Origin: Cenococcum geophilum
Lineage: Eukaryota
Direction: 5' to 3'
NCBI GenBank assembly: GCA_050273025.1
Contig: CP158635.1
Location: forward strand, 2,294,001-2,358,000
DNA: 64,000 nucleotides
The position numbers were made by a program, and so were the translations under genes. Of this stretch, positions 1-64,000 are shown one piece after another; the first letter of the stretch is position 1, and each line of letters starts with the position of its first letter. Under the pieces are notes generated by a model, which was given only the letters and a program-made list of their open reading frames with translations, was not told the DNA's origin and made no database searches.

Positions 1-2668
1 TAGCGCTTCTCCTTAGAGGTCGTCTTAATAAAGGACTGTTTAATGGATATAGGGATAAGGGATATGCGATAAAGGTAGTTATAATAGCCGAGAAACTGCT
101 ACTAGGTAATACTAAGGACGACTTAGGCAAAGTATAGGACCAGCAGGACAATAACAAAGAGACTAAAAGCAGAAGATAACCCTAAGAAGGTTCTTAAGCT
201 AGAAGAAGATTAAGGATATATAAGCGTATAGCCAGTAATAAGAGCAAAGAAGCAGCTATAAAGGATATCTAAAAAAGCACCAGGCCTGCAAAAATAGTCT
301 ACTAGAAGCTGCCGCTTATACTTATAAGGAAGTCTTAAGATAGGTCTCTAGATTGGACGTCTAGTAGATACTAAGAGCCTTAATTAACTACGGATGCAGA
401 GCTCTAATTAATTAACTACATGGATACAAAGCTTTAATAGAATAACTACATAGCTAGAGTCTTAATCGATTATCCGTAGATATAAAGCCTACGGATATAA
501 AACCCAGGTCATACATACAGCAAAAGATACCTTAAGTTAAGCCAGGGCCTTATCAAATCCTAATTAGTCAAACGCCGCCTGTACAAGTCAAGTCGTCAAA
601 TTAGAGCCTTCAGTCAGGCCGACCTAATACCCTATTTAAACGTCCATCAATTATACGTTATCACCGTTAGTTAGGTCAGTCACTATCGCCCTCAGACGTC
701 TTCAATTAGTAGTTAAAGATCCTACAATAGCAGATAGACAGAAGTACAGCTAATTAACGTCCTAAAGCCTCTACGAGAGCCTCTCCCTTTAACCCCCCTT
801 ATCAATCAATTGCTGCCCGTCTCGACGCCCACGGATTAGTTAACCAAAACGATCTTTCCTGTAGATATAAATACGGAGCTTTACACGGAGTCTTACACGG
901 AGTCGTATATAGACCCTATAGATATAGAGCATACAGGTGCAGAGCCTTAATTAGATAACAGTACGGCAGCTTAACTAGACGCCTATAAATGCGAAGCCTT
1001 AATTAAACGGTAAATACGGAACCTTAACTAATCGGACGTCTATATAGAAGCTTTAATCAACTATCTACGGATACAAAGCCCCAGTTGTATATACAGTAGA
1101 AGACACCTTAAGTCAAGCCAGGGCCTTATTAAGTCTAGATCAGCTAAACGCTATCTCCGCATTTAAATCAGGACAATCAGGGCCTTTAACCGGGCCGACT
1201 TTTTACCTTAATCAAACAACCAAACGATCAGTTACAGCACGTCGTCGCCGACCAATTAGACAGTCTTCGGCCAGCAGTTAAGGCAGCCATATATATATAC
1301 ACGCATACACACAAACACGGACGTAGACATAGACGCAGATACAGACGCAGAATATACAATGCAGAGCTACTAATACGCAGCTAGATGTACAGCTAGATAT
1401 ACTGCCCGACGCACAGTCAGACGCACAGTCAAATACAGAGCTATGCGGACGTAAAGCTTAACAATATAGGGCCTAATGCAATGCCACGGATAGAGCCTTA
1501 ATTAAGAGCCGTATATAATACAGACCGATACAGAGCTAGATATAAAGTCTTAATATCAAGCAACCAGCCGAATAATCAAGTCGGGGTATAGCCTCCGCCG
1601 TCTTAATCAACTGCCCTACTACCGCCGCCATTACTACTACTATTCCGTCCGACTATTCTATCCCTCCTATGTCAACCAATTGCTCTATCTCTACTATTCT
1701 AGATCTATACCGTTGCTAAATATATTTTACTGCTAAATCTACCGGATCTGCTATATCGTCCAACTATTCTAACCGACCTGTTCTAGGCCTAATGCTATTT
1801 TAGCTATTCTACTGTTGCTCTCCCAACCACCAGACCCTACCGTTTCGATCGCCCTACCGCCGCTATTCCGACTAGCCGCCTCTAGCCAACTACTATCGAC
1901 CACTGCCATTAACCGTTCTGTCACTACTGCTACTGCTACTACTACTACTACTATATCAACCAACTGCTATCAACCGTCTACTGCTACCGAGATTTCTACT
2001 ACTAAAAGTTCTGCTACTAAATGTCCTGCTACTTACCAGCTATTACCGAGTTCTTCTACCAAGTATTCTACCGCCAACTATTCTATCTTATTTTACCGCG
2101 CTACCTATCTACTTTTATTACTATTTATACCACCATTACTATTACTGCCGTTACTGGCTTACTGCTACCGTTATTTCTGGTTTACTGCTATCCTAGTTGC
2201 TACTAGTAGGAAGATCGGATCTTAGCTATAGGTAACGGAAGGACACCATAGAACAGTTCTATAGGAAGGCTAAGGATATAGTTACCCGCGTTCGTTTAGG
2301 AATATACTTTCCTTTATCTATTCTGCTTTTACTATACTCTCGTTTTACTATTCTTCTATATTATAAAATGTTAGGGGACAACGTTCTTAGTAGGGGAGGT
2401 ATATAGTAGTGTAGATTGGACGTCGCCTACTATCTTGGCATTTTCCTATATTTATAGAGCCTTCGGCTTCCTTCCTTCTTCCCTCAATTATACATATATA
2501 TCACGACTCTACCAGTTACTGGAAATACACTCTTTTCTTTCTTTCTTACTAACTGTTCTACTAACTAATTATAACTAACCGACTGATTGACTAACCGACT
2601 GACAGACAGACAGACTAACTGACGGCACTGTGACTTTTCCTATCTTAGAGAGGTCGTACCCTCCTACA
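1..2668 (+). mobile_element. 3' portion of an LTR retroelement: long repetitive non-pol region, PPT and 3' LTR
   Basis: Purine tract (tagtaggggaggtatatagtag, ~2388-2409) immediately precedes a TGTAG...CTACA-bounded segment. It abuts and truncates the integrase of the Gypsy that follows. Confidence 0.65.
2410..2668 (+). repeat. LTR (259 bp)
   Basis: Starts tgtagattgg, ends ccctcctaca (TG..CA, 5-bp terminal inverted repeat); internal gact/gaca microsatellite. Confidence 0.8.
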
Positions 2669-5600
2669 GTAGGTTTAATTTAAACGTAACTAGTAAAATC
2701 CTTTACTTAATTTTAAAAGGTCCTAGTCTAATATAGTTTAACTTCTCACTTAGTCGTCGACTCTTAAAATTTTTATATAGTAGCTACACTTTATCTCCCT
2801 TCTTAAGATCTAGTCCCTTAGATCTCTTAGCGTTATAGTACTTTTTTATTCTTTCTTATATTTTCTTCGCTAACTCTATAAGGTCTATATAAAGATTTAT
2901 TAGTGTCTTTATTCTTTCTTTAGCTATATTACTTATTTTCTTCACTTAATATAGCAATAATAATATTCTTAGCTTATATCCGTAATTTGCCTTAAATAGT
3001 AATATACCTATACCTTCCTATAGTATTATATTATATATAAACTATATAACTAGTAATAATAATACCCAATTATTCTATGCGTGATTAATGTAGTGTCTTA
3101 GATACTACTCTAGTATTTAATTTAGTTTTTCCATTTAACTGTCTGTCTATAGATAATATATAATAGAGGTTGCTGCTCTAACTCCTTATTCCGCTAAAAA
3201 ATACCTCCTAAAATACTACTATAAATCTTAAATCTCTATCTAATATAATCTTACTTAGTGCTCTATATTTTATAAATACTTCCTTAATATAAATTTTAGC
3301 GACATCTTCTACTAATATCTCTTCTGTATATGCTATAAAGTATCCCTACTTTATAAGCTTGTCTACTATTACTAAAATCGCGTTATAATCTTATCCAGTA
3401 ATAGGGTCTTTTAACTTTAGTAACTTAATAATAAAGTCCTATAATATAACCTCCTATAGTCTTTCTGGTATTTTAATAGGTTATAGCCCTCTATATAGCT
3501 TATACCTTATTAGTTTATTTTTCTAGCAATCTAAATATTCTTTAGTGACTTTCCGTGCTAAGACCTAGATTCTATTAATAATGTACTCCTTTTAGAGTCT
3601 TAATACTAAGCCTATGGCTCCGTTATATCCTTAAGTTAATCCCTTATAGAAATCTTCTATAAAGTGTTCTACTATGCTTCTTAGGATATATTTTACCTTT
3701 TAGTTTTTATATATATCTATCTATAGATCTTCTAGCTATATCTTTAGAATTTTCTATACCTAAAAGCTTTTTAGTAACTTATAAACTCTATCTAGTTCTT
3801 CTTAAGTTGCTATCATTTTTAGATAATTATACCTAATTAACCTATCTGTGTCCTTTTACAGTAAAGCCCCTAATAGCCTTTTATTATTTTGTAGTTTAGC
3901 TTTTTAACTTAGAGCGTCTGCTCGTGTATTATCTATGCCCTTAGTATACTAAATCTTAAAATAGTATTCTATAAGTATTTCTGCCTATCTAACCTATCTT
4001 TAGTTAAGTTCTTTTATTATTAGGAATCCTATTAGGTTCTTATAATCCGTTTTAACTATAAATAGTTTTTTTTATACCTTATAAGAATGCTCTTTATTTC
4101 TTTAGTGCTATAACTATACCTAATAACTCCTTATTATAGATGTTATAGTTTAACTCTAGTAGTATTATCTTCTAACTATAATATGCTACTAGGTACTATT
4201 TATCTATAAGAGGCCAGCCTAACTAGAACGTATAATTATCTAATTAACAGTGTCACCGGTAAGTAGAAGGTAAGTCAAAGGTACGTTAAAGGTAAGTAGA
4301 AGGTAGAATGAGTTTTTACGTATTAAAGGACAAATGCTTCTAACTACTTCTATTTAGAGACTAGTCGCTAGTTCTTCTCTAGAGGGGAACCAGCTTCCTA
4401 TATATTCCTTCCAAAACGCTAGTAAAACCTTTCGCCCCTAACCTGTCTAACTCTGTTTTCTAGAACATAGATGGGACATAGATAAAACCTCCTACCATCT
4501 TATCGGATATGTACCTCCCAGGGGATTCCGTTATATTATCTTAATACTTTTATATAAAGCACGCCCCTAGTATAAAGTCTAATATATTTATTTCTATAAC
4601 CGTTTCTAGTTCTAGTTAATAAATCTTAAGAACTAGCTCCTAGGTAAATAACTCTTTAACTTTTTTAAATAATTCTCACTATTCCTTTCCCTATATCTAT
4701 AGTTCTTCTTTCTTTATTAATTGCGTAAATAGCTTAATATTTTTTTAACTATTGCGCTATAAACCTTCTGTAGTAATTGCAAAACCCTAGGAATAATCTT
4801 AACTATATAACGTTCTCTAGTTCTTACTAATTTACTATAGCCTTAATCTTCTTTAGATCTATGCTAAGTTAGCCTAATTTAATAATAAATCCTACAAAAT
4901 CAGTTTTCCTGGTAAAGAACTCGCATTTCTTAATTACTACTAGTATCTATTCTTTCTGTAGTCTCTTTAAGACCTATTTAACGTGTTCTCTATATTCTTC
5001 CTTAGTTATTAAGTAGATAATAATATCGTTAAGGTATACTATAACGAATTCATCTAAGTATTCTCCTAATATATTATTAATACGCTTTTAGAACATTGCT
5101 AATGCGTTTATAAGCCCGAATTGTATAACTAATAGTTTATATAGTCCTTCCTTTAATCTAAAGGCTGCCTTCTATTTATCACCTTCCTTAATTTTAATTT
5201 AATAGTACGCCTATCTTAGATCTATCTTCGTAAAGATTTACGCGTTGCCTATCCTATCTTAGATTTTGCTAATTAAGGGTAAAGGATACCTATCCTTTCT
5301 AGTAATGCTGTTTAACTATTTATAGTTAATATACAGTCTTAGTTTGCTATTCTTCTTTAGTATAAATAGTACTGGATAACCTGCTAATAACTGCAATAGT
5401 CTAATATATCTTTTTTATAGGATTTCCTAGATAAACTCTTTTAGTGCTTTGCCTTCTTCTTTAGTAAGCTTATAGATTAGAAAGAACCTTAGACTTATTC
5501 CCAGTTCTAATTCTATTTTATAGTCCTATACTATATACTTTAATAGCTTCTTACTCTCTGGTAACTATAGTTTTTTGCTATACTTATAATATCTTTTTAG

Positions 5601-6060
5601 TATATAACTTAATCCTTTTTCCGTTTCCTTATAGGTTGCTCCTACTTAGTACTATACTAACTTAGCTTATTGTTATATCTTATATTATTAAGTATCTCTA
5701 ATATTAACCTAACCCGTACTCTAATTAATTTTTAGATTATATTCTTATAACTAAGGTATTTCTAGTACTGCCTTATTATTCCCTAATAGTAATATGTTAA
5801 AAGACAGCTTAATTTATTTCCCTTTAATGGTTAACTAAATAGGTCCTATTTTAAGATTAATAATACCTCCTCCGTAGGCTATTAGATCTCCTAAAATTAT
5901 TACTAATAGGTAAGGGTGCTCCTTCTTTCTATATAGTAACCCTATTTTTTTAACTGCTATTAGTAAAATATAGTTCCTTATTACTCCACTATTTATTAAT
6001 GCTTTAAATTGCTAATCTTACTACTTAACTTATAGGTTTAGGTGTTGTTCTTAAATTCCT
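2669..6060 (-). pseudogene. pol: Gypsy pol (protease, RT, RNase H, integrase), RIP-inactivated
   Basis: Recognisable RT, RNase H and integrase motifs with many TAA/TAG at Q/W codons. Confidence 0.88.
4205..4535. mobile_element. Solo LTR (331 bp) inserted in Gypsy RNase H
   Basis: tataag(=tgtaag)...ccgttata(=ttaca) flanked by 5-bp TSD ttatc (4200-4204, 4536-4540). Removal restores the frame KY*DK*YLVAYYS. Confidence 0.85.
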
Positions 6061-6069
6061 TTAAGGGTT

Positions 6070-8928
6070 TAAGGCTCTACTACTGGTTCCCTCTAGTCCT
6101 ATAGGCCTTTACTTTTCCCAACTATTAGCTACTTAATTTTATTTATACTTAGTCTATCTTTAGCTAATACTTAGCTTGCTTTTTATTTTTGATATACTAT
6201 AGATATATATTCTCTAGGCATTCCTACTACTATTATCCGTCTAGGTATTCTTCCATAAGAAATCTTCCTAGCTAAAGTATTAAGTCCCCTTAGCTTTATA
6301 CTTCTACTAGGTGCTAATTATATATATATATTTAGCGTTTCTATACTTTACCTCATCCGGTGCCTAATATATCCTTACTAAGTACTTCTAGTTCTTATCT
6401 TTAGGTACTCTATATATATTATACGTATTATCTATATATGCAATCTATCCTAATATATAATATACTTAGTGTCTTAGGTTAACTCTTAGCTCGTCTTTAT
6501 CCTTAAGTTTAAACCTTTCTTATATTAATTTAAGCATCGCAACTTTGTTCGCAGGTACTAAGATTTGCCTTTTACTTCTCTAGTCCTCTAATTACTCCTC
6601 TAGATCTTTTAACGTTATAATTAAGGCTCCTTTAATATAACTTATAGCCTTTTCTATAATTAGGTGGTCTTAGATAACTTTTTTATCTAACTATATATAG
6701 AAATCTTCCTATTTATTATTATATCGCTATCTATACCACTTTTAGTATAATTCTTTAAGTGTGTATGGCTTGTCCGTAAGGAAGTATCTTCTTATTACTG
6801 CATTATAATAGCCTTTTATATATCGTTCTTTAAACCTAGTTAGAATCCCTAAATCCTCTTCTTATTCCAATTTAGTAAGCCACTTAGCTCTTAGTGTGCC
6901 TACTCTAGGCCTATTAGTAATTCTTTATATAGGTGCTCTGTCCCTTATATGTCCTAGTGTACTAAATCTCTTATTTAGTTTCTATTTTTGCTATAAGGCA
7001 ATTCTTGCTCTAAATTCCTTTATAGTTTCTTTCCTTTTGCGTCTTATAAGTAGATCCTTAAAGTCTTCTTACTTTTTAATCTTATTAATAGTCCTTATTT
7101 ATATCTTAAAGTCTTAGTCCTATAGGATTCTTAATTCTAAGCTTGCTTCTATTTTAAGCTTTACTCCTACCTTAGTCTAATTAGGCTTAGGTGTTCTTAT
7201 CTTATCTTAAGAGTCTTATATCTATAGAAAACTCTATCCCAAGCTTATTTATATATCTTTAAACTAAGCTATTACTCTACTCCATCGGTTTCTATCCGTT
7301 GTAGGTCCTTAAGCTAGCCTTATCTTGTCTTAAGAATCTTGGTTATCTCTTATCTCATCTTAAGATTCTTAAGCTTTTGGCCTTTTGCCTTTATTAAGTA
7401 ATAAATTAGCACTAGTAGTTGTCTGCTTGCTTAATCTTTATAAAACACTCTTCCTTTTATCTTATAAAGTGATAGATACCGTATCTAATAGTGTTATAAT
7501 ACCCATTACTAAACCTTACTCTATAGCGGTCTTAGTCTCTACTTCTAATATAACTTCTTTAAGGTTTATACGCTTCTAGTAAGCTACTCTTATTGCCTTG
7601 TTATCTATAAATGTTTTGCCTATATTAAACTTATTATCTTTAATATTTAATCTACGTAATGGTTTATTAGGTCCCCTATATTTTAAGGATTTTAGCTCCT
7701 ATAGCTAATAGCTTACGCTATACTTAGCGTCTTTATAAATTTGGTATGCGTTATTATAATAAAACGCGAAACTTCTAATTAAACACTCTTTTATTTCTTA
7801 TAGTATACTATTATCCCTCTATATATATATATCTTCTACTAGTCTAGTTCCCTTTATTATATAATAACTCTAACTATCTTTATAATCCCTTACGAAGTAA
7901 CCTTATTTCCTATAATTTATATAAGCACCGTCTTTAAACTACTAACTTTACTATAGAGTCCGCCTAAACGTCTTCAACTACTAAGATCCCTGGTTTAGCC
8001 TTTACTCCTTAGTCCTATAATTACTAGATCCTTAACCTTTAGGTTTTTATAGTTTCTTACTCTATCTTTTATAGGCTTCTTTAGTACCGCTTAGGTCTAT
8101 TAGCTTTGCGCTATACTATAATTTCTAATTTAGCTTTAGTTATTGCGTACTTTATATTTTATATAACTATAGAACTCTATCCTAACCTCTCTTAGCCTGT
8201 TCCCTTTAGTAGATCCAATTATTAATCTTAATTGCTTAATCTATTAACTCCTATAGGGTATCCGCATCTTCTATTAGAATAATTACGTCCTAGACTTTAG
8301 CCTTAAGTCCTTGTTTATACTATACTATAAGCGCCTTATTATTCCACTTAACTTATATAGCTAACGTTTAGAACTACGTTATATACTTAATTACTAAGGT
8401 TTATTACGTAATATCTTAGAGTTTTCTTTTTACTATAGTTACTGCCTCTGGGTCTCTAAATATTTATATAAGTTACTTCGTAAACCCTTCCTAGCTTAAG
8501 AATATAAATCGTACCTCCTAATTAGTGGTCGTTATTCCGTTTACCTATATTTCCGTAAGGTAAGGCTTAAACTACTTAAGTACCCTTTTTAATAGGAATA
8601 GTCCCATATATGCTATTTAATCTATAAGTATTAGCAGCTTTACTCCTTCCTATATAACCTTAAAGTGTATCTATATAAGGAATTCTTTAAGCTTTAATCT
8701 TTCTTCTAAGTACCTCTTAATTAATAGTAACTTAATCTTTACTGCTCTTATCCTATTAACCCTTTTTTCTAGCGCCATATTATTTATTATTAATTAGTTA
8801 ATTATCTCTTATAACTATCTAACTGTTATAGATTGCTATAAGTTAGTATCTATTATACTAGTGTCGCCTCCTAACCTTAAAGTAGTTGCCGCCGTTAATG
8901 GCATTATAGTAGCTGCTTTTATTAGCAT
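6070..8928 (-). pseudogene. gag: Gypsy gag with long C-terminal extension
   Basis: ATG near 8928, capsid-like region, CCHC remnant ~7900, then ~1.8 kb more sequence before the protease. Confidence 0.75.
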
Positions 8929-8973
8929 ATTATTTAACTTTCTATATTTAATACCGTAACTAGGTAGTAATTA

Positions 8974-9380
8974 TATAATAGAACCTTATAGCAGGTGCTA
9001 CAGTAGGCTTATTAATAGGCTAGGTATATAGGTAATGCAAATTAAAGTTAATAACGTAATAATAACTGGTGGAGTAGTTACCTAATAGATTAACTTTAAT
9101 TGTATTTTAAGAATTACTATAAGGAAGGAACTAAGGGTCCTTAAATATATAACTATACTCCTATAAATCCTTTTTGTACGTAATGTATATATTATATATA
9201 TTATACGTATATTCCCTTTATATACTGCGTATACTGTATATAATGTTATATAACCTTAGCTACCATTTCTCGTTATATAGCTCTATCGGCTCTATTTTAG
9301 ACTATACTTAAATTAACTAACTAGCTTCTTCTAACTCTTTACTAAGTAGTTATAATATTGTACTTAAAGCGTCCGTAATA
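8974..9380 (-). repeat. 5' LTR of the Gypsy element
   Basis: tataatagaacc...gtccgtaata; aligns along its length with the solo LTR at 31288-31713. Confidence 0.88.
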
Positions 9381-11570
9381 TTATTAGCTTATTTAGCGTA
9401 ACTATATTAGCTAGTAAGCTTTTTACCTATATTGTAAACCTCTAGTACTCCTTATAGCTAAAAAGGGAGTCCTTTTATAGGGGGTAGAGCGGGAACTGCT
9501 TATATAAGATTACTAAGTCCTATAATAGGATTACCCTAAATATATAAAGGAGGCGTAGAAATCCTAAGCCTATAAGGTTAAGCCGTATAACCTTATTATC
9601 GGCTCTATTTAGATAGTAGGTCTCTATATATTTTAGCTAAATATTAGTCTTAGGCTATATCTTTAAATAGAGGGCCTTCTTTAATACCTCCCACGCGTGG
9701 GGAAAAAAGTAGCCCTTTTCTTCCTTTAGGAAGCTAGCGATTAACCGTATAAATATATAAGGTAGGTAGCTAAGGTAGGCTCCTATTATTACGTCTATAT
9801 TCTAATATCTAGGCTATTTAATTTAGGTCTTCTTAATATTACTAAGCTTAGTATACCAGACGCTCTACTTATAGGCGCTATAGGTCTTCTCTTTTAAGTA
9901 AATCCCTACTCCCTAAAATATCTTCTTATTTTATTTAAACTACGTATAATAGCTTAACGGCCGTTACGGTACTTTAATACTACTAGGGAAGATATATAGG
10001 TTATAGTAGTCCTCTAGCTACTAAAAGGATAAAAAACTCTTAACACCGTTTTTACCCTAGTAGTTAAAGAAGTAGAAGGCTATTATAGAGAGATAGTAGA
10101 GAATAGGGTTAGCGTTTTATATATAGCTTATATACTTAACCTTACTATACTAGTTTTACTTCCTTTATATTATTAATATAATTATATATAGCGCTAGCTT
10201 ATCTAGCTTAGGCCCTTTATTCTTTAGTTTAATAAGGATAAAGTTAATAAGCTAAACGTCCTATCTATTCTTACCTTAGGTAATAGTATTATAGCCTAAA
10301 AAACGGGTTAAAAAACAGCAGCTATATAGACCGGATAAAGTATATAGTAGTAGTAATATATAAACCTAACAAATACTTAGCTATAGTTTAATAGTAAGAC
10401 TTAACTAAACCTAGTATCTTAGAGCCCGTCTTCTAGCACTAAGTAATCGCCCTTTTAAGCCCTTTAATGTTATAGCCGCTAGTAATTATAAATAGGCCTT
10501 AGTTAATAAAGTTAACGCGTTAAATCTAGTCCTTATTATAGTAGACGCTATCTAGTATTACTAAGAGCTTTGCCCCCTATAGCGGCTGTAAGGCCTTACC
10601 TTCTAATTACTATCTATAAAGCCTAGTAATAGCGGAGATATAGCTATTTATAACTAAGTATTAGACTATCTCGTTAAATAGGGCGTCTAGGGCCTCCTTA
10701 TCCTATATCTCTTCCTCGTCCTTTATAGCTTCCTCTGCGGCTACTACTACCCCTATAGCTACCTTCCCCCTTAGCTACCCTTTTACCATCTTCTACTTCT
10801 TCTTTACTTACTTACTATCATTTTATATCATTTTATATTTTAACTTCCGTTTTTAATAGCTAGCGGCCTATAATTCTTAGTTAATAACTTACTACTCTAG
10901 AAATAGGTAAAGCTTATTTTCCGTTACCTAGGCGCTATTTATATTACCTTCTAGTTTTATATACTAGTTTTCCTACTTTTTCTACTTCGGCTTATACGCC
11001 CTTATAGTATTCTTTAAACGCTAGGCCTTATAAATATTGTATAGCCGCGCTATTTAGGCCTTAAATTCGCTCTAGAGGCTATAAGGGGGGAAGGCTAGGG
11101 GGGCTTTCTTTAACTATAAAGTGGACTATAGGGTAAGAAGATTCTTAAGAGACTCTATATCTATAAAAGGTAAGGGGGAAGACGCGTAAGCGTAGTATAG
11201 GTAAATAGAGTTACTAAACGCGTAAATATTAAAGGAGAAGGGAGAAGAGGGCTCTATATTATAGAATTAGAATTATAGTAGGCCTTTCTATATAAAATTA
11301 GAAGCCCCGCGTAAGCTAGAACCTAACGCGGGTATAAAAACAAAAGGGTTAGAAAATGGGATTATTGAGGCAACGATAAGGTTAAGGGCGCGCGCTAAGA
11401 ACCTCTATACTAACCCAGTACTAACCTAGGCCTTAAAAACGCGTCCAAAAAGTAGGGGCCACCACCAAAGGGGGGGGTAATATTTGGACGATATGTCGCG
11501 GACCTTAGGGGGTTGTGCGTAACCTAAGGTTATGCCAAGCCTAACCCGAACATTTAATACTAATAGTATC
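9381..11570 (-). mobile_element. Crypton (tyrosine recombinase, NDC10_II-like) relic A, 3'-truncated by the Gypsy LTR
   Basis: De-RIP translation R.KNT.RAY.PKQKEW..W...VTEDKL.LFL, GKT..HGK.EY, KTHSARK, GRWN...MTGAYL, LRVILLQDS...FP.HPL. Upstream boundary approximate. Confidence 0.8.
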
Positions 11571-11589
11571 TCCACAGGTACATTTGTAT

Positions 11590-14510
11590 GGCTAATTTAG
11601 CGGCTGAGTCACGATTACGCGGGCGAGGAGGTCCGTGCGTTCAGCGACTATAGAGGTTACCCCATATCCACAGTCGATTTTTAATCGCCAGCGACACCGC
11701 GCTCTCAACACCCGTCGAGCGCTATGCGTAGAGCCTGCTAAGCGCTTTCTACTTGTACTAGAATGGTAAGAATCGGCCATAGGTTAATGAAGATATTCGC
11801 GTTTTAAGTTACGCGCCGCCATTGCATAAGCACCCTAAAGCACCCCATTAAACTTATACGGCACCAAAATGAGCCCCTAGGGGGCTATAGACGAAGGTTT
11901 TAATAGAGGACCTCTTAGTATCTTATTAGAAGTTATATATATAACTATTTTAAAGCTTTTTTACCCGCTTAAAGCCGTTTATAAAGCTAATCTAGTAAGC
12001 ACTGCATCTGCTCCTGCTATAGATTAACCTACTATATAGCCGCTTCCTCGCTAACCTTCTAGACCTACGCGATCCGCTTAATCTCCTTAATAACCTTAAG
12101 CCGTAGGGAGTACTATTGAACCTCTTTTTACCGGCCAGCCTGCTATTTACTGCCCTATTTGGAATCTAGCGCTACTATAAAAGGATTGCCTCCTAGCCCT
12201 TCGGTCCACTTACGCTAAAGGGCCCATATAGAGTTTACCGCGCGGCTTATACAGTATATAGGTGGAGACCCAGACCCGGGCTCTAGCTGGGACTATAGCT
12301 CTAGCTACGGCTACGGCAGCGGCTGTAGTAGTGGTAGCGGCGGTGGCGGTGGCGAAGCTATATAGGAAGGAGAGCCTATAGCGCTTACCTAGGCGGACGT
12401 ATATCTGCTAAATCCCGTAATAAATAGAGCCAAAGGGGCCGCTTCTATAGGTAGATATAGGGGGTTAGTAGACCGGCCCTAAGGCTATACTATAGCTATA
12501 GCTACAGCTATAGCTAAAGGGGCTTCTAGTTAAAATGTAAGGCCTCTAAATGTTAGCAATTAAAGCTATAAAGACTAAACCTACTAGGACTTATCTAAAT
12601 GGTTTAATAAGCCCTTAACCTTACTAGCTGTCTACTTATATTTAGTATATAAAGCCTTTAGTTAGTTAATAAGGAGTAGTATAGCCTAGTAAAGAATTAA
12701 CAGCTAATTTAGGCTCCCCTCTTCCTATAGGTAGGGCTCTAGATCCTATATAAAGGCCTTATACGCCTTATACTAAAAGATAGGGTAGCTTTATACTAGA
12801 TAGCTTAGGAATATCTTATAAAGGGCTACTAAGTTCTATAGAATAACCTTATAGAGGTAAAAGAGAAGGTTCGTGATCCCTATAGCGGCAAGGTCATTAA
12901 TCTAGTATAGCTATAGGCTAAAATAGCCCTTCTATTTGTCCAGTTTAGGCTATATTATTAATAGTAGTATATTAGGCGGCGTAATACCCACACAGCGGAT
13001 TTTGAAGCAGCTTATCTATAAGGGGTACCCTACTATTAACCTTATATAAACTCTTACAGGAGAAAGTTTAAGTAACAGCCTACTATCTACTCTTAGTTTT
13101 ACCTCCTAGTATACTAAATCTGGTCCTTACTAACCCCCTTTAGCTTTGCCGTCTTAGCGCCGGCGCTCTACCTAATATGCGTCTTCTTCTCTAAAAAGAC
13201 GCTAATATACTAAAAGGCCTTTACGACCTAATCTCGCTATAAGTTATATAAGAGGGCCGCCTCGCGGTCTCTATTGCCCTTAATTAGGCGTATATTATAC
13301 TATGCTAAACGCCTACTAAAGTCCGAAAATAGCTCCGTACTAAAATCCTAGTAGTATAGGAGATAGAAAGCTAGCCCGCTAAGTATATAAATAAGCGGCT
13401 TTTTGTTCCGTAGGGCCCTAATAGTCTTAAGGCAGCCGTGCTAGTTCTACTTACTTACGTATATAGTAAATATTAAGGGTATATAGCGCGTAGGGCCTTT
13501 ACCCTTAAACTTAAAGGTAAATAGATTTAAGATCTTGGCGGAGCATTTATTACTGCCGTGGGTAAGTATATAATGGCCTAGTAGGATATTAACAAGTATA
13601 TAAAAGTAGCACTCTAGGGATAAGGCGGCGCCCCTAGCCTAGAGCTTACGGCAGACGCTTTAAAACTTATCCTTAATATAGCCGTTAAGGAGGGTATTTC
13701 TGCCCTTATTAGCGAACTGCTCTTTCTTACGCTACGCGTCCCTTTACTATAGCGTCTTTAGGTACTCTTTAACGCTATCCTCCCGCGAAGACGGGTGGCT
13801 ATTTATTCCTATAGCTTTCTGCATCCAATAGAGGTCCATTAAAGTAGTAATATAGCCGCGAACTAACCGCCACAAGAGCCGCGTTTCCTCTTAGGGTAAA
13901 TTAATATTGGCTTTACGGCTCTTCCCTTTTAAGGGCTAGCTTGTAACCTCCTTAACGAGAAAGAGAAGTAGCTTATCCTCTATAACGGTATTGCTGTTAT
14001 AGTACTGCTTCTGTTTATAAAAGGCCTAAAGCTAGATAACGCGTTAGCTACAGGCCGCAATACTTTTAGGAGGGGGGGAGGTATTACCTTAAACTCCTTC
14101 TGCTTTAGATTGTACGTTAAAGACGTATTCTTAGGCCTTATGGCACGCGTAAGGGCGAGGACATGCTGCGCGTTAGCGCGTAATTCGGCATTATTAGCGA
14201 TATTAATCTCTACGCGGTTAGTCAGCGCCATCTTATATAGTAGGTATAATAGCAGATATACTGCCGCGATTGAGGATAGGCAGGGAGGACTTTTTTATAT
14301 ACACTTAGGGCCTCAATGGCCCTAATTACCCTACGGTTGGCGTCGATCAGCGGCTCAATCAGCAGGTGGCCCTGGATACGCGAATCTCCTCAGCTTGGCG
14401 CTGGTGGCGCTGAGGAGATCCTCGAATCTGACCTAGGTGGCTGGCTGAACACGTGATTTTTCGGCTGACCGAGGATCAGCCGGGCAGTCAAAACCAGTAG
14501 TGGCCTACAT
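11590..14510 (-). mobile_element. Crypton relic B (element ends approximate)
   Basis: Contains a complete YR + GCR1_C-type coding region with GC-richer non-coding flanks. Confidence 0.75.
11944..14231 (-). pseudogene. Crypton tyrosine recombinase with C-terminal GCR1_C domain
   Basis: RPKNTS.TY..KQKEFK / intron / EDKLLLFLV.EV; catalytic region KKTHI(G)R...DQI..AGRWNQEQMVGCYLN; C-term RAVNS.WAL.REWTEGLGGNP..AALDSKWG.KW. Confidence 0.85.
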
Positions 14511-14528
14511 TAAACCTTTATACTACGC

Positions 14529-15758
14529 CTAGCTTTTTCCGGACAACGCCGAGTTGTGAGCTGCTCTTGTCAAAACAGGCCATATCAGACTGGAGAAAGT
14601 CCTAATTTCGTACGCAATGTTGGGAGCAATAGCTGGCCATATCGCTTGTGGGATTTGCAAGAATTCGCAGAGGCTCGGATGTGGTGACCTGGTTAATTTG
14701 GTTTTACAGCTCTGTGCACGACCAGCTTCCACCCCCCTTTGGCGAGATTTCAAATTCGCTACGCGCATCCAATCTCGCCTGGTTGCCACCAACTGTATAT
14801 AGTAATTGTAGCGAAGCCGTATGCTTGGCTGCAAGAACTTCAGCTGTTCGCGATCGGCCTTCCTCCGCAGTGTCGTGATCTTTGTCAAATATCGTAAGGT
14901 TTCCACCCGTACGATACTGCCAAATTTCATCGGCAATTGTAGGGACAGCGTTGTATTCGCGTTTTGGCGGAGGCATAGGCAAAAGAGGAAGCGTATGTCG
15001 AGGAAGCGTACGTCAGGCAAGTTCTGAGTTGCTTGAATTTTGATTCCCCTGGCCAACCTGGGCGATTCCCCAGGGCAACCAAAAAGGTCCTTGCGTGTAG
15101 CCATAGCCGTTCGCTATAATTACTATGTACAGTTGGTGGCAATCAGGCGAGATTGGATGCGCGTAGCGAATTTGAAATCTCGCCAAAGGGGGGTGGAAGC
15201 TGGTCGTGCACAGAGCTGTAGTTAGGTTCTTTCTTCAGCACTAGGATAGGGGCGGATCGCTTACGTGGCCTGGGTCCATTGAGCGTGGTAATTCGGGTCT
15301 GCATGTGCTCCAAGCCATGTCGCGAAGTCTTGGTTTGTGTCTTCATGTACTAGTGGATGTAAGGGTGCAGTAAGGGTGATGACGCGCACGTTTTGCATTC
15401 TGGCTGCTGCATTGGCCCGGCTGCAAGGAAGAGTACGTCAGCATAGTTTTCCGACAGGCCTAGGCTTAAGACCCAATTACCTCGCTGTAACCTGAGCAAT
15501 ATTCCTGACGGCACTAGCTTGTGTCTGCAAGGCCTGGATCTGTTGTAATAGTAGAGCATTCGTAGGTTGATTTGCCATTCGTCCTACTTCTTGCTGAACT
15601 GTGGAGACACGTGCTTCCAAGGTCGTGCATGCGGCTGAGATATCCAATAGTGATTGGCGAATATCCCCAAATGCAGTCTTTAAGGCAGCATAATCTAGCT
15701 GACGGAGCTGAGGGGGCTAAGGGGGCTGAGGGGGCTGAGGTGGATTAGGTGGGTTCAT
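14529..15758 (-). pseudogene. Three-exon ~197-aa gene resembling the fungal Mug135_C/DUF1773-like coiled-coil family, one premature stop
   Basis: Exons 15758-15481, 15420-15265, 14688-14529 join in phase with GT..AG introns and ctgac/ctaac branch sites: MNPPNPPQPPQPP*PPQLRQLDYAALKTAF...RANAAARMQNVRVITLTAPLHPLVHEDTNQDF... Family call is by motif resemblance only. Confidence 0.7.
14707..15218. mobile_element. MITE (Tc1/mariner-type), 512 bp, ~109-bp TIRs
   Basis: cagctctgtgcacgacc... / ...ggtcgtgcacagagctg, near-perfect TIRs 14707-14815 and 15110-15218; TA on both sides (14705-14706, 15219-15220). Confidence 0.92.
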
Positions 15759-15828
15759 TGTTAAAGCTGCTTTAATCGATGTGTCGATGGCATTATTAAA
15801 GTACTGTAGGTACTGCAACCACTTAACG

Positions 15829-16059
15829 TAGTCCACGGGCGAGTGACCCACACGGGCCAGTGACTCACCCTACCGAGAACGCGTCTCTATAGCTTCGAAA
15901 ACGACCTTGCTTGTAGGCTTGAATAGCTAGTTCAAGCCTACCTTCTTTGCGTAAGGCTGCTTGTTGTTGTGGTGTAGTTATAGCAGTAGTAAAAAAGATC
16001 GCGACGCGTTCTTGGTGGGGTGAGTCATTGGCCCGTGTGGGGCACTAGCCCGTGGACTA
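15829..16059. mobile_element. MITE (Fot1/pogo-like), ~230 bp, ~55-bp TIRs
   Basis: tagtccacgggcgagtgacccacacgggccagtgactcaccc...gaacgcgtc inverted at gacgcgttc...gcccgtggacta; left end preceded by TA-ACG as in Fot1-type termini. Confidence 0.85.
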
Positions 16060-16659
16060 GACGATCATTACCTCAGCGAGCTCAGACGCGTGTTGTTTTT
16101 TTGGCTAGCGTCGGAATAACAATAGGGCCGTCCTCATTGCAAAATCACGTCCGAGTTTTACCCCAGCAAGCTCGGACGTGATTCCATTGGTGCGGATTTT
16201 CAATCGGTCCGCAAGCTGACTAACTACGTTTGTGCGAAACCACTGGAATCACGTCTGAGCCACATTTCCGAGGTTTCTTACGCGTTCCAACAATATCCGC
16301 GTTGCGGAGATTACGGATATTGAAATAACTCAACACTAATATTTTATATTACTTCCTAAAGTTAATTAATTATATAACAGAACCTAGGCTTTTAGAATAT
16401 ATTATTTTTATTACTAAGGTATTTTTAGGTCTTATAATTATTTTCATTAAAAAAAAAAGCGTTATTAGCAATCCCGTAACTATATATAACTTTATTAAAT
16501 ACTAGCTACTATATATAAAACCTATATAGATCTATAATAGCTACCCTAAAGAACCTATTATAGCCTGGCGGATATATAGCGTCTGCGTTGTAGTGTGTAA
16601 TATAGCTGTAACTAAGCTAGAGAAAGGTTACCAAAGGACCATCGCCAGTCCCGTAAATG

Positions 16660-16980
16660 TTCTGCAGAACTATTGTACGCAGAACCGTCGTACGTAGAGC
16701 TGTCGTGCAGAGCCTCCGAACGTAGAGCTTTGTGCGGAGTTTTGTAGAAAGCCTCCGTACGTAGAGCTTTATGCGGAGCTTTATATAGAGCCTCTATATA
16801 CAGAGCTTTGTGTAGAGCTTTATACAAAGCTTTATACAGAACTTTGTGCAAAGCTTCGTGCAGAACTTCGTGCAGAGCCACCGTATACAGAGCTTTGTGC
16901 GGAGCTTCGTGTAAAGCTTTATATAGAGCTTTGTATAGAGCTTTGTACAGAGCTTCGTACAGAGCCTTATACAGAGCCTA
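16660..16980. repeat. Degenerate 12-bp (some 15-bp) minisatellite, consensus ~tgtacagagctt
   Basis: More than 20 imperfect copies; explains the ALHK/ALYK ORF on the minus strand. Confidence 0.85.
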
Positions 16981-17209
16981 AGTAGGCGAATCGCCCGTTT
17001 AGCGGCGCTTTCTATTTAACATCGCGGGGGCTAATAGGGTAGATATATTCATCAATTATAGAGCTGCTTCTGTGGATCGATTTAACGGTATTTCTAAGAT
17101 AATAGCTGCTATAGGGGTGTAAATTAATTTCGTTAAAAAAGGTAACTGCTCTATATACAAACAAAGTCGGATCGCTTAAGAAACACTAGAAAAGTCTCTC
17201 AGACTATAC

Positions 17210-17548
17210 AATTAACTTTTTAGTAAAAAAGGTTAGCGATATCCGCTTGCGGATATACGTATATCCGCTAATTGATTCTATGGTCTAAGCTTGCTAAGGT
17301 AAGTCCGAGTTTACCCACCACCCTACTTACAGCATCTCGTCAATTCCGGTAGTTAGCGCAGCTATATCTGCACGGCCTTTTTGTAGGGGAAGTTTTGGTA
17401 TTTTTGCTATTTAAGGGAAAGTAAGGCCGTGCAGATATGGCTGCGCTAACCACCGGAATTAACAAGATACTATAGCGTAGAATTAATTGGCGGACATACA
17501 TATATCCGCAAGCAGATATTACTACCCTTTTTTATTAAAAAGTTAATT
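17210..17548. mobile_element. Palindromic MITE-like element with ~71-bp TIRs
   Basis: 17210-17280 is the reverse complement of 17478-17548, apart from mostly transition differences. Confidence 0.75.
17330..17472. mobile_element. Small TA-flanked MITE (~143 bp, ~50-bp TIRs) nested in the palindromic element
   Basis: ta|cagcatctcgtcaattccgg...ccggaattaacaagatacta|ta. Confidence 0.78.
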
Positions 17549-17874
17549 CTAACGTAGATAACTGGGAAGCGAGCTACCCTACGAAGCGAGCTATATATAG
17601 AAACAGGCTTGCAAATTATTTAACCCAACTCAGTTAACACCTCGAGTTGGTTAAATTGAAAGCTTTATAAGTAGAGGGCTTAATTAATTAAATTGATTAA
17701 ATTAATATTGTAACGGTTGCAACTAAATCTAACTAGTATAGTAGTTAGTAACTATTACGAGTCTTAGCATGGTGTCAATGTAGAAGGACCTACCTTATAA
17801 TACCTAGGTCGTTTTTTACCGGCGTTCCTTTCGCCCCGGCTATTAATATAGCCTATCGCGAGTCTTAGCATGGT

Positions 17875-20800
17875 GTTAAGTTACCTTCCTGCCGTATATA
17901 TCCTGTTCCTTCCTTCTATAGGCGCTTTAACTGCCCATCTACTATATTAATTATGCCTTCCTTATCCCACGATCCTACCGCTATTAAAGCTCCAATTATA
18001 TTAGGTTATAGTCGTGCGCGATTAGTAGTAAGGAGTAAGTCTATAAGGCAAAATATACGTTTGGGGTCTACTAATATTAGTAGAATTATTAGTAAATCGA
18101 GAGCTATGCGAGCAAGTTATTAGTAGTAAGTTCCTTTTAGTCTAGCTTGCTAATAGGTAATCGGATCGGTACAGTAAACGTCCTTAGGGTGACCTGCTCG
18201 TATAAGCCAGTCGTTATACTTATCGCGATCGTTTATAGGCGTCGTCTAAGCAAAGCCGCCAACGAAGTAGTCATTAATTTTAGATAAAAAGACGCGCTGC
18301 TATATAAGAGGCTCGCCGTTAGTAATTAATTTAATTGGATAGTGTTTATACTTAAGCCACAGTTTGCAAATAGCTTACTCAGCTACTTCCTTCTAACTAG
18401 CTCGGCCTTTGCCCGTCTAATATTTATTAGTAAAAGTCCATTTAATTAATAAATAAAGGATAGTGGCGGCGATATACGCAGGCGAACGATTAGTAAGTTC
18501 ATAGCAGTTAGTTAGCTTTAGCTAAGCTATATTAATATTATAACGGAAGTAAGGCTCCTAGTAGTGTTTATACTACACTTTAAAGCGCTTAAATTAATTA
18601 AGTAGATATTTAAATATAGGAAGGACCTCCCATAGAGATCCGAATTTGCCTATATTAATTAGTTCGCAATAGAAGTTAATAACGTTTATACGTACTTTCC
18701 TTTAAGCGTCCTTCTAGTCGCTTTATAGCAATCTAAAGAGGCTTTAAAATAGCTAGATATTTAGTTAATATAGCCCAATCGTTATCTATTAGGTAGTTCT
18801 TTATAATATTAAGCTCTTTACAAACTCTTATAGGCGGATCCTTTATACCGTTCTTAGTAACTTTAGCTCAGTATATTATCTATTTAAAAACTTCGTTACT
18901 AATAAGGCAATTAATAGGGTTTCTAAGCTTTATCGCGCGTTTAATTACTAATTCTATAGAGTTCCAGCGCGTCTCTACTAGCTTAATTAGAAGAAGCTTA
19001 GTGTTGGCTCGCGACGCGTCTTCTTAAGGCTCTAGATCTTAAAGCTTAAGGAGCTTTTTAATGCGTTACTTAAAATTAAATATCTAAAAAATAATATTTT
19101 AAAGCTTGCCTATAGGCCTGATCTTTTGCTAAGCTAGTATCTAGCGGAGGATCGCGTCTAGATCTTCTCCTTCTTTATCTAAAGCGCTTAAATTTGCTCC
19201 GAAAAGCAGTATATAAGCAACTAGATTAATAACGTAGCCTGTATAATAAAGATATCAGGACCAGATGGGATATCTTTTACAATTCTACAAAAGGCCTACC
19301 CTACTATAGAAGATCTTCTGTATAGAATCTATAGGATTTTGTTTATCCTAGGCTATCAGCCAAAGGTCTAGAGAGAAGCTTAAGGAGTTATTCTCCCTAA
19401 AGCAAATAAGGAGGACTATTCCTTACCAAAGTCCTATAGACCTATCTCCTTACTAAACTGCTTAGGAAAGACTTTAGAAAAGATCTTTACTACTAGATTA
19501 GGATATCTAGCTAGTACTACTAGCTTACTTCAAGATTCTTAACTAGGAGGAAGAAGACAGCGGTCTGCAATAGACGCAGTCTTATTACTTCTAAATAATA
19601 TCCAATCTAAAAATAGTAGGAAAAAAGCTAGATAAAGAATAGCCACTACGTTATTCCTAGACGTAAGAGGGGCTTTTGACCATGTCTCTAAAAACCAGCT
19701 TTTATCTATCTGTAAGGAACTAGGACTACCTATAGCGTTTATATAATGGGTAGCTACTTTCCTTAGCAATAGAAAGCTACAGCTCTCCTTTAATAAGCAA
19801 ATATAAGAAAAGTAGAACTAGAAACAGGGATACTACAGGGATCGCCTATATTCCCTATTTTATTTCTACTATACATATATAATATCTGCAGCATACAAAC
19901 AGAAGGAGCCTACTCTCTTAGCTATATAGACGATTTTGCAATTACGGTTACCTTAAATTTAGCTAAGTCTAATTGTAAAAAGCTAGAGAGAATAGCGCTA
20001 GAGCTAATGTCTAGAGCTAAGGAAGCTGCTATCAGTTTTGACGTTAGCAAAACAGAGCTTATACACTTCTATAGTAAACTCACTACTATAGAAGAAGGGT
20101 TAAAGCTAGGAGATGTAGAAATATCCCCTAAACCCCTAGTTAGGTGGTTAGGGGTATTTCTAGACTCTAAGCTTACTTTTAAACAACATATAGAAATACA
20201 AATCTCTAAAGCAAAAACAGCCTTTTATTTAATTAGAAGACTAGGTAATACACAAAGAGGTCTATCTCTATAAGCCCTACGACAGCTCTATATAGCTTGC
20301 GTTACCACTATAGCAGACTACGGTGTACAATGCTGGTGGAAAAGCAAATCTAGAGACTACCTACTAGATAGGTACCAATCTCTACAAAACGAGGCCCTAA
20401 AACTAGTTCTAGGAGCGTTTAAAGGATCTCCTAGCCAAGCTGTAGAGATCGAAGCCTCTATTCCTCCTCCTAGAATTAGATTTAAAAAGCTTTGCAATAA
20501 CTACGTATTAAGAATCCTAAAATTTAAGGAAAACTACGTAATTAAGAAGGTCTATATAGAAGAGATCAACAAAGATAGGGACGAATTAGCAGCTAATTCT
20601 AGCTCTAGTTCTAGCCCTAAAAACTCTACTATAAAGTACCTCTTACAGCCAAAGACACAGCTACTATCTTTAGCCTCTAGAGTTCAGCAGCTAATTCAAA
20701 ACTGGAAAATAGAGAGAATCTCTCTAGAATGGCAAAAACCGTGGTCTCCTCCTATCTCTGCATTCTTTTCTATCTTAAGGGGTAGTAAAGAAGAAGCTGT

Positions 20801-22645
20801 ATAAGAACATCTAAGACTAGTAAAAAGTTTATAAGAATCCCTAGAGTGGGACCTAGTAGATATATACTATATAGATGGCTCTAAAGACAATAAATTAAAT
20901 GCAGCTGCTATATGTAAAATAGGGGAGAGAAATAGGATTAAATATGCAACGAACTGGAATCTAGGACCCTATATGGAAATTATAGACATAGAGCTTTATG
21001 CAGTCTATAGGGCCCTAGAACACCTAAACAATAAAGACTAAAAGAGAAACAAGTCTATATATTTATAGATAGCCAAGCGGCTATTAAGAGATTACAGCTT
21101 AATTCTCTTACAGGGGGGCAAGAACTAGTCTTTAAAATTACGCAAAGCTGTTCCTATTTAGCTAGTAAGGGGATCTCTATTAACTTTTACTGGGTTCCTA
21201 GCCATTTAGGAATCTATGGGAACGAAATAGCAGATAAGCTAGCAAAAAAGGGCCTTTCTAGAAGAAAACTACAATCTTCTTATACCTCCTTAGCCTATAT
21301 AGGGAGAGCGGCAAGAGAAGAGATACTAGAACAGTGGAAAAATAACTGGCAGCAGAATAAGAATAAAGGAAAACACTATACTAGGATCTGTAAAGGAAGC
21401 CATTCCTTTTTTCTTAAAGCCCCTAAGGATAAATATCCTAAAAGGCTATAATCGGCTTTCTTCTAGCTAAAGCTAGGAAAAGGCTATTTTAAATCCTTTA
21501 CTAAAGTAATAGGAGAGGATAAAGAAGGTAGATGCTTTAGGGAATGTAGAGCACTACAAACCCCTAGACATCTACTACTAGACTGCAACCTATATAGGGA
21601 AGAAAGAAGAGAAATACGAAAGAAACTAGGCTCTTCTCTCTCTCTAAAGAAGCTATAAAGTAACCCACTTACCGCTTACTAATTCCAAACTTAGTAAGGA
21701 TTTTCGTAATATTGGCTGCTATATTAACGCCAAGATATCGCTCTTCTTAATAGGGTAGGGCTAGAAGGAAGGAACGGTACTAGTTCTTTATGTCTATAAA
21801 GTAAATAACAATTCCTATATAGTAGTTAGTAATTAATATAATAGCGGCCTAAAGCTAAGCTTATTAAGTAATAATAAGTAATTGCGAGACGCCTAAAGAT
21901 TAAATAATAGATAAATCTTGCCTAGCGCTCTACGTAGTAAAGCAGTAACAACTTCCTTATATTAATTAAACTTAGTAATTATTAACTCTCTTATTATCGA
22001 ATGTAAAGGTAAGAGGCCTGCGGTTAATATAGCTTAATTAGCGTACCCTATAAGATCACGAAATAAGCTACTTTTAAGCTTATAAAATGGAATATTATCG
22101 CGGACAACCTATTATATTAAAAGCTAAGTAAAACAATCCGAATTAAGGCTTTAGATAAGGGTATTTATTTAGGCTTAATCCTCTAGCTTATTAGCTTAAA
22201 GCTATAGCTATTTAAAGACTAATCGTCCTTGCTTTACCCGATTAGTAGAATCGCCGCTAATACTATATTCTTTCTGCATATACTTTAAGTAATTAGCGGT
22301 ACCTAAATCTAGATATATGTATTATATATAAGCCTTCTTTTTATAACAGATTCTGTAAAGCTAATACCGCTTGCCTGTTTTACTATACTTAATATTATAT
22401 CTATACTTCTATATAGCTCTATAACGTCTACCTAACGTTAAATAAGGAAGGTAGTAGCTAAGAAGGCGTTTCTAGTTAACATCTGCGTAATTATCTGGCT
22501 GGAAATTAGTAGTAAACGCGTTAGTATTACCGTCTAAGCTATAATCTAAGGCGCGTTAGAGGTTTGTAGGTATAGTAGAATTAGAACAAGCAATAGAAAG
22601 GGTTAAGGTATTTATTTACCAATCATTTAACGCATTAGAAGCCAT
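17875..22645 (-). pseudogene. hAT transposase, split by a LINE fragment
   Basis: BED-like N-term, (R)C.GHVINLVA, ETRWNS, dimerisation domain DPITYW...LARIALDLL.IP...DPER.F. Confidence 0.85.
19251..21655 (+). mobile_element. Non-LTR retrotransposon (Tad-like LINE) fragment with RT and RNase H, truncated at both ends
   Basis: GPDGI, SYRPISLLNCLGK, FLDVRGAFDHV, QGSP..PILF, SYIDD, RWLGVFLDSKLTF; RNase H DGS..ELYAV..DSQAAI..WVPSH.GI.GNEIADKLAK. Confidence 0.93.
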
Positions 22646-24849
22646 GGGGCGAATCTAGTAGTAAAACTCTGCTTATCTGTAAGACTTTAGCGCTAATATA
22701 ATGGTATAAATAACGGGTAATGCTTAGATAAACTTTTTTAGTAAGTAATACTAACAAATAAGGTTTAGGGCATTACTATATATAAACTTTAGTACATTTC
22801 TATATAATATCAAAAGCTTTAATATTTTTTAATTAACTTAATTTAATTAGGACCTCTAGATTGAATGCGTTACCAAGGCCGCGAGCTCTTAGTTGATTAA
22901 ATTAATTGAGTCTTAGCATTCAATTCAATTTAATATTAAAGCCTCGTTAAATGATTTGCAAGCCTGTATGGAAATGCTTACTATTTCTAATTTTATAGCA
23001 AATTACGCCACAATTAAAAAGCCCTAATATATTATACGATACTAAATCAATCCTTGCCCTTTTGTAAAGCCGAAACTACTATATAAAATATTATATAAGA
23101 TCTTTTTTCTAGTGTTAAGCCGTTAGTTTATAAGGCCTCTAGCGTATATAGAGTACCTAGATCTACTATTAGATATCGTTTTACTAGCCGTTTTATATAA
23201 CACAAAGCTTACCTAGGTTTATTATATCCTTTATAAAAATAGTAAATTATTAAATAGCCCTACGAATATTAATCCTAGGGCCTTCCGTTAAGGGCTTATA
23301 TACTTTTAAAAATGGCTTATTCCCTTTTAAGCGAAGGCTGTATTATAGGCAAGTATTAGGGGTAAAGATTCGTTTAACGCTACGGTTTTAGTACTACTCT
23401 AAGTTATTAGCTTAACTGCTAGAGAGCTTAAAATAGCGATCTAGTAGTTATATATAATTAGTTTAGGTTTTTCCGTACTATATTTAAGCAATATTAAGTT
23501 AAGTATTTAAAATTTATCTATAACTCTAATAAAAAGGGTGTATTACTAAGCCTTATAGCGGTGACCTAAATAATTATATCGGGTAAGATGTGTAGGGAAA
23601 GGTTAAAAAATCGAATAATTATATAGCTTGGTACTTATAAGTTAGTATCTATAATTAAAACAATTTATACTAATAGCTCTCTACCAGCTGCCTTCTTCAT
23701 TTAGAAGCCGTAATACTACTAATAAAGATACTATTAAATTAGTAAGTAAAATAAGAGCCTTCGTGGATATATATATACTACTTTCCCTAGTTGGTAAATA
23801 GATAACTCTTTAAGCCTATATTATATTAAATATTATAATAAATATACGAGATATCTTATAGAAGATTCTAACGGTAAAATATAGCAATACCGCCTACTTT
23901 TAATAGATAATTATTAGAGCTACCTTACTTAGCAATTAGTTGAGTATATGCTCGCGCGTAAGACTATCTTAGTAGTTCTACCACTTTATTTAACTTATAA
24001 GCTTTAACCATTAGATATAGGTTATTTTAGGCCACTTTCTTACTGCTTTAAGAAGTAAGTAGATACCTTCTATTAATGTAGCCACTTAGGCGTTAATAAG
24101 GAATTTTTTTAAAGCTCTACCCAAAGGTGTATATATAGGTATTTATCTCTAATAAGATCTATACCGCTTAGAAAGCTATAAGCCCTCTATTTTATAATTC
24201 TACTACTATTTTAAAGACTTTTACCCGTATAAAGGTAAGCCTAATCCTAATTATACTTACTAGGGTTTAGAACGGCTCTATTTAATATAACGACGTTAAG
24301 CTCTAATAGAGTTATTAGTGTCTTTAAAGTGCGTAAAGTAGTAGGTATATTAATTCCTTAATATCTTGGCTCTTAAAAGGCTCTATTATATATTTAGGTA
24401 TAATATATAGCCTATAAATAAGTAGATTAAAGAGTAGTTAATCTAAAAAGGGACGTCGTAGGAATATAGGAGTCGTCTATACAATTAGTCGGCGCGTAGG
24501 TCTATATCACTACTATAACGTAGTTAAATTAATTCAAGCGATATTAAGATCGAAAGAGTAATATAAAAGCTTTAATTTGGCCTATTTGAAATATATATAA
24601 GCTCGTTATTGATTTTATTAATCCGAGGTACAAGTGGTCTATTACTTTCCTATCCTAATTTTTAAATTTCGCCAAGCCTGTCTTTAATTGGTTTAAAAAC
24701 TTTGCCGGGCTCGCTTTTAATTGGTTTAAAAAATGTAGCACGCGGTAAGTTATGGTAGAATCTACGTAATAAATATTAAAATATTGCGAACGTTAAAATA
24801 TCTCAGTATTCCTTTTTTGTTGACACCTTAATTAACACTACTATATATA

Positions 24850-25412
24850 TTATAAACGTGGTAGAGCCTACTGTAATTAAGTATATTAAGTGCCGTGTTT
24901 ATAAGCCCCGCATTAACTTTATTAATGACGGCCTGTTAAAGAAGCTTTTAAAGCTATACCAGCTATATCAGTCAAAGGCACGTTTTACCTATATATTACT
25001 TTTACTTATACTTACTTTTTTAGAACTCTATATTTATTTTAAAAAAGCGGAAAGCTTTTATAGGGCTAGGTTCTACTACTAAGAATTATTCTACAAGGCG
25101 CTAGCAAACTACTTAACCTAAAAATAACCCCGAGAACGCCTTCCTGCCTTACAGCCAGAATAGCTAAGATACCCCTAAAATAGCTTAACGGTGGAGGATA
25201 ATTAGGGCAATATAACAGGAGCACTATATTTTCATTCGGTAGGGTAAAGCTTACTTACCTACTCCTCTATTATATACTATAGATAAAGCTAAAAGGGGTA
25301 TTTAAGAGAGCCTAAATATATCCTTATTAGGACTAGCTCTAATACCTACTCTAGCGCCAATACCTACGCTAGCGCTAATACCTACTCTAACGCCAATACC
25401 TACTCCAGCGCT
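24850..25412 (+). mobile_element. 5' part of a Helitron RepHel, ending in an 18-bp tandem repeat
   Basis: Cys-rich N-terminal segment; the aatacctactctagcgcc repeat continues after 57166. Assignment rests on joining to the 57165 segment. Confidence 0.6.
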
Positions 25413-25514
25413 CGTCAGGAAAAAATTTACCAGCATTTTCGCAGCATTTAGCGGCATTTAGCGGCCAAATGCGCAATCCGCGCACTGCAACGTATAGCGT
25501 ATAGTATTAACTTA

Positions 25515-25852
25515 GGTGCGGCATACTGCCGCATCTAACAACGCGGTATAGCATACTGCCGCATTTAATAACGCGATGTAGTATACTGCCGCATCTAATA
25601 ATGTAGTGTAGTATACTGTCGTATCTAGTAACGCGGTGTAAGTATACTGCCGTATCTAATAACGTGGTGTAGTATTCTGCCGTATTTAATAACGCGGTAT
25701 AGTATTCTGCCGTATTTAATAACGCAGTATAGCATTTTGCCGTATTTAATAATATAGTGTAGTATATTGCCGTATTTAGTAATATAGTATAAGTATACTA
25801 CCGTATCTAATAACGCGGTGCAGTATACTACTGTATTTAATAATATAGTATA
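25515..25852. repeat. Left subterminal tandem array, 29-30-bp unit, ~11 copies
   Basis: gtatactgccgcatctaataacgcggtgta repeated head to tail. Confidence 0.9.
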
Positions 25853-26239
25853 GCTAATTGCGTATTTATAGCTACTTAGGTAAGTAGTGCCTTTATTTTA
25901 TTAAGCTCTCTCTATACTTAATACGTAATTAATATATAATACCCCCCTTACGCATTTTATATATCTTACTTACTTTAAGTAATAAATAAGCGTTGCTCTT
26001 TCTACGTACTTAATAGTATTTGCTTAGTCTATATAGTTAGTAGTATTTACCTATTCCGCGCAATTAGTATACTTTATTTAGTCTATATAGTTAATACCCT
26101 TTACTTATTTTATATAGTTAGTGTTCTCTACTTATTTTATACGCCTAGTATATATTATATAAAGAATATATTTTAACCTAATAGTACTATAGTATAACCT
26201 TAATACGCCTAATAATGCCCTTTAGTTAACCTACTATTT

Positions 26240-26790
26240 TAAGTTTAATATTTATATAAGTCCCGCCACGATAGTAGTACCGTACTATTAAACCCCTAAT
26301 TATCTTTATTCTTACCGTTATTCTTACTATTATTTTCCCTGTCTATCCCGCTGCCTTCTCTACTTTTATTTTTTTTGTTACTATTATTTTCCCTATTTAT
26401 TCCGCTGCCTTTTTTACTCTTATTTTCTTTATTAGCAAATTTCAGTATTACTAGTCTATCTTTACTCTGTAGGCGGGCCTTTATATCCTTTAATATAGCA
26501 CTATTTATAATATCTATAACCTTAAACTTGCCGGTAAAAGTATACTATAAGATGCGGTAATTAATTCCTATTTCCTATTTATTATTACCTTAAATTTATT
26601 TAAGGCGCGCTTAAATAGCGTTAATATTATAGTTATATAGCATTAAAATTATTTTATTAGTATATTATAAAAAGGAGACCTTATATATAGTTTTAGGGTT
26701 TATTCTTTACAATAAATATACTAGGCTATCGTTGTCCTATTATATTATCTTTATTAGCCCGTATATAATAATTAAAATAGCGCAATATTA
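26240..26790 (-). pseudogene. Small ORF with acidic repetitive C-terminus, unknown function
   Basis: De-RIP reading ...EENESEEGSGMNRENDGDEENESGEGSGIDRENDG... Confidence 0.35.
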
Positions 26791-26899
26791 TAATATAGGA
26801 AATGGCGGTAAAGTGCTATAGTATAGAGCGAGTATCGCGATATAATGTTGCGATGCGATTAATGTAATATTATATATTTATACTTATAGTATACGGTTG

Positions 26900-28530
26900 T
26901 TAAGTAAACCTATTATTATATTTAGGATCTAGTTCCTTTAGATCTTTTATAGTATCTTTAAACGGATTACTAATTATCTACTAAGTTTATAGTATTTTAT
27001 CTCTAGTTATATTCCGTATCTTATTAACTTATTATAGAAGTAGCCTATATAGCCTTTTATTAAGCTTAGGTTAGTAGCTTTTTTTAAATATTCTATAGTT
27101 ACTCCTAACTATCTATAATATACTTTAGTAAGTATAATAAGAGGCTTCCTATAGATTTACCTATAATTATAGCGTTAGCTTTAAACTTATAAATAACTTA
27201 TATTCCGCTTTTATAGTCCTTAAAAGTATATTAAATTACTATATATATAAGCTATATTGTATTAGCTATAATAGGTAAGAAGAGGTTAGTACTATTTTTA
27301 TTAAGGGCGAGTAACCTTAGCCTAGTATTAAAGAACACGCGCTTAATATAACGTGCAATAATTAGTATCCTAAATTTTATCTCTCTATCCTAGCCTTAGT
27401 TAGGTATAGTAAAAGGTAGAGTACTAACTAGGCTACCGAGCGTAAAGCGGTTATCCTTAAGTAGTTCCGCTACTTCTTTTACTACGGCCTTAGTATCTAG
27501 TTTAAGGCAGTTATAGCTCCCGGTAATAGTATTACGTACTATATTTATTATATAATACTAAAATACGCTAAGCTGGTTATATAGCTAGAAAATTAGTTAG
27601 TATAGTGCTATTAAATCTAAGGACCGCGAACCTTGCGTACTGCCAGCCCTAGTAGTATACTTAATACTTTATTTATCGGGTTTTTATAACAGTTTATAAT
27701 AGTAATTACCTCTTTCCATGTCTGCTTTATTAGTGTATTTAGACTACTTATATTTATTTCTAGCTAGGGAAAGAGATAGAGCTCTTTAGGTATAGAGCCT
27801 GTTATTACTTATATAATAAGATATGTCTAAGTAATACTATATATCTTTATATTAACTAGGCTAAGTAGCTGCTTTATACGTTGTCTAAAGTTATCCTATA
27901 GTAGTTATTTATTTAAGTAATATATACGTTTCTTTTAAGTATAGGTTTTAGATGTCTTATAGTTGCTTAGGGTTTATAGGCTTTTATCTAATAAGAATAG
28001 GACTGTCTGTTAGGATAATATTATTAAAATTAATAATAATAGGTTGTACTATGGTATATTAATAATAGCCTTGCCTTTTAATAGAGATAGTTATAGTATA
28101 GAGCCTAATATTATCCCCTTTAAGATCTAGATTATCTTAGGAGCTACTACTTAACTTACGGCGTCTTTATTTACTTTTCTATAGGATAGGTAAAGGATAA
28201 GTATATTAGTTTAGTAGAACTATTTAGCTTTTATATATACCTTACTTTCTTAAAAGATACTAGATGGTCTAGAGTCTTATACCTAATATACTTTAAATAA
28301 CGACCTAGTTAACTTTTATAATATAAATTAGGTATTTCTCGCTAAGTATATAAAAAGGAGTTTTAATAAACTTGTAATAATAAGTTAGGAGGGCGGTTTA
28401 ACTATTTATTAGGCTTTATAACGGGGCGATTAAATTACCTTGCTATAGTATAGGGTTTTACTTTATATAATATTTTTTCTATACTATACAGAAGCCTAGT
28501 TCCTTACAATATTTACCTACTCTTAAGGTA
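26900..28530 (-). pseudogene. Intron-containing gene resembling DUF6532-domain proteins
   Basis: EVAELLKDNRF / F..LII..YI.RVFF..R...LF.P....IA pattern; short GT..ctaac..AG introns. Confidence 0.5.
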
Positions 28531-28599
28531 GATAGTATAGTATATAGGATATAAAGGGTAGCTAGCGTGTAAAGGGCAATACGTAGTAGTGTTATGTTT

Positions 28600-31500
28600 T
28601 AGTTTATTATAGTTACAGTAATCTACCCCTTTATTATAATCTGGCGCCGCTAGTTATAACTTACCGCTATTTTAGCTAAGTTATATTTATTTACTACCTA
28701 GTATAAGCCTATTTCCTTATATATGCATTAATCTATACCCTATTTATTTGCTCGGAATCTTTATTATATATAGTATTATATATATTCTAATTACTATAGT
28801 TATTTATAAAAAACAGTCTGTAATATTAATATCTGTTAGTATAAGTAAGATAGGCCTTATAATATAGTTAATATTATATATTTAGAGGGTATCTAGCATA
28901 CGTTTTATCCTACTGTTAAATAGCTTTATACTCTACACTCTAAGCATTTTAGTTCTTATATTAATCTTACTACCGTTATAAATTTAAAGGGTCTCTACTA
29001 ACGCATTAGTATATTTTAGGTATTTACCCTTACTATTTAATTACCTAGTATTTTAGATTATAAGTAGTAGATAAAGCCTCCCTACTTTATTACTATAGAG
29101 GCTGTTATTTACCTACTTATATTCTTGCACTATTATAGCATTATAGTAGGGGGCTTTAGTGTTAGCTTATAATGGGGTATATTAAGTAAACACCTTATTA
29201 AGCTTATTAGTATTAGTAGTATTCTTTCTAAAGCAAATATAGTATATAACGCTGTAATAGATGCTTAAGGGCATCTTTAATACCTAATTATTATCGGCCT
29301 TTAGTTAGTTAATATCCTAGTCTATTTACCGGATTCTATTAATTTACTTACGGCATTCCCTTATAAAGGGGGCTAGTTTAGATATAAGGTCGGTAATTTC
29401 TATTTAGCGCTATACCTCCTTAACCGTACGCTAGATAGATATATTAATTCTCTAGTCTTAAAGTATCTAAGTTATATAGTTATTGAAGTTCTATATATAT
29501 AAGCGATATACGCATATATTAACTATAGGGCCTAGTTATATTATCTATATTACGCTTATTAGGTCTACTATATTAATTATATTAGTTAACGCTTATAGCT
29601 TAAGTTTGTTTTAAAGTATAGTGTTAAGATATATAGTGTTATATTATAGCATCTACTCTTTATAGTTGTTCCGTTTATTAGTCCTATAGTAGAATACCTT
29701 TTATAGCTTATATACTTGCTCTAAATACTCTATATTTATGCCTCCGATTACTTTTAGTTACTAAATACTCTTTAGATAGTAGGTAATAATATATAGCTTA
29801 GGAATATTAAAGTGTAGTAGTCTTACCTTACTTAGTTAAAACGGAAGGAATATATCCTTTATCTTATCTATTCTATAAATAGCTACTACTAGGTATTAGA
29901 TGGTTAATTTATTATATAATATATATTAAGATAGTATAGTAAAGTCTATAAACGCCTAGATAAATAGTATAGCGCCTTTATTCTATTTTAGTAAGGGTGC
30001 TATAGTAGGGACTAATTGTCGTAATAGAGATTTATATATCTTTCCTATTTATTAGCTAATATTTACCTAGCTATCCTATACTATTATATTAGTAAATTAT
30101 TCCACCTATATAAAGCGGGTGGTAATAAGTATATTAATGTTTAATATCTCCTAGCCGTAATTATCTATGCGCGGGATATTAAGGCCCTAATATTTTCTGG
30201 CCTATATTTCGCTTTATATAAGCCCCTTAATTTAGTATATAAAATGTTTACTAGTAAGGCCTTTAAGCACCTAGTATAGAAAATTAGGCGCTATTATCTT
30301 ATAGATATTAAATAGATTATAGCCCTATATAAAGTTGTAGAACGGCTAAATATAATCTAAGTTATCCTTCTTATTAGTATTACAACCTTCCTACTATATT
30401 TGTATTTAGTCTTTTATTAATTAGTATATATAGAACGGCCACGGTCGCTAGATGGCAGTTATTAGATTATACTGTTTATTTATATATATATAATAAGTCG
30501 AATATTTATAGCTACTTTTAATACCTATAAGCGTAATCTATTTTTTATAATTAGCTATAAATACAGCTAGAAGTAGAAAGTAGTATTAATTCTAGCTATC
30601 TATATATAGGAGATATACTCCTTCTTTACTAGCTTTTTTTAATGCTATAGGCATTATTAGTATAACTATACTAGTAGTAGGGTTGTCGCTAAAGTATACG
30701 TTTAAGGATAGCCGTAAGGGTCTTATGTTGCACCACTAGTTATATTATTTAGTTACTAGGTATATAGACTAGGAGGTATATAAGTAATAATAGGGCTAGT
30801 TAATTTACAGATTATTAAACACGCAGTTTAATATTTCTAATTAAAATATAGAGCGGCTATACTTTCTTGCTGCTAGTATATTATATTAGTTAGGTTTTAT
30901 CACTAGCTAATATAATTAGCACTATAGTTGCGCTAAGTAGTAGCTGCTCTTACGTCTCCTACTACTAGTCTACTGTATTAAGCTTATTATATATTCTTGT
31001 TCCTGCTAATAAGTACTACCTTACTAGTAAGAAAGTTATATCTCCTTAGAAAGGGCCGTAACTAATAAAAAAGGACATAATCTTTAGAGCATTTTAGTAA
31101 CGTACTAGTAGCTGCTAGTCCCCTATAGTTATAATTATTTTAATCTACTGCGGTTAATTACTCTTAGATTACATCTATTTTAAAAGTAGTTTTGCTTTAA
31201 TATTATTAGCACTCTAGTAAGAAAAATAGTTAGTAAATATTTCCTAAAGCCTAATATTATTAAACCACTTATTAATAGCGCGGTTAGTGTAACGGAACCT
31301 TGTAGCAGGAACTACGGTAGGTCCTGTTATTAGGCTAGGTGTGTAGAAAATGCAAGTACAAAAGTCAACAACGTAATAACAACTGGTGGAGTGGTTGCCC
31401 AATAGATTAACTCTAATTGTATTCTAAGAATCACTATAAGGAAGGAACTATCTAGGTAGGAACTAAGGGTCCTTAAATACACAACCGTACTCCTATGAAA

Positions 31501-32450
31501 TCCTTCTTGTACGTGATGTACGTCTTATATATAAGGTACGTGAGTTCCTCTCGTTCCTCTCGTTTAATACATAGCACATCATGTAACCTCGGTTACCATT
31601 CCTCGTCATATAGTTCTACCGGCTCCATCCTGGACCGTGCCTGAATTAACCAACTAGCTTCTTCCGTCTCTTCTCTAAGCAGTTATAACATCGTACTTAA
31701 AGCGTCCGTAACAGTTAGAAGTCCTATAGCTTACCTATTATAAGACCTGTATTTATTCTGCCTTACTACTAAATAGATAAAATAGGGGAGGTATCTTATC
31801 TAGTATATTGCTAGTACGCTTAATACGCAGTATAATGTTATATACTACTGTAGTATTATTTATAGTTTACGGATTTCCTTAGTTCTATCTTAGAGGCTTT
31901 CCTATAGCGCGGCTAGTGGCCTTTTTAAATATTTTAGTCTAAAAGACGTCTATAGATATTCTAGTTAAAGTTTACTAATTAGTCTTAATTACTACTAGGT
32001 TATATACCTATTAAATATTACGGAATTATTGTTATAGTACATATCCGCAGCCCTATTATTTAGCTTATTAATAATATTATCGCCTAGAGCTTATATAGGT
32101 GGCCACTTATTACCTTACTCCAATTCGGCCTTATAATTAGTTATATAATGCCCTTCTAAGGTTTAATAGTATAATAGTGCATTATCGTCTATATATTATA
32201 TAAGTGGCTACTTATTATATTGCTTTAGCTTAGCCCTATAATAGGCTATTTAATACTCTATGCTTTAATAGCGTAAGGGTATATTATTATTTATCTCTTT
32301 AATATTAACGCCCTTATATCTACCCTTCTTCTATTTCTATTATCTTAGATAATATTATTTATAACGGGTTAAACCGCCTATGCTTTTTACTTTAGTCCTA
32401 TACTTTCTATATTACCGCTAGATAGAGCTTATTTATAAATTACTATATTA
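28600..32450 (-). pseudogene. Plavaka-type transposase, split by a solo LTR
   Basis: N-terminal C..C...GGLTRH; ELNT.DWWWETQEQL..AT.VPI.LASDKTQL (~30890-30990); WPLY.SIGNI; APDFLHQVLKG..KH (~30255-30295); HFNIPKLH...HY..SI (~29790); TE..E..H..K..Y..TNK. Confidence 0.87.
31288..31713 (-). mobile_element. Solo LTR (426 bp), same family as 8974-9380
   Basis: tgtaacgga...tccgtaaca with 5-bp TSD gttag (31283-31287, 31714-31718). Confidence 0.93.
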
Positions 32451-32509
32451 AGCTGTAATTTGCTATAATTTGGTTAAAAGGGAGCCGAAAATAATATCTA
32501 TATAGAACT

Positions 32510-34100
32510 GTATATTTAAAGTAGTATTTATAACTTATACTATATTATAAGCTAGTTAAAATAGAAGGAGTATAGTAAGAATACGGCGATATTTATAGAC
32601 ACTAACGCGCTAGATAGCGTAACCCGTTATATTTTACGCTAATTTATACTAAATTACGTTACGTTAGGCTAGGAGACTTTACTTATTACTAATATTACGC
32701 CGCCTCTCTGTTATACTAAGTATAGGATTCTAAATACTACTATTCCCTACTTAGGATACTAGACTGTTTTTTTACAATAGGACGCGATATATAATAGCGG
32801 TATGCTATAAATGCGGCGTAGTATAACTCTGCGAGCGCTATAGACCCGTAAAAAGATATATAGCTAATTACTAGCTTAGGTATTACTATAAAGAGATTTA
32901 ATACTATTAAGCGGACTTTTAAGCAGGTTATTATTAAGGATAGTATTTTATATATTTTATTTTGCGGATAACTAAACGATTTACTATACGAGTAGGCGAT
33001 CTAGAAAGTTATTTATTAAGTAGTAAAATATAAGAAGGTATTAGCACTATAGGTATATAAGGCTATATAGAATATACTAGCCCGCGTATAGTTAAATATA
33101 TATAAGAAGATAAAGGTACTAGGGCGGCCTAGTATTAATTATATAGTGGATATAGAAAGAGGGTATACGGCTGCCGTAAACTTATAGAGTTTATTTTAGC
33201 TTAACTATACGTAGAACTGCGGCTATAATCTTAAACAGCTTATTATACTACTTTGTAGGTAGAAACTAGATAGTATAAACTTAGTCCTAGGTATAGACGT
33301 GGCCTTAAGTCTAGTATTACTGTCTAATACGCCTTAAGACCTACGTATAGTCGAATATTAGCTACTAGTTAAGATATTTTTAGAGGCCGGGGTAGATTGT
33401 AATAAGGAGTGAATATAGGCCGCCTATATAGAGATTATGCCTATCCGAAATAATAGGGCCTTAAGGGCTGCTCTATTAAGGGCAGTTTATTATAAGGTAG
33501 GCTAGGTTATATTTACAGCTATCTATAAAGATAGTATATAGGTGTCCGTTATAATTATAATATATTACTAATATTATATAGCCCTATCTTTAGCGTAATA
33601 CGTTTTACTAGGCGGGCTAAAAAGTATTAATTAATTATAGTTAATCTAATCTATATAGAGATAGTAACTTTAGTTAAGTTTGTTTTATAGCAAGACCTCC
33701 TATTATACTAAGAAGCCCTAAGATTATTGCCTATATATATAATCTTAGGTTATCTAAACATAGTATAGCGAATTACCTTTACTATAGGCTCTTCTATTAG
33801 GGGTAACTATATAGACATTATATTTGTCCTGTGTTTTGCTAGCTAGTAGCTAGTATAGTAGGATAGGTATTATTTTAAGGGCCTATTGTATTAGTGACAA
33901 GTTTCTTAAGATATAGTAACGGCGTATTAATACTAGGAATAGTATACCTAATATAAGTAGGAGAGGGCGTTAGGTCACGTTGCCTTAGCGGTAGCTATAG
34001 CGAGAAAAAGATTAAATCCTATTTAAGGTTGTTATAGTTTAGCAAAAATAGAGGCGGCCTATACTATACGGAGAGTAATTAATAATAGTTGCGGTTGTTA
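32510..34100 (+). pseudogene. Unknown ORF with Cys/His cluster near N-terminus
   Basis: C.KCG...LCER(C)....(H)...(H) at ~32800-32880, followed by a frame whose stops look RIP-type. Confidence 0.35.
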
Positions 34101-34699
34101 GCGAGATATCTAGACTATAATCTAACTAGTTAAGTACTTAGGGAATATTTAGTTATAAGTTTAAATTAGAATAAGGGCTTTAGAATAGAGTTAATTTAAA
34201 GCTTTAATTTAATTTTAAGGCGACTGTTTAGTTAAATTCTAGTTTAACTTAACTTTAGCTATAAATTTTTAATGTTCTAAAAAATACGCTAAAAGTTACT
34301 AAAAAGTTGGTAACTTACTATATATAGAATCTAAACTAAGGTCTTAGCGTTAGTTTAAATCTAAAGGCTTTAAATTATATATGTTTATGCAACCTATAGA
34401 GCTATAAACGTATATTAAATTAGAAAGGAACGCGTTCTTTCTACTAGACTTTTAGTTTAAATTTAAAAGTAATAGATTATAACTAAATAACCCCTTAAAA
34501 TCTAGATTATAGATTAGTATTAATTAACTACTAGCCTAAAAGGGATAGAAACTAAAATTACTAGGCTTTATAAATTAGGCTATTTTTACTATAATACGCT
34601 TGTCTATTTTAGAGATTATAATTATTAAGAGTTTATTTTATTTAGCTGTGATATATAATATTATAATATACTATATTTTACCTAGTGCTATAGCAAAAT

Positions 34700-37600
34700 T
34701 ATAAATATTAAAGGCCTATAGCTACTACCGCTCTTAACTTTTATTTAGTGTCCCTATTTAAGGGTCTCGCTACTAATAAAGTCTATAATATCCGTCTTTA
34801 CTATTTTCCTTATATTCTAACGCCACTAATATCCTCTTTATTATTATTATCCTTATTATTATTACCGGCACCACCCTAGCTATTATTATTAGCGCCCTCT
34901 CTATTAGCCTTATTCTACGCTTTAATATAATTACTAGTACTACTAATATTTGCTACACCCGCGAAGTTAGGGATAGTAATATTAAAGTTAACGTCTATAC
35001 TATACAAAATAGGCGTGTAATTGGCTATATACTAGTGGTAGATACACTATATAGTTTTATTAACGTTAAATAGGGCAATAAGTTGCTAGAAGTGCTCTTT
35101 CCGCTTAGGATTTTTAAGGTTAATAAATACCTTATTATCCTTACACCACTTCTTAATTTTATAATATGCGGTATTTATAAAGGTTTTATTGCCGGTATAA
35201 TAATTATAGACTACCTAGGGACTACTAATAATAATAAGGCCCGCTTATAGTCTAGTAATTATAAAAAGGTTCCTTACTATATTTTAGATAAATTTTAGCG
35301 GACCGGCGACTATTATATTATATACTAATAACTCTACCTAGCCGCCTTAAATGCCGTTAACGGTAAAGACCTTAATCTTAATAACTACTAGCGTAAATTC
35401 CCGCTACTTACTGCTATCTTACTAGGCGTAGCACTATTCTTTAAGCGCATATAGCGCTGCGGAGTAGATGGTAAGTTAGGCTATATATAAAATAGTAAGG
35501 CTAACCTCTAATAGCTTAAATCTAAAGTCTATTAGCGCTATAGCTACCTAAAATGCGCGTTAAGCGTAGACTAGGTTATATGTTAATTGGCTAAGCTTAT
35601 TTACCTATATAGTACTATTAACGGTAAGAAAGGCGATAGGGTAGTCGTAGCGCAGCATATCCTTAAAAAAGCTCGCCGCTAGCTTTAACTACTCTTAGTT
35701 CTTAACTATTAGGCTTATCTAAAGCTAGCTATATAGTAGGATAGTATTTATAAGATATATAATATCTTTAATAAATTAATATTATAGCGAGAACTATACT
35801 ATATCCGTACTAGCCGCAAGAAGACATATATAGAGGGAGATAGATTTCTAATAGTAGAACGGATTATCGAAATTAGGACTAAGGATTAGTTTTAGTTAGT
35901 ATATATTATTAAGAAGAACCTAAGGTATAGGGTCGCTAGCCTAGATCTATAGACCTCCCTAAATTAAATATAGTCTGCTCTAGGCGAACCTAGTAAGACT
36001 ACCTAGCTTATATACCTTTTTGGCCTTATTATGGAAAACTATATATATAGCGCTAATGGAATGTATATAAGTCTATAAGACTATATCGGGTATTATAAAA
36101 ATAATATTAGCCTTCTTAGCTAGGTCTATAATAACTACATTAGCCGCAAGTATTAATTCTATCTTATTATCTTATATTATATTATTACTAAGCGTAAATT
36201 AGTATAAGTATTGGCGGAATTTGGTGTATTTAGTTATATTAGGGTCTGCGATAGGATATAGGTTTCTATTACTATCTAGAATACCTATAAGGCGTAATAA
36301 CTACTAACCTTTAGATAAATCTATAACCTATAACCACTTATTAAAGCTAGTGGTATTACTAGCCTTAAATATATAGTAGAGTAGGAATGCTATATTTAGT
36401 ATAGACGCGTCCTTATTAATTATAGCATAGTTATCCTATTCCTTAAAATACTTAGGATAAGTATTAATGCCTGCCGCTATTTGCTATATAATAGTATCCC
36501 GCTTATAGACCTTAGTTTCCGTTAAGCGTATATAGCGGTAAAGGATAATAGGAAATTTAGCGGGATGGCCTTACGTAATTAGTGCCTTATAGTCCTCTAT
36601 AAGTGTATTATTAATTATCTTAGCTAGCATATCTAGTTGGTAATTAAGTGGCGATAGAACCTAGATTTTAGTAGGATCCTATTAGGGCGACCTAAGTTAA
36701 TACTGGTATTATACTAAAATAGTTAGAAAGATTGATTTCCTAATACTACTAGGGCCTTATATTAGCAAAATACCGCCTATTATATATTTAAGCGTAGTAT
36801 AGGTACCCGTTTGCTCTTTATTAAGTAGCAGTAAGATAACCTTAAGGGCATTATTAACCGAGTTCTTCCTATACTTAGTAATATTATAGTTAAAGTAATT
36901 AATACGCGGGAGATCTGTAAAGTTGTTAGATAGTATAATTTAGCGCTTAATATAGAAACTATCGCCTCCTTACTATAGGTAGCGTAGAGTATTAATCTCT
37001 TAGAAGATTCTAACCTTAGGGATACGCTTAGTTATAAGATATTTAATACTCTATACCGTAATTAGGGCCTTACTTAGGTTACTAACTATTATAAAGTCGT
37101 TACTACTTAGGATATGCTCCGGAATAAATATAGGGTTTAGTATAAACTTATAACCCACCTATAGTTAAAAAAAATAAAAGTATAGTAGTTATAGCCGGAG
37201 CTAAAGGGAGTAGTATTAATAATAACTCCTTTCTAGCTAGCCTAGCTATCTACGTCTTTACCTAAAAATAAGATATTAATAATAGAGTTAGTATAAAGGG
37301 CAAGACTATTAACTATCTGGATAGTAGTGTAGTAGACTTAATCCGCGCTACCTAGAAAGGTAATAAGATAAATAATAGTAGGTACCTAGGGGTTCTAATT
37401 AATGGCCTTAAGGCTTGCGACTGTGGTATAGAACTAGACCATAAAATACTTAAAAATGCTATTAAACTAATACCTTGCGGGGATTTTATACGATAGTCAG
37501 TCCTCTATTAAGAGCTATATACTAAGCTAGATATTTATATTATAGTTCTTCTACTAGTGACCTAAAGGATTGTTAACACTCTGCTGTTATAGGCTTATAT

Positions 37601-39100
37601 TTAGGCTTACGATATAACTATTAAGCTATTTAGTGCCTAGCGTAAAGAAGTGGATAACAACTATAGGACTATTTAATAGTATATCCTAAGCTTTATAGAT
37701 TTGCGGCGTAAATAGGCCAAAGTCCCTATTAATAAAGAAGTACTTACTAAGTAACGTACGCGTACCTAGTGCGAGTTTATTAGAGGTAATAACAAACCTA
37801 ATATAGTAAAGTTATAGGGTTATAGCATCTTGCGGGAGAATATGAGTAAGATGCTTAAGTATAGTTGGATGTAATAGTCGTTAAGTAACTAGAGAAGTAG
37901 TATTAGTAGTATTAACCTTAATATCGCCAGTAATATTAGCATCTATAAATTAGATAGACGCCATCTTATATAAATAATAAGTAGGTATTTTACCGGTCTT
38001 ATAAAACACCTAGAACGTAATACTATATGCTATAATATGCTTTTTAATAATTTATATAACAAACTAAACTATAAGGTAGTTATTATTTGGAAGCTAGAGT
38101 GTATTTAAAGGTTCGGCTATTATAAAATCGCTATCCTCTATATAGGTATCTAGATTATTTACTAGGCTATCCGCTACTAGATAGAAGCTAGCTATATTAA
38201 GAGGTTTAGGTAATAAAGAGGTGGTAGCTATACTTAAAGCGGTAGTATTTAGTATATCTACCTTACCTAGAGCGGTTATAGCGTTTATTACTTAAATTAA
38301 AGTAGGTCTACTTATGTAATTATTAATATTATGCCCTATAACTCTATAGTTCTTATATGCCTAACTATAGAAGATAGTTTAATAGTCTAAGGAGTTATAG
38401 TTTAAGTAAGTCCGCTTCTTCTTGCCTAATAGCTAGGGATAGTCTCGCTTTCTATAGCCTATAGTACTATATTAGTTGCATATTATACTAAAATAGTTAC
38501 TCTTAAGATAACTGGCTTCCCTATAATTATTATATATAGGGTTAAGGTAGTTAGCTTTAAGATAACTAGCCTTACTATAGCTATAATAAAGTTAAAAAGC
38601 TTTTTTAAGAGGATAATTAGCGCGTATATAGCCGGTAGATAGATAAAGATAGTATTTTAGAGCGTTGTTAGCTAAGAGGTATAGACTGCCAAGCTTTAGA
38701 AGAAGAGGCTTATTAAGCGTAGGGCCCTTATTATTACCTTATAAGATACTAGAGCCTATAGTTACTATAGTTAAGGCAATCTTAAAAACTATAACGCTCT
38801 TAGCAAACTTTTTGTAGTTATAAACGTAGTTAACGTCGCAAGTTATAAAATAATTAGTAGGTAGGTCTATTTTAGTAGTAGGCTATATTAAGCGGTAGTC
38901 TGTATAAATATATTAGTAAATATAGATTCTCTATTATATAGCTAAGGCTAAAGATAAGGTAGCTAATATACTATATTATAAGGCTCTATAGCCTAAATAG
39001 ATTTATAAAGGCATTAGTTATAAAGGTAGATGCTAATAGGGTAGGAGTAAGGGTAAGTAGTTAGTAGAGTTAGGTTAACTAGTAAAGGTAAGGAAATAAG
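34700..39100 (-). pseudogene. UPF1/DNA2-NAM7-like superfamily-1 helicase
   Basis: De-RIP motifs in order: LNEEQ, LLIQGPGGTGKS (~36735-36765), VFHDEA (~36030), D.HQLKP, NPF..Q..ISL..RL, Y.AQ, VFTVDGIQGG (~35350), RNL..ITR..AGLIII; acidic tail. Confidence 0.85.
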
Positions 39101-39708
39101 GTATACCCTAATAAAATTATATAAGTAAGGCCTTAGCGGTAAAGTATATAATTATACACTTTATAGGTTAAACGCGTATAAGGGTAAACCTATAATAACG
39201 AAACTAACTTATAGAGAAAGACGCGGTATAGTATAAGTTATAGGGACTACCCTACTTAGCCTATTTCTTAATATAGACTAGGCAATAGTTTAGCACTATT
39301 AAGCTTTTGCAGTTTATAATGCGAGTATATAGATATATAAAAGGGTAAAGGAAAAGAAAAGCGAGTAGTAAAGTAAAAGTACTTTACTATAGGCAGGCTA
39401 ATTACATTATAGGTAAACGGAAACTTAAACATTATAATCTGTTAAAAATGTCACTAATAAGTATAGCTTACCACTACTAGAAAGTATAAGTCTTTTCCTC
39501 CCTTAATTAGTAAGAGAAAAGGTATTATTAACTAAATAATCTTTTACTCGAGTATTAGGTAGGGAGTGGGATATTATAAAACTATATATAGTTTTAAATA
39601 GATCTAAAATAAAAATATTAAATTTAAGAGACTCTAATATAATAAATATTATAGTAAAATACTAACCTCTTATATAACACTAAATAGATAAATAGTAAGA
39701 TAAGTTAA

Positions 39709-42700
39709 TGTTAGACTCATAAGGGGATATCACGTAGCTACGGTTCGTAGATAGTATAATGATTGTTATTGTATATTGTAAAAGGGGAAGGGCAAGGAAC
39801 TAAGTTCCTCGCTACGGTAGTGTCGCGGCGACACGTAATAACACGTGACGACCGCTTGCCCCATTCCCAACACTAGCAACTCTTCTTTTATGGTTGCCAT
39901 CTATATACACTTATAGATTGCCACTATATAAGGATATAAAGCTAAGGAGAAGAAAAAGGGGAGGGAGGATATTAGGGTTAACGCAAATACAAAGGGGCCA
40001 CTAAGGCGCTAGTGGTAAGCGAGCCAATGGCGATTTTCCATACCGGGCATGGAAAATCCTAATTAGCTAGATTAACAAATAGCGTTAGTAGAACTCCACA
40101 CCGCCACCCAAATCAATTAGGCGCGGCGCTCTTGGCAAGAATCTAACTAATTAGACAACTTTAACCAGCGGTCAAAGTTCTATAAGATCTTAACTTCTCT
40201 AAATTTCCCTCTTAACCTAACCTTTAACTCGCACACACAGAGTATTTATATTAACGAATGTCTCTAGTGCCTTATTTAGGTTTACCTTTATTATCGCATC
40301 TACCAGGTTATTTTAGCTATTAATCCATTAAATCTTAAAGAGTTCTTAACGCTCGTAGGATTGCTAAAGTGCCATAATATTAATTATAAGGCGCTTCTCC
40401 TTTGTGGTGCCAAGCTTAACTAAACACTCGTAGAGAAAGTATAAGTTAGTGCACACAATTATAGGAATAGCGGGAATTTTAAGTTAATCCGTAATTATCT
40501 TAAGGGTAGTTCCAATTATAATTACTATATTAACTCCGCTAACTATTCCATATATCTCTAACGCTAGAACGCTTTAAGTAATACATTTACTCTTAGTTAA
40601 GCTCTAATAGATAAGGTTACCGTAGATTATAAAGTTATTCTCTCTAGTAGATTCGTTCGCGATAATGATTTTATATCCTAACTAGGAGCTAAAATCTTTA
40701 TTATTAGCGAATAATCTATTAATAAACACAAAGATCTTAGCGGTGGGGAGATTAATAGGTATATAAAGTAGCCCTCAGTCGAGATAATTTATCTACTAAA
40801 AAAGGCGCTTATTTAAAGCAAGAACGTCATCCTTAGTTAGTTCCTAGTATTAGGCGGCAATAGAGAGATCAAAGGAAGCCTTAGGTTAATAGATAGAAGC
40901 AACATAAGCCCCATAAGCGCGTTATTCCACGTATCCTTATTTTAAAGAATTAACGTTAACAACGTTAATCTTCTTACCTTAACCCTTCTAGCGTAAAGCA
41001 ATGGAATCCTCATTTATAGAAAGGATACATCTATTAAAGAGCAATGGTGTTATTAAATTAAGTCTTTCCTTTAGCTTTGCTATAAGATTTGCCTTTACTA
41101 GCTTATCTTCTTTAAGAGCTAAGAATTGGTCGTCTCCTAAGATAATTATATTATTAATTTATATACCAATAATTCTAAATAGAGTTCCTATAGTTATAAT
41201 AAGAAAGCAGGGATTAAATATAAAAGTAGTTATTAAAAGCTTCTCTTTATAGTACTTGCTATAAGTAGCCCACCAATAAGTTCCTGCCTCTGCGATTCCG
41301 TATAATGGCTTAAGCACAACCATAATCGTGTCTTTAGGATACTAGTGGCGAATTTACTCCAAAAGGTATGCTAATATCAAGCGCTAAAGGTGCGTCTCTA
41401 ATTGGGTATAGGCTTAAGTAATATCTCGCAAATAAACTGCCATTTTATTCTTTATTAAGGAGGAAGCTAATATAACAATAACTTACTAACTAGCTCGTTA
41501 AATTATAGGAGATTATATAAGAATTATCTCTTTACTATCATTATTATAACCTTAGATAATAAGCCTTAATTTCTTAAATAGGGCATTAGTAGCTTTACCC
41601 TTAATCTCGTTAACTATTCTTAACTTAAAGATGCGAACTTCATCGAACTTAGTAGGGTCATATTTCTTAAATTTAAAGACTCCTCTTGCAATAAGACCGT
41701 CGATCTCCTGCTTATTAGATACTTAGAAAGGAGCTCCTAGGGTTATAATATGACCTTCCTTTCGGAGCTATTTTACAAGCTTAAAGTTAGCCTTCTCTTT
41801 AGCTGTTATAAAGGCCATTAATAACTTAACTCTACTCTCTATAGCAGCAACAAATTGCTCTTTAAAATTAATAAGATATTAGCAATTTCGTAATCCCTTC
41901 GGGCGACCTTTACCGCGTCGTAGTTGCGGCACGTCTACTACAATTATATTAGGATCACAGTCGCCTTCTAGGGCACGTTAATTATAGTTCTCCTCTAGGG
42001 CATCTTCTAGGGCATCTTCTAGGGCATCCTACAAAGGCTCGGAACTGTTATCTTTATAGTAAGGCCTAATAACAGTTAAATAGAATTAAGTAGGTCCATA
42101 GGGCATCTAAAGAGTGCAAGTTTAACCATTAATTACAATAAGTTTATATGGGCCTAACCATCCTCCCTTTTTACGCCATACCCGTACTTTAAATTAGAGT
42201 AGCAGATTAAGCGTAGTTAAGGTATTTGGGCCATTTCTTATTCCTAGTACATTATTAACCTAGCGCGTAGCGTAGAGACGTTATACCTCTTTCATTACTT
42301 TACAAATAGCCTCGGCTCGTTACACAATAAAGGGAGATAGTAGAGAATTATTAGTTATTTAAGGGTAGACGCCAAAGACTAGCAACGTAGGTACGAGCCT
42401 ATCTAGACCAGCGGAGTCGTTAACAGCCTTAACAGCCATCTATAAGATAAGCTCTTCACTAGCATCCTCTAGTTCTAAAGAAATAATCTTATATACTTAG
42501 CGTAGTGGCGTATAATATCGTTTTACTTTTCTAATACTATTATATGCCTTAATAGGGACTTCCTTAACCTTAATTGCCATTACTTTTACTTATTACCAAA
42601 ACTCTACAGATAAGAAATTCCTTTTTATATTATAAATAACTTAATCTAGGGGTCCTAAGTAGACATTAATCCAGTATAATTAAAGAGTATCCTATGCGTT

Positions 42701-45621
42701 CCTAGCTAATATATCCTTTAGGAAGCGTGCGGCTTAAAAGAAGGTTAAGAAGTTAATAACTTAGAGTACTAGCTTGCCGCTAAGGTATATAATATCAATA
42801 ATAATACAGAAGTTAAAGTTATAGTTATCTTTAAGGGTGAACTTAAATTGGCCAGGGGACTTCTAGTTCATTTAGCAGTAATAGCAGTACTTTATAAAAT
42901 GCTTAATCGTCTTAACCTTAACTTTATAACCTACTCGCTAAAGAACCCTAAGCAGTCAGTAAACGGATAGGTGGCTAAAATAACGGTATAGTTAACGTAG
43001 CTCTAGCTTAGTTAAGTAACTTTAAGCAACGCTCCTTTCTAGCTATTAAAGGAGCAACTAAAGGTAACCCCACTTACGTATAATAGGCACCCGATTATCT
43101 CCCTAAACAAGCATATTCTTAAGGTTATTAAGCTTAACGCCTAATCTATCTATATCTTAGATGCAGAATAGAAACGGGGTATTCGCGGGGACGACGTGGA
43201 AAGTAATATATCCTAACGGGGTTTGGACCTTAATTGTACTAAAAGAGATTACAGTACCCTTACCAAAGCGAATTATATATTAGCCTGCCGTTAATTAGTT
43301 AATTTAAATAAAGCTATTAAGCTGCTAAAGAGCTTAAACTTAAGGTTCTCCTACTATGGATACTCCCGCGGCTCTAGTATCTGGTATAATACCATAAAAG
43401 ACGTTCGCTAAGTATCTATCGTTAAAGGAAAACGCGGAACTTTCCTTTAGCTCATTAAAGATATCTAACTTTATAATAGAATGGAACGTAGATTGGTCAT
43501 TAAGGATAGCAACAGTTTATATGCCATTTACCTTACTATACTTAGTAAAGTATTAGTTAGAAGAGTAGTCCTCAATATCTATATCCATAAGGAGCTATTC
43601 AGCCTCATTAACCTTATCCTTAAGGTCTTCTATGCCTTCATATTAGACCAGAAAGCTTTAGAAGTAGGCCACAGTAACCTTACAATTTCTAACGTTTCTC
43701 GTACTTTATCAGAACTTATTATATGCCTCCTTTCGCTCGTTAAAAGAGTGTCTATTTAACTAGCAATTTAGCTTCTTACAAACATAGCACTTCTTCTAAT
43801 AGTTATTCCGAAATGAACCTCTATAAGGACCTCCACAATTACTTTATAGTCGACGTTAATTATACCCTTTACCGTATTCCCTACCACGGCCGCCATATAT
43901 TCAATCAGTCTAGTTATAATTATATTAGTCAGGAACGCTTAGTTAGGTAGGGCTTTTAGTATAAAGCTGTTAAGATTCTTATATTTATATCGCAGTACCT
44001 ACAGCAGAGCGTAGCTCGGCATATACTCCTTTAAACGTATCCGCAGGTTTATATAGCGCCAAGTTACACTTAGGAACGCTATAGCATACTAAGATAACCT
44101 AGTCCCTTAGGCTGTTCTTATTTTAGTAAGTTTCAGTAAGTCCGTATTAGATTTTCTGGAGTTTATTAAAGAGTAGTTAAAGGCACTTTAGGCAAGTCGT
44201 TGTTGGGTTAAAAGCGATAACTCTCTAGAATATAGTCTCCCGCCATTCGGATATATAGAGTTAGCGGTTCTTATCGGTTTTAAAGTAGGCTCTAGTAAGC
44301 TAAAGCATTATATTAAAGCTATAGTTTTTACCTACAATATAGTCGTAATAGAACGTCACCGCCCGTCCCTTTAATATAATAGAGAAAGCATAATGGAACT
44401 GGTGGCGTTAAATTCTAACCTTATTACAGCAGTTATAAAAGACCTATAGTTTTACTCCAAGTATATCGTACAATTCTCCTCCAAACTTCTTCTCTTCGTC
44501 TAAATATACCTTTATTAGATTCGTAACTTCTTAAAATAGAGGCTCATTGGTTAGCTAAGATAGAGGAGTTAAAGGTAGTAGAGGTAGAGGAAGAGCACCT
44601 CTAGGTAGTAGAGCACCTTCAGGTAGGAGAGTAGCGTTCTAGGGGTTTCGTTTTAAATTAAAGTTGCCTTCCAAAGAATATAAGTTGGTTTTGGGTTTCC
44701 GTAGTTAACGTATAATCTCAGCTTCCGTCTATACTAGTTCTTCTATACTAGTAAGAACGGCGTAAATATTACTAGCAATTAGGTTACCGTCCTTAGCAAC
44801 ATACACCCCATTCCTTCAGAGGGAGTCTTAAAAATCCTAAATAATATTAACATTACCAAGTGCCCAGGTGTCGGCGGTCCATCCTATAAAATCCTCCCTA
44901 AAGTATTCCCATAACTATAAATCGGTATAATAGCTATCTTAGTAGAATAGAATATGGTGTAGAAGAAAGCCGTTAACTTATTTTGCGGTATAGGTTATTA
45001 CATTAAAGGTAAATACGTCCCAATCTTTATCGATAAGTTTCACATATATAGCTACCCCTAGTAGTAAGGAGTCTCTCCAGTCGTTTAGAGTGGCCATAGT
45101 TATATCTTCGGAGAAAGGGAATATTGGTAGTATAGGGATTATCATTTGGTACGCGTTCGTAATATATATTTGCAATTATAGGGCTCAGGACCAGTTCTAG
45201 CCTTAAATCGCAAAAACTCGTAACGCGTATTGTTCTGCGTAATAGACGCAAAAATCTATAATCTGGGGAAGGCTTAGGACCAGTTCTAGCCTTTAGATCC
45301 TTAAATTCGTAGAAGAGTTCTATTTAAGGTTTAGGACCAGTTCTAACCTTAAAAGATAGCTTCCCTTAGCACGAGTAGCACTGGTACAGTGGCTTATCTC
45401 TTCTTGGTAAATACCTAGCTATTCTATAGCATAACTGTGAAGTTAACCACTAATCAGTATTGGACTCATAAGGGGATATCACGTAGCTACGGTTCGTAGA
45501 TAGTATAATGATTGTTATTGTATATTGTAAAAGGGGAAGGGCGAGGAACTAAGTTCCTCGCTACGGTAGTGTCGCGGCGACACGTAATGACACGTGACGA
45601 CCGCTTGCCCCATTCCCAACA
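39709..45621 (-). mobile_element. Full-length Ty1/Copia LTR retrotransposon (5,913 bp)
   Basis: 164-bp LTRs 39709-39872 and 45458-45621; TSD gttaa on both sides; minus-strand gag-PR-IN-RT-RH order (YRYFSHLSV, LKPLYGIAEAG, FANNKDFSS*LGY). Confidence 0.95.
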
Positions 45622-45931
45622 GTTAACGTTGTTAAGTAGCTAGATATTAGTATATATAATATATCTACTATCCTAAAATGCCGTAAAATGCTATAAAATG
45701 CCGTAAAATGCTATTAATTATATAAACTTATAATATAAGATATAAAACCTCCTATTACCTTTTATAGTAGATATATATTTAAATAAGCACTAGATGTTTA
45801 TATATAGACATAAATCCCATATACTAGATAATTATTATTCTAGATAAACTTATCCGGTAGGCCCTTAAGTACTATATAATATAATAATAATACTAGTAAT
45901 TATAAAGTAAGTATAATATGTTACTGTTTAC

Positions 45932-46233
45932 TAGAAGTACTACCTGTTATATACTAAGTACTTTATAGTAATAGAGTCTGTATATATAGATATAGGCTAG
46001 CCCTCTAACTTTAGTAGCGCGTATATTTACTAACTTTATATAATAATAAGAAATATAGTAACGCCTATAATAAGTATAATATATTGCCGTCTATTAGAAA
46101 TACTACCTATTATATAATAAATACTTTATAGTAATAGAGCCTATACGTATAGATATAGGCTAGCTCTCTAACTCTAGCGGCGCGTATATATACCGACTTT
46201 ATATAATAATAAGAAATATAGTAACGCCTATAA
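45932..46233. repeat. Two ~138-bp direct repeats
   Basis: 45932-46070 matches 46096-46233 with mostly transition differences. Confidence 0.8.
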
Positions 46234-46659
46234 CCTTCTATATTTTATTATACTGTAATAACTAGTTACCCCTTTATAGGCACTTAATAAATCGCTTATA
46301 TTAAAAACTGTAAAAGTTTAGTAGTATTAAACCGCCACCTAGCCCTAAATAGGCTAGGTAGGGTAGTCCCTATAAGTTATATAATTATGCCCTTATTTAA
46401 CTATATAGTATTAAGTCTAGTTATATTTACCCTAACTAGTAGTAGTAAACTATAGCTAATTTCACCTCTATATAGGTACGTGTGGGTAATTATAAGATTT
46501 ACCTCTTTACCTCTTCTTAATTAACTTTATTTATTTTACCTTTTATCTCTCCTATAACTAACCTCTAACTATATCTAATACTAGAGTTATACTAGTATAG
46601 CACTAGCTAGCTACCGTACGAAGCCCTTTTACTTTAATAGTCACCTTTTACTTAATATA

Positions 46660-49600
46660 TGCTGTAATATTATATATACCTAACTAAATAAGCGACTTAA
46701 TAATAATGCATATATAGGTAAAGCCGGATATGTGGTATAAGGCGAACCTAAAGCTAACTAAAGATATAGATATTGCCTAAGGCTTTAGAATAAGCATTAA
46801 AAACTATAATAGACTAAAAGAGACAGTTAAAGATATTGCGATTAAAGTTAAGCCTAAGTATATAATATATTACGATAACTCTATAATAATAAAAGAAGGG
46901 CATATTAAGGAGTTTTATAAGTAACTTTTGTAATTTATTAATGCTCTACCGGATTAAAAACTATAGGTAATTTTAAAAATTATAGGAAGTGCTTATTTTA
47001 ATCGCGCAAGGAGGGTATTAAGTACCTCTAAGAGTAGGCACGCTCTGTATAAATATATATTACCCCTAAAGACTAAAGCATAAAATAAGATAACGCTACC
47101 TTAGCTGCTGTATACGATATAGCCTATAGATGTTACTATAACCCTACTATATAATATCCCTTTGCCTTAGCTAGTAACCCTAGTAGTAAGTAACGCAATT
47201 AATATAGGAGATATTAAGATTGAAATTTAATCCATAGGCTTAACGGGTAGGTTAATAGTTGGGGTAGTTTAAGTCTTATATCTAATAAGCGGAAACCTAT
47301 ATATAGCTTTAGGTAAGCTATAGGAGGAACTACAAGCCTATATAGAGCTTAATATTAATAGTCCGCCTAAAAAGAATATTTATATATTGCTATAGAGATA
47401 TAAAAACCTTATAATACGGTTAGAGGGCATACTTATTGTAGCTCTTAGTGAAATAGCGAGAAATGGTATAAAGGAGGCTATGCTTATAGCATTACTCTTA
47501 CCTCCTAGCTTAAACTCCTAAGTCGCTGCCACTAATAATATACCGCTAGCTATTAAATCTAAGGCGCTTAAATATAACGGACGTAGTATAAAAGATAGCT
47601 AGCAAGTCCTAACGCCGCGTAAGGCTAGCGGCAAGAGTAAACTAGGAGAAGGTAAGAAGTAAAGTTAATTAGGATTAGCAGTATATAGCTCTAAAGAAGA
47701 TAGTAAGGGTAAGCCTATTAGATATAAGAAATTAGATAATAGTAAGACTAAATTAAGTAGATATAATAAGTAGCCTTAATTAAGATTAGTAATAAGTACT
47801 CTAGTAAAGAATAATAAAAGCAAGCCGGCCGCGCCTAGGAAGTTAAATAGTTATAAGGCCAACCCAAATAGAAGTAGGAAACGCCCTTAAGTAGAATTAG
47901 TGGTAGACACCTTTATAGAAAACAGTAATAACGAGCCGGTTATGCGTAGAAGGTAATTAGTAAAGGGAAGACGTAACCCATCTGCCTATAAGCCTATATT
48001 AGCGAGTAATATTAGTACCGGAGAAATTGCTATAGATAATAGTAAATCGCCGTAACCTATTACTGAACCTAAAGGTATATACTAGCCTAATAATATAATA
48101 GACGACCTTATTACCACATTACTAACTATTAATACCCCTTAAGATATTACTGTAGAGGATAGTAAATTGCCGTAACGTGCTGGTGGATATAATAATTAGT
48201 TCTTATATTATACTAACTCTAAAAAAAAAAAGGAGCTCTTGCTGCACCCGGCCTAAAAAGACCAAAACTAACCAAAAGAACCCTAAAAAATACCTAGAGA
48301 ATCCCCCTAAGATACATGCATCGCAGGGGAGGCACACGTCAAACGACGGTAGCTTGCACTCGCGCGCGACCGCTAGAACTACGCCTAGCAATGGCCCTCT
48401 ACAATAAAGACGGGCGAATACCACACTATAAAGCGGAAATACCTCTATTAAGAAGGTATCTAATAAAATATAAAGCCTATTGGACGTATCTAGTATCCAA
48501 AATTGCGGGGGAGTAATCATTAGCCATAACGAACTAATGCAGCTAGTAGAATGGCTCCGCCAGTCCAGCGAACCTTAGGCGCCCCTCTAGTAAACCCTTA
48601 ATTAAATCCTCTAATGGCTAAGTAAAATTAAAAATAAGTATAACCCCCCCTTACCGGCGAACCGCACCTAGGCCGCCGTAGCTGCGCTTTTATAGCATAG
48701 GGAACCTACCCCCCTTAAGTTAATAACTGGGCATATAATTATAATATAACTAAATATAGAATAAGTAGAGGGGCTTAGGGGATAATTAGAAACAGAAGTC
48801 CTTATAGAGATACGCAAAGAGGTCTATAACGCTATTATAGTCCGACACCTTAAGAGTAGAGATATTAGAGTTACCCTAAAGGATTAATAGGTAAAGGAAC
48901 GAGCTATAAGGGTAGGGGATAGGCTAGGAGAACGTATTGGCATAAAAGTACTCCGTGAGGATTACCTAGTTGAAGTCCTAGCGGTTCCTATAAGCCTTAG
49001 GGTAGAAAAGGGACGCTAGGCGGACAACATAGTAATTATATAGGAGATAGTAAGACAAACGGAACGCCTTATACTAGGACTTGAAATTACCCAAATCTAA
49101 TGGCTTTAATAAGAAAATATAAACTAAGTATATAATAAGAACAATAAGAGGATATAAGGGTCGCTAGAGACTCGCTAGGGAGACGCCGGACGAACGCATA
49201 GCTCCCTTATCGTTAGCACACATATACCAGGAATGTAAAAACTCCTTATCTAAAAAGGAATAATTATAAATGGCCTTATATATAATATAAGGCTCTATAA
49301 CCACAGACTACGCCTAAAATAATACTATTGCTATATATAATGGGGATATACCTAATCTATATGCGTAGTACAGGTGTGCTGCGGCCACTATACAGGCCCC
49401 TACAATATAAGACATTGCTTAAATTAAGACTAAACAAAATGCGTAAACTGCTACCGAAGCATATATAAGGCGTAGGAGAGAGAAAACTGTATTAAATACA
49501 GGAGACGGAAGGCAAGGGCTTAATAGCTGCGGGAATAACTGCACGCTAGGTTATACAAATGGAAATAATAGGCGATAAGCTAGGGGGACGTAGGCGCCTT

Positions 49601-52600
49601 CCTAGCGTTTCCTACCTTTAATACTAGAGGGCTAGGCTAGCTATCCCAAGCCTTAATAGGCCAGAAGCGACGCCGTGTAATATTACTAGACTAATTAGGG
49701 ATATAAGGGTTACAGGGGACATAAGGGAGAGAACGCCCCGTAGGAAGACCCCTATAGATAGCAACAGTAGGCTTAAAACCAGGATAATTAAGAATTAGAC
49801 TTAATACGGTAAATATAATATTTATAGCCAACCTATAAAGGGTATATAGCTAACTAGTAAGAATAGGGGAAGAACTGGTAATAATAATAAATTTAGATAT
49901 AGAAGCGCTAATAAGAATATAAGACACGGGAATGGAAAGCTCTATATAAAATAAGTAGTAACTAGGGTGTAGATATAAGAGACAGAAGCTCTAAATATCC
50001 TAGAGAAAGTGGAAATAGAAGAAGTAAGGAACGAAGGAGAGTCGAAGGACCCTTACTGGGGGTCCGCTACCTATCTATTATATAGTATAACTGCGGTAAT
50101 ACAAACTACTACCTCGCAAGGCCCCTATTAGATAGTCTAGACCTAGAGAAATACTATATCTTTGCTATATAAGAACCGTATTATAATACCTTTATATAAT
50201 TAACATACTGCCCCTAAGGATTCTAGCTCCTATACGAACTAAAAGCAGCTATACGTGTGTGCTTTATAATTAGTAAGGCTATTAGCCTGTCCTTATGGTT
50301 ATAGTAGGCAGTTAACCTAGATATTACAGTTATAACAATCTAAATATATAGGGGACCGGTATAAATTATTAATGTGTATAACTTTAGGGTTAAAGGGGTC
50401 CTATAAATAGAGAATATTATATTGGTAATAAGCTTACTAGAAACCGAAGGTATAGAGTTTATCCTACTAGGAGATATAAACCTCTACCACCCGCGGTAGG
50501 GGGGTATCTATATTACTATAGATTAATAGTTAGAGTGCCTACTAAGAGCTATAGATATCTAGGGCCTTAAGCTAGCTACCCCCCCAGGAGCAATTATATG
50601 GCAATGAGGCACTACTAAAAGTATAATTAACCTCACATTTATAGACGAAGGCCTATACTAAAGACTTAAAAGGTATAACCCTAAAGAAGAATAGGCACTT
50701 ACCCTAGACTATATCCCTATTCAGATATAGCTAGACCTAGATACTAAAGCGCAACTAAATAGAAAAAGATACGCAATAAGGAAGCTTAAGATAGATAGTT
50801 TCCTTAATGTAGTTAAACAATAACTTTAAAACCTAGAAGAAATCTACCTAATACCAAACAAGCGAGGCTTATTGGCCACCCCTAAGGAAATCGACCGAAG
50901 ACTAAAAAGGATCTAGGCAGCGATTAAAAATAGGCTGAAAGAGCACTGCCCAATCTTAAAACTGGGCCCCTACGCGCGATACGCATGGTCTATATAATGC
51001 GTAATTCTAGTTGCTAGCTAACGACGAGTAAGAAGGAAATATATAAGCAGTTACGACCCTAAAGATAAAAGATAATATAAAGACATAAGAAACCAGCTAA
51101 AGAATACCCTAAAAAAAGAAGCAAGGAATAACTAGAGACGGTTTATAAACGAGTATACATTTAACCCAAGCCTCCCCCATAATAAGGGCCTTTAGGCTAT
51201 AACGAAATGGGTAAAAAAAAAGGCAGGGCGCCTAGTAGAAGACCTATACTTACCACCCCTATGAAGAGTAGGAGAATTATAGGCCACAAACAATAATAAT
51301 AAAAAGGTAAAGATCCTTATAGAAAGGTTCTTCCCCTAACCGGCTTTAGTAGACTTTAGTAATATCACGGGCGAAATACCGGTGACTTGCCTGCGGGTTA
51401 ACAGCGATATAATAACAGAGGAAATGGCTAGAACTATTAGCCGCCTTTTAAATAATATAGTACTAGGACCAGATAGGATTCTAAATAAGGCCCTAAAAAC
51501 CTATGGGCCACTTATAGCACCTTGGCTTGCAGATATAGCTAGAGCATGCTTTGCTATAGGCTACTACCCGCGACTCGGAAGATCTATAACAACGGTTGTC
51601 CTATAAAAAGAAGGTAAAGCAGATTACTTAATCCTAGGAAGCTACCGCCCTATTGCCTTAGAAAACACCCTTAGCAAGATCTTAGAAAGGGTAATAGCGG
51701 AACGCATAGCAGATATGGTAGAGGAACACGCCCTACTACTATAAAGCTAAATAGGGGCAAGAAAGAACCGCTTAATACTATTAGTACTTACGCTACTCAC
51801 TGCCACCATTAAATCTGTATAGGCGATGCGAAAGGACTTTGTAGTATTAATGCTTAGCCTAGATATTAGTGGTGCCTATAATAATATACCCCACAAGCGT
51901 CTCCTGTATATTCTTAGGGTAAAGGGCTTCCTAGAATGGATTATATAATTTATCTAAGGGTTTATAGGCTAGAAAGAAACATTACTAGTCTTTAGCGGAT
52001 ACTAGAGCCCCCCTATCGCAGTTGCAACAGGAATACCATAAGGATTACCCCTCTCGCCTATACTCTTCCTTTTCTTTATAAGCAACCTACTTAACTCCTT
52101 TAAGGAAGGGGCGACCTAGGGGATAGGCTTTGTTAATAACACAAACCTAATTACATACGGGCTAATAGCTGTAAAGAATTGCAGAATACTAGAGAAAGCC
52201 TATAACACTTATATAGAATGGGCAAAATGTTATAGAGTCCAATTCTTACTAGAGAAATACCAGCTAATCCATTTTATAAGAAAACGCAACCAATCTACAG
52301 ATCTCTAGTATATAATTCGCATCTAAGGCTTTAGGGGTTAGCCAGTTTAGGGCCTAAGGGTATTAGGAGTATAGGTAGATAGTAAGCTTCGGTAGAGCGC
52401 ATATACGGCGTAAGCGGCCCGTAAAGGCTAAGTATAGTTCATCGCTTTATCTAGGATTATTAACTCTATATAGGGTCTATGCTTCTAGAGGTCACGCCTA
52501 CTATATATAGCAGTCGTCCGGCCAACCATGATATATAGATCCAGTATTTAGGCCATTAGAGAAACTAAGAAGGGCCCCCCTAAATTACTCCTTAAACTAC

Positions 52601-55600
52601 TTTAAAAGGTCTAAACAGCCTACCTTTAGAGTATTATAGGCGGGTACAAGCAAACGGCTATAGCACTGCTTAAGAAGGAATCCAATATTCCCCCCCTATA
52701 GTTATATATTAAAGCCGCTATAATATAAAGGACGCAAAATAAACGCAACTCTAATATTATAAAGTATATTAAAACACGCCTAAGTAAACTATAGAGGGAC
52801 CCTAGGGTGCCCTATAGGAGAATAAACCAACAACCCCAAAGTAGGGAAGAGATATTAGAGAAACAGGTAAAGAAAGCAGAAGAAGAATAGTGCCGCTTTA
52901 GGGCCTAGGCCCATATAGAGGAGGAAGGGAGACGTATAAGAGGTTAGCAAAGATAATAGTAAGATAGAGAAAGGAGCTAAAGTAGAATATATAAGAATGC
53001 TGGAAAACCATCTACCGCAATGCAATACTGGTTAGACTAACACTGGAGAGGCGAATGGGAGTTAAAGGTATAGAGGCTGACTTAGGTAAGACGAACCTAA
53101 GCTATAGTATAGTTAACGCTATAGGGGGTAAATACTTAAGGGCTCTAAGAAGGCCTAATAAAGGTAGAAAATATAATAGCAACACTCTTAAGAACAGAAA
53201 TAATAGGACTAAAAGATTGGCTTTACTAGGTGGGTGTCCTAGTAGGTAGCCTAAGATATAAATATAGCTGGCTAAGACAGACACCAAAACACGTAATACT
53301 GCTATGCCCCCTACGCACTAATTAAGAAATAATGCTCTTAGCAGCTGGCATAGAGAACTATAATATACTGCTCTTAATATAAAAAGGCCTTAAGGCGGTT
53401 ACCTAGTGGCTTATTAGTTAAAATATGCTAAATTAGTTCTGGGTTGCAAGAGAAATGGTAATAGAAGGTAAGGGGGCGAGCAGCAGGTGCCCCCTAGTAA
53501 CTCTATAGTAGTAGAGTAATAGTTTGTAATACTAGCGCGTCCGTAGGCTTGTTACGGCAGCAGTGGTTCCTAAGGAGGTTAAATAGTAAGGTAGTAGAGC
53601 ACTATAGGCGACTTATAGGCGCTAAGTAGGCGAGTCCCAAAAGGCGGGGAGATAGATTATGGGGTTTTCTTATTTTTCTTAAATACAGTTTTCTCCCCAT
53701 ATGTAAATAAGGAGTAGTCCGCGTGGGCCCAATAGGGATCCGAATCGGACGTTAAGCAATGAATTATTATTATTATACTAACTCTAAGGACGCGAAGAAT
53801 AGAGATAAAGATAAGGATTTAGTTAATAATAACGACTAAGATATAGACGTAGAGGAAGAGCTTAACTAGTAATCTTTTTTAGCTTAGCTTTATAAGGCTA
53901 GAAAGGATAACCTAGATAGCATACTAGCGTATATAATAGAGGCGGATCTTCTACTTACTCTAGAGTATTTCTTACTTATCTTATTAAAAGCACTTTCCGA
54001 AACTACCCTAATTGAACTCCCTAATTAGGGCCTTGTATTAGGCTTTAAATTTAGCCTATACTAAGTAGTATATATAGCTTAGGTATTTAAGTAAGAGAGA
54101 ATAATTAAAGGAGGTGGTATCTATATAGACAAACCTAGCGCAGGCAAGACTATATAAATAATTACTTAATAGCTAATAAACTACTTTTATTATTAGAATG
54201 TAATAGACGTTTAAAAGGCCTGAGCCACTGGGGATATAACCCGCCACCTATCTAAAATATATCCGCTAGATGCAAAATGCCTATAGGTAGTAAAGTAGCC
54301 GATTATATACTACTGCGAAGATAACTTTAAGAAACTGTACCCTATAGACCTATAGCAAGGCTGCTTAGTTATCTTTACGCTAACTTTAGGCCTGCTAGGA
54401 TTCCTAAAGAACGCGAGTGTAATATTATAAGACGGCGCGATTATAAAGCGCCCTAACCCGCCCTAGATTATAATTCTCGCCCCTAGCTACGATAAAGTTA
54501 AAATATTTAGTAAACTAAAAAAGGATAAATAGCTATAAATTTATAAGGCTTTTAAGTGGACTAATAAGGAATAATAGGAGAATAATAATAATATATATCT
54601 GGTTAGTAAGACTCTCCTATTATACCTATAGGGTAAAGCTAGGTTTAAGAATAATTATTACCCTACCCTAATATAACGGAACTATTAGCGCCGAGATACT
54701 TAACCTAATTCCTTCTAATTACTACGCGAAATTATATTACCACATAACTAATACGCGGGTTTATTACTATATAAACTAGTATATAAAAATACCTAAAGGG
54801 CAAAACCCCTAAATTATATTAGAAATTAAAGAGTGTAATATAGGTTAGGTATATCCTTTAGGATAAATACCACCTAGACGTAACTAGTAGAGTCTTAATA
54901 TTGTTTATTAAGGATGTAGTTAAGGAGTACTATATTATATATAATCGCAGCCCTACTATATAGGGTGCGTTTAATACGCCTAATAACGGAAACCTAATAT
55001 AACTAATACGGTTTATTATAGCAGGATTAAAAAGGCCTAAGTGGAAAGAAGTAGATAAGCTAAAGGGAACGGAGTTTAAAGTACTGCTTAAGCTTAAAGA
55101 AGAAAATATCTAGCTAAAGAAGAAGGAATTTAACTGTCTCTATAAGGATATAAAGACTAACCCATTTAGAGTAATAGTAGATAAGAAATTCGGTAAACTA
55201 GCTGTATTTTTCCGTATAGTTATTCTAACGTTTTAGATATATAGAGGGGAGTTAACACTCTGGTTTAACCAGCAAAAGCTTATCCTAAAAAATAGCTATC
55301 TTAAATTAGTTATATTATAGGCCGACCCTAATAATACTAAGGCGGCTATAATTATAGCTATAGAGGACTAAGTAAGGATAGAGTAGAGGCGCTAATATAA
55401 GGAACTTCTAGCTATATAGGAGGAAAATAATAGTAATTTAAATACTAAACCTAAGATACCGAAACTTACTTAAGCTAAGTTATATACTAATGCGAAAACG
55501 GTAGTAAGCGTAGCCTAGGTTGTCTAATACTAGGACTAGTATACCCCTATTATAATTAAGTCCAATAAGTCTAATAAGTCTAATAATAAACGCCTAAAAA

Positions 55601-56243
55601 CTTAGAGTTGTATACTTAAGGACCTAATTATTGCTAAGTGGACTACTAACCTACTTAGTAAGGAGTTTACTAATATGCTTAACCGCTATTTTTAATAGAA
55701 TACAAAGTTCTTTTAAGCTAAAAAAATCTATAATTATGTTTATATCGAAAAATAAACGGATGGTTTAGCGTATAAGATTATTATTACTACTTACTTACCT
55801 CTTATACTAGCTTATTAGTTTAATAGGCTATATAAAGAATATAGTAAAGATAAGGTACTCCGCTATGCAGCTAGTATATCTAATATTAAGAAGGCTAAGG
55901 CTAGGTAAACCTTTAACACTAATAACTCTAAGTAGATCCTACTTTGCACCTTTATATTAATTAGGCTATCTATTAACCTATAGCGCGCAAATTATACTAT
56001 TGTAGTTAAGCTAAGCCATAAGCTCTCAAAGGTAAAGTAACTATTTACTTAGATAAATTAATAAGGATAGACTAAGCCTATTTATTATAGTACTATTATA
56101 GCTAATTAGAAGTTAAGTATTAAGTAAAGGATGTTAAAGTTAACTAAATTTACGTTATTACTGTATAAGTTAGTATATAAGGAGAAGGCCAATTTAAGCT
56201 TAAAAGTAGGCTAAGGTAAAAAGGAAGACATTAAGACTATCTA
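46660..56243 (+). pseudogene. SNF2-family ATPase/helicase with long low-complexity N-terminus, split by a LINE
   Basis: Motif I GGI..D(E)P(G)AGKT.Q.I (~54110-54160), motif II D(E)YH (~54862), HELICc ILLCT...G.SINLQRANYTIVV(E)P...Q.F.R.NRQGQTKP (~55935-56080). Start approximate. Confidence 0.78.
48223..53770 (+). mobile_element. Full-length Tad-like LINE (ORF1 with CCHC knuckles; ORF2 endonuclease-RT)
   Basis: FAIQEP, LLGD.NL.HP.WGG, GSYRPIALENTLSKILE, LDISGAY, GF..(DD)TNL; (ATT)n tail; TSD ~tattatactaactctaa at 48206-48222 and 53771-53787. Confidence 0.93.
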
Positions 56244-56649
56244 ATACTAGTAACGATTGTAAGAGTATAATAGAACTATAGATAGTTTTAAATACTATAT
56301 ATAGCCGCTATATAGCGAAACCTATTATAATTATATAGTAGTATATATATAGGCTAAGGGACGTGTCTTCTAATAACTTATAGGTAGTAGCGTAGCGTAT
56401 ATAGTAAACTTAGTTAACTAAAATATTTCTAGTATTATTATTTCTAAGAGAGTATTAAGTTATAGCTTATAGCACTTTTATTATTAAGGCAGCATTTAGC
56501 CATAAATTACAGCATTATTATTATTGGTGTAGTATATAGCCGCAAAATATAACTAAATGCGGCTAAATACTAAAATCGCTTAATTAGTATAAACCTAATT
56601 TAAGATACTAGTAAATTTTTTTATAATACCGCCCCGCCCCCTATACTTA

Positions 56650-57125
56650 CTAATATTAATAAAATATATATAAAATATAAAATATATTATTTTTATTAAT
56701 AATATTAAAATTATAAAAATTATACTTTTTTATATACTTAGTAATATTAATAAAGCGTATATAAAATATTAAAATTATAAAAATTATACATTTATATATG
56801 CTTAGTAATATTAATAAAGCATATATAAAATATTAACATTATGAAAATTATATATTTATATATGCTTAGTAATATTAATAAAGTGTATATAAAATATTAA
56901 AATTATAAAAATTATACTTTTATATATACTTAGTAATCTTATAATTAGTACTTAGTAGCTAAATATTAACACTTAATTATAAATGCTGTATTTGGCAGCT
57001 AAATGCTAATACTTAATTCTAAATGCCGTATTTAGCAGCTAAATGCTAACACTTAATTCTAAATGCCGTATTTGGCAGCTAAATGCTAGGAAATGCTAAA
57101 AATGCTAAAAAATGCTAAAATGGCA
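56650..57125. repeat. Right subterminal tandem arrays (~64-bp and 40-bp units, then aaatgcta runs)
   Basis: tagtaatattaataaagcgtatataaaatattaaaattataaaaattata x~4; gcagctaaatgctaacacttaattctaaatgccgtatttg x~3. Confidence 0.85.
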
Positions 57126-57164
57126 GAAAAGTAAAATTAAATGCTGGTAAATTTTTTCCTGACG

Positions 57165-58768
57165 CTAATACCTACTTTAGTACTAATACTACCTTCCTTA
57201 TAGCAAGCTCCGGCTTTAGCTACACTATACCCTATTTTAGCTGTCAATTAGGAGTAAATTAAGAAGTTTAGGAGTATATTATAGGCTAAATGTATAGAGA
57301 TATATAGTTATTATAAAGAGTAGTAGTTTTAAATAGGACTAGCTATGGAGGGTAATAATATAGGTATATATAAAGCCTATATTAGGGACGCTAATAACCT
57401 TAATAATCCAACCCTTCTTCCCTTATTTAGTAAAAGCAACGAGCTTAATCTAGGGCCTATTCTTAGCTTTCTACCTATACTTACCACGGTAAAAGAGCTT
57501 CTAATTACGCGCGTATACGTTTATCTACAAGTTATACGTATACGTGGCCAGTAATATCGCTATATTGGCTACGTTTGCTGCTTTAGCCAGAACATACTAA
57601 AGACTTAGAGGCAGCTACTATAACTACCTACTAAACTCAATATACTAGTCGTAAGGCCTATAGCGGTAAAGGGTAGCAAATACCTAAGTTAGCGGTTTAC
57701 TAAGCGGTATACCGTAAGGCGCTCTATTATAGTATAATAGCTTTACTTTCTAAAGGTTAATTATCCTAATTATTATAATGTTAAAATATATAGTTACCGG
57801 CTTACCAGCTTACCTAAAAACGGCTCTATATTAAAGTAGCTACCTTATATTAATAAGTTAAAGTTAGAGTCTAATTTTAGTAGCCTAATAGCTTACCTTA
57901 CTGCTTCTATATAACGTCCTTCTACTTTACCTGCCAAGCTTAGTAGTAATATACCGGATAGTAAATTTAATAACAATATACTAGATACTCTGGTTCCTAA
58001 TCTAGTACCTAACCTTAATAAATTAGAGCTTTTAGGTCGTAAGGTTTAATACTAATAAGACCTATAAGTAGGGCTAGAGGTTCCTACTGTGCGGTATACA
58101 CCTCTCTCTAAGCAATTAGCTAGTTTTATTATGCGCGGCGCCTTTCCTACTCTGTTTCCTTATAGTAAAGCCGACTTTAATATGCTATAAAGCCGCATAG
58201 TTACCCTAGCTACATACACTAAGTATATGCTTAAGTATTAGGACGGTCGGTTTGGCCGCTATTCCTTATTTCGCTACTATATGTTTAATTAGATTATAAG
58301 AGAGTAAGCCCTTAACGCCACCCACTTCCTTTATAGCCAATTAAATAAAAATAGTCTATCTTTAGATAAGCTTAGTAATCTTATAAATAGTAGTAAGGGT
58401 AATTATATTTTAAATAAGATTATATAGTATATACGGAAGCTTAAGGGCACTAGGCCTTACTAGAAGCAGAAGAGAAATAAGCTTATAGCTTATACTAAAA
58501 ATATTAAGAGTGGGTCTCTATTCTTTACACTTAGCGCTATTAATCTATATTAGTATAATCTATACTCTTATATGCCTTAATTTAATAAATATAAGCCTGC
58601 TAATAAGGCTTAGCGCTACCGGATTGCTTCTTAAAATCTTAATAATAACCTATATATTACTGCTTACTAGCTATATTACCGCTTTGATCTATTTAGGAAG
58701 CATATACTTATAGGTCTATTTAATAGCACTAACTTTTAGTCCTAATATAAGTGGTAGGTATAAGGTAG
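57165..58768 (+). mobile_element. Helitron RepHel (Helitron_like_N region), truncated by a Gypsy LTR
   Basis: GAFPTLFPY(G)KADF, DGRFGR...FRYY.FN, LKGTRPY(W), LFFTLSA.(D)L.W, ends at Y(E)W(Q)..GS just before the HUH motif. Confidence 0.88.
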
Positions 58769-61700
58769 TATTACGGCACTAACCTAATACATACTGTTTT
58801 ATACTATCTTGTACTGTTTCCTACTATTAGCTAGCCTACTACTAGCGACTTAACGACCGGCCCTACTATTTATATATAATACCCCCTTTCCACCTTCTTC
58901 CCCTCTTTATACTATAACGTAGTTATTTAGTCTACTTTATTACAGCACTATAACAGTTTATGGTATCTTTAATTTACGCCCTATTGCGATTACTAATTCC
59001 ATATACCCTAGCTAATTAACCTCCGCCCTAAAGTAATTATAACCTATACGCGCCCCTACTAAAACCGACACGTCCCTAGTATAGTCCTAAAACGATCCTT
59101 AGTTTTTACCTAGCGCCTAGATAGGCGACACTAATAATGCTAAAATGGCCGAAACCTAGAACCCCCGCGATGTTTTTGTAGACCTCTTTATAGAGATATA
59201 CCCTAATATTGCGTAGATAATCTACTACTCCCTACTATACTCTAAGACCTTTAAGCCTAGTAAAGCTTACCTTACCCTTATTAACTATACTAATAAGTTC
59301 CTTAGTAATATTAAAGTAGGACTATAGTGTATATATAATATAAACACCGCAAATAAGAAAGCTAATGAAAACCTTAGTGCCCTTATTACTTCTTAAATAG
59401 GAACTATTAACTTTTAGGCAGAGGCTATTACCGTTCTAAAATAATTAACTATTATAATAATAGTAGTAACCTAGCAAAAAAAATGGAGATCTAAAGACCC
59501 GCCAATATTTAGCGGAAAAGGTACCCCGCTAAAATGATAAGCTAATTTTAAAACCTAGTATATTAAGATTAAAGGAGTCTTTAACCAGGACTGGGACTAC
59601 TTTAATACAGTTTAGTCCTAGATTCTTTATATCTCGGATATACTAGAGGATAAGGCCTATAAGTTTATTAAGTAAAGCCTAAAGCTTATATATAAGAACC
59701 CAAATAATATATCTATATAGAAATGGCCTATTAAGGAAGATATGCTTAAAGACCTTACTGCCTACTATAAGGTCCTTAATATAACCCAGGTTATAAAAAA
59801 TAAGCTTAACTATTTCCCCTAGGGCGAGTATAATTACTAGTCCTAAAAGGGAGAGCTTAATAAGCTAATAGCCCGCGCTAAGAAGACAGATAAATAGAAG
59901 GTAGACCTACTTTAAAAGCTTATTTCTCTAAAGATGGAAGAGCTGGTACTTAGACTTGCCTATAAAATTAATAATAGTAACTATATAGGTTAGAGTAAGC
60001 AGATAGATATATTTACTAAGAACCTCGCAAACTATACATACTAAGCTAACCTTAAGAAGAACGCTAACTACCGCCTACCTACTTAAGCCCTTACCCCTAT
60101 GTTAACCCCAACCCTAGTAATAACTAAAAAACCTATAAACCTTAATAGAATCTTAAATACAGAGTGTAAGCGCTATATTAATAATAAACTATACCTTACC
60201 TATAGCCTGCCCGGCCACTAAAAGGATGCCTATAACCCTACTAAGATAGTAAACCTAGTCCTAATACTACCCTATTAAATAACGCAAACTAATAACCGCG
60301 GACGTGGCGACTATAGAGTTTATTATAAACGTGGTAACTGCGGAGCCTATTATAGCCGTAGCGGATAACCCCCCCCCCTTTAATCCTATAGCTTAGTTAC
60401 TCTAAACTATGTCCTATATAGAAGCCTAACCCGTTAATAACGCCTAGTATTAGTAACTTCGCGTTAGTAAATATAAACACGGCTATATTATTAGTAAGGT
60501 ATTATTTTCCTATACCCTAACTAAAACTAAGACTAATACCGCTAGCTAGATGGACACTAGACCGCCTTACTAAGATAGCTCTATACCCTAGTTATTAAAA
60601 GGTAAACCCTTAAACTAAGTTACGTTTAAGGGTCTAAACCATATAAGGAGGAAGATAAGAAGATTAGGTCCCTATTACTAGATTAATTAGTCCTTTTTAT
60701 TAGTAAACTACTACTTAATCTTAAATTAGCAAATAATAATAAGAAATTAATCCTTATTTAAACCTAACTCTCCTTATTATATAACTTATACCCCTAAGTT
60801 TATATTAATATAGTAAGCCTAGTAGACTTTAGTAGTACTATAATAGTATTTACTAACGCAGAGTCTATTATAAGAAAGTATAACGTTATAACTAAGAAGC
60901 TGCTAGCACCTAGGCTACTACGCCTCGTAGATAGTATCCTAACTTCGCTTATTACGGACTACTTTACTACCTAAATGTTAATCGGCCTCTATACTAAAGC
61001 TATACTCTTTTTTATTACTAAACTCTTGCCTACTACCCTAATTATCCTAGGTATGCCCTAGCTTTAGAAGTACAAACCCTATCCTAGCTTTAGGAAACTT
61101 AAGATCTACTTTAACTTAGACTACTACTTTAGGCACTACCTCCTATAGGGGATAACCGACGTTAGTAGGGACGCCCTATATAGATACTTAGCACTACTAA
61201 GCCTAGTGCTTAGGACTATATATAAAGCCCTAATAGTAAAAGACGTTCCTAATAAAGGGGAGCCTATATAGCTATAAAGAAACAAGATAGTAGAAGACTG
61301 GACTACCCTAGTACTTAAAACTAAAACAATAGGCTAGCTAGCCCTACTAAAACTAAGAAAAGAGGTCCGCTTTACGCCGCTACTACTAAGAATCTAACCC
61401 TAACCTAGGCACTATTTAAACCCTAGCTGCCTAGCCTAATACCTAGAACTAAGCCATATACTATATACGCACACTATAGCTCGCGTTATAGTAAGGACTG
61501 GCTATAGAACTACTAAGACCTAGATAATAGAAACCGCGCCACTATACCGCCTAACCTTATACCTATCTCCCGCGCGTACTGTATAGGGCCACCGCCTTAT
61601 TTCCGCCCCCCTAGGCCGACTAAGCCGTACTAACCTAGCTATAGCACTAGAAAACTAGACACGCCCTAACTTAGATAATATTAAATGCACTTATACTATT

Positions 61701-64000
61701 AATTTTACCTAGTTCTATAAATAAAAAGATATAAAGGTAATAAGGATCTATATAGCGGAGCTAGTAGAACTAGTTAAATAAGATAAGCACTAATAGCTAC
61801 TTAAAGAGCTACCTATAGGCCTAATAGAAGTACCGAACCTATTAAAAAGGTCTTTCTGCCGGCTAGTAGAAGGCGACTATATAATAAAGGAAGCCCGTAA
61901 AGTACTTCCCCCTTATTTTTATAACTTTTTTAAAATAAATCTAAAAACTAAACCCGGGCTTTTATATCGGAAAATAGTTAATACTAATATTAAAAAATTC
62001 CTAAAAGGCAAACTAGGATTAACCTGTAAAGATATTCTATAACGCTTATTAAAGGAGTTTAGTAAATATATTAAGCACTTCCTCTCTAAGAATATAAATA
62101 AGCTACCCCCTTACTAACTATAAGACTATAAAATTAAGATTACCCCTAGAAACTAGGCCTTATACTATAAAAATAGACTACTTTTACCTGCTAAACTTAG
62201 GTGTATAAAGAAGTGGATTAATAAGATGTTAGATAAGGGTTTTATCCGTAAATCGACCTTACTAACTACTATACTACTCCTCCTTACTACTAAGCCTAGC
62301 GGCGGTATATAAATCTACTATAACTACTAAGGCCTAAATATAGTTACTATTAAAAATTAATACCTACTACTACTAATCCGCGAGACACTTAACGCACTTT
62401 ATAGTGCTAAGTACTTTACTAAACTTAATATAATTGCTGCGTTTAACTAGATCCGGATTACGGAGGGCTATAAATAGCTTATAGTATTTATGTAACCGAC
62501 TACTGGTGCTCTCCTAAACCTACCCTTAACTCACTCAACGACTCGCTCACCTTGACTCGTTCACCAACTCAAGCCACCGACTCGACCACTGACTCGGTCG
62601 ATGACTCGGTCAATTGCTCCTTTCTTATCTCATTATCTATACCTTCCTCATGTATATATATAGACCCTTTAGACCTCTATTTACAATCAAGTCGCTTACT
62701 CAATTCTCCCATACTGCAAAGCTTACAATTTATTACCTAGTTCGGACTCTATAAGATACTAGTTATACTATTTAGCCTTTATAATATACCTACTATATTT
62801 TAAAACTATATTAACTATATTTTATATAACGCCTTTAATAACTACTACACCGCCTACCTTAATAACGTTCTTATCTTTTCTAAAACACGCGCCAAGTATA
62901 CTAAGTATGTAAATAAAGTCATCTAAAGACTTAGTAATGCTAGACTTTAGATTAATATTAATAAGTCTAAGTTCTACTCTACTAAAACAAAATACCTTAG
63001 CTTAATTATTTTAACTAATAGTATAACTATAGACCCTAAGAAGGTATAGGCCTTATAGAAATAGAAGGACCTAATATTAATTAAAGAACTATAATAATTT
63101 CTTGGCTTTGCGAACTTCTACTAATAATTTATCTAAGGCTACTCTACTATCGCTACACCTATAATAAAACTCCTAAAGAAGGATATTAGATGGCTATAGG
63201 GACTAAAACAAGCTAAATTATTTAAGGCCCTTAAGGGAGCCTTTACTTTAGCACTAGTATTAGCATACTATAACTATATAAAGAAAACAGTAGTAGAGAT
63301 AGACGTATTAAATTAGGCTTCTAGCGGAGTCCTTTCCCAATATAATAATAACGGAAAATTAAAACTGGTTGCATTCTTCTCTATAAAGTACTTTATGTTA
63401 AAGTATAACTATAAGATTTATAATAAAGAACTCTTAGCTATTATTAAGGCTTTAGAGGAATGGCGTCCTAAGCTATAAGGGATTAAGGAGCCGTTTAAAA
63501 TTATTACCAACTATAAGAACCTATAGATATTTATAACTACTAAGTAGCTAAACTAGCGCTAAGTCTAGTAGGCAGAGTTTCTTTTATAGTTTAACTTTAT
63601 AATTATATATAGACCTAATAGCAAAGCTACGCTCCCTAATGCCCTAAGCTGGCTACTAAAAATAAGGCCTAAGAACACTAATAATAAACGCCTCCGCCAC
63701 TAAGCCTAAGTTATTATACCGCCCTAAAAAGTTAACCCTATAATCTTAAAAAAATTACTATATAAGTTCTATAACTCTAATAACGCGGAGTTTATAGCCG
63801 CTCTAGACCCTAAAATAGCTAAAAAGTCACTAAATAAGTTAATCTAGTTAGGATACTAGGAGAATAAACTTGTAAGAGATATAGTAGTAGCCCTACGTAA
63901 TTAGAAAGCTTGCTATTAGCTAAAGAAGATTAGGAAATTACTTTATTATAATAAGTTAGAATATAGTATTATTAACGAATAGATCTACTTCCGCTAATAT
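58769..64000 (+). mobile_element. Ty3/Gypsy LTR retrotransposon, runs off the window
   Basis: LTR 58769-58955 (tattacgg...tataaca), gag from ~59145, protease ~60820, RT (YFTKL.IIAAFN.IRI, YL(DD)VLIFS), RNase H ([18 protein letters not shown]). Confidence 0.92.
62491..62727. mobile_element. Solo LTR (237 bp) in Gypsy RT
   Basis: tgtaac...gcttaca with TSD attta (62486-62490, 62728-62732); much less RIP damage than the host element. Confidence 0.92.

Follow-up and report, generated by a model that had tools for sequence, protein, structure and literature searches.

Eukaryotic DDE transposons rarely encode enzymes besides their transposase, the known exceptions coming from VANDAL (VANC), fungal elements (TET/JBP genes) and red algae (PAG genes). 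CACTA/EnSpm elements sensu stricto are characterized by CACTA termini and a 3-bp TSD, and in the Starships a tyrosine recombinase (DUF3435), encoded by a captain gene at one end, brings about the movement.

Those sections of the published accounts that were drawn on here describe PlavakaB elements of the Agaricomycotina with CATCA..TGATG termini and a 2- or 3-bp TSD, some of which carry a TET/JBP accessory gene (Kojima 2025, PMC12730594). They also describe giant Plavaka elements of 17.4–19.1 kb in the red alga Bostrychia carrying PAG1-3, where PAG1 is of unknown function, PAG2 is an N6-adenine methylase plus SET and PAG3 is ParB plus 2OG-oxygenase (bioRxiv 10.1101/2025.02.11.637652), En/Spm elements of Chondrus with a size of 16–20 kb and 4–5 ORFs (cited in PMC6431247), and DNA transposons encoding helicases, namely Helitron, AcademH and KolobokH (PMC10799480). 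In the portions of the literature searched, which for PMC12730594 meant the article itself, neither an SF1 helicase nor SNF2 was described for any Plavaka or EnSpm element.

The window analyzed in this study is a 64-kb stretch of Cenococcum geophilum DNA, and its interval 25413-57164 probably represents an autonomous DNA transposon of 19.8 kb from the Plavaka lineage (CMC/CMCT clade), in a single copy that RIP has inactivated, with PlavakaB-like ends and an accessory helicase and SNF2 gene. Its features are given below, where P0015 is an intact homolog of the SNF2 product and L003 a locus on a 57.7-kb metagenome contig.

25411-25412, no strand: TSD CT, left copy
25413-25438, plus strand: left TIR CGTCAGGAAAAAATTTACCAGCATTT, 26 nt
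25515-25854, no strand: left subterminal array of 30-bp repeats
27171-27578, minus strand: DUF6532 domain (PF20149, read-through) of an accessory gene; domain span, not gene span
29393-31995, minus strand: core of the Plavaka transposase, disrupted by RIP and interrupted by a solo LTR
31288-31713, no strand: nested solo LTR, TG..CA, TSD GTTAG, inside the transposase gene; not in L003
34828-38870, minus strand: intronless helicase gene, the product having six CCHC zinc knuckles N-terminal to a UPF1-like SF1 helicase
39232-39708, no strand: left part of an inverted-repeat-bounded intergenic segment (1.24 kb in total), in all three copies seen
39709-45622, minus strand: LTR retrotransposon (5.9 kb), LTRs about 165 bp, TSD GTTAA; not in L003 or L004
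45623-46381, no strand: right part of the intergenic segment, with 163-bp tandem repeats
46721-48222, plus strand: SNF2-family ATPase, 5' part (P0015 aa 7-506)
48223-53770, plus strand: LINE (non-LTR retrotransposon, 5.5 kb), 17-bp TSD TATTATACTAACTCTAA, RVT_1 E=9e-19
53771-56211, plus strand: SNF2-family ATPase, 3' part (P0015 aa 501-1328), frame change near 54662
56642-57089, no strand: subterminal repeats of the right end, AAATGC-rich, in units of 64 and 40 bp
57139-57164, minus strand: right TIR, 26 nt
57165-57166, no strand: TSD CT, right copy

The preliminary description of this locus had reported perfect 26-bp TIRs 31,752 bp apart, a 2-bp TSD (ct) and flanks that rejoin into an 18-bp repeat, and had concluded that the interval arrived as one unit. 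All of this was borne out. The TIRs are complementary at 26/26 nt (100%), and their pattern, allowing for up to 3 mismatches, occurs exactly twice in the 64-kb window against an expectation of 0.00 from 100 dinucleotide shuffles, making the pair unique in the window. The TSD lies directly outside both TIRs, and with the flanks rejoined the empty site reads ...CTCCAGCGCTAATACCTACTTTAG..., in register with the adjoining 18-bp units CGCYAATACCTACKCTAG and thus an exact reconstitution of the host tandem-repeat unit. Together, the TSD and the exact empty site support a single-unit insertion. Over the first 47 bp from the left end the motif GCATTT is present three times, and over the first 184 bp from the right end it is present, inverted, ten times, its background being 0.52 per kb across the element. 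The surroundings are rich in repeats and contain five or more further element families, and the stretch 24400-27400 was partly present in 20 of the 24 sequencing-run rows listed.

The termini of the element are CGTCA..TGACG. These match the PlavakaB termini, as given in the part of the source used, at 4/5 positions, with the difference being one transition, and the two share a PF18759 transposase, TIRs and a short TSD (2 or 3 bp in PlavakaB). PlavakaA has TGT..ACA termini with a 2-bp TSD, whereas the window element ends in CGT..ACG. A related DDE transposase clade and subterminal arrays beside short TIRs are common to this element and CACTA/EnSpm, but the CGTCA ends and the TSD of 2 bp differ from those of CACTA elements.

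Three later insertions flanked by TSDs had been proposed to lie within the interval and to leave ~19.8 kb on removal. Each of the three, the solo LTR, the LTR retrotransposon and the LINE, does possess its own TSD, and subtracting them gives a native length of 31752-431-5919-5565 = 19,837 bp in which four genes run uninterrupted. No match was obtained in a Pfam scan of the LTR retrotransposon at 39709-45622; integrase precedes RT in it, a copia-like order read by eye only. The 1.24-kb inverted-repeat-bounded segment is either an old MITE or native. The resulting order is TIR, DUF6532 (minus), Plavaka DDE transposase (minus), CCHC/UPF1-like helicase (minus), an intergenic stretch of about 1.9 kb, SNF2-family ATPase (plus) and TIR, and the two ATPase genes are therefore divergently transcribed.

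RIP has inactivated the helicase and SNF2 genes, which contain 81 and 87 in-frame stops, respectively, and at 165/168 of these sites the homologous residue is Q, R or W. On the RIP-mutated read-through frames of 25413-39231 and 53400-57164, Pfam detected neither gene at E<=0.1, and among stop-to-stop ORFs of at least 40 aa (150/151 scanned) there was no match relevant to the element's own genes, with two weak RVT_1 matches being located in the nested LINE. Hits to DUF1385, IMS_HHH and DUF3760 in the same ORF scan were below threshold and were taken for chance. Profile searches of RIP-mutated DNA miss genes such as these entirely, while read-through queries against large protein collections recover their intact relatives.

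From the raw read-through frames, it was possible to identify a DUF6532 domain (PF20149, E=2.6e-6, 27.9 bits against a cut-off of 24) and a Plavaka domain (PF18759) at about 30767-31108 (E=2.4e-9, 37.3 bits against a cut-off of 26.3). A phmmer search with the transposase read-through returned 122 library proteins at E<=0.001, four of which were scanned (P0040, P0106, P0131 and P0162) and all found to be Plavaka (1e-40 to 1e-75). In the other direction, tblastn placed the Plavaka transposases P0162, P0106, P0131 and P0041 at 31995-29393 on the minus strand. The best-scoring matches were P0040, a fragment of 298 aa, and P0162, which belongs to the cluster of P0040 and has 412 aa. A full-length intact transposase of the element's own family was not found in the word-index and phmmer library searches, the former giving zero matches with the transposase read-through. 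A two-copy de-RIP consensus of the window and L003 was of no use on the transposase side, since its G+C content was still 36.6% and it held only one ORF of at least 70 aa. The assignment to Plavaka made in the preliminary description is supported by the PF18759 match above the gathering score, the Plavaka identity of the nearest homologs, the 2-bp TSD and the PlavakaB-like termini.

Starships are likewise large fungal mobile elements with cargo genes, but the window element instead encodes a DDE transposase and ends in 26-bp TIRs flanked by a 2-bp TSD. Six-frame Pfam scans across 25413-39231 and 53400-57164 listed no DUF3435 captain, only DUF6532 and Plavaka, at a sensitivity lowered by RIP.

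The helicase gene (34828-38870) carries its 81 RIP-type stops with a single frame change near 37160. An intact homolog of 1355 aa, P0008, matches the window read-through at E=1.5e-227, with its residues 1-1347 aligning to 38870-34828. Domains of zf-CCHC (2.2e-21) and AAA_12 (8.7e-20) were identified in P0008, with AAA_11 under its Pfam cut-off (22.1 vs 27 bits). Its closest solved relatives are UPF1 and NAM7 (6.7e-13), while the read-through itself gave 0 matches in the PDB at E<=10 using phmmer. Membership of the UPF1-like SF1 helicases is thus seen on P0008 in AAA_12, the Walker A motif (GPGGVGKS), motif V (TVDGIQG) and the similarity to UPF1/NAM7. Four full-length helicase variants with open frames, 93-97% identical, were found. 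At least five genes had been listed for the element in the preliminary description, and four of them, DUF6532, the Plavaka transposase, the SF1 helicase and SNF2, were verified; the separate Cys/His ORF appears to be the N-terminus of the helicase gene, whose six CCHC knuckles were the sole Cys/His-rich coding sequence confirmed.

For the SNF2-family ATPase, the intact homolog P0015 (1328 aa) matches the window at 2.3e-161, and its residues 7-1328 align to DNA on both sides of the LINE. Its SNF2-rel_dom (27.2 bits, cut-off 24.9) and Helicase_C (27.3 bits, cut-off 23.5) barely pass, and the family is further recognized by Walker A (GAGKT), DExH (DECH), and motifs III (SGTP) and VI (QLFARIDRRGQ). 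Zero phmmer matches were found for P0015 in the PDB and it is therefore regarded as a divergent SNF2 member; it matches the phage helicase family phrog_62 at 1.1e-23, far better than Pfam SNF2. After the first, its nearest language-model clusters are viral, which is a lead only. Six SNF2 variants with open frames, full or near-full-length (1271-1332 aa) and 92-99.8% identical, were found, and the viral_contigs collection contained no relatives of P0015 or P0008.

In size (~17-20 kb), in having a Plavaka/EnSpm transposase with three accessory genes and in their internal tandem arrays, the red-algal giants, to the extent covered by the sections used, resemble the window element. Their accessory genes however are PAG1-3 rather than DUF6532, SF1 helicase and SNF2, and when 25413-39231 and 53400-57164 were read through in six frames and scanned with Pfam, no PAG2- or PAG3-type domains occurred; the four mapped genes take up the available room. 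The element likewise differs from PlavakaB, as described in those sections, in its 19.8-kb length, its RIP-active host and its possession of DUF6532, knuckle-helicase and SNF2 genes with no TET/JBP. Helitron, AcademH and KolobokH resemble it as eukaryotic DNA transposons encoding their own helicase, on the portions of the source used, but have HUH/Rep, Academ and Kolobok transposases and other helicases, whereas here a CMC-clade DDE transposase accompanies two ATPases that belong to separate superfamilies (SF1 for the UPF1-like one, SF2 for SNF2). Giant Plavaka elements with accessory genes (red algae) and TET/JBP carriers (fungi) are already known, and it is the set of helicase plus SNF2 that was not encountered in the literature searched.

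It had been claimed that the whole unit was multicopy and RIP-damaged, and this is directly shown by L003, which is collinear with 26612-46985 of the window, a stretch spanning DUF6532, the transposase, the helicase and the start of SNF2. L003 lacks the solo LTR and LTR retrotransposon of the window and has further insertions peculiar to it. Across 13,729 aligned columns, transitions number 1585, transversions 81 and gap columns 62, so that 95% of substitutions are transitions, with CpA being the favored mutated context. The stretch seen does not extend to the TIRs and flanks of this second copy, and L003 may therefore represent a segmental duplication or diverged allele instead of a transposed copy.

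The helicase cluster (13 members) and SNF2 cluster (12 members) have four identical longest-contig sizes in common, and on these four further contigs the linkage was drawn from the helicase and SNF2 proteins alone. The contigs with members of both clusters measure 20,005, 19,995, 12,438 and 11,654 bp, and the two largest could hold a whole element. The transposase fragment cluster P0040/P0162 occurs on contigs of 1482 and 18350 bp, and the transposase fragment clusters have no contig size in common with the helicase/SNF2 contigs. The co-occurrence of the two clusters on these contigs, and the other contig sizes of the transposase fragments, would be expected if the divergent pair were an independent unit (captured host or viral genes, or another mobile element) that had joined a single Plavaka lineage not long before that lineage last amplified, as a hitch-hiker with no role in transposition. 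The better fit of SNF2 to phrog_62, the lead from its viral language-model clusters and the published Plavaka families, which in the sections used have TET/JBP, PAG genes or nothing and no helicases, point the same way. Such a one-off capture is nonetheless unlikely. Cargo genes with their own termini had been named in the preliminary description as a finding that would count against its own reading, and none beyond chance were present around the pair, the longest inverted-repeat match bounding this sub-module being 18 (in purine/pyrimidine space) compared with 17-24 in 30 shuffles. The full gene order is also kept in two collinear copies, the ~20-kb contigs could contain the entire element, and both genes are intronless and multi-variant with open frames in several diverged copies, as fits element-borne genes. 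That there is no single large transposon, with the 26-bp repeats coming from two small elements or another origin, unrelated dead repeats lying between them and L003 being a segmental duplication, would suit the repeat-rich neighborhood and the lack of termini in the stretch of L003 seen, but is highly improbable and already largely refuted by the exact rejoining of the flanks into one 18-bp unit with a 2-bp duplication, the GCATTT arrays in inverted orientation at both ends, the nested elements each with a TSD and four genes uninterrupted after their removal, and the unique TIR pair.

The element is shown to have inserted as a unit into the 18-bp tandem repeat, making a 2-bp duplication, to exist in at least one further collinear copy and to have been struck by RIP as a whole, with the solo LTR, LTR retrotransposon and LINE inserting afterwards. 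On the preferred reading of an autonomous Plavaka-lineage transposon, its transposase would be predicted to bind the TIRs of 26 bp together with the GCATTT-rich subterminal repeats, mobilizing the element by cut-and-paste, and the helicase and SNF2 motor may be long-standing accessory genes of the family. They might help to excise or integrate a very large element in chromatin or, alternatively, might evade silencing based on RNA or chromatin, a role that has been suggested for the TET/JBP genes of other Plavaka elements. More broadly, we tentatively suggest, at a little short of an even chance, that a fungal giant Plavaka lineage keeps, across numerous copies and in what are probably several species, an accessory cassette of nucleic-acid-binding CCHC/UPF1-like helicase, divergent virus-like SNF2 and DUF6532. 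The divergent pair would share a 1.9-kb control region, the cassette would serve as transposition machinery or in counter-defense against RNA- or chromatin-based silencing, and intact, presumably active copies would reside in uncultured or unassembled fungi.

TET/JBP, VANC and PAG all point to conflict with host silencing, and a Plavaka family with two different motor ATPases enlarges this list of accessory-enzyme carriers. The element is also a case in which the contribution of helicases to a cut-and-paste transposon could be tested. Multi-copy fungal gene models annotated as ‘SNF2’, ‘NAM7/UPF1-like’ or ‘cellular nucleic acid-binding protein’ may be transposon genes and, if the accessory cassette is indeed kept, a large number of the ‘orphan’ SNF2 and UPF1-like genes of fungi would belong to transposons.

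The element at window 25413-57164 ends on both sides in a 26-nt inverted repeat without mismatch (CGTCAGGAAAAAATTTACCAGCATTT; 25413-25438 and 57139-57164). With up to three mismatches allowed, this pattern occurs just twice in the window against 0.00 expected from 100 dinucleotide-preserving shuffles. The dinucleotide 'ct' flanks the element at both ends, and removal of the element with one 'ct' restores ...CTCCAGCGCTAATACCTACTTTAG..., keeping register with the adjacent 18-bp units (CGCYAATACCTACKCTAG). The interval therefore came in as a single insertion that duplicated 2 bp of its target, as the preliminary description had claimed. Within 47 bp of the left terminus the hexamer GCATTT is found three times, and within 184 bp of the right terminus, reading inward, ten times; its element-wide frequency is 0.52 per kb. 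The features of the element are listed below.

Features of the element (window coordinates)
25515-25854: left subterminal array, 30-bp units
about 27171-27578, minus strand: DUF6532 domain (Pfam on read-through, E=2.6e-6)
31995-29393, minus strand: transposase core (tblastn of 15 homologues), with the solo LTR inside it
about 30767-31108, minus strand: Plavaka transposase match, PF18759 (Pfam on read-through, E=2.4e-9, 37.3 bits against a cut-off of 26.3)
31288-31713: solo LTR, 426 bp, TG..CA, TSD GTTAG
38870-37170 and 37158-34828, minus strand: helicase gene (aligned to P0008 aa 1-1347)
39232-39708 and 45623-46381: 1.24-kb segment between 35-89-nt inverted repeats
39709-45622: LTR retrotransposon, LTRs of about 165 bp, TSD GTTAA
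46721-48223, 53771-54664 and 54661-56211, plus strand: SNF2 gene (aligned to P0015)
48223-53770: LINE, 17-bp TSD TATTATACTAACTCTAA, RVT_1 E=9e-19
56642-57089: right subterminal array, 64- and 40-bp units

Just right of the element, an ORF piece (57333-57551, plus strand) matches DUF6570 (E=1.5e-5), a domain of fungal Helitron-type proteins; such a match would be consistent with the putative Helitron host proposed earlier. Elsewhere in the window there is a less mutated retroelement piece (19797-21448, plus strand; RVT_1 8.6e-7, RNase_H 3.1e-7), a stretch of dense short tandem and palindromic repeats with a period of about 12 bp (16660-16980) and a 111-bp inverted repeat (14704-14815 and 15110-15221, 97% identical). 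The last sits in the window's only G+C-rich island (14-16 kb, 49-50% G+C), the ORFs of which (up to 194 aa) had no Pfam match.

All three nested elements carry their own target duplications, and subtraction of 431, 5919 and 5565 bp from 31,752 bp leaves a native length of 19,837 bp, in agreement with the three later insertions and ~19.8 kb previously proposed. The nested LTR retrotransposon gave no Pfam match, and its integrase-before-RT order was read by eye only. The solo LTR is of the family of a full-length LTR retrotransposon at window ~2.7-9.4 kb (about 2668-9380), whose LTR (8973-9380) it matches. The 1.24-kb segment, present in all three copies compared, shows no clear TSD and is either a native part of the element or an old MITE.

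The region is so heavily mutated that Pfam recognised none of the element's own genes in 150 stop-to-stop pieces; frames were therefore read through with X at each stop. This allowed Pfam detection of both DUF6532 and the Plavaka transposase, each of which had been predicted. Searching the transposase read-through against 1.84 billion representative proteins (phmmer) gave 122 matches at E<=0.001; 14 of these, with the transposase-homologue cluster member P0162, formed the set of 15 used in tblastn against the window and the metagenome locus L003. Plavaka was found in all four homologues scanned with Pfam, and no intact transposase of the element's own family was found among the protein matches.

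Pfam scanning of the read-through frames identified no helicase domain at E<=0.1, profile searches proving insensitive on DNA so altered by RIP, and the helicase read-through had no match in the PDB. A Walker A motif, 'GPSSIRKS', could be RIP-decoded by eye, and the read-through itself was therefore queried against a large protein collection, retrieving an intact homologue of 1355 aa (P0008, E=1.5e-227). Six CCHC knuckles lie at aa 73-185 of this protein, which also has GPGGVGKS as its Walker A and TVDGIQG as its motif V; zf-CCHC (2.2e-21) and AAA_12 (8.7e-20) were detected, with AAA_11 below its cut-off, and its closest solved relatives are UPF1 and NAM7 (6.7e-13), upholding the UPF1-like SF1 assignment. 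Window 38870-34828 is a single intronless knuckle and helicase gene, so the 'Cys/His ORF' and 'UPF1-like helicase' described separately are most likely the same gene. At least five genes had been proposed; DUF6532, transposase, helicase and SNF2 stand, the separate Cys/His ORF most likely does not, and the count is corrected to four verified. In the ~2.4 kb between transposase and helicase (32400-34800) no gene was recognised; one plus-strand read-through frame at ~33 kb has a 'C..C'-like motif, for which neither homologue nor domain was found and which may be the Cys/His ORF originally meant.

The right-side read-through retrieved an intact SNF2 homologue of 1328 aa (P0015, E=2.3e-161), which aligns either side of the LINE; the latter divides this one gene exactly. 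SNF2-rel_dom and Helicase_C both barely exceed their cut-offs, in keeping with the SNF2 ATPase first recognised, and the motifs GAGKT, DECH, SGTP and QLFARIDRRGQ are present. No PDB match was obtained (phmmer). P0015 matches the phage helicase family phrog_62 (1.1e-23) far better than Pfam SNF2, and SNF2/ResIII helicases of giant viruses come next among its language-model neighbours, a hint of a viral-type origin.

RIP has acted on the entire element, the cargo being damaged like the transposase, as suggested before. All four native segments have TpA/ApT of 1.63-1.74 and (CpA+TpG)/(ApC+GpT) of 0.28-0.36. There are 81 in-frame stops in the window helicase and 87 in the SNF2. At all but three of them the intact proteins carry Q (95), R (40) or W (30); the substitutions most often seen are D>N, V>I, E>K, H>Y, G>S, T>I and P>L. 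The two TIRs are identical and free of transitions, and many CpG and CpA survive in the first ~90 bp (about 25413-25500), unlike in the element body, where roughly one third or more of C/G has gone through RIP. Either RIP is weaker at repeat ends or the window copy was mobilised late.

Scanning metagenome contigs with P0008 identified four loci. One, L003 (24,065 bp out of a contig of 57,680 bp, covering the interior of the copy), is a second copy, collinear with window 46985-46425, 46420-45621|39709-34494, 34140-32594, 32574-31714|31287-30478 and 30490-26612; it thus contains the first part of SNF2 in divergent orientation (aa 4-94), the intergenic segment, a complete one-frame helicase, the transposase and the DUF6532 region, bearing out the multicopy claim. 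Neither the LTR retrotransposon nor the solo LTR of the window is present in it, the junctions falling exactly at their TSDs, and three other insertions, one full LTR element and two LINE fragments, are specific to L003. The alignment of 13,729 columns shows 1585 transitions against 81 transversions, plus 62 gap columns, with CpA the favoured context (CpA 673, CpG 443, CpT 349, CpC 117). The full LTR element (L003 564-8185, inside the SNF2 5' region) belongs to the solo-LTR family. The fragments (17794-18446 and 22336-23253) are truncated insertions of the SNF2-splitting LINE family at other sites, so this family was active after the Plavaka copies separated. Window 34141-34493 (353 bp, between helicase and transposase) is absent from L003, which has ~177 extra bases (15934-16131) at the equivalent of window 32574-32594. 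At another locus, free of RIP (49% G+C, 94% protein identity to P0008), the helicase start adjoins the same upstream segment as in the window, without the retrotransposon.

Between the 90%-identity clusters of P0008 (13 members) and P0015 (12 members), four longest-contig sizes are identical (20,005, 12,438, 19,995 and 11,654 bp), which suggests that the same contigs carry the helicase and SNF2 pair. Frames are open in four full-length helicase variants, which share 93-97% identity, and in six SNF2 variants of 1271-1332 aa, which share 92-99.8% and of which five are full length. No inverted repeats beyond chance bound the helicase and SNF2 sub-module, consistent with cargo lacking termini of its own.

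In Kojima (2025; PMC12730594), PlavakaA and PlavakaB of Agaricomycotina are given 2-bp TSDs with TGT..ACA termini and 2-3-bp TSDs with CATCA..TGATG termini, respectively; judged by termini and TSD, the window element comes close to PlavakaB, one transition apart in the terminal pentamer. Giant Plavaka of Bostrychia (17.4-19.1 kb, three accessory genes; bioRxiv 10.1101/2025.02.11.637652) and Chondrus En/Spm elements (16-20 kb, 4-5 ORFs; cited in PMC6431247) carry other accessory genes, and the helicase-bearing Helitron, AcademH and KolobokH belong to other superfamilies. The literature searched describes no Plavaka or EnSpm element that encodes an SF1 helicase or SNF2.

The original observation is confirmed and its interpretation supported: the interval is a TIR element of 19.8 kb that encodes a Plavaka transposase and inserted as one unit, and at least two collinear copies of it exist. 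By analogy with the family, its DDE transposase would bind the TIRs and subterminal GCATTT repeats and move the element by cut-and-paste, generating 2-bp duplications. The chances are about even that the knuckle-helicase and SNF2 motor are maintained accessory genes. They may serve a very large element by opening chromatin or handling DNA/RNA intermediates, or alternatively may dampen RNA- and chromatin-based silencing. Such roles would parallel those proposed for the TET/JBP carried by some Agaricomycotina Plavaka (PMC12730594) and, in red algae, for the PAG genes of giant Plavaka elements (bioRxiv 10.1101/2025.02.11.637652).
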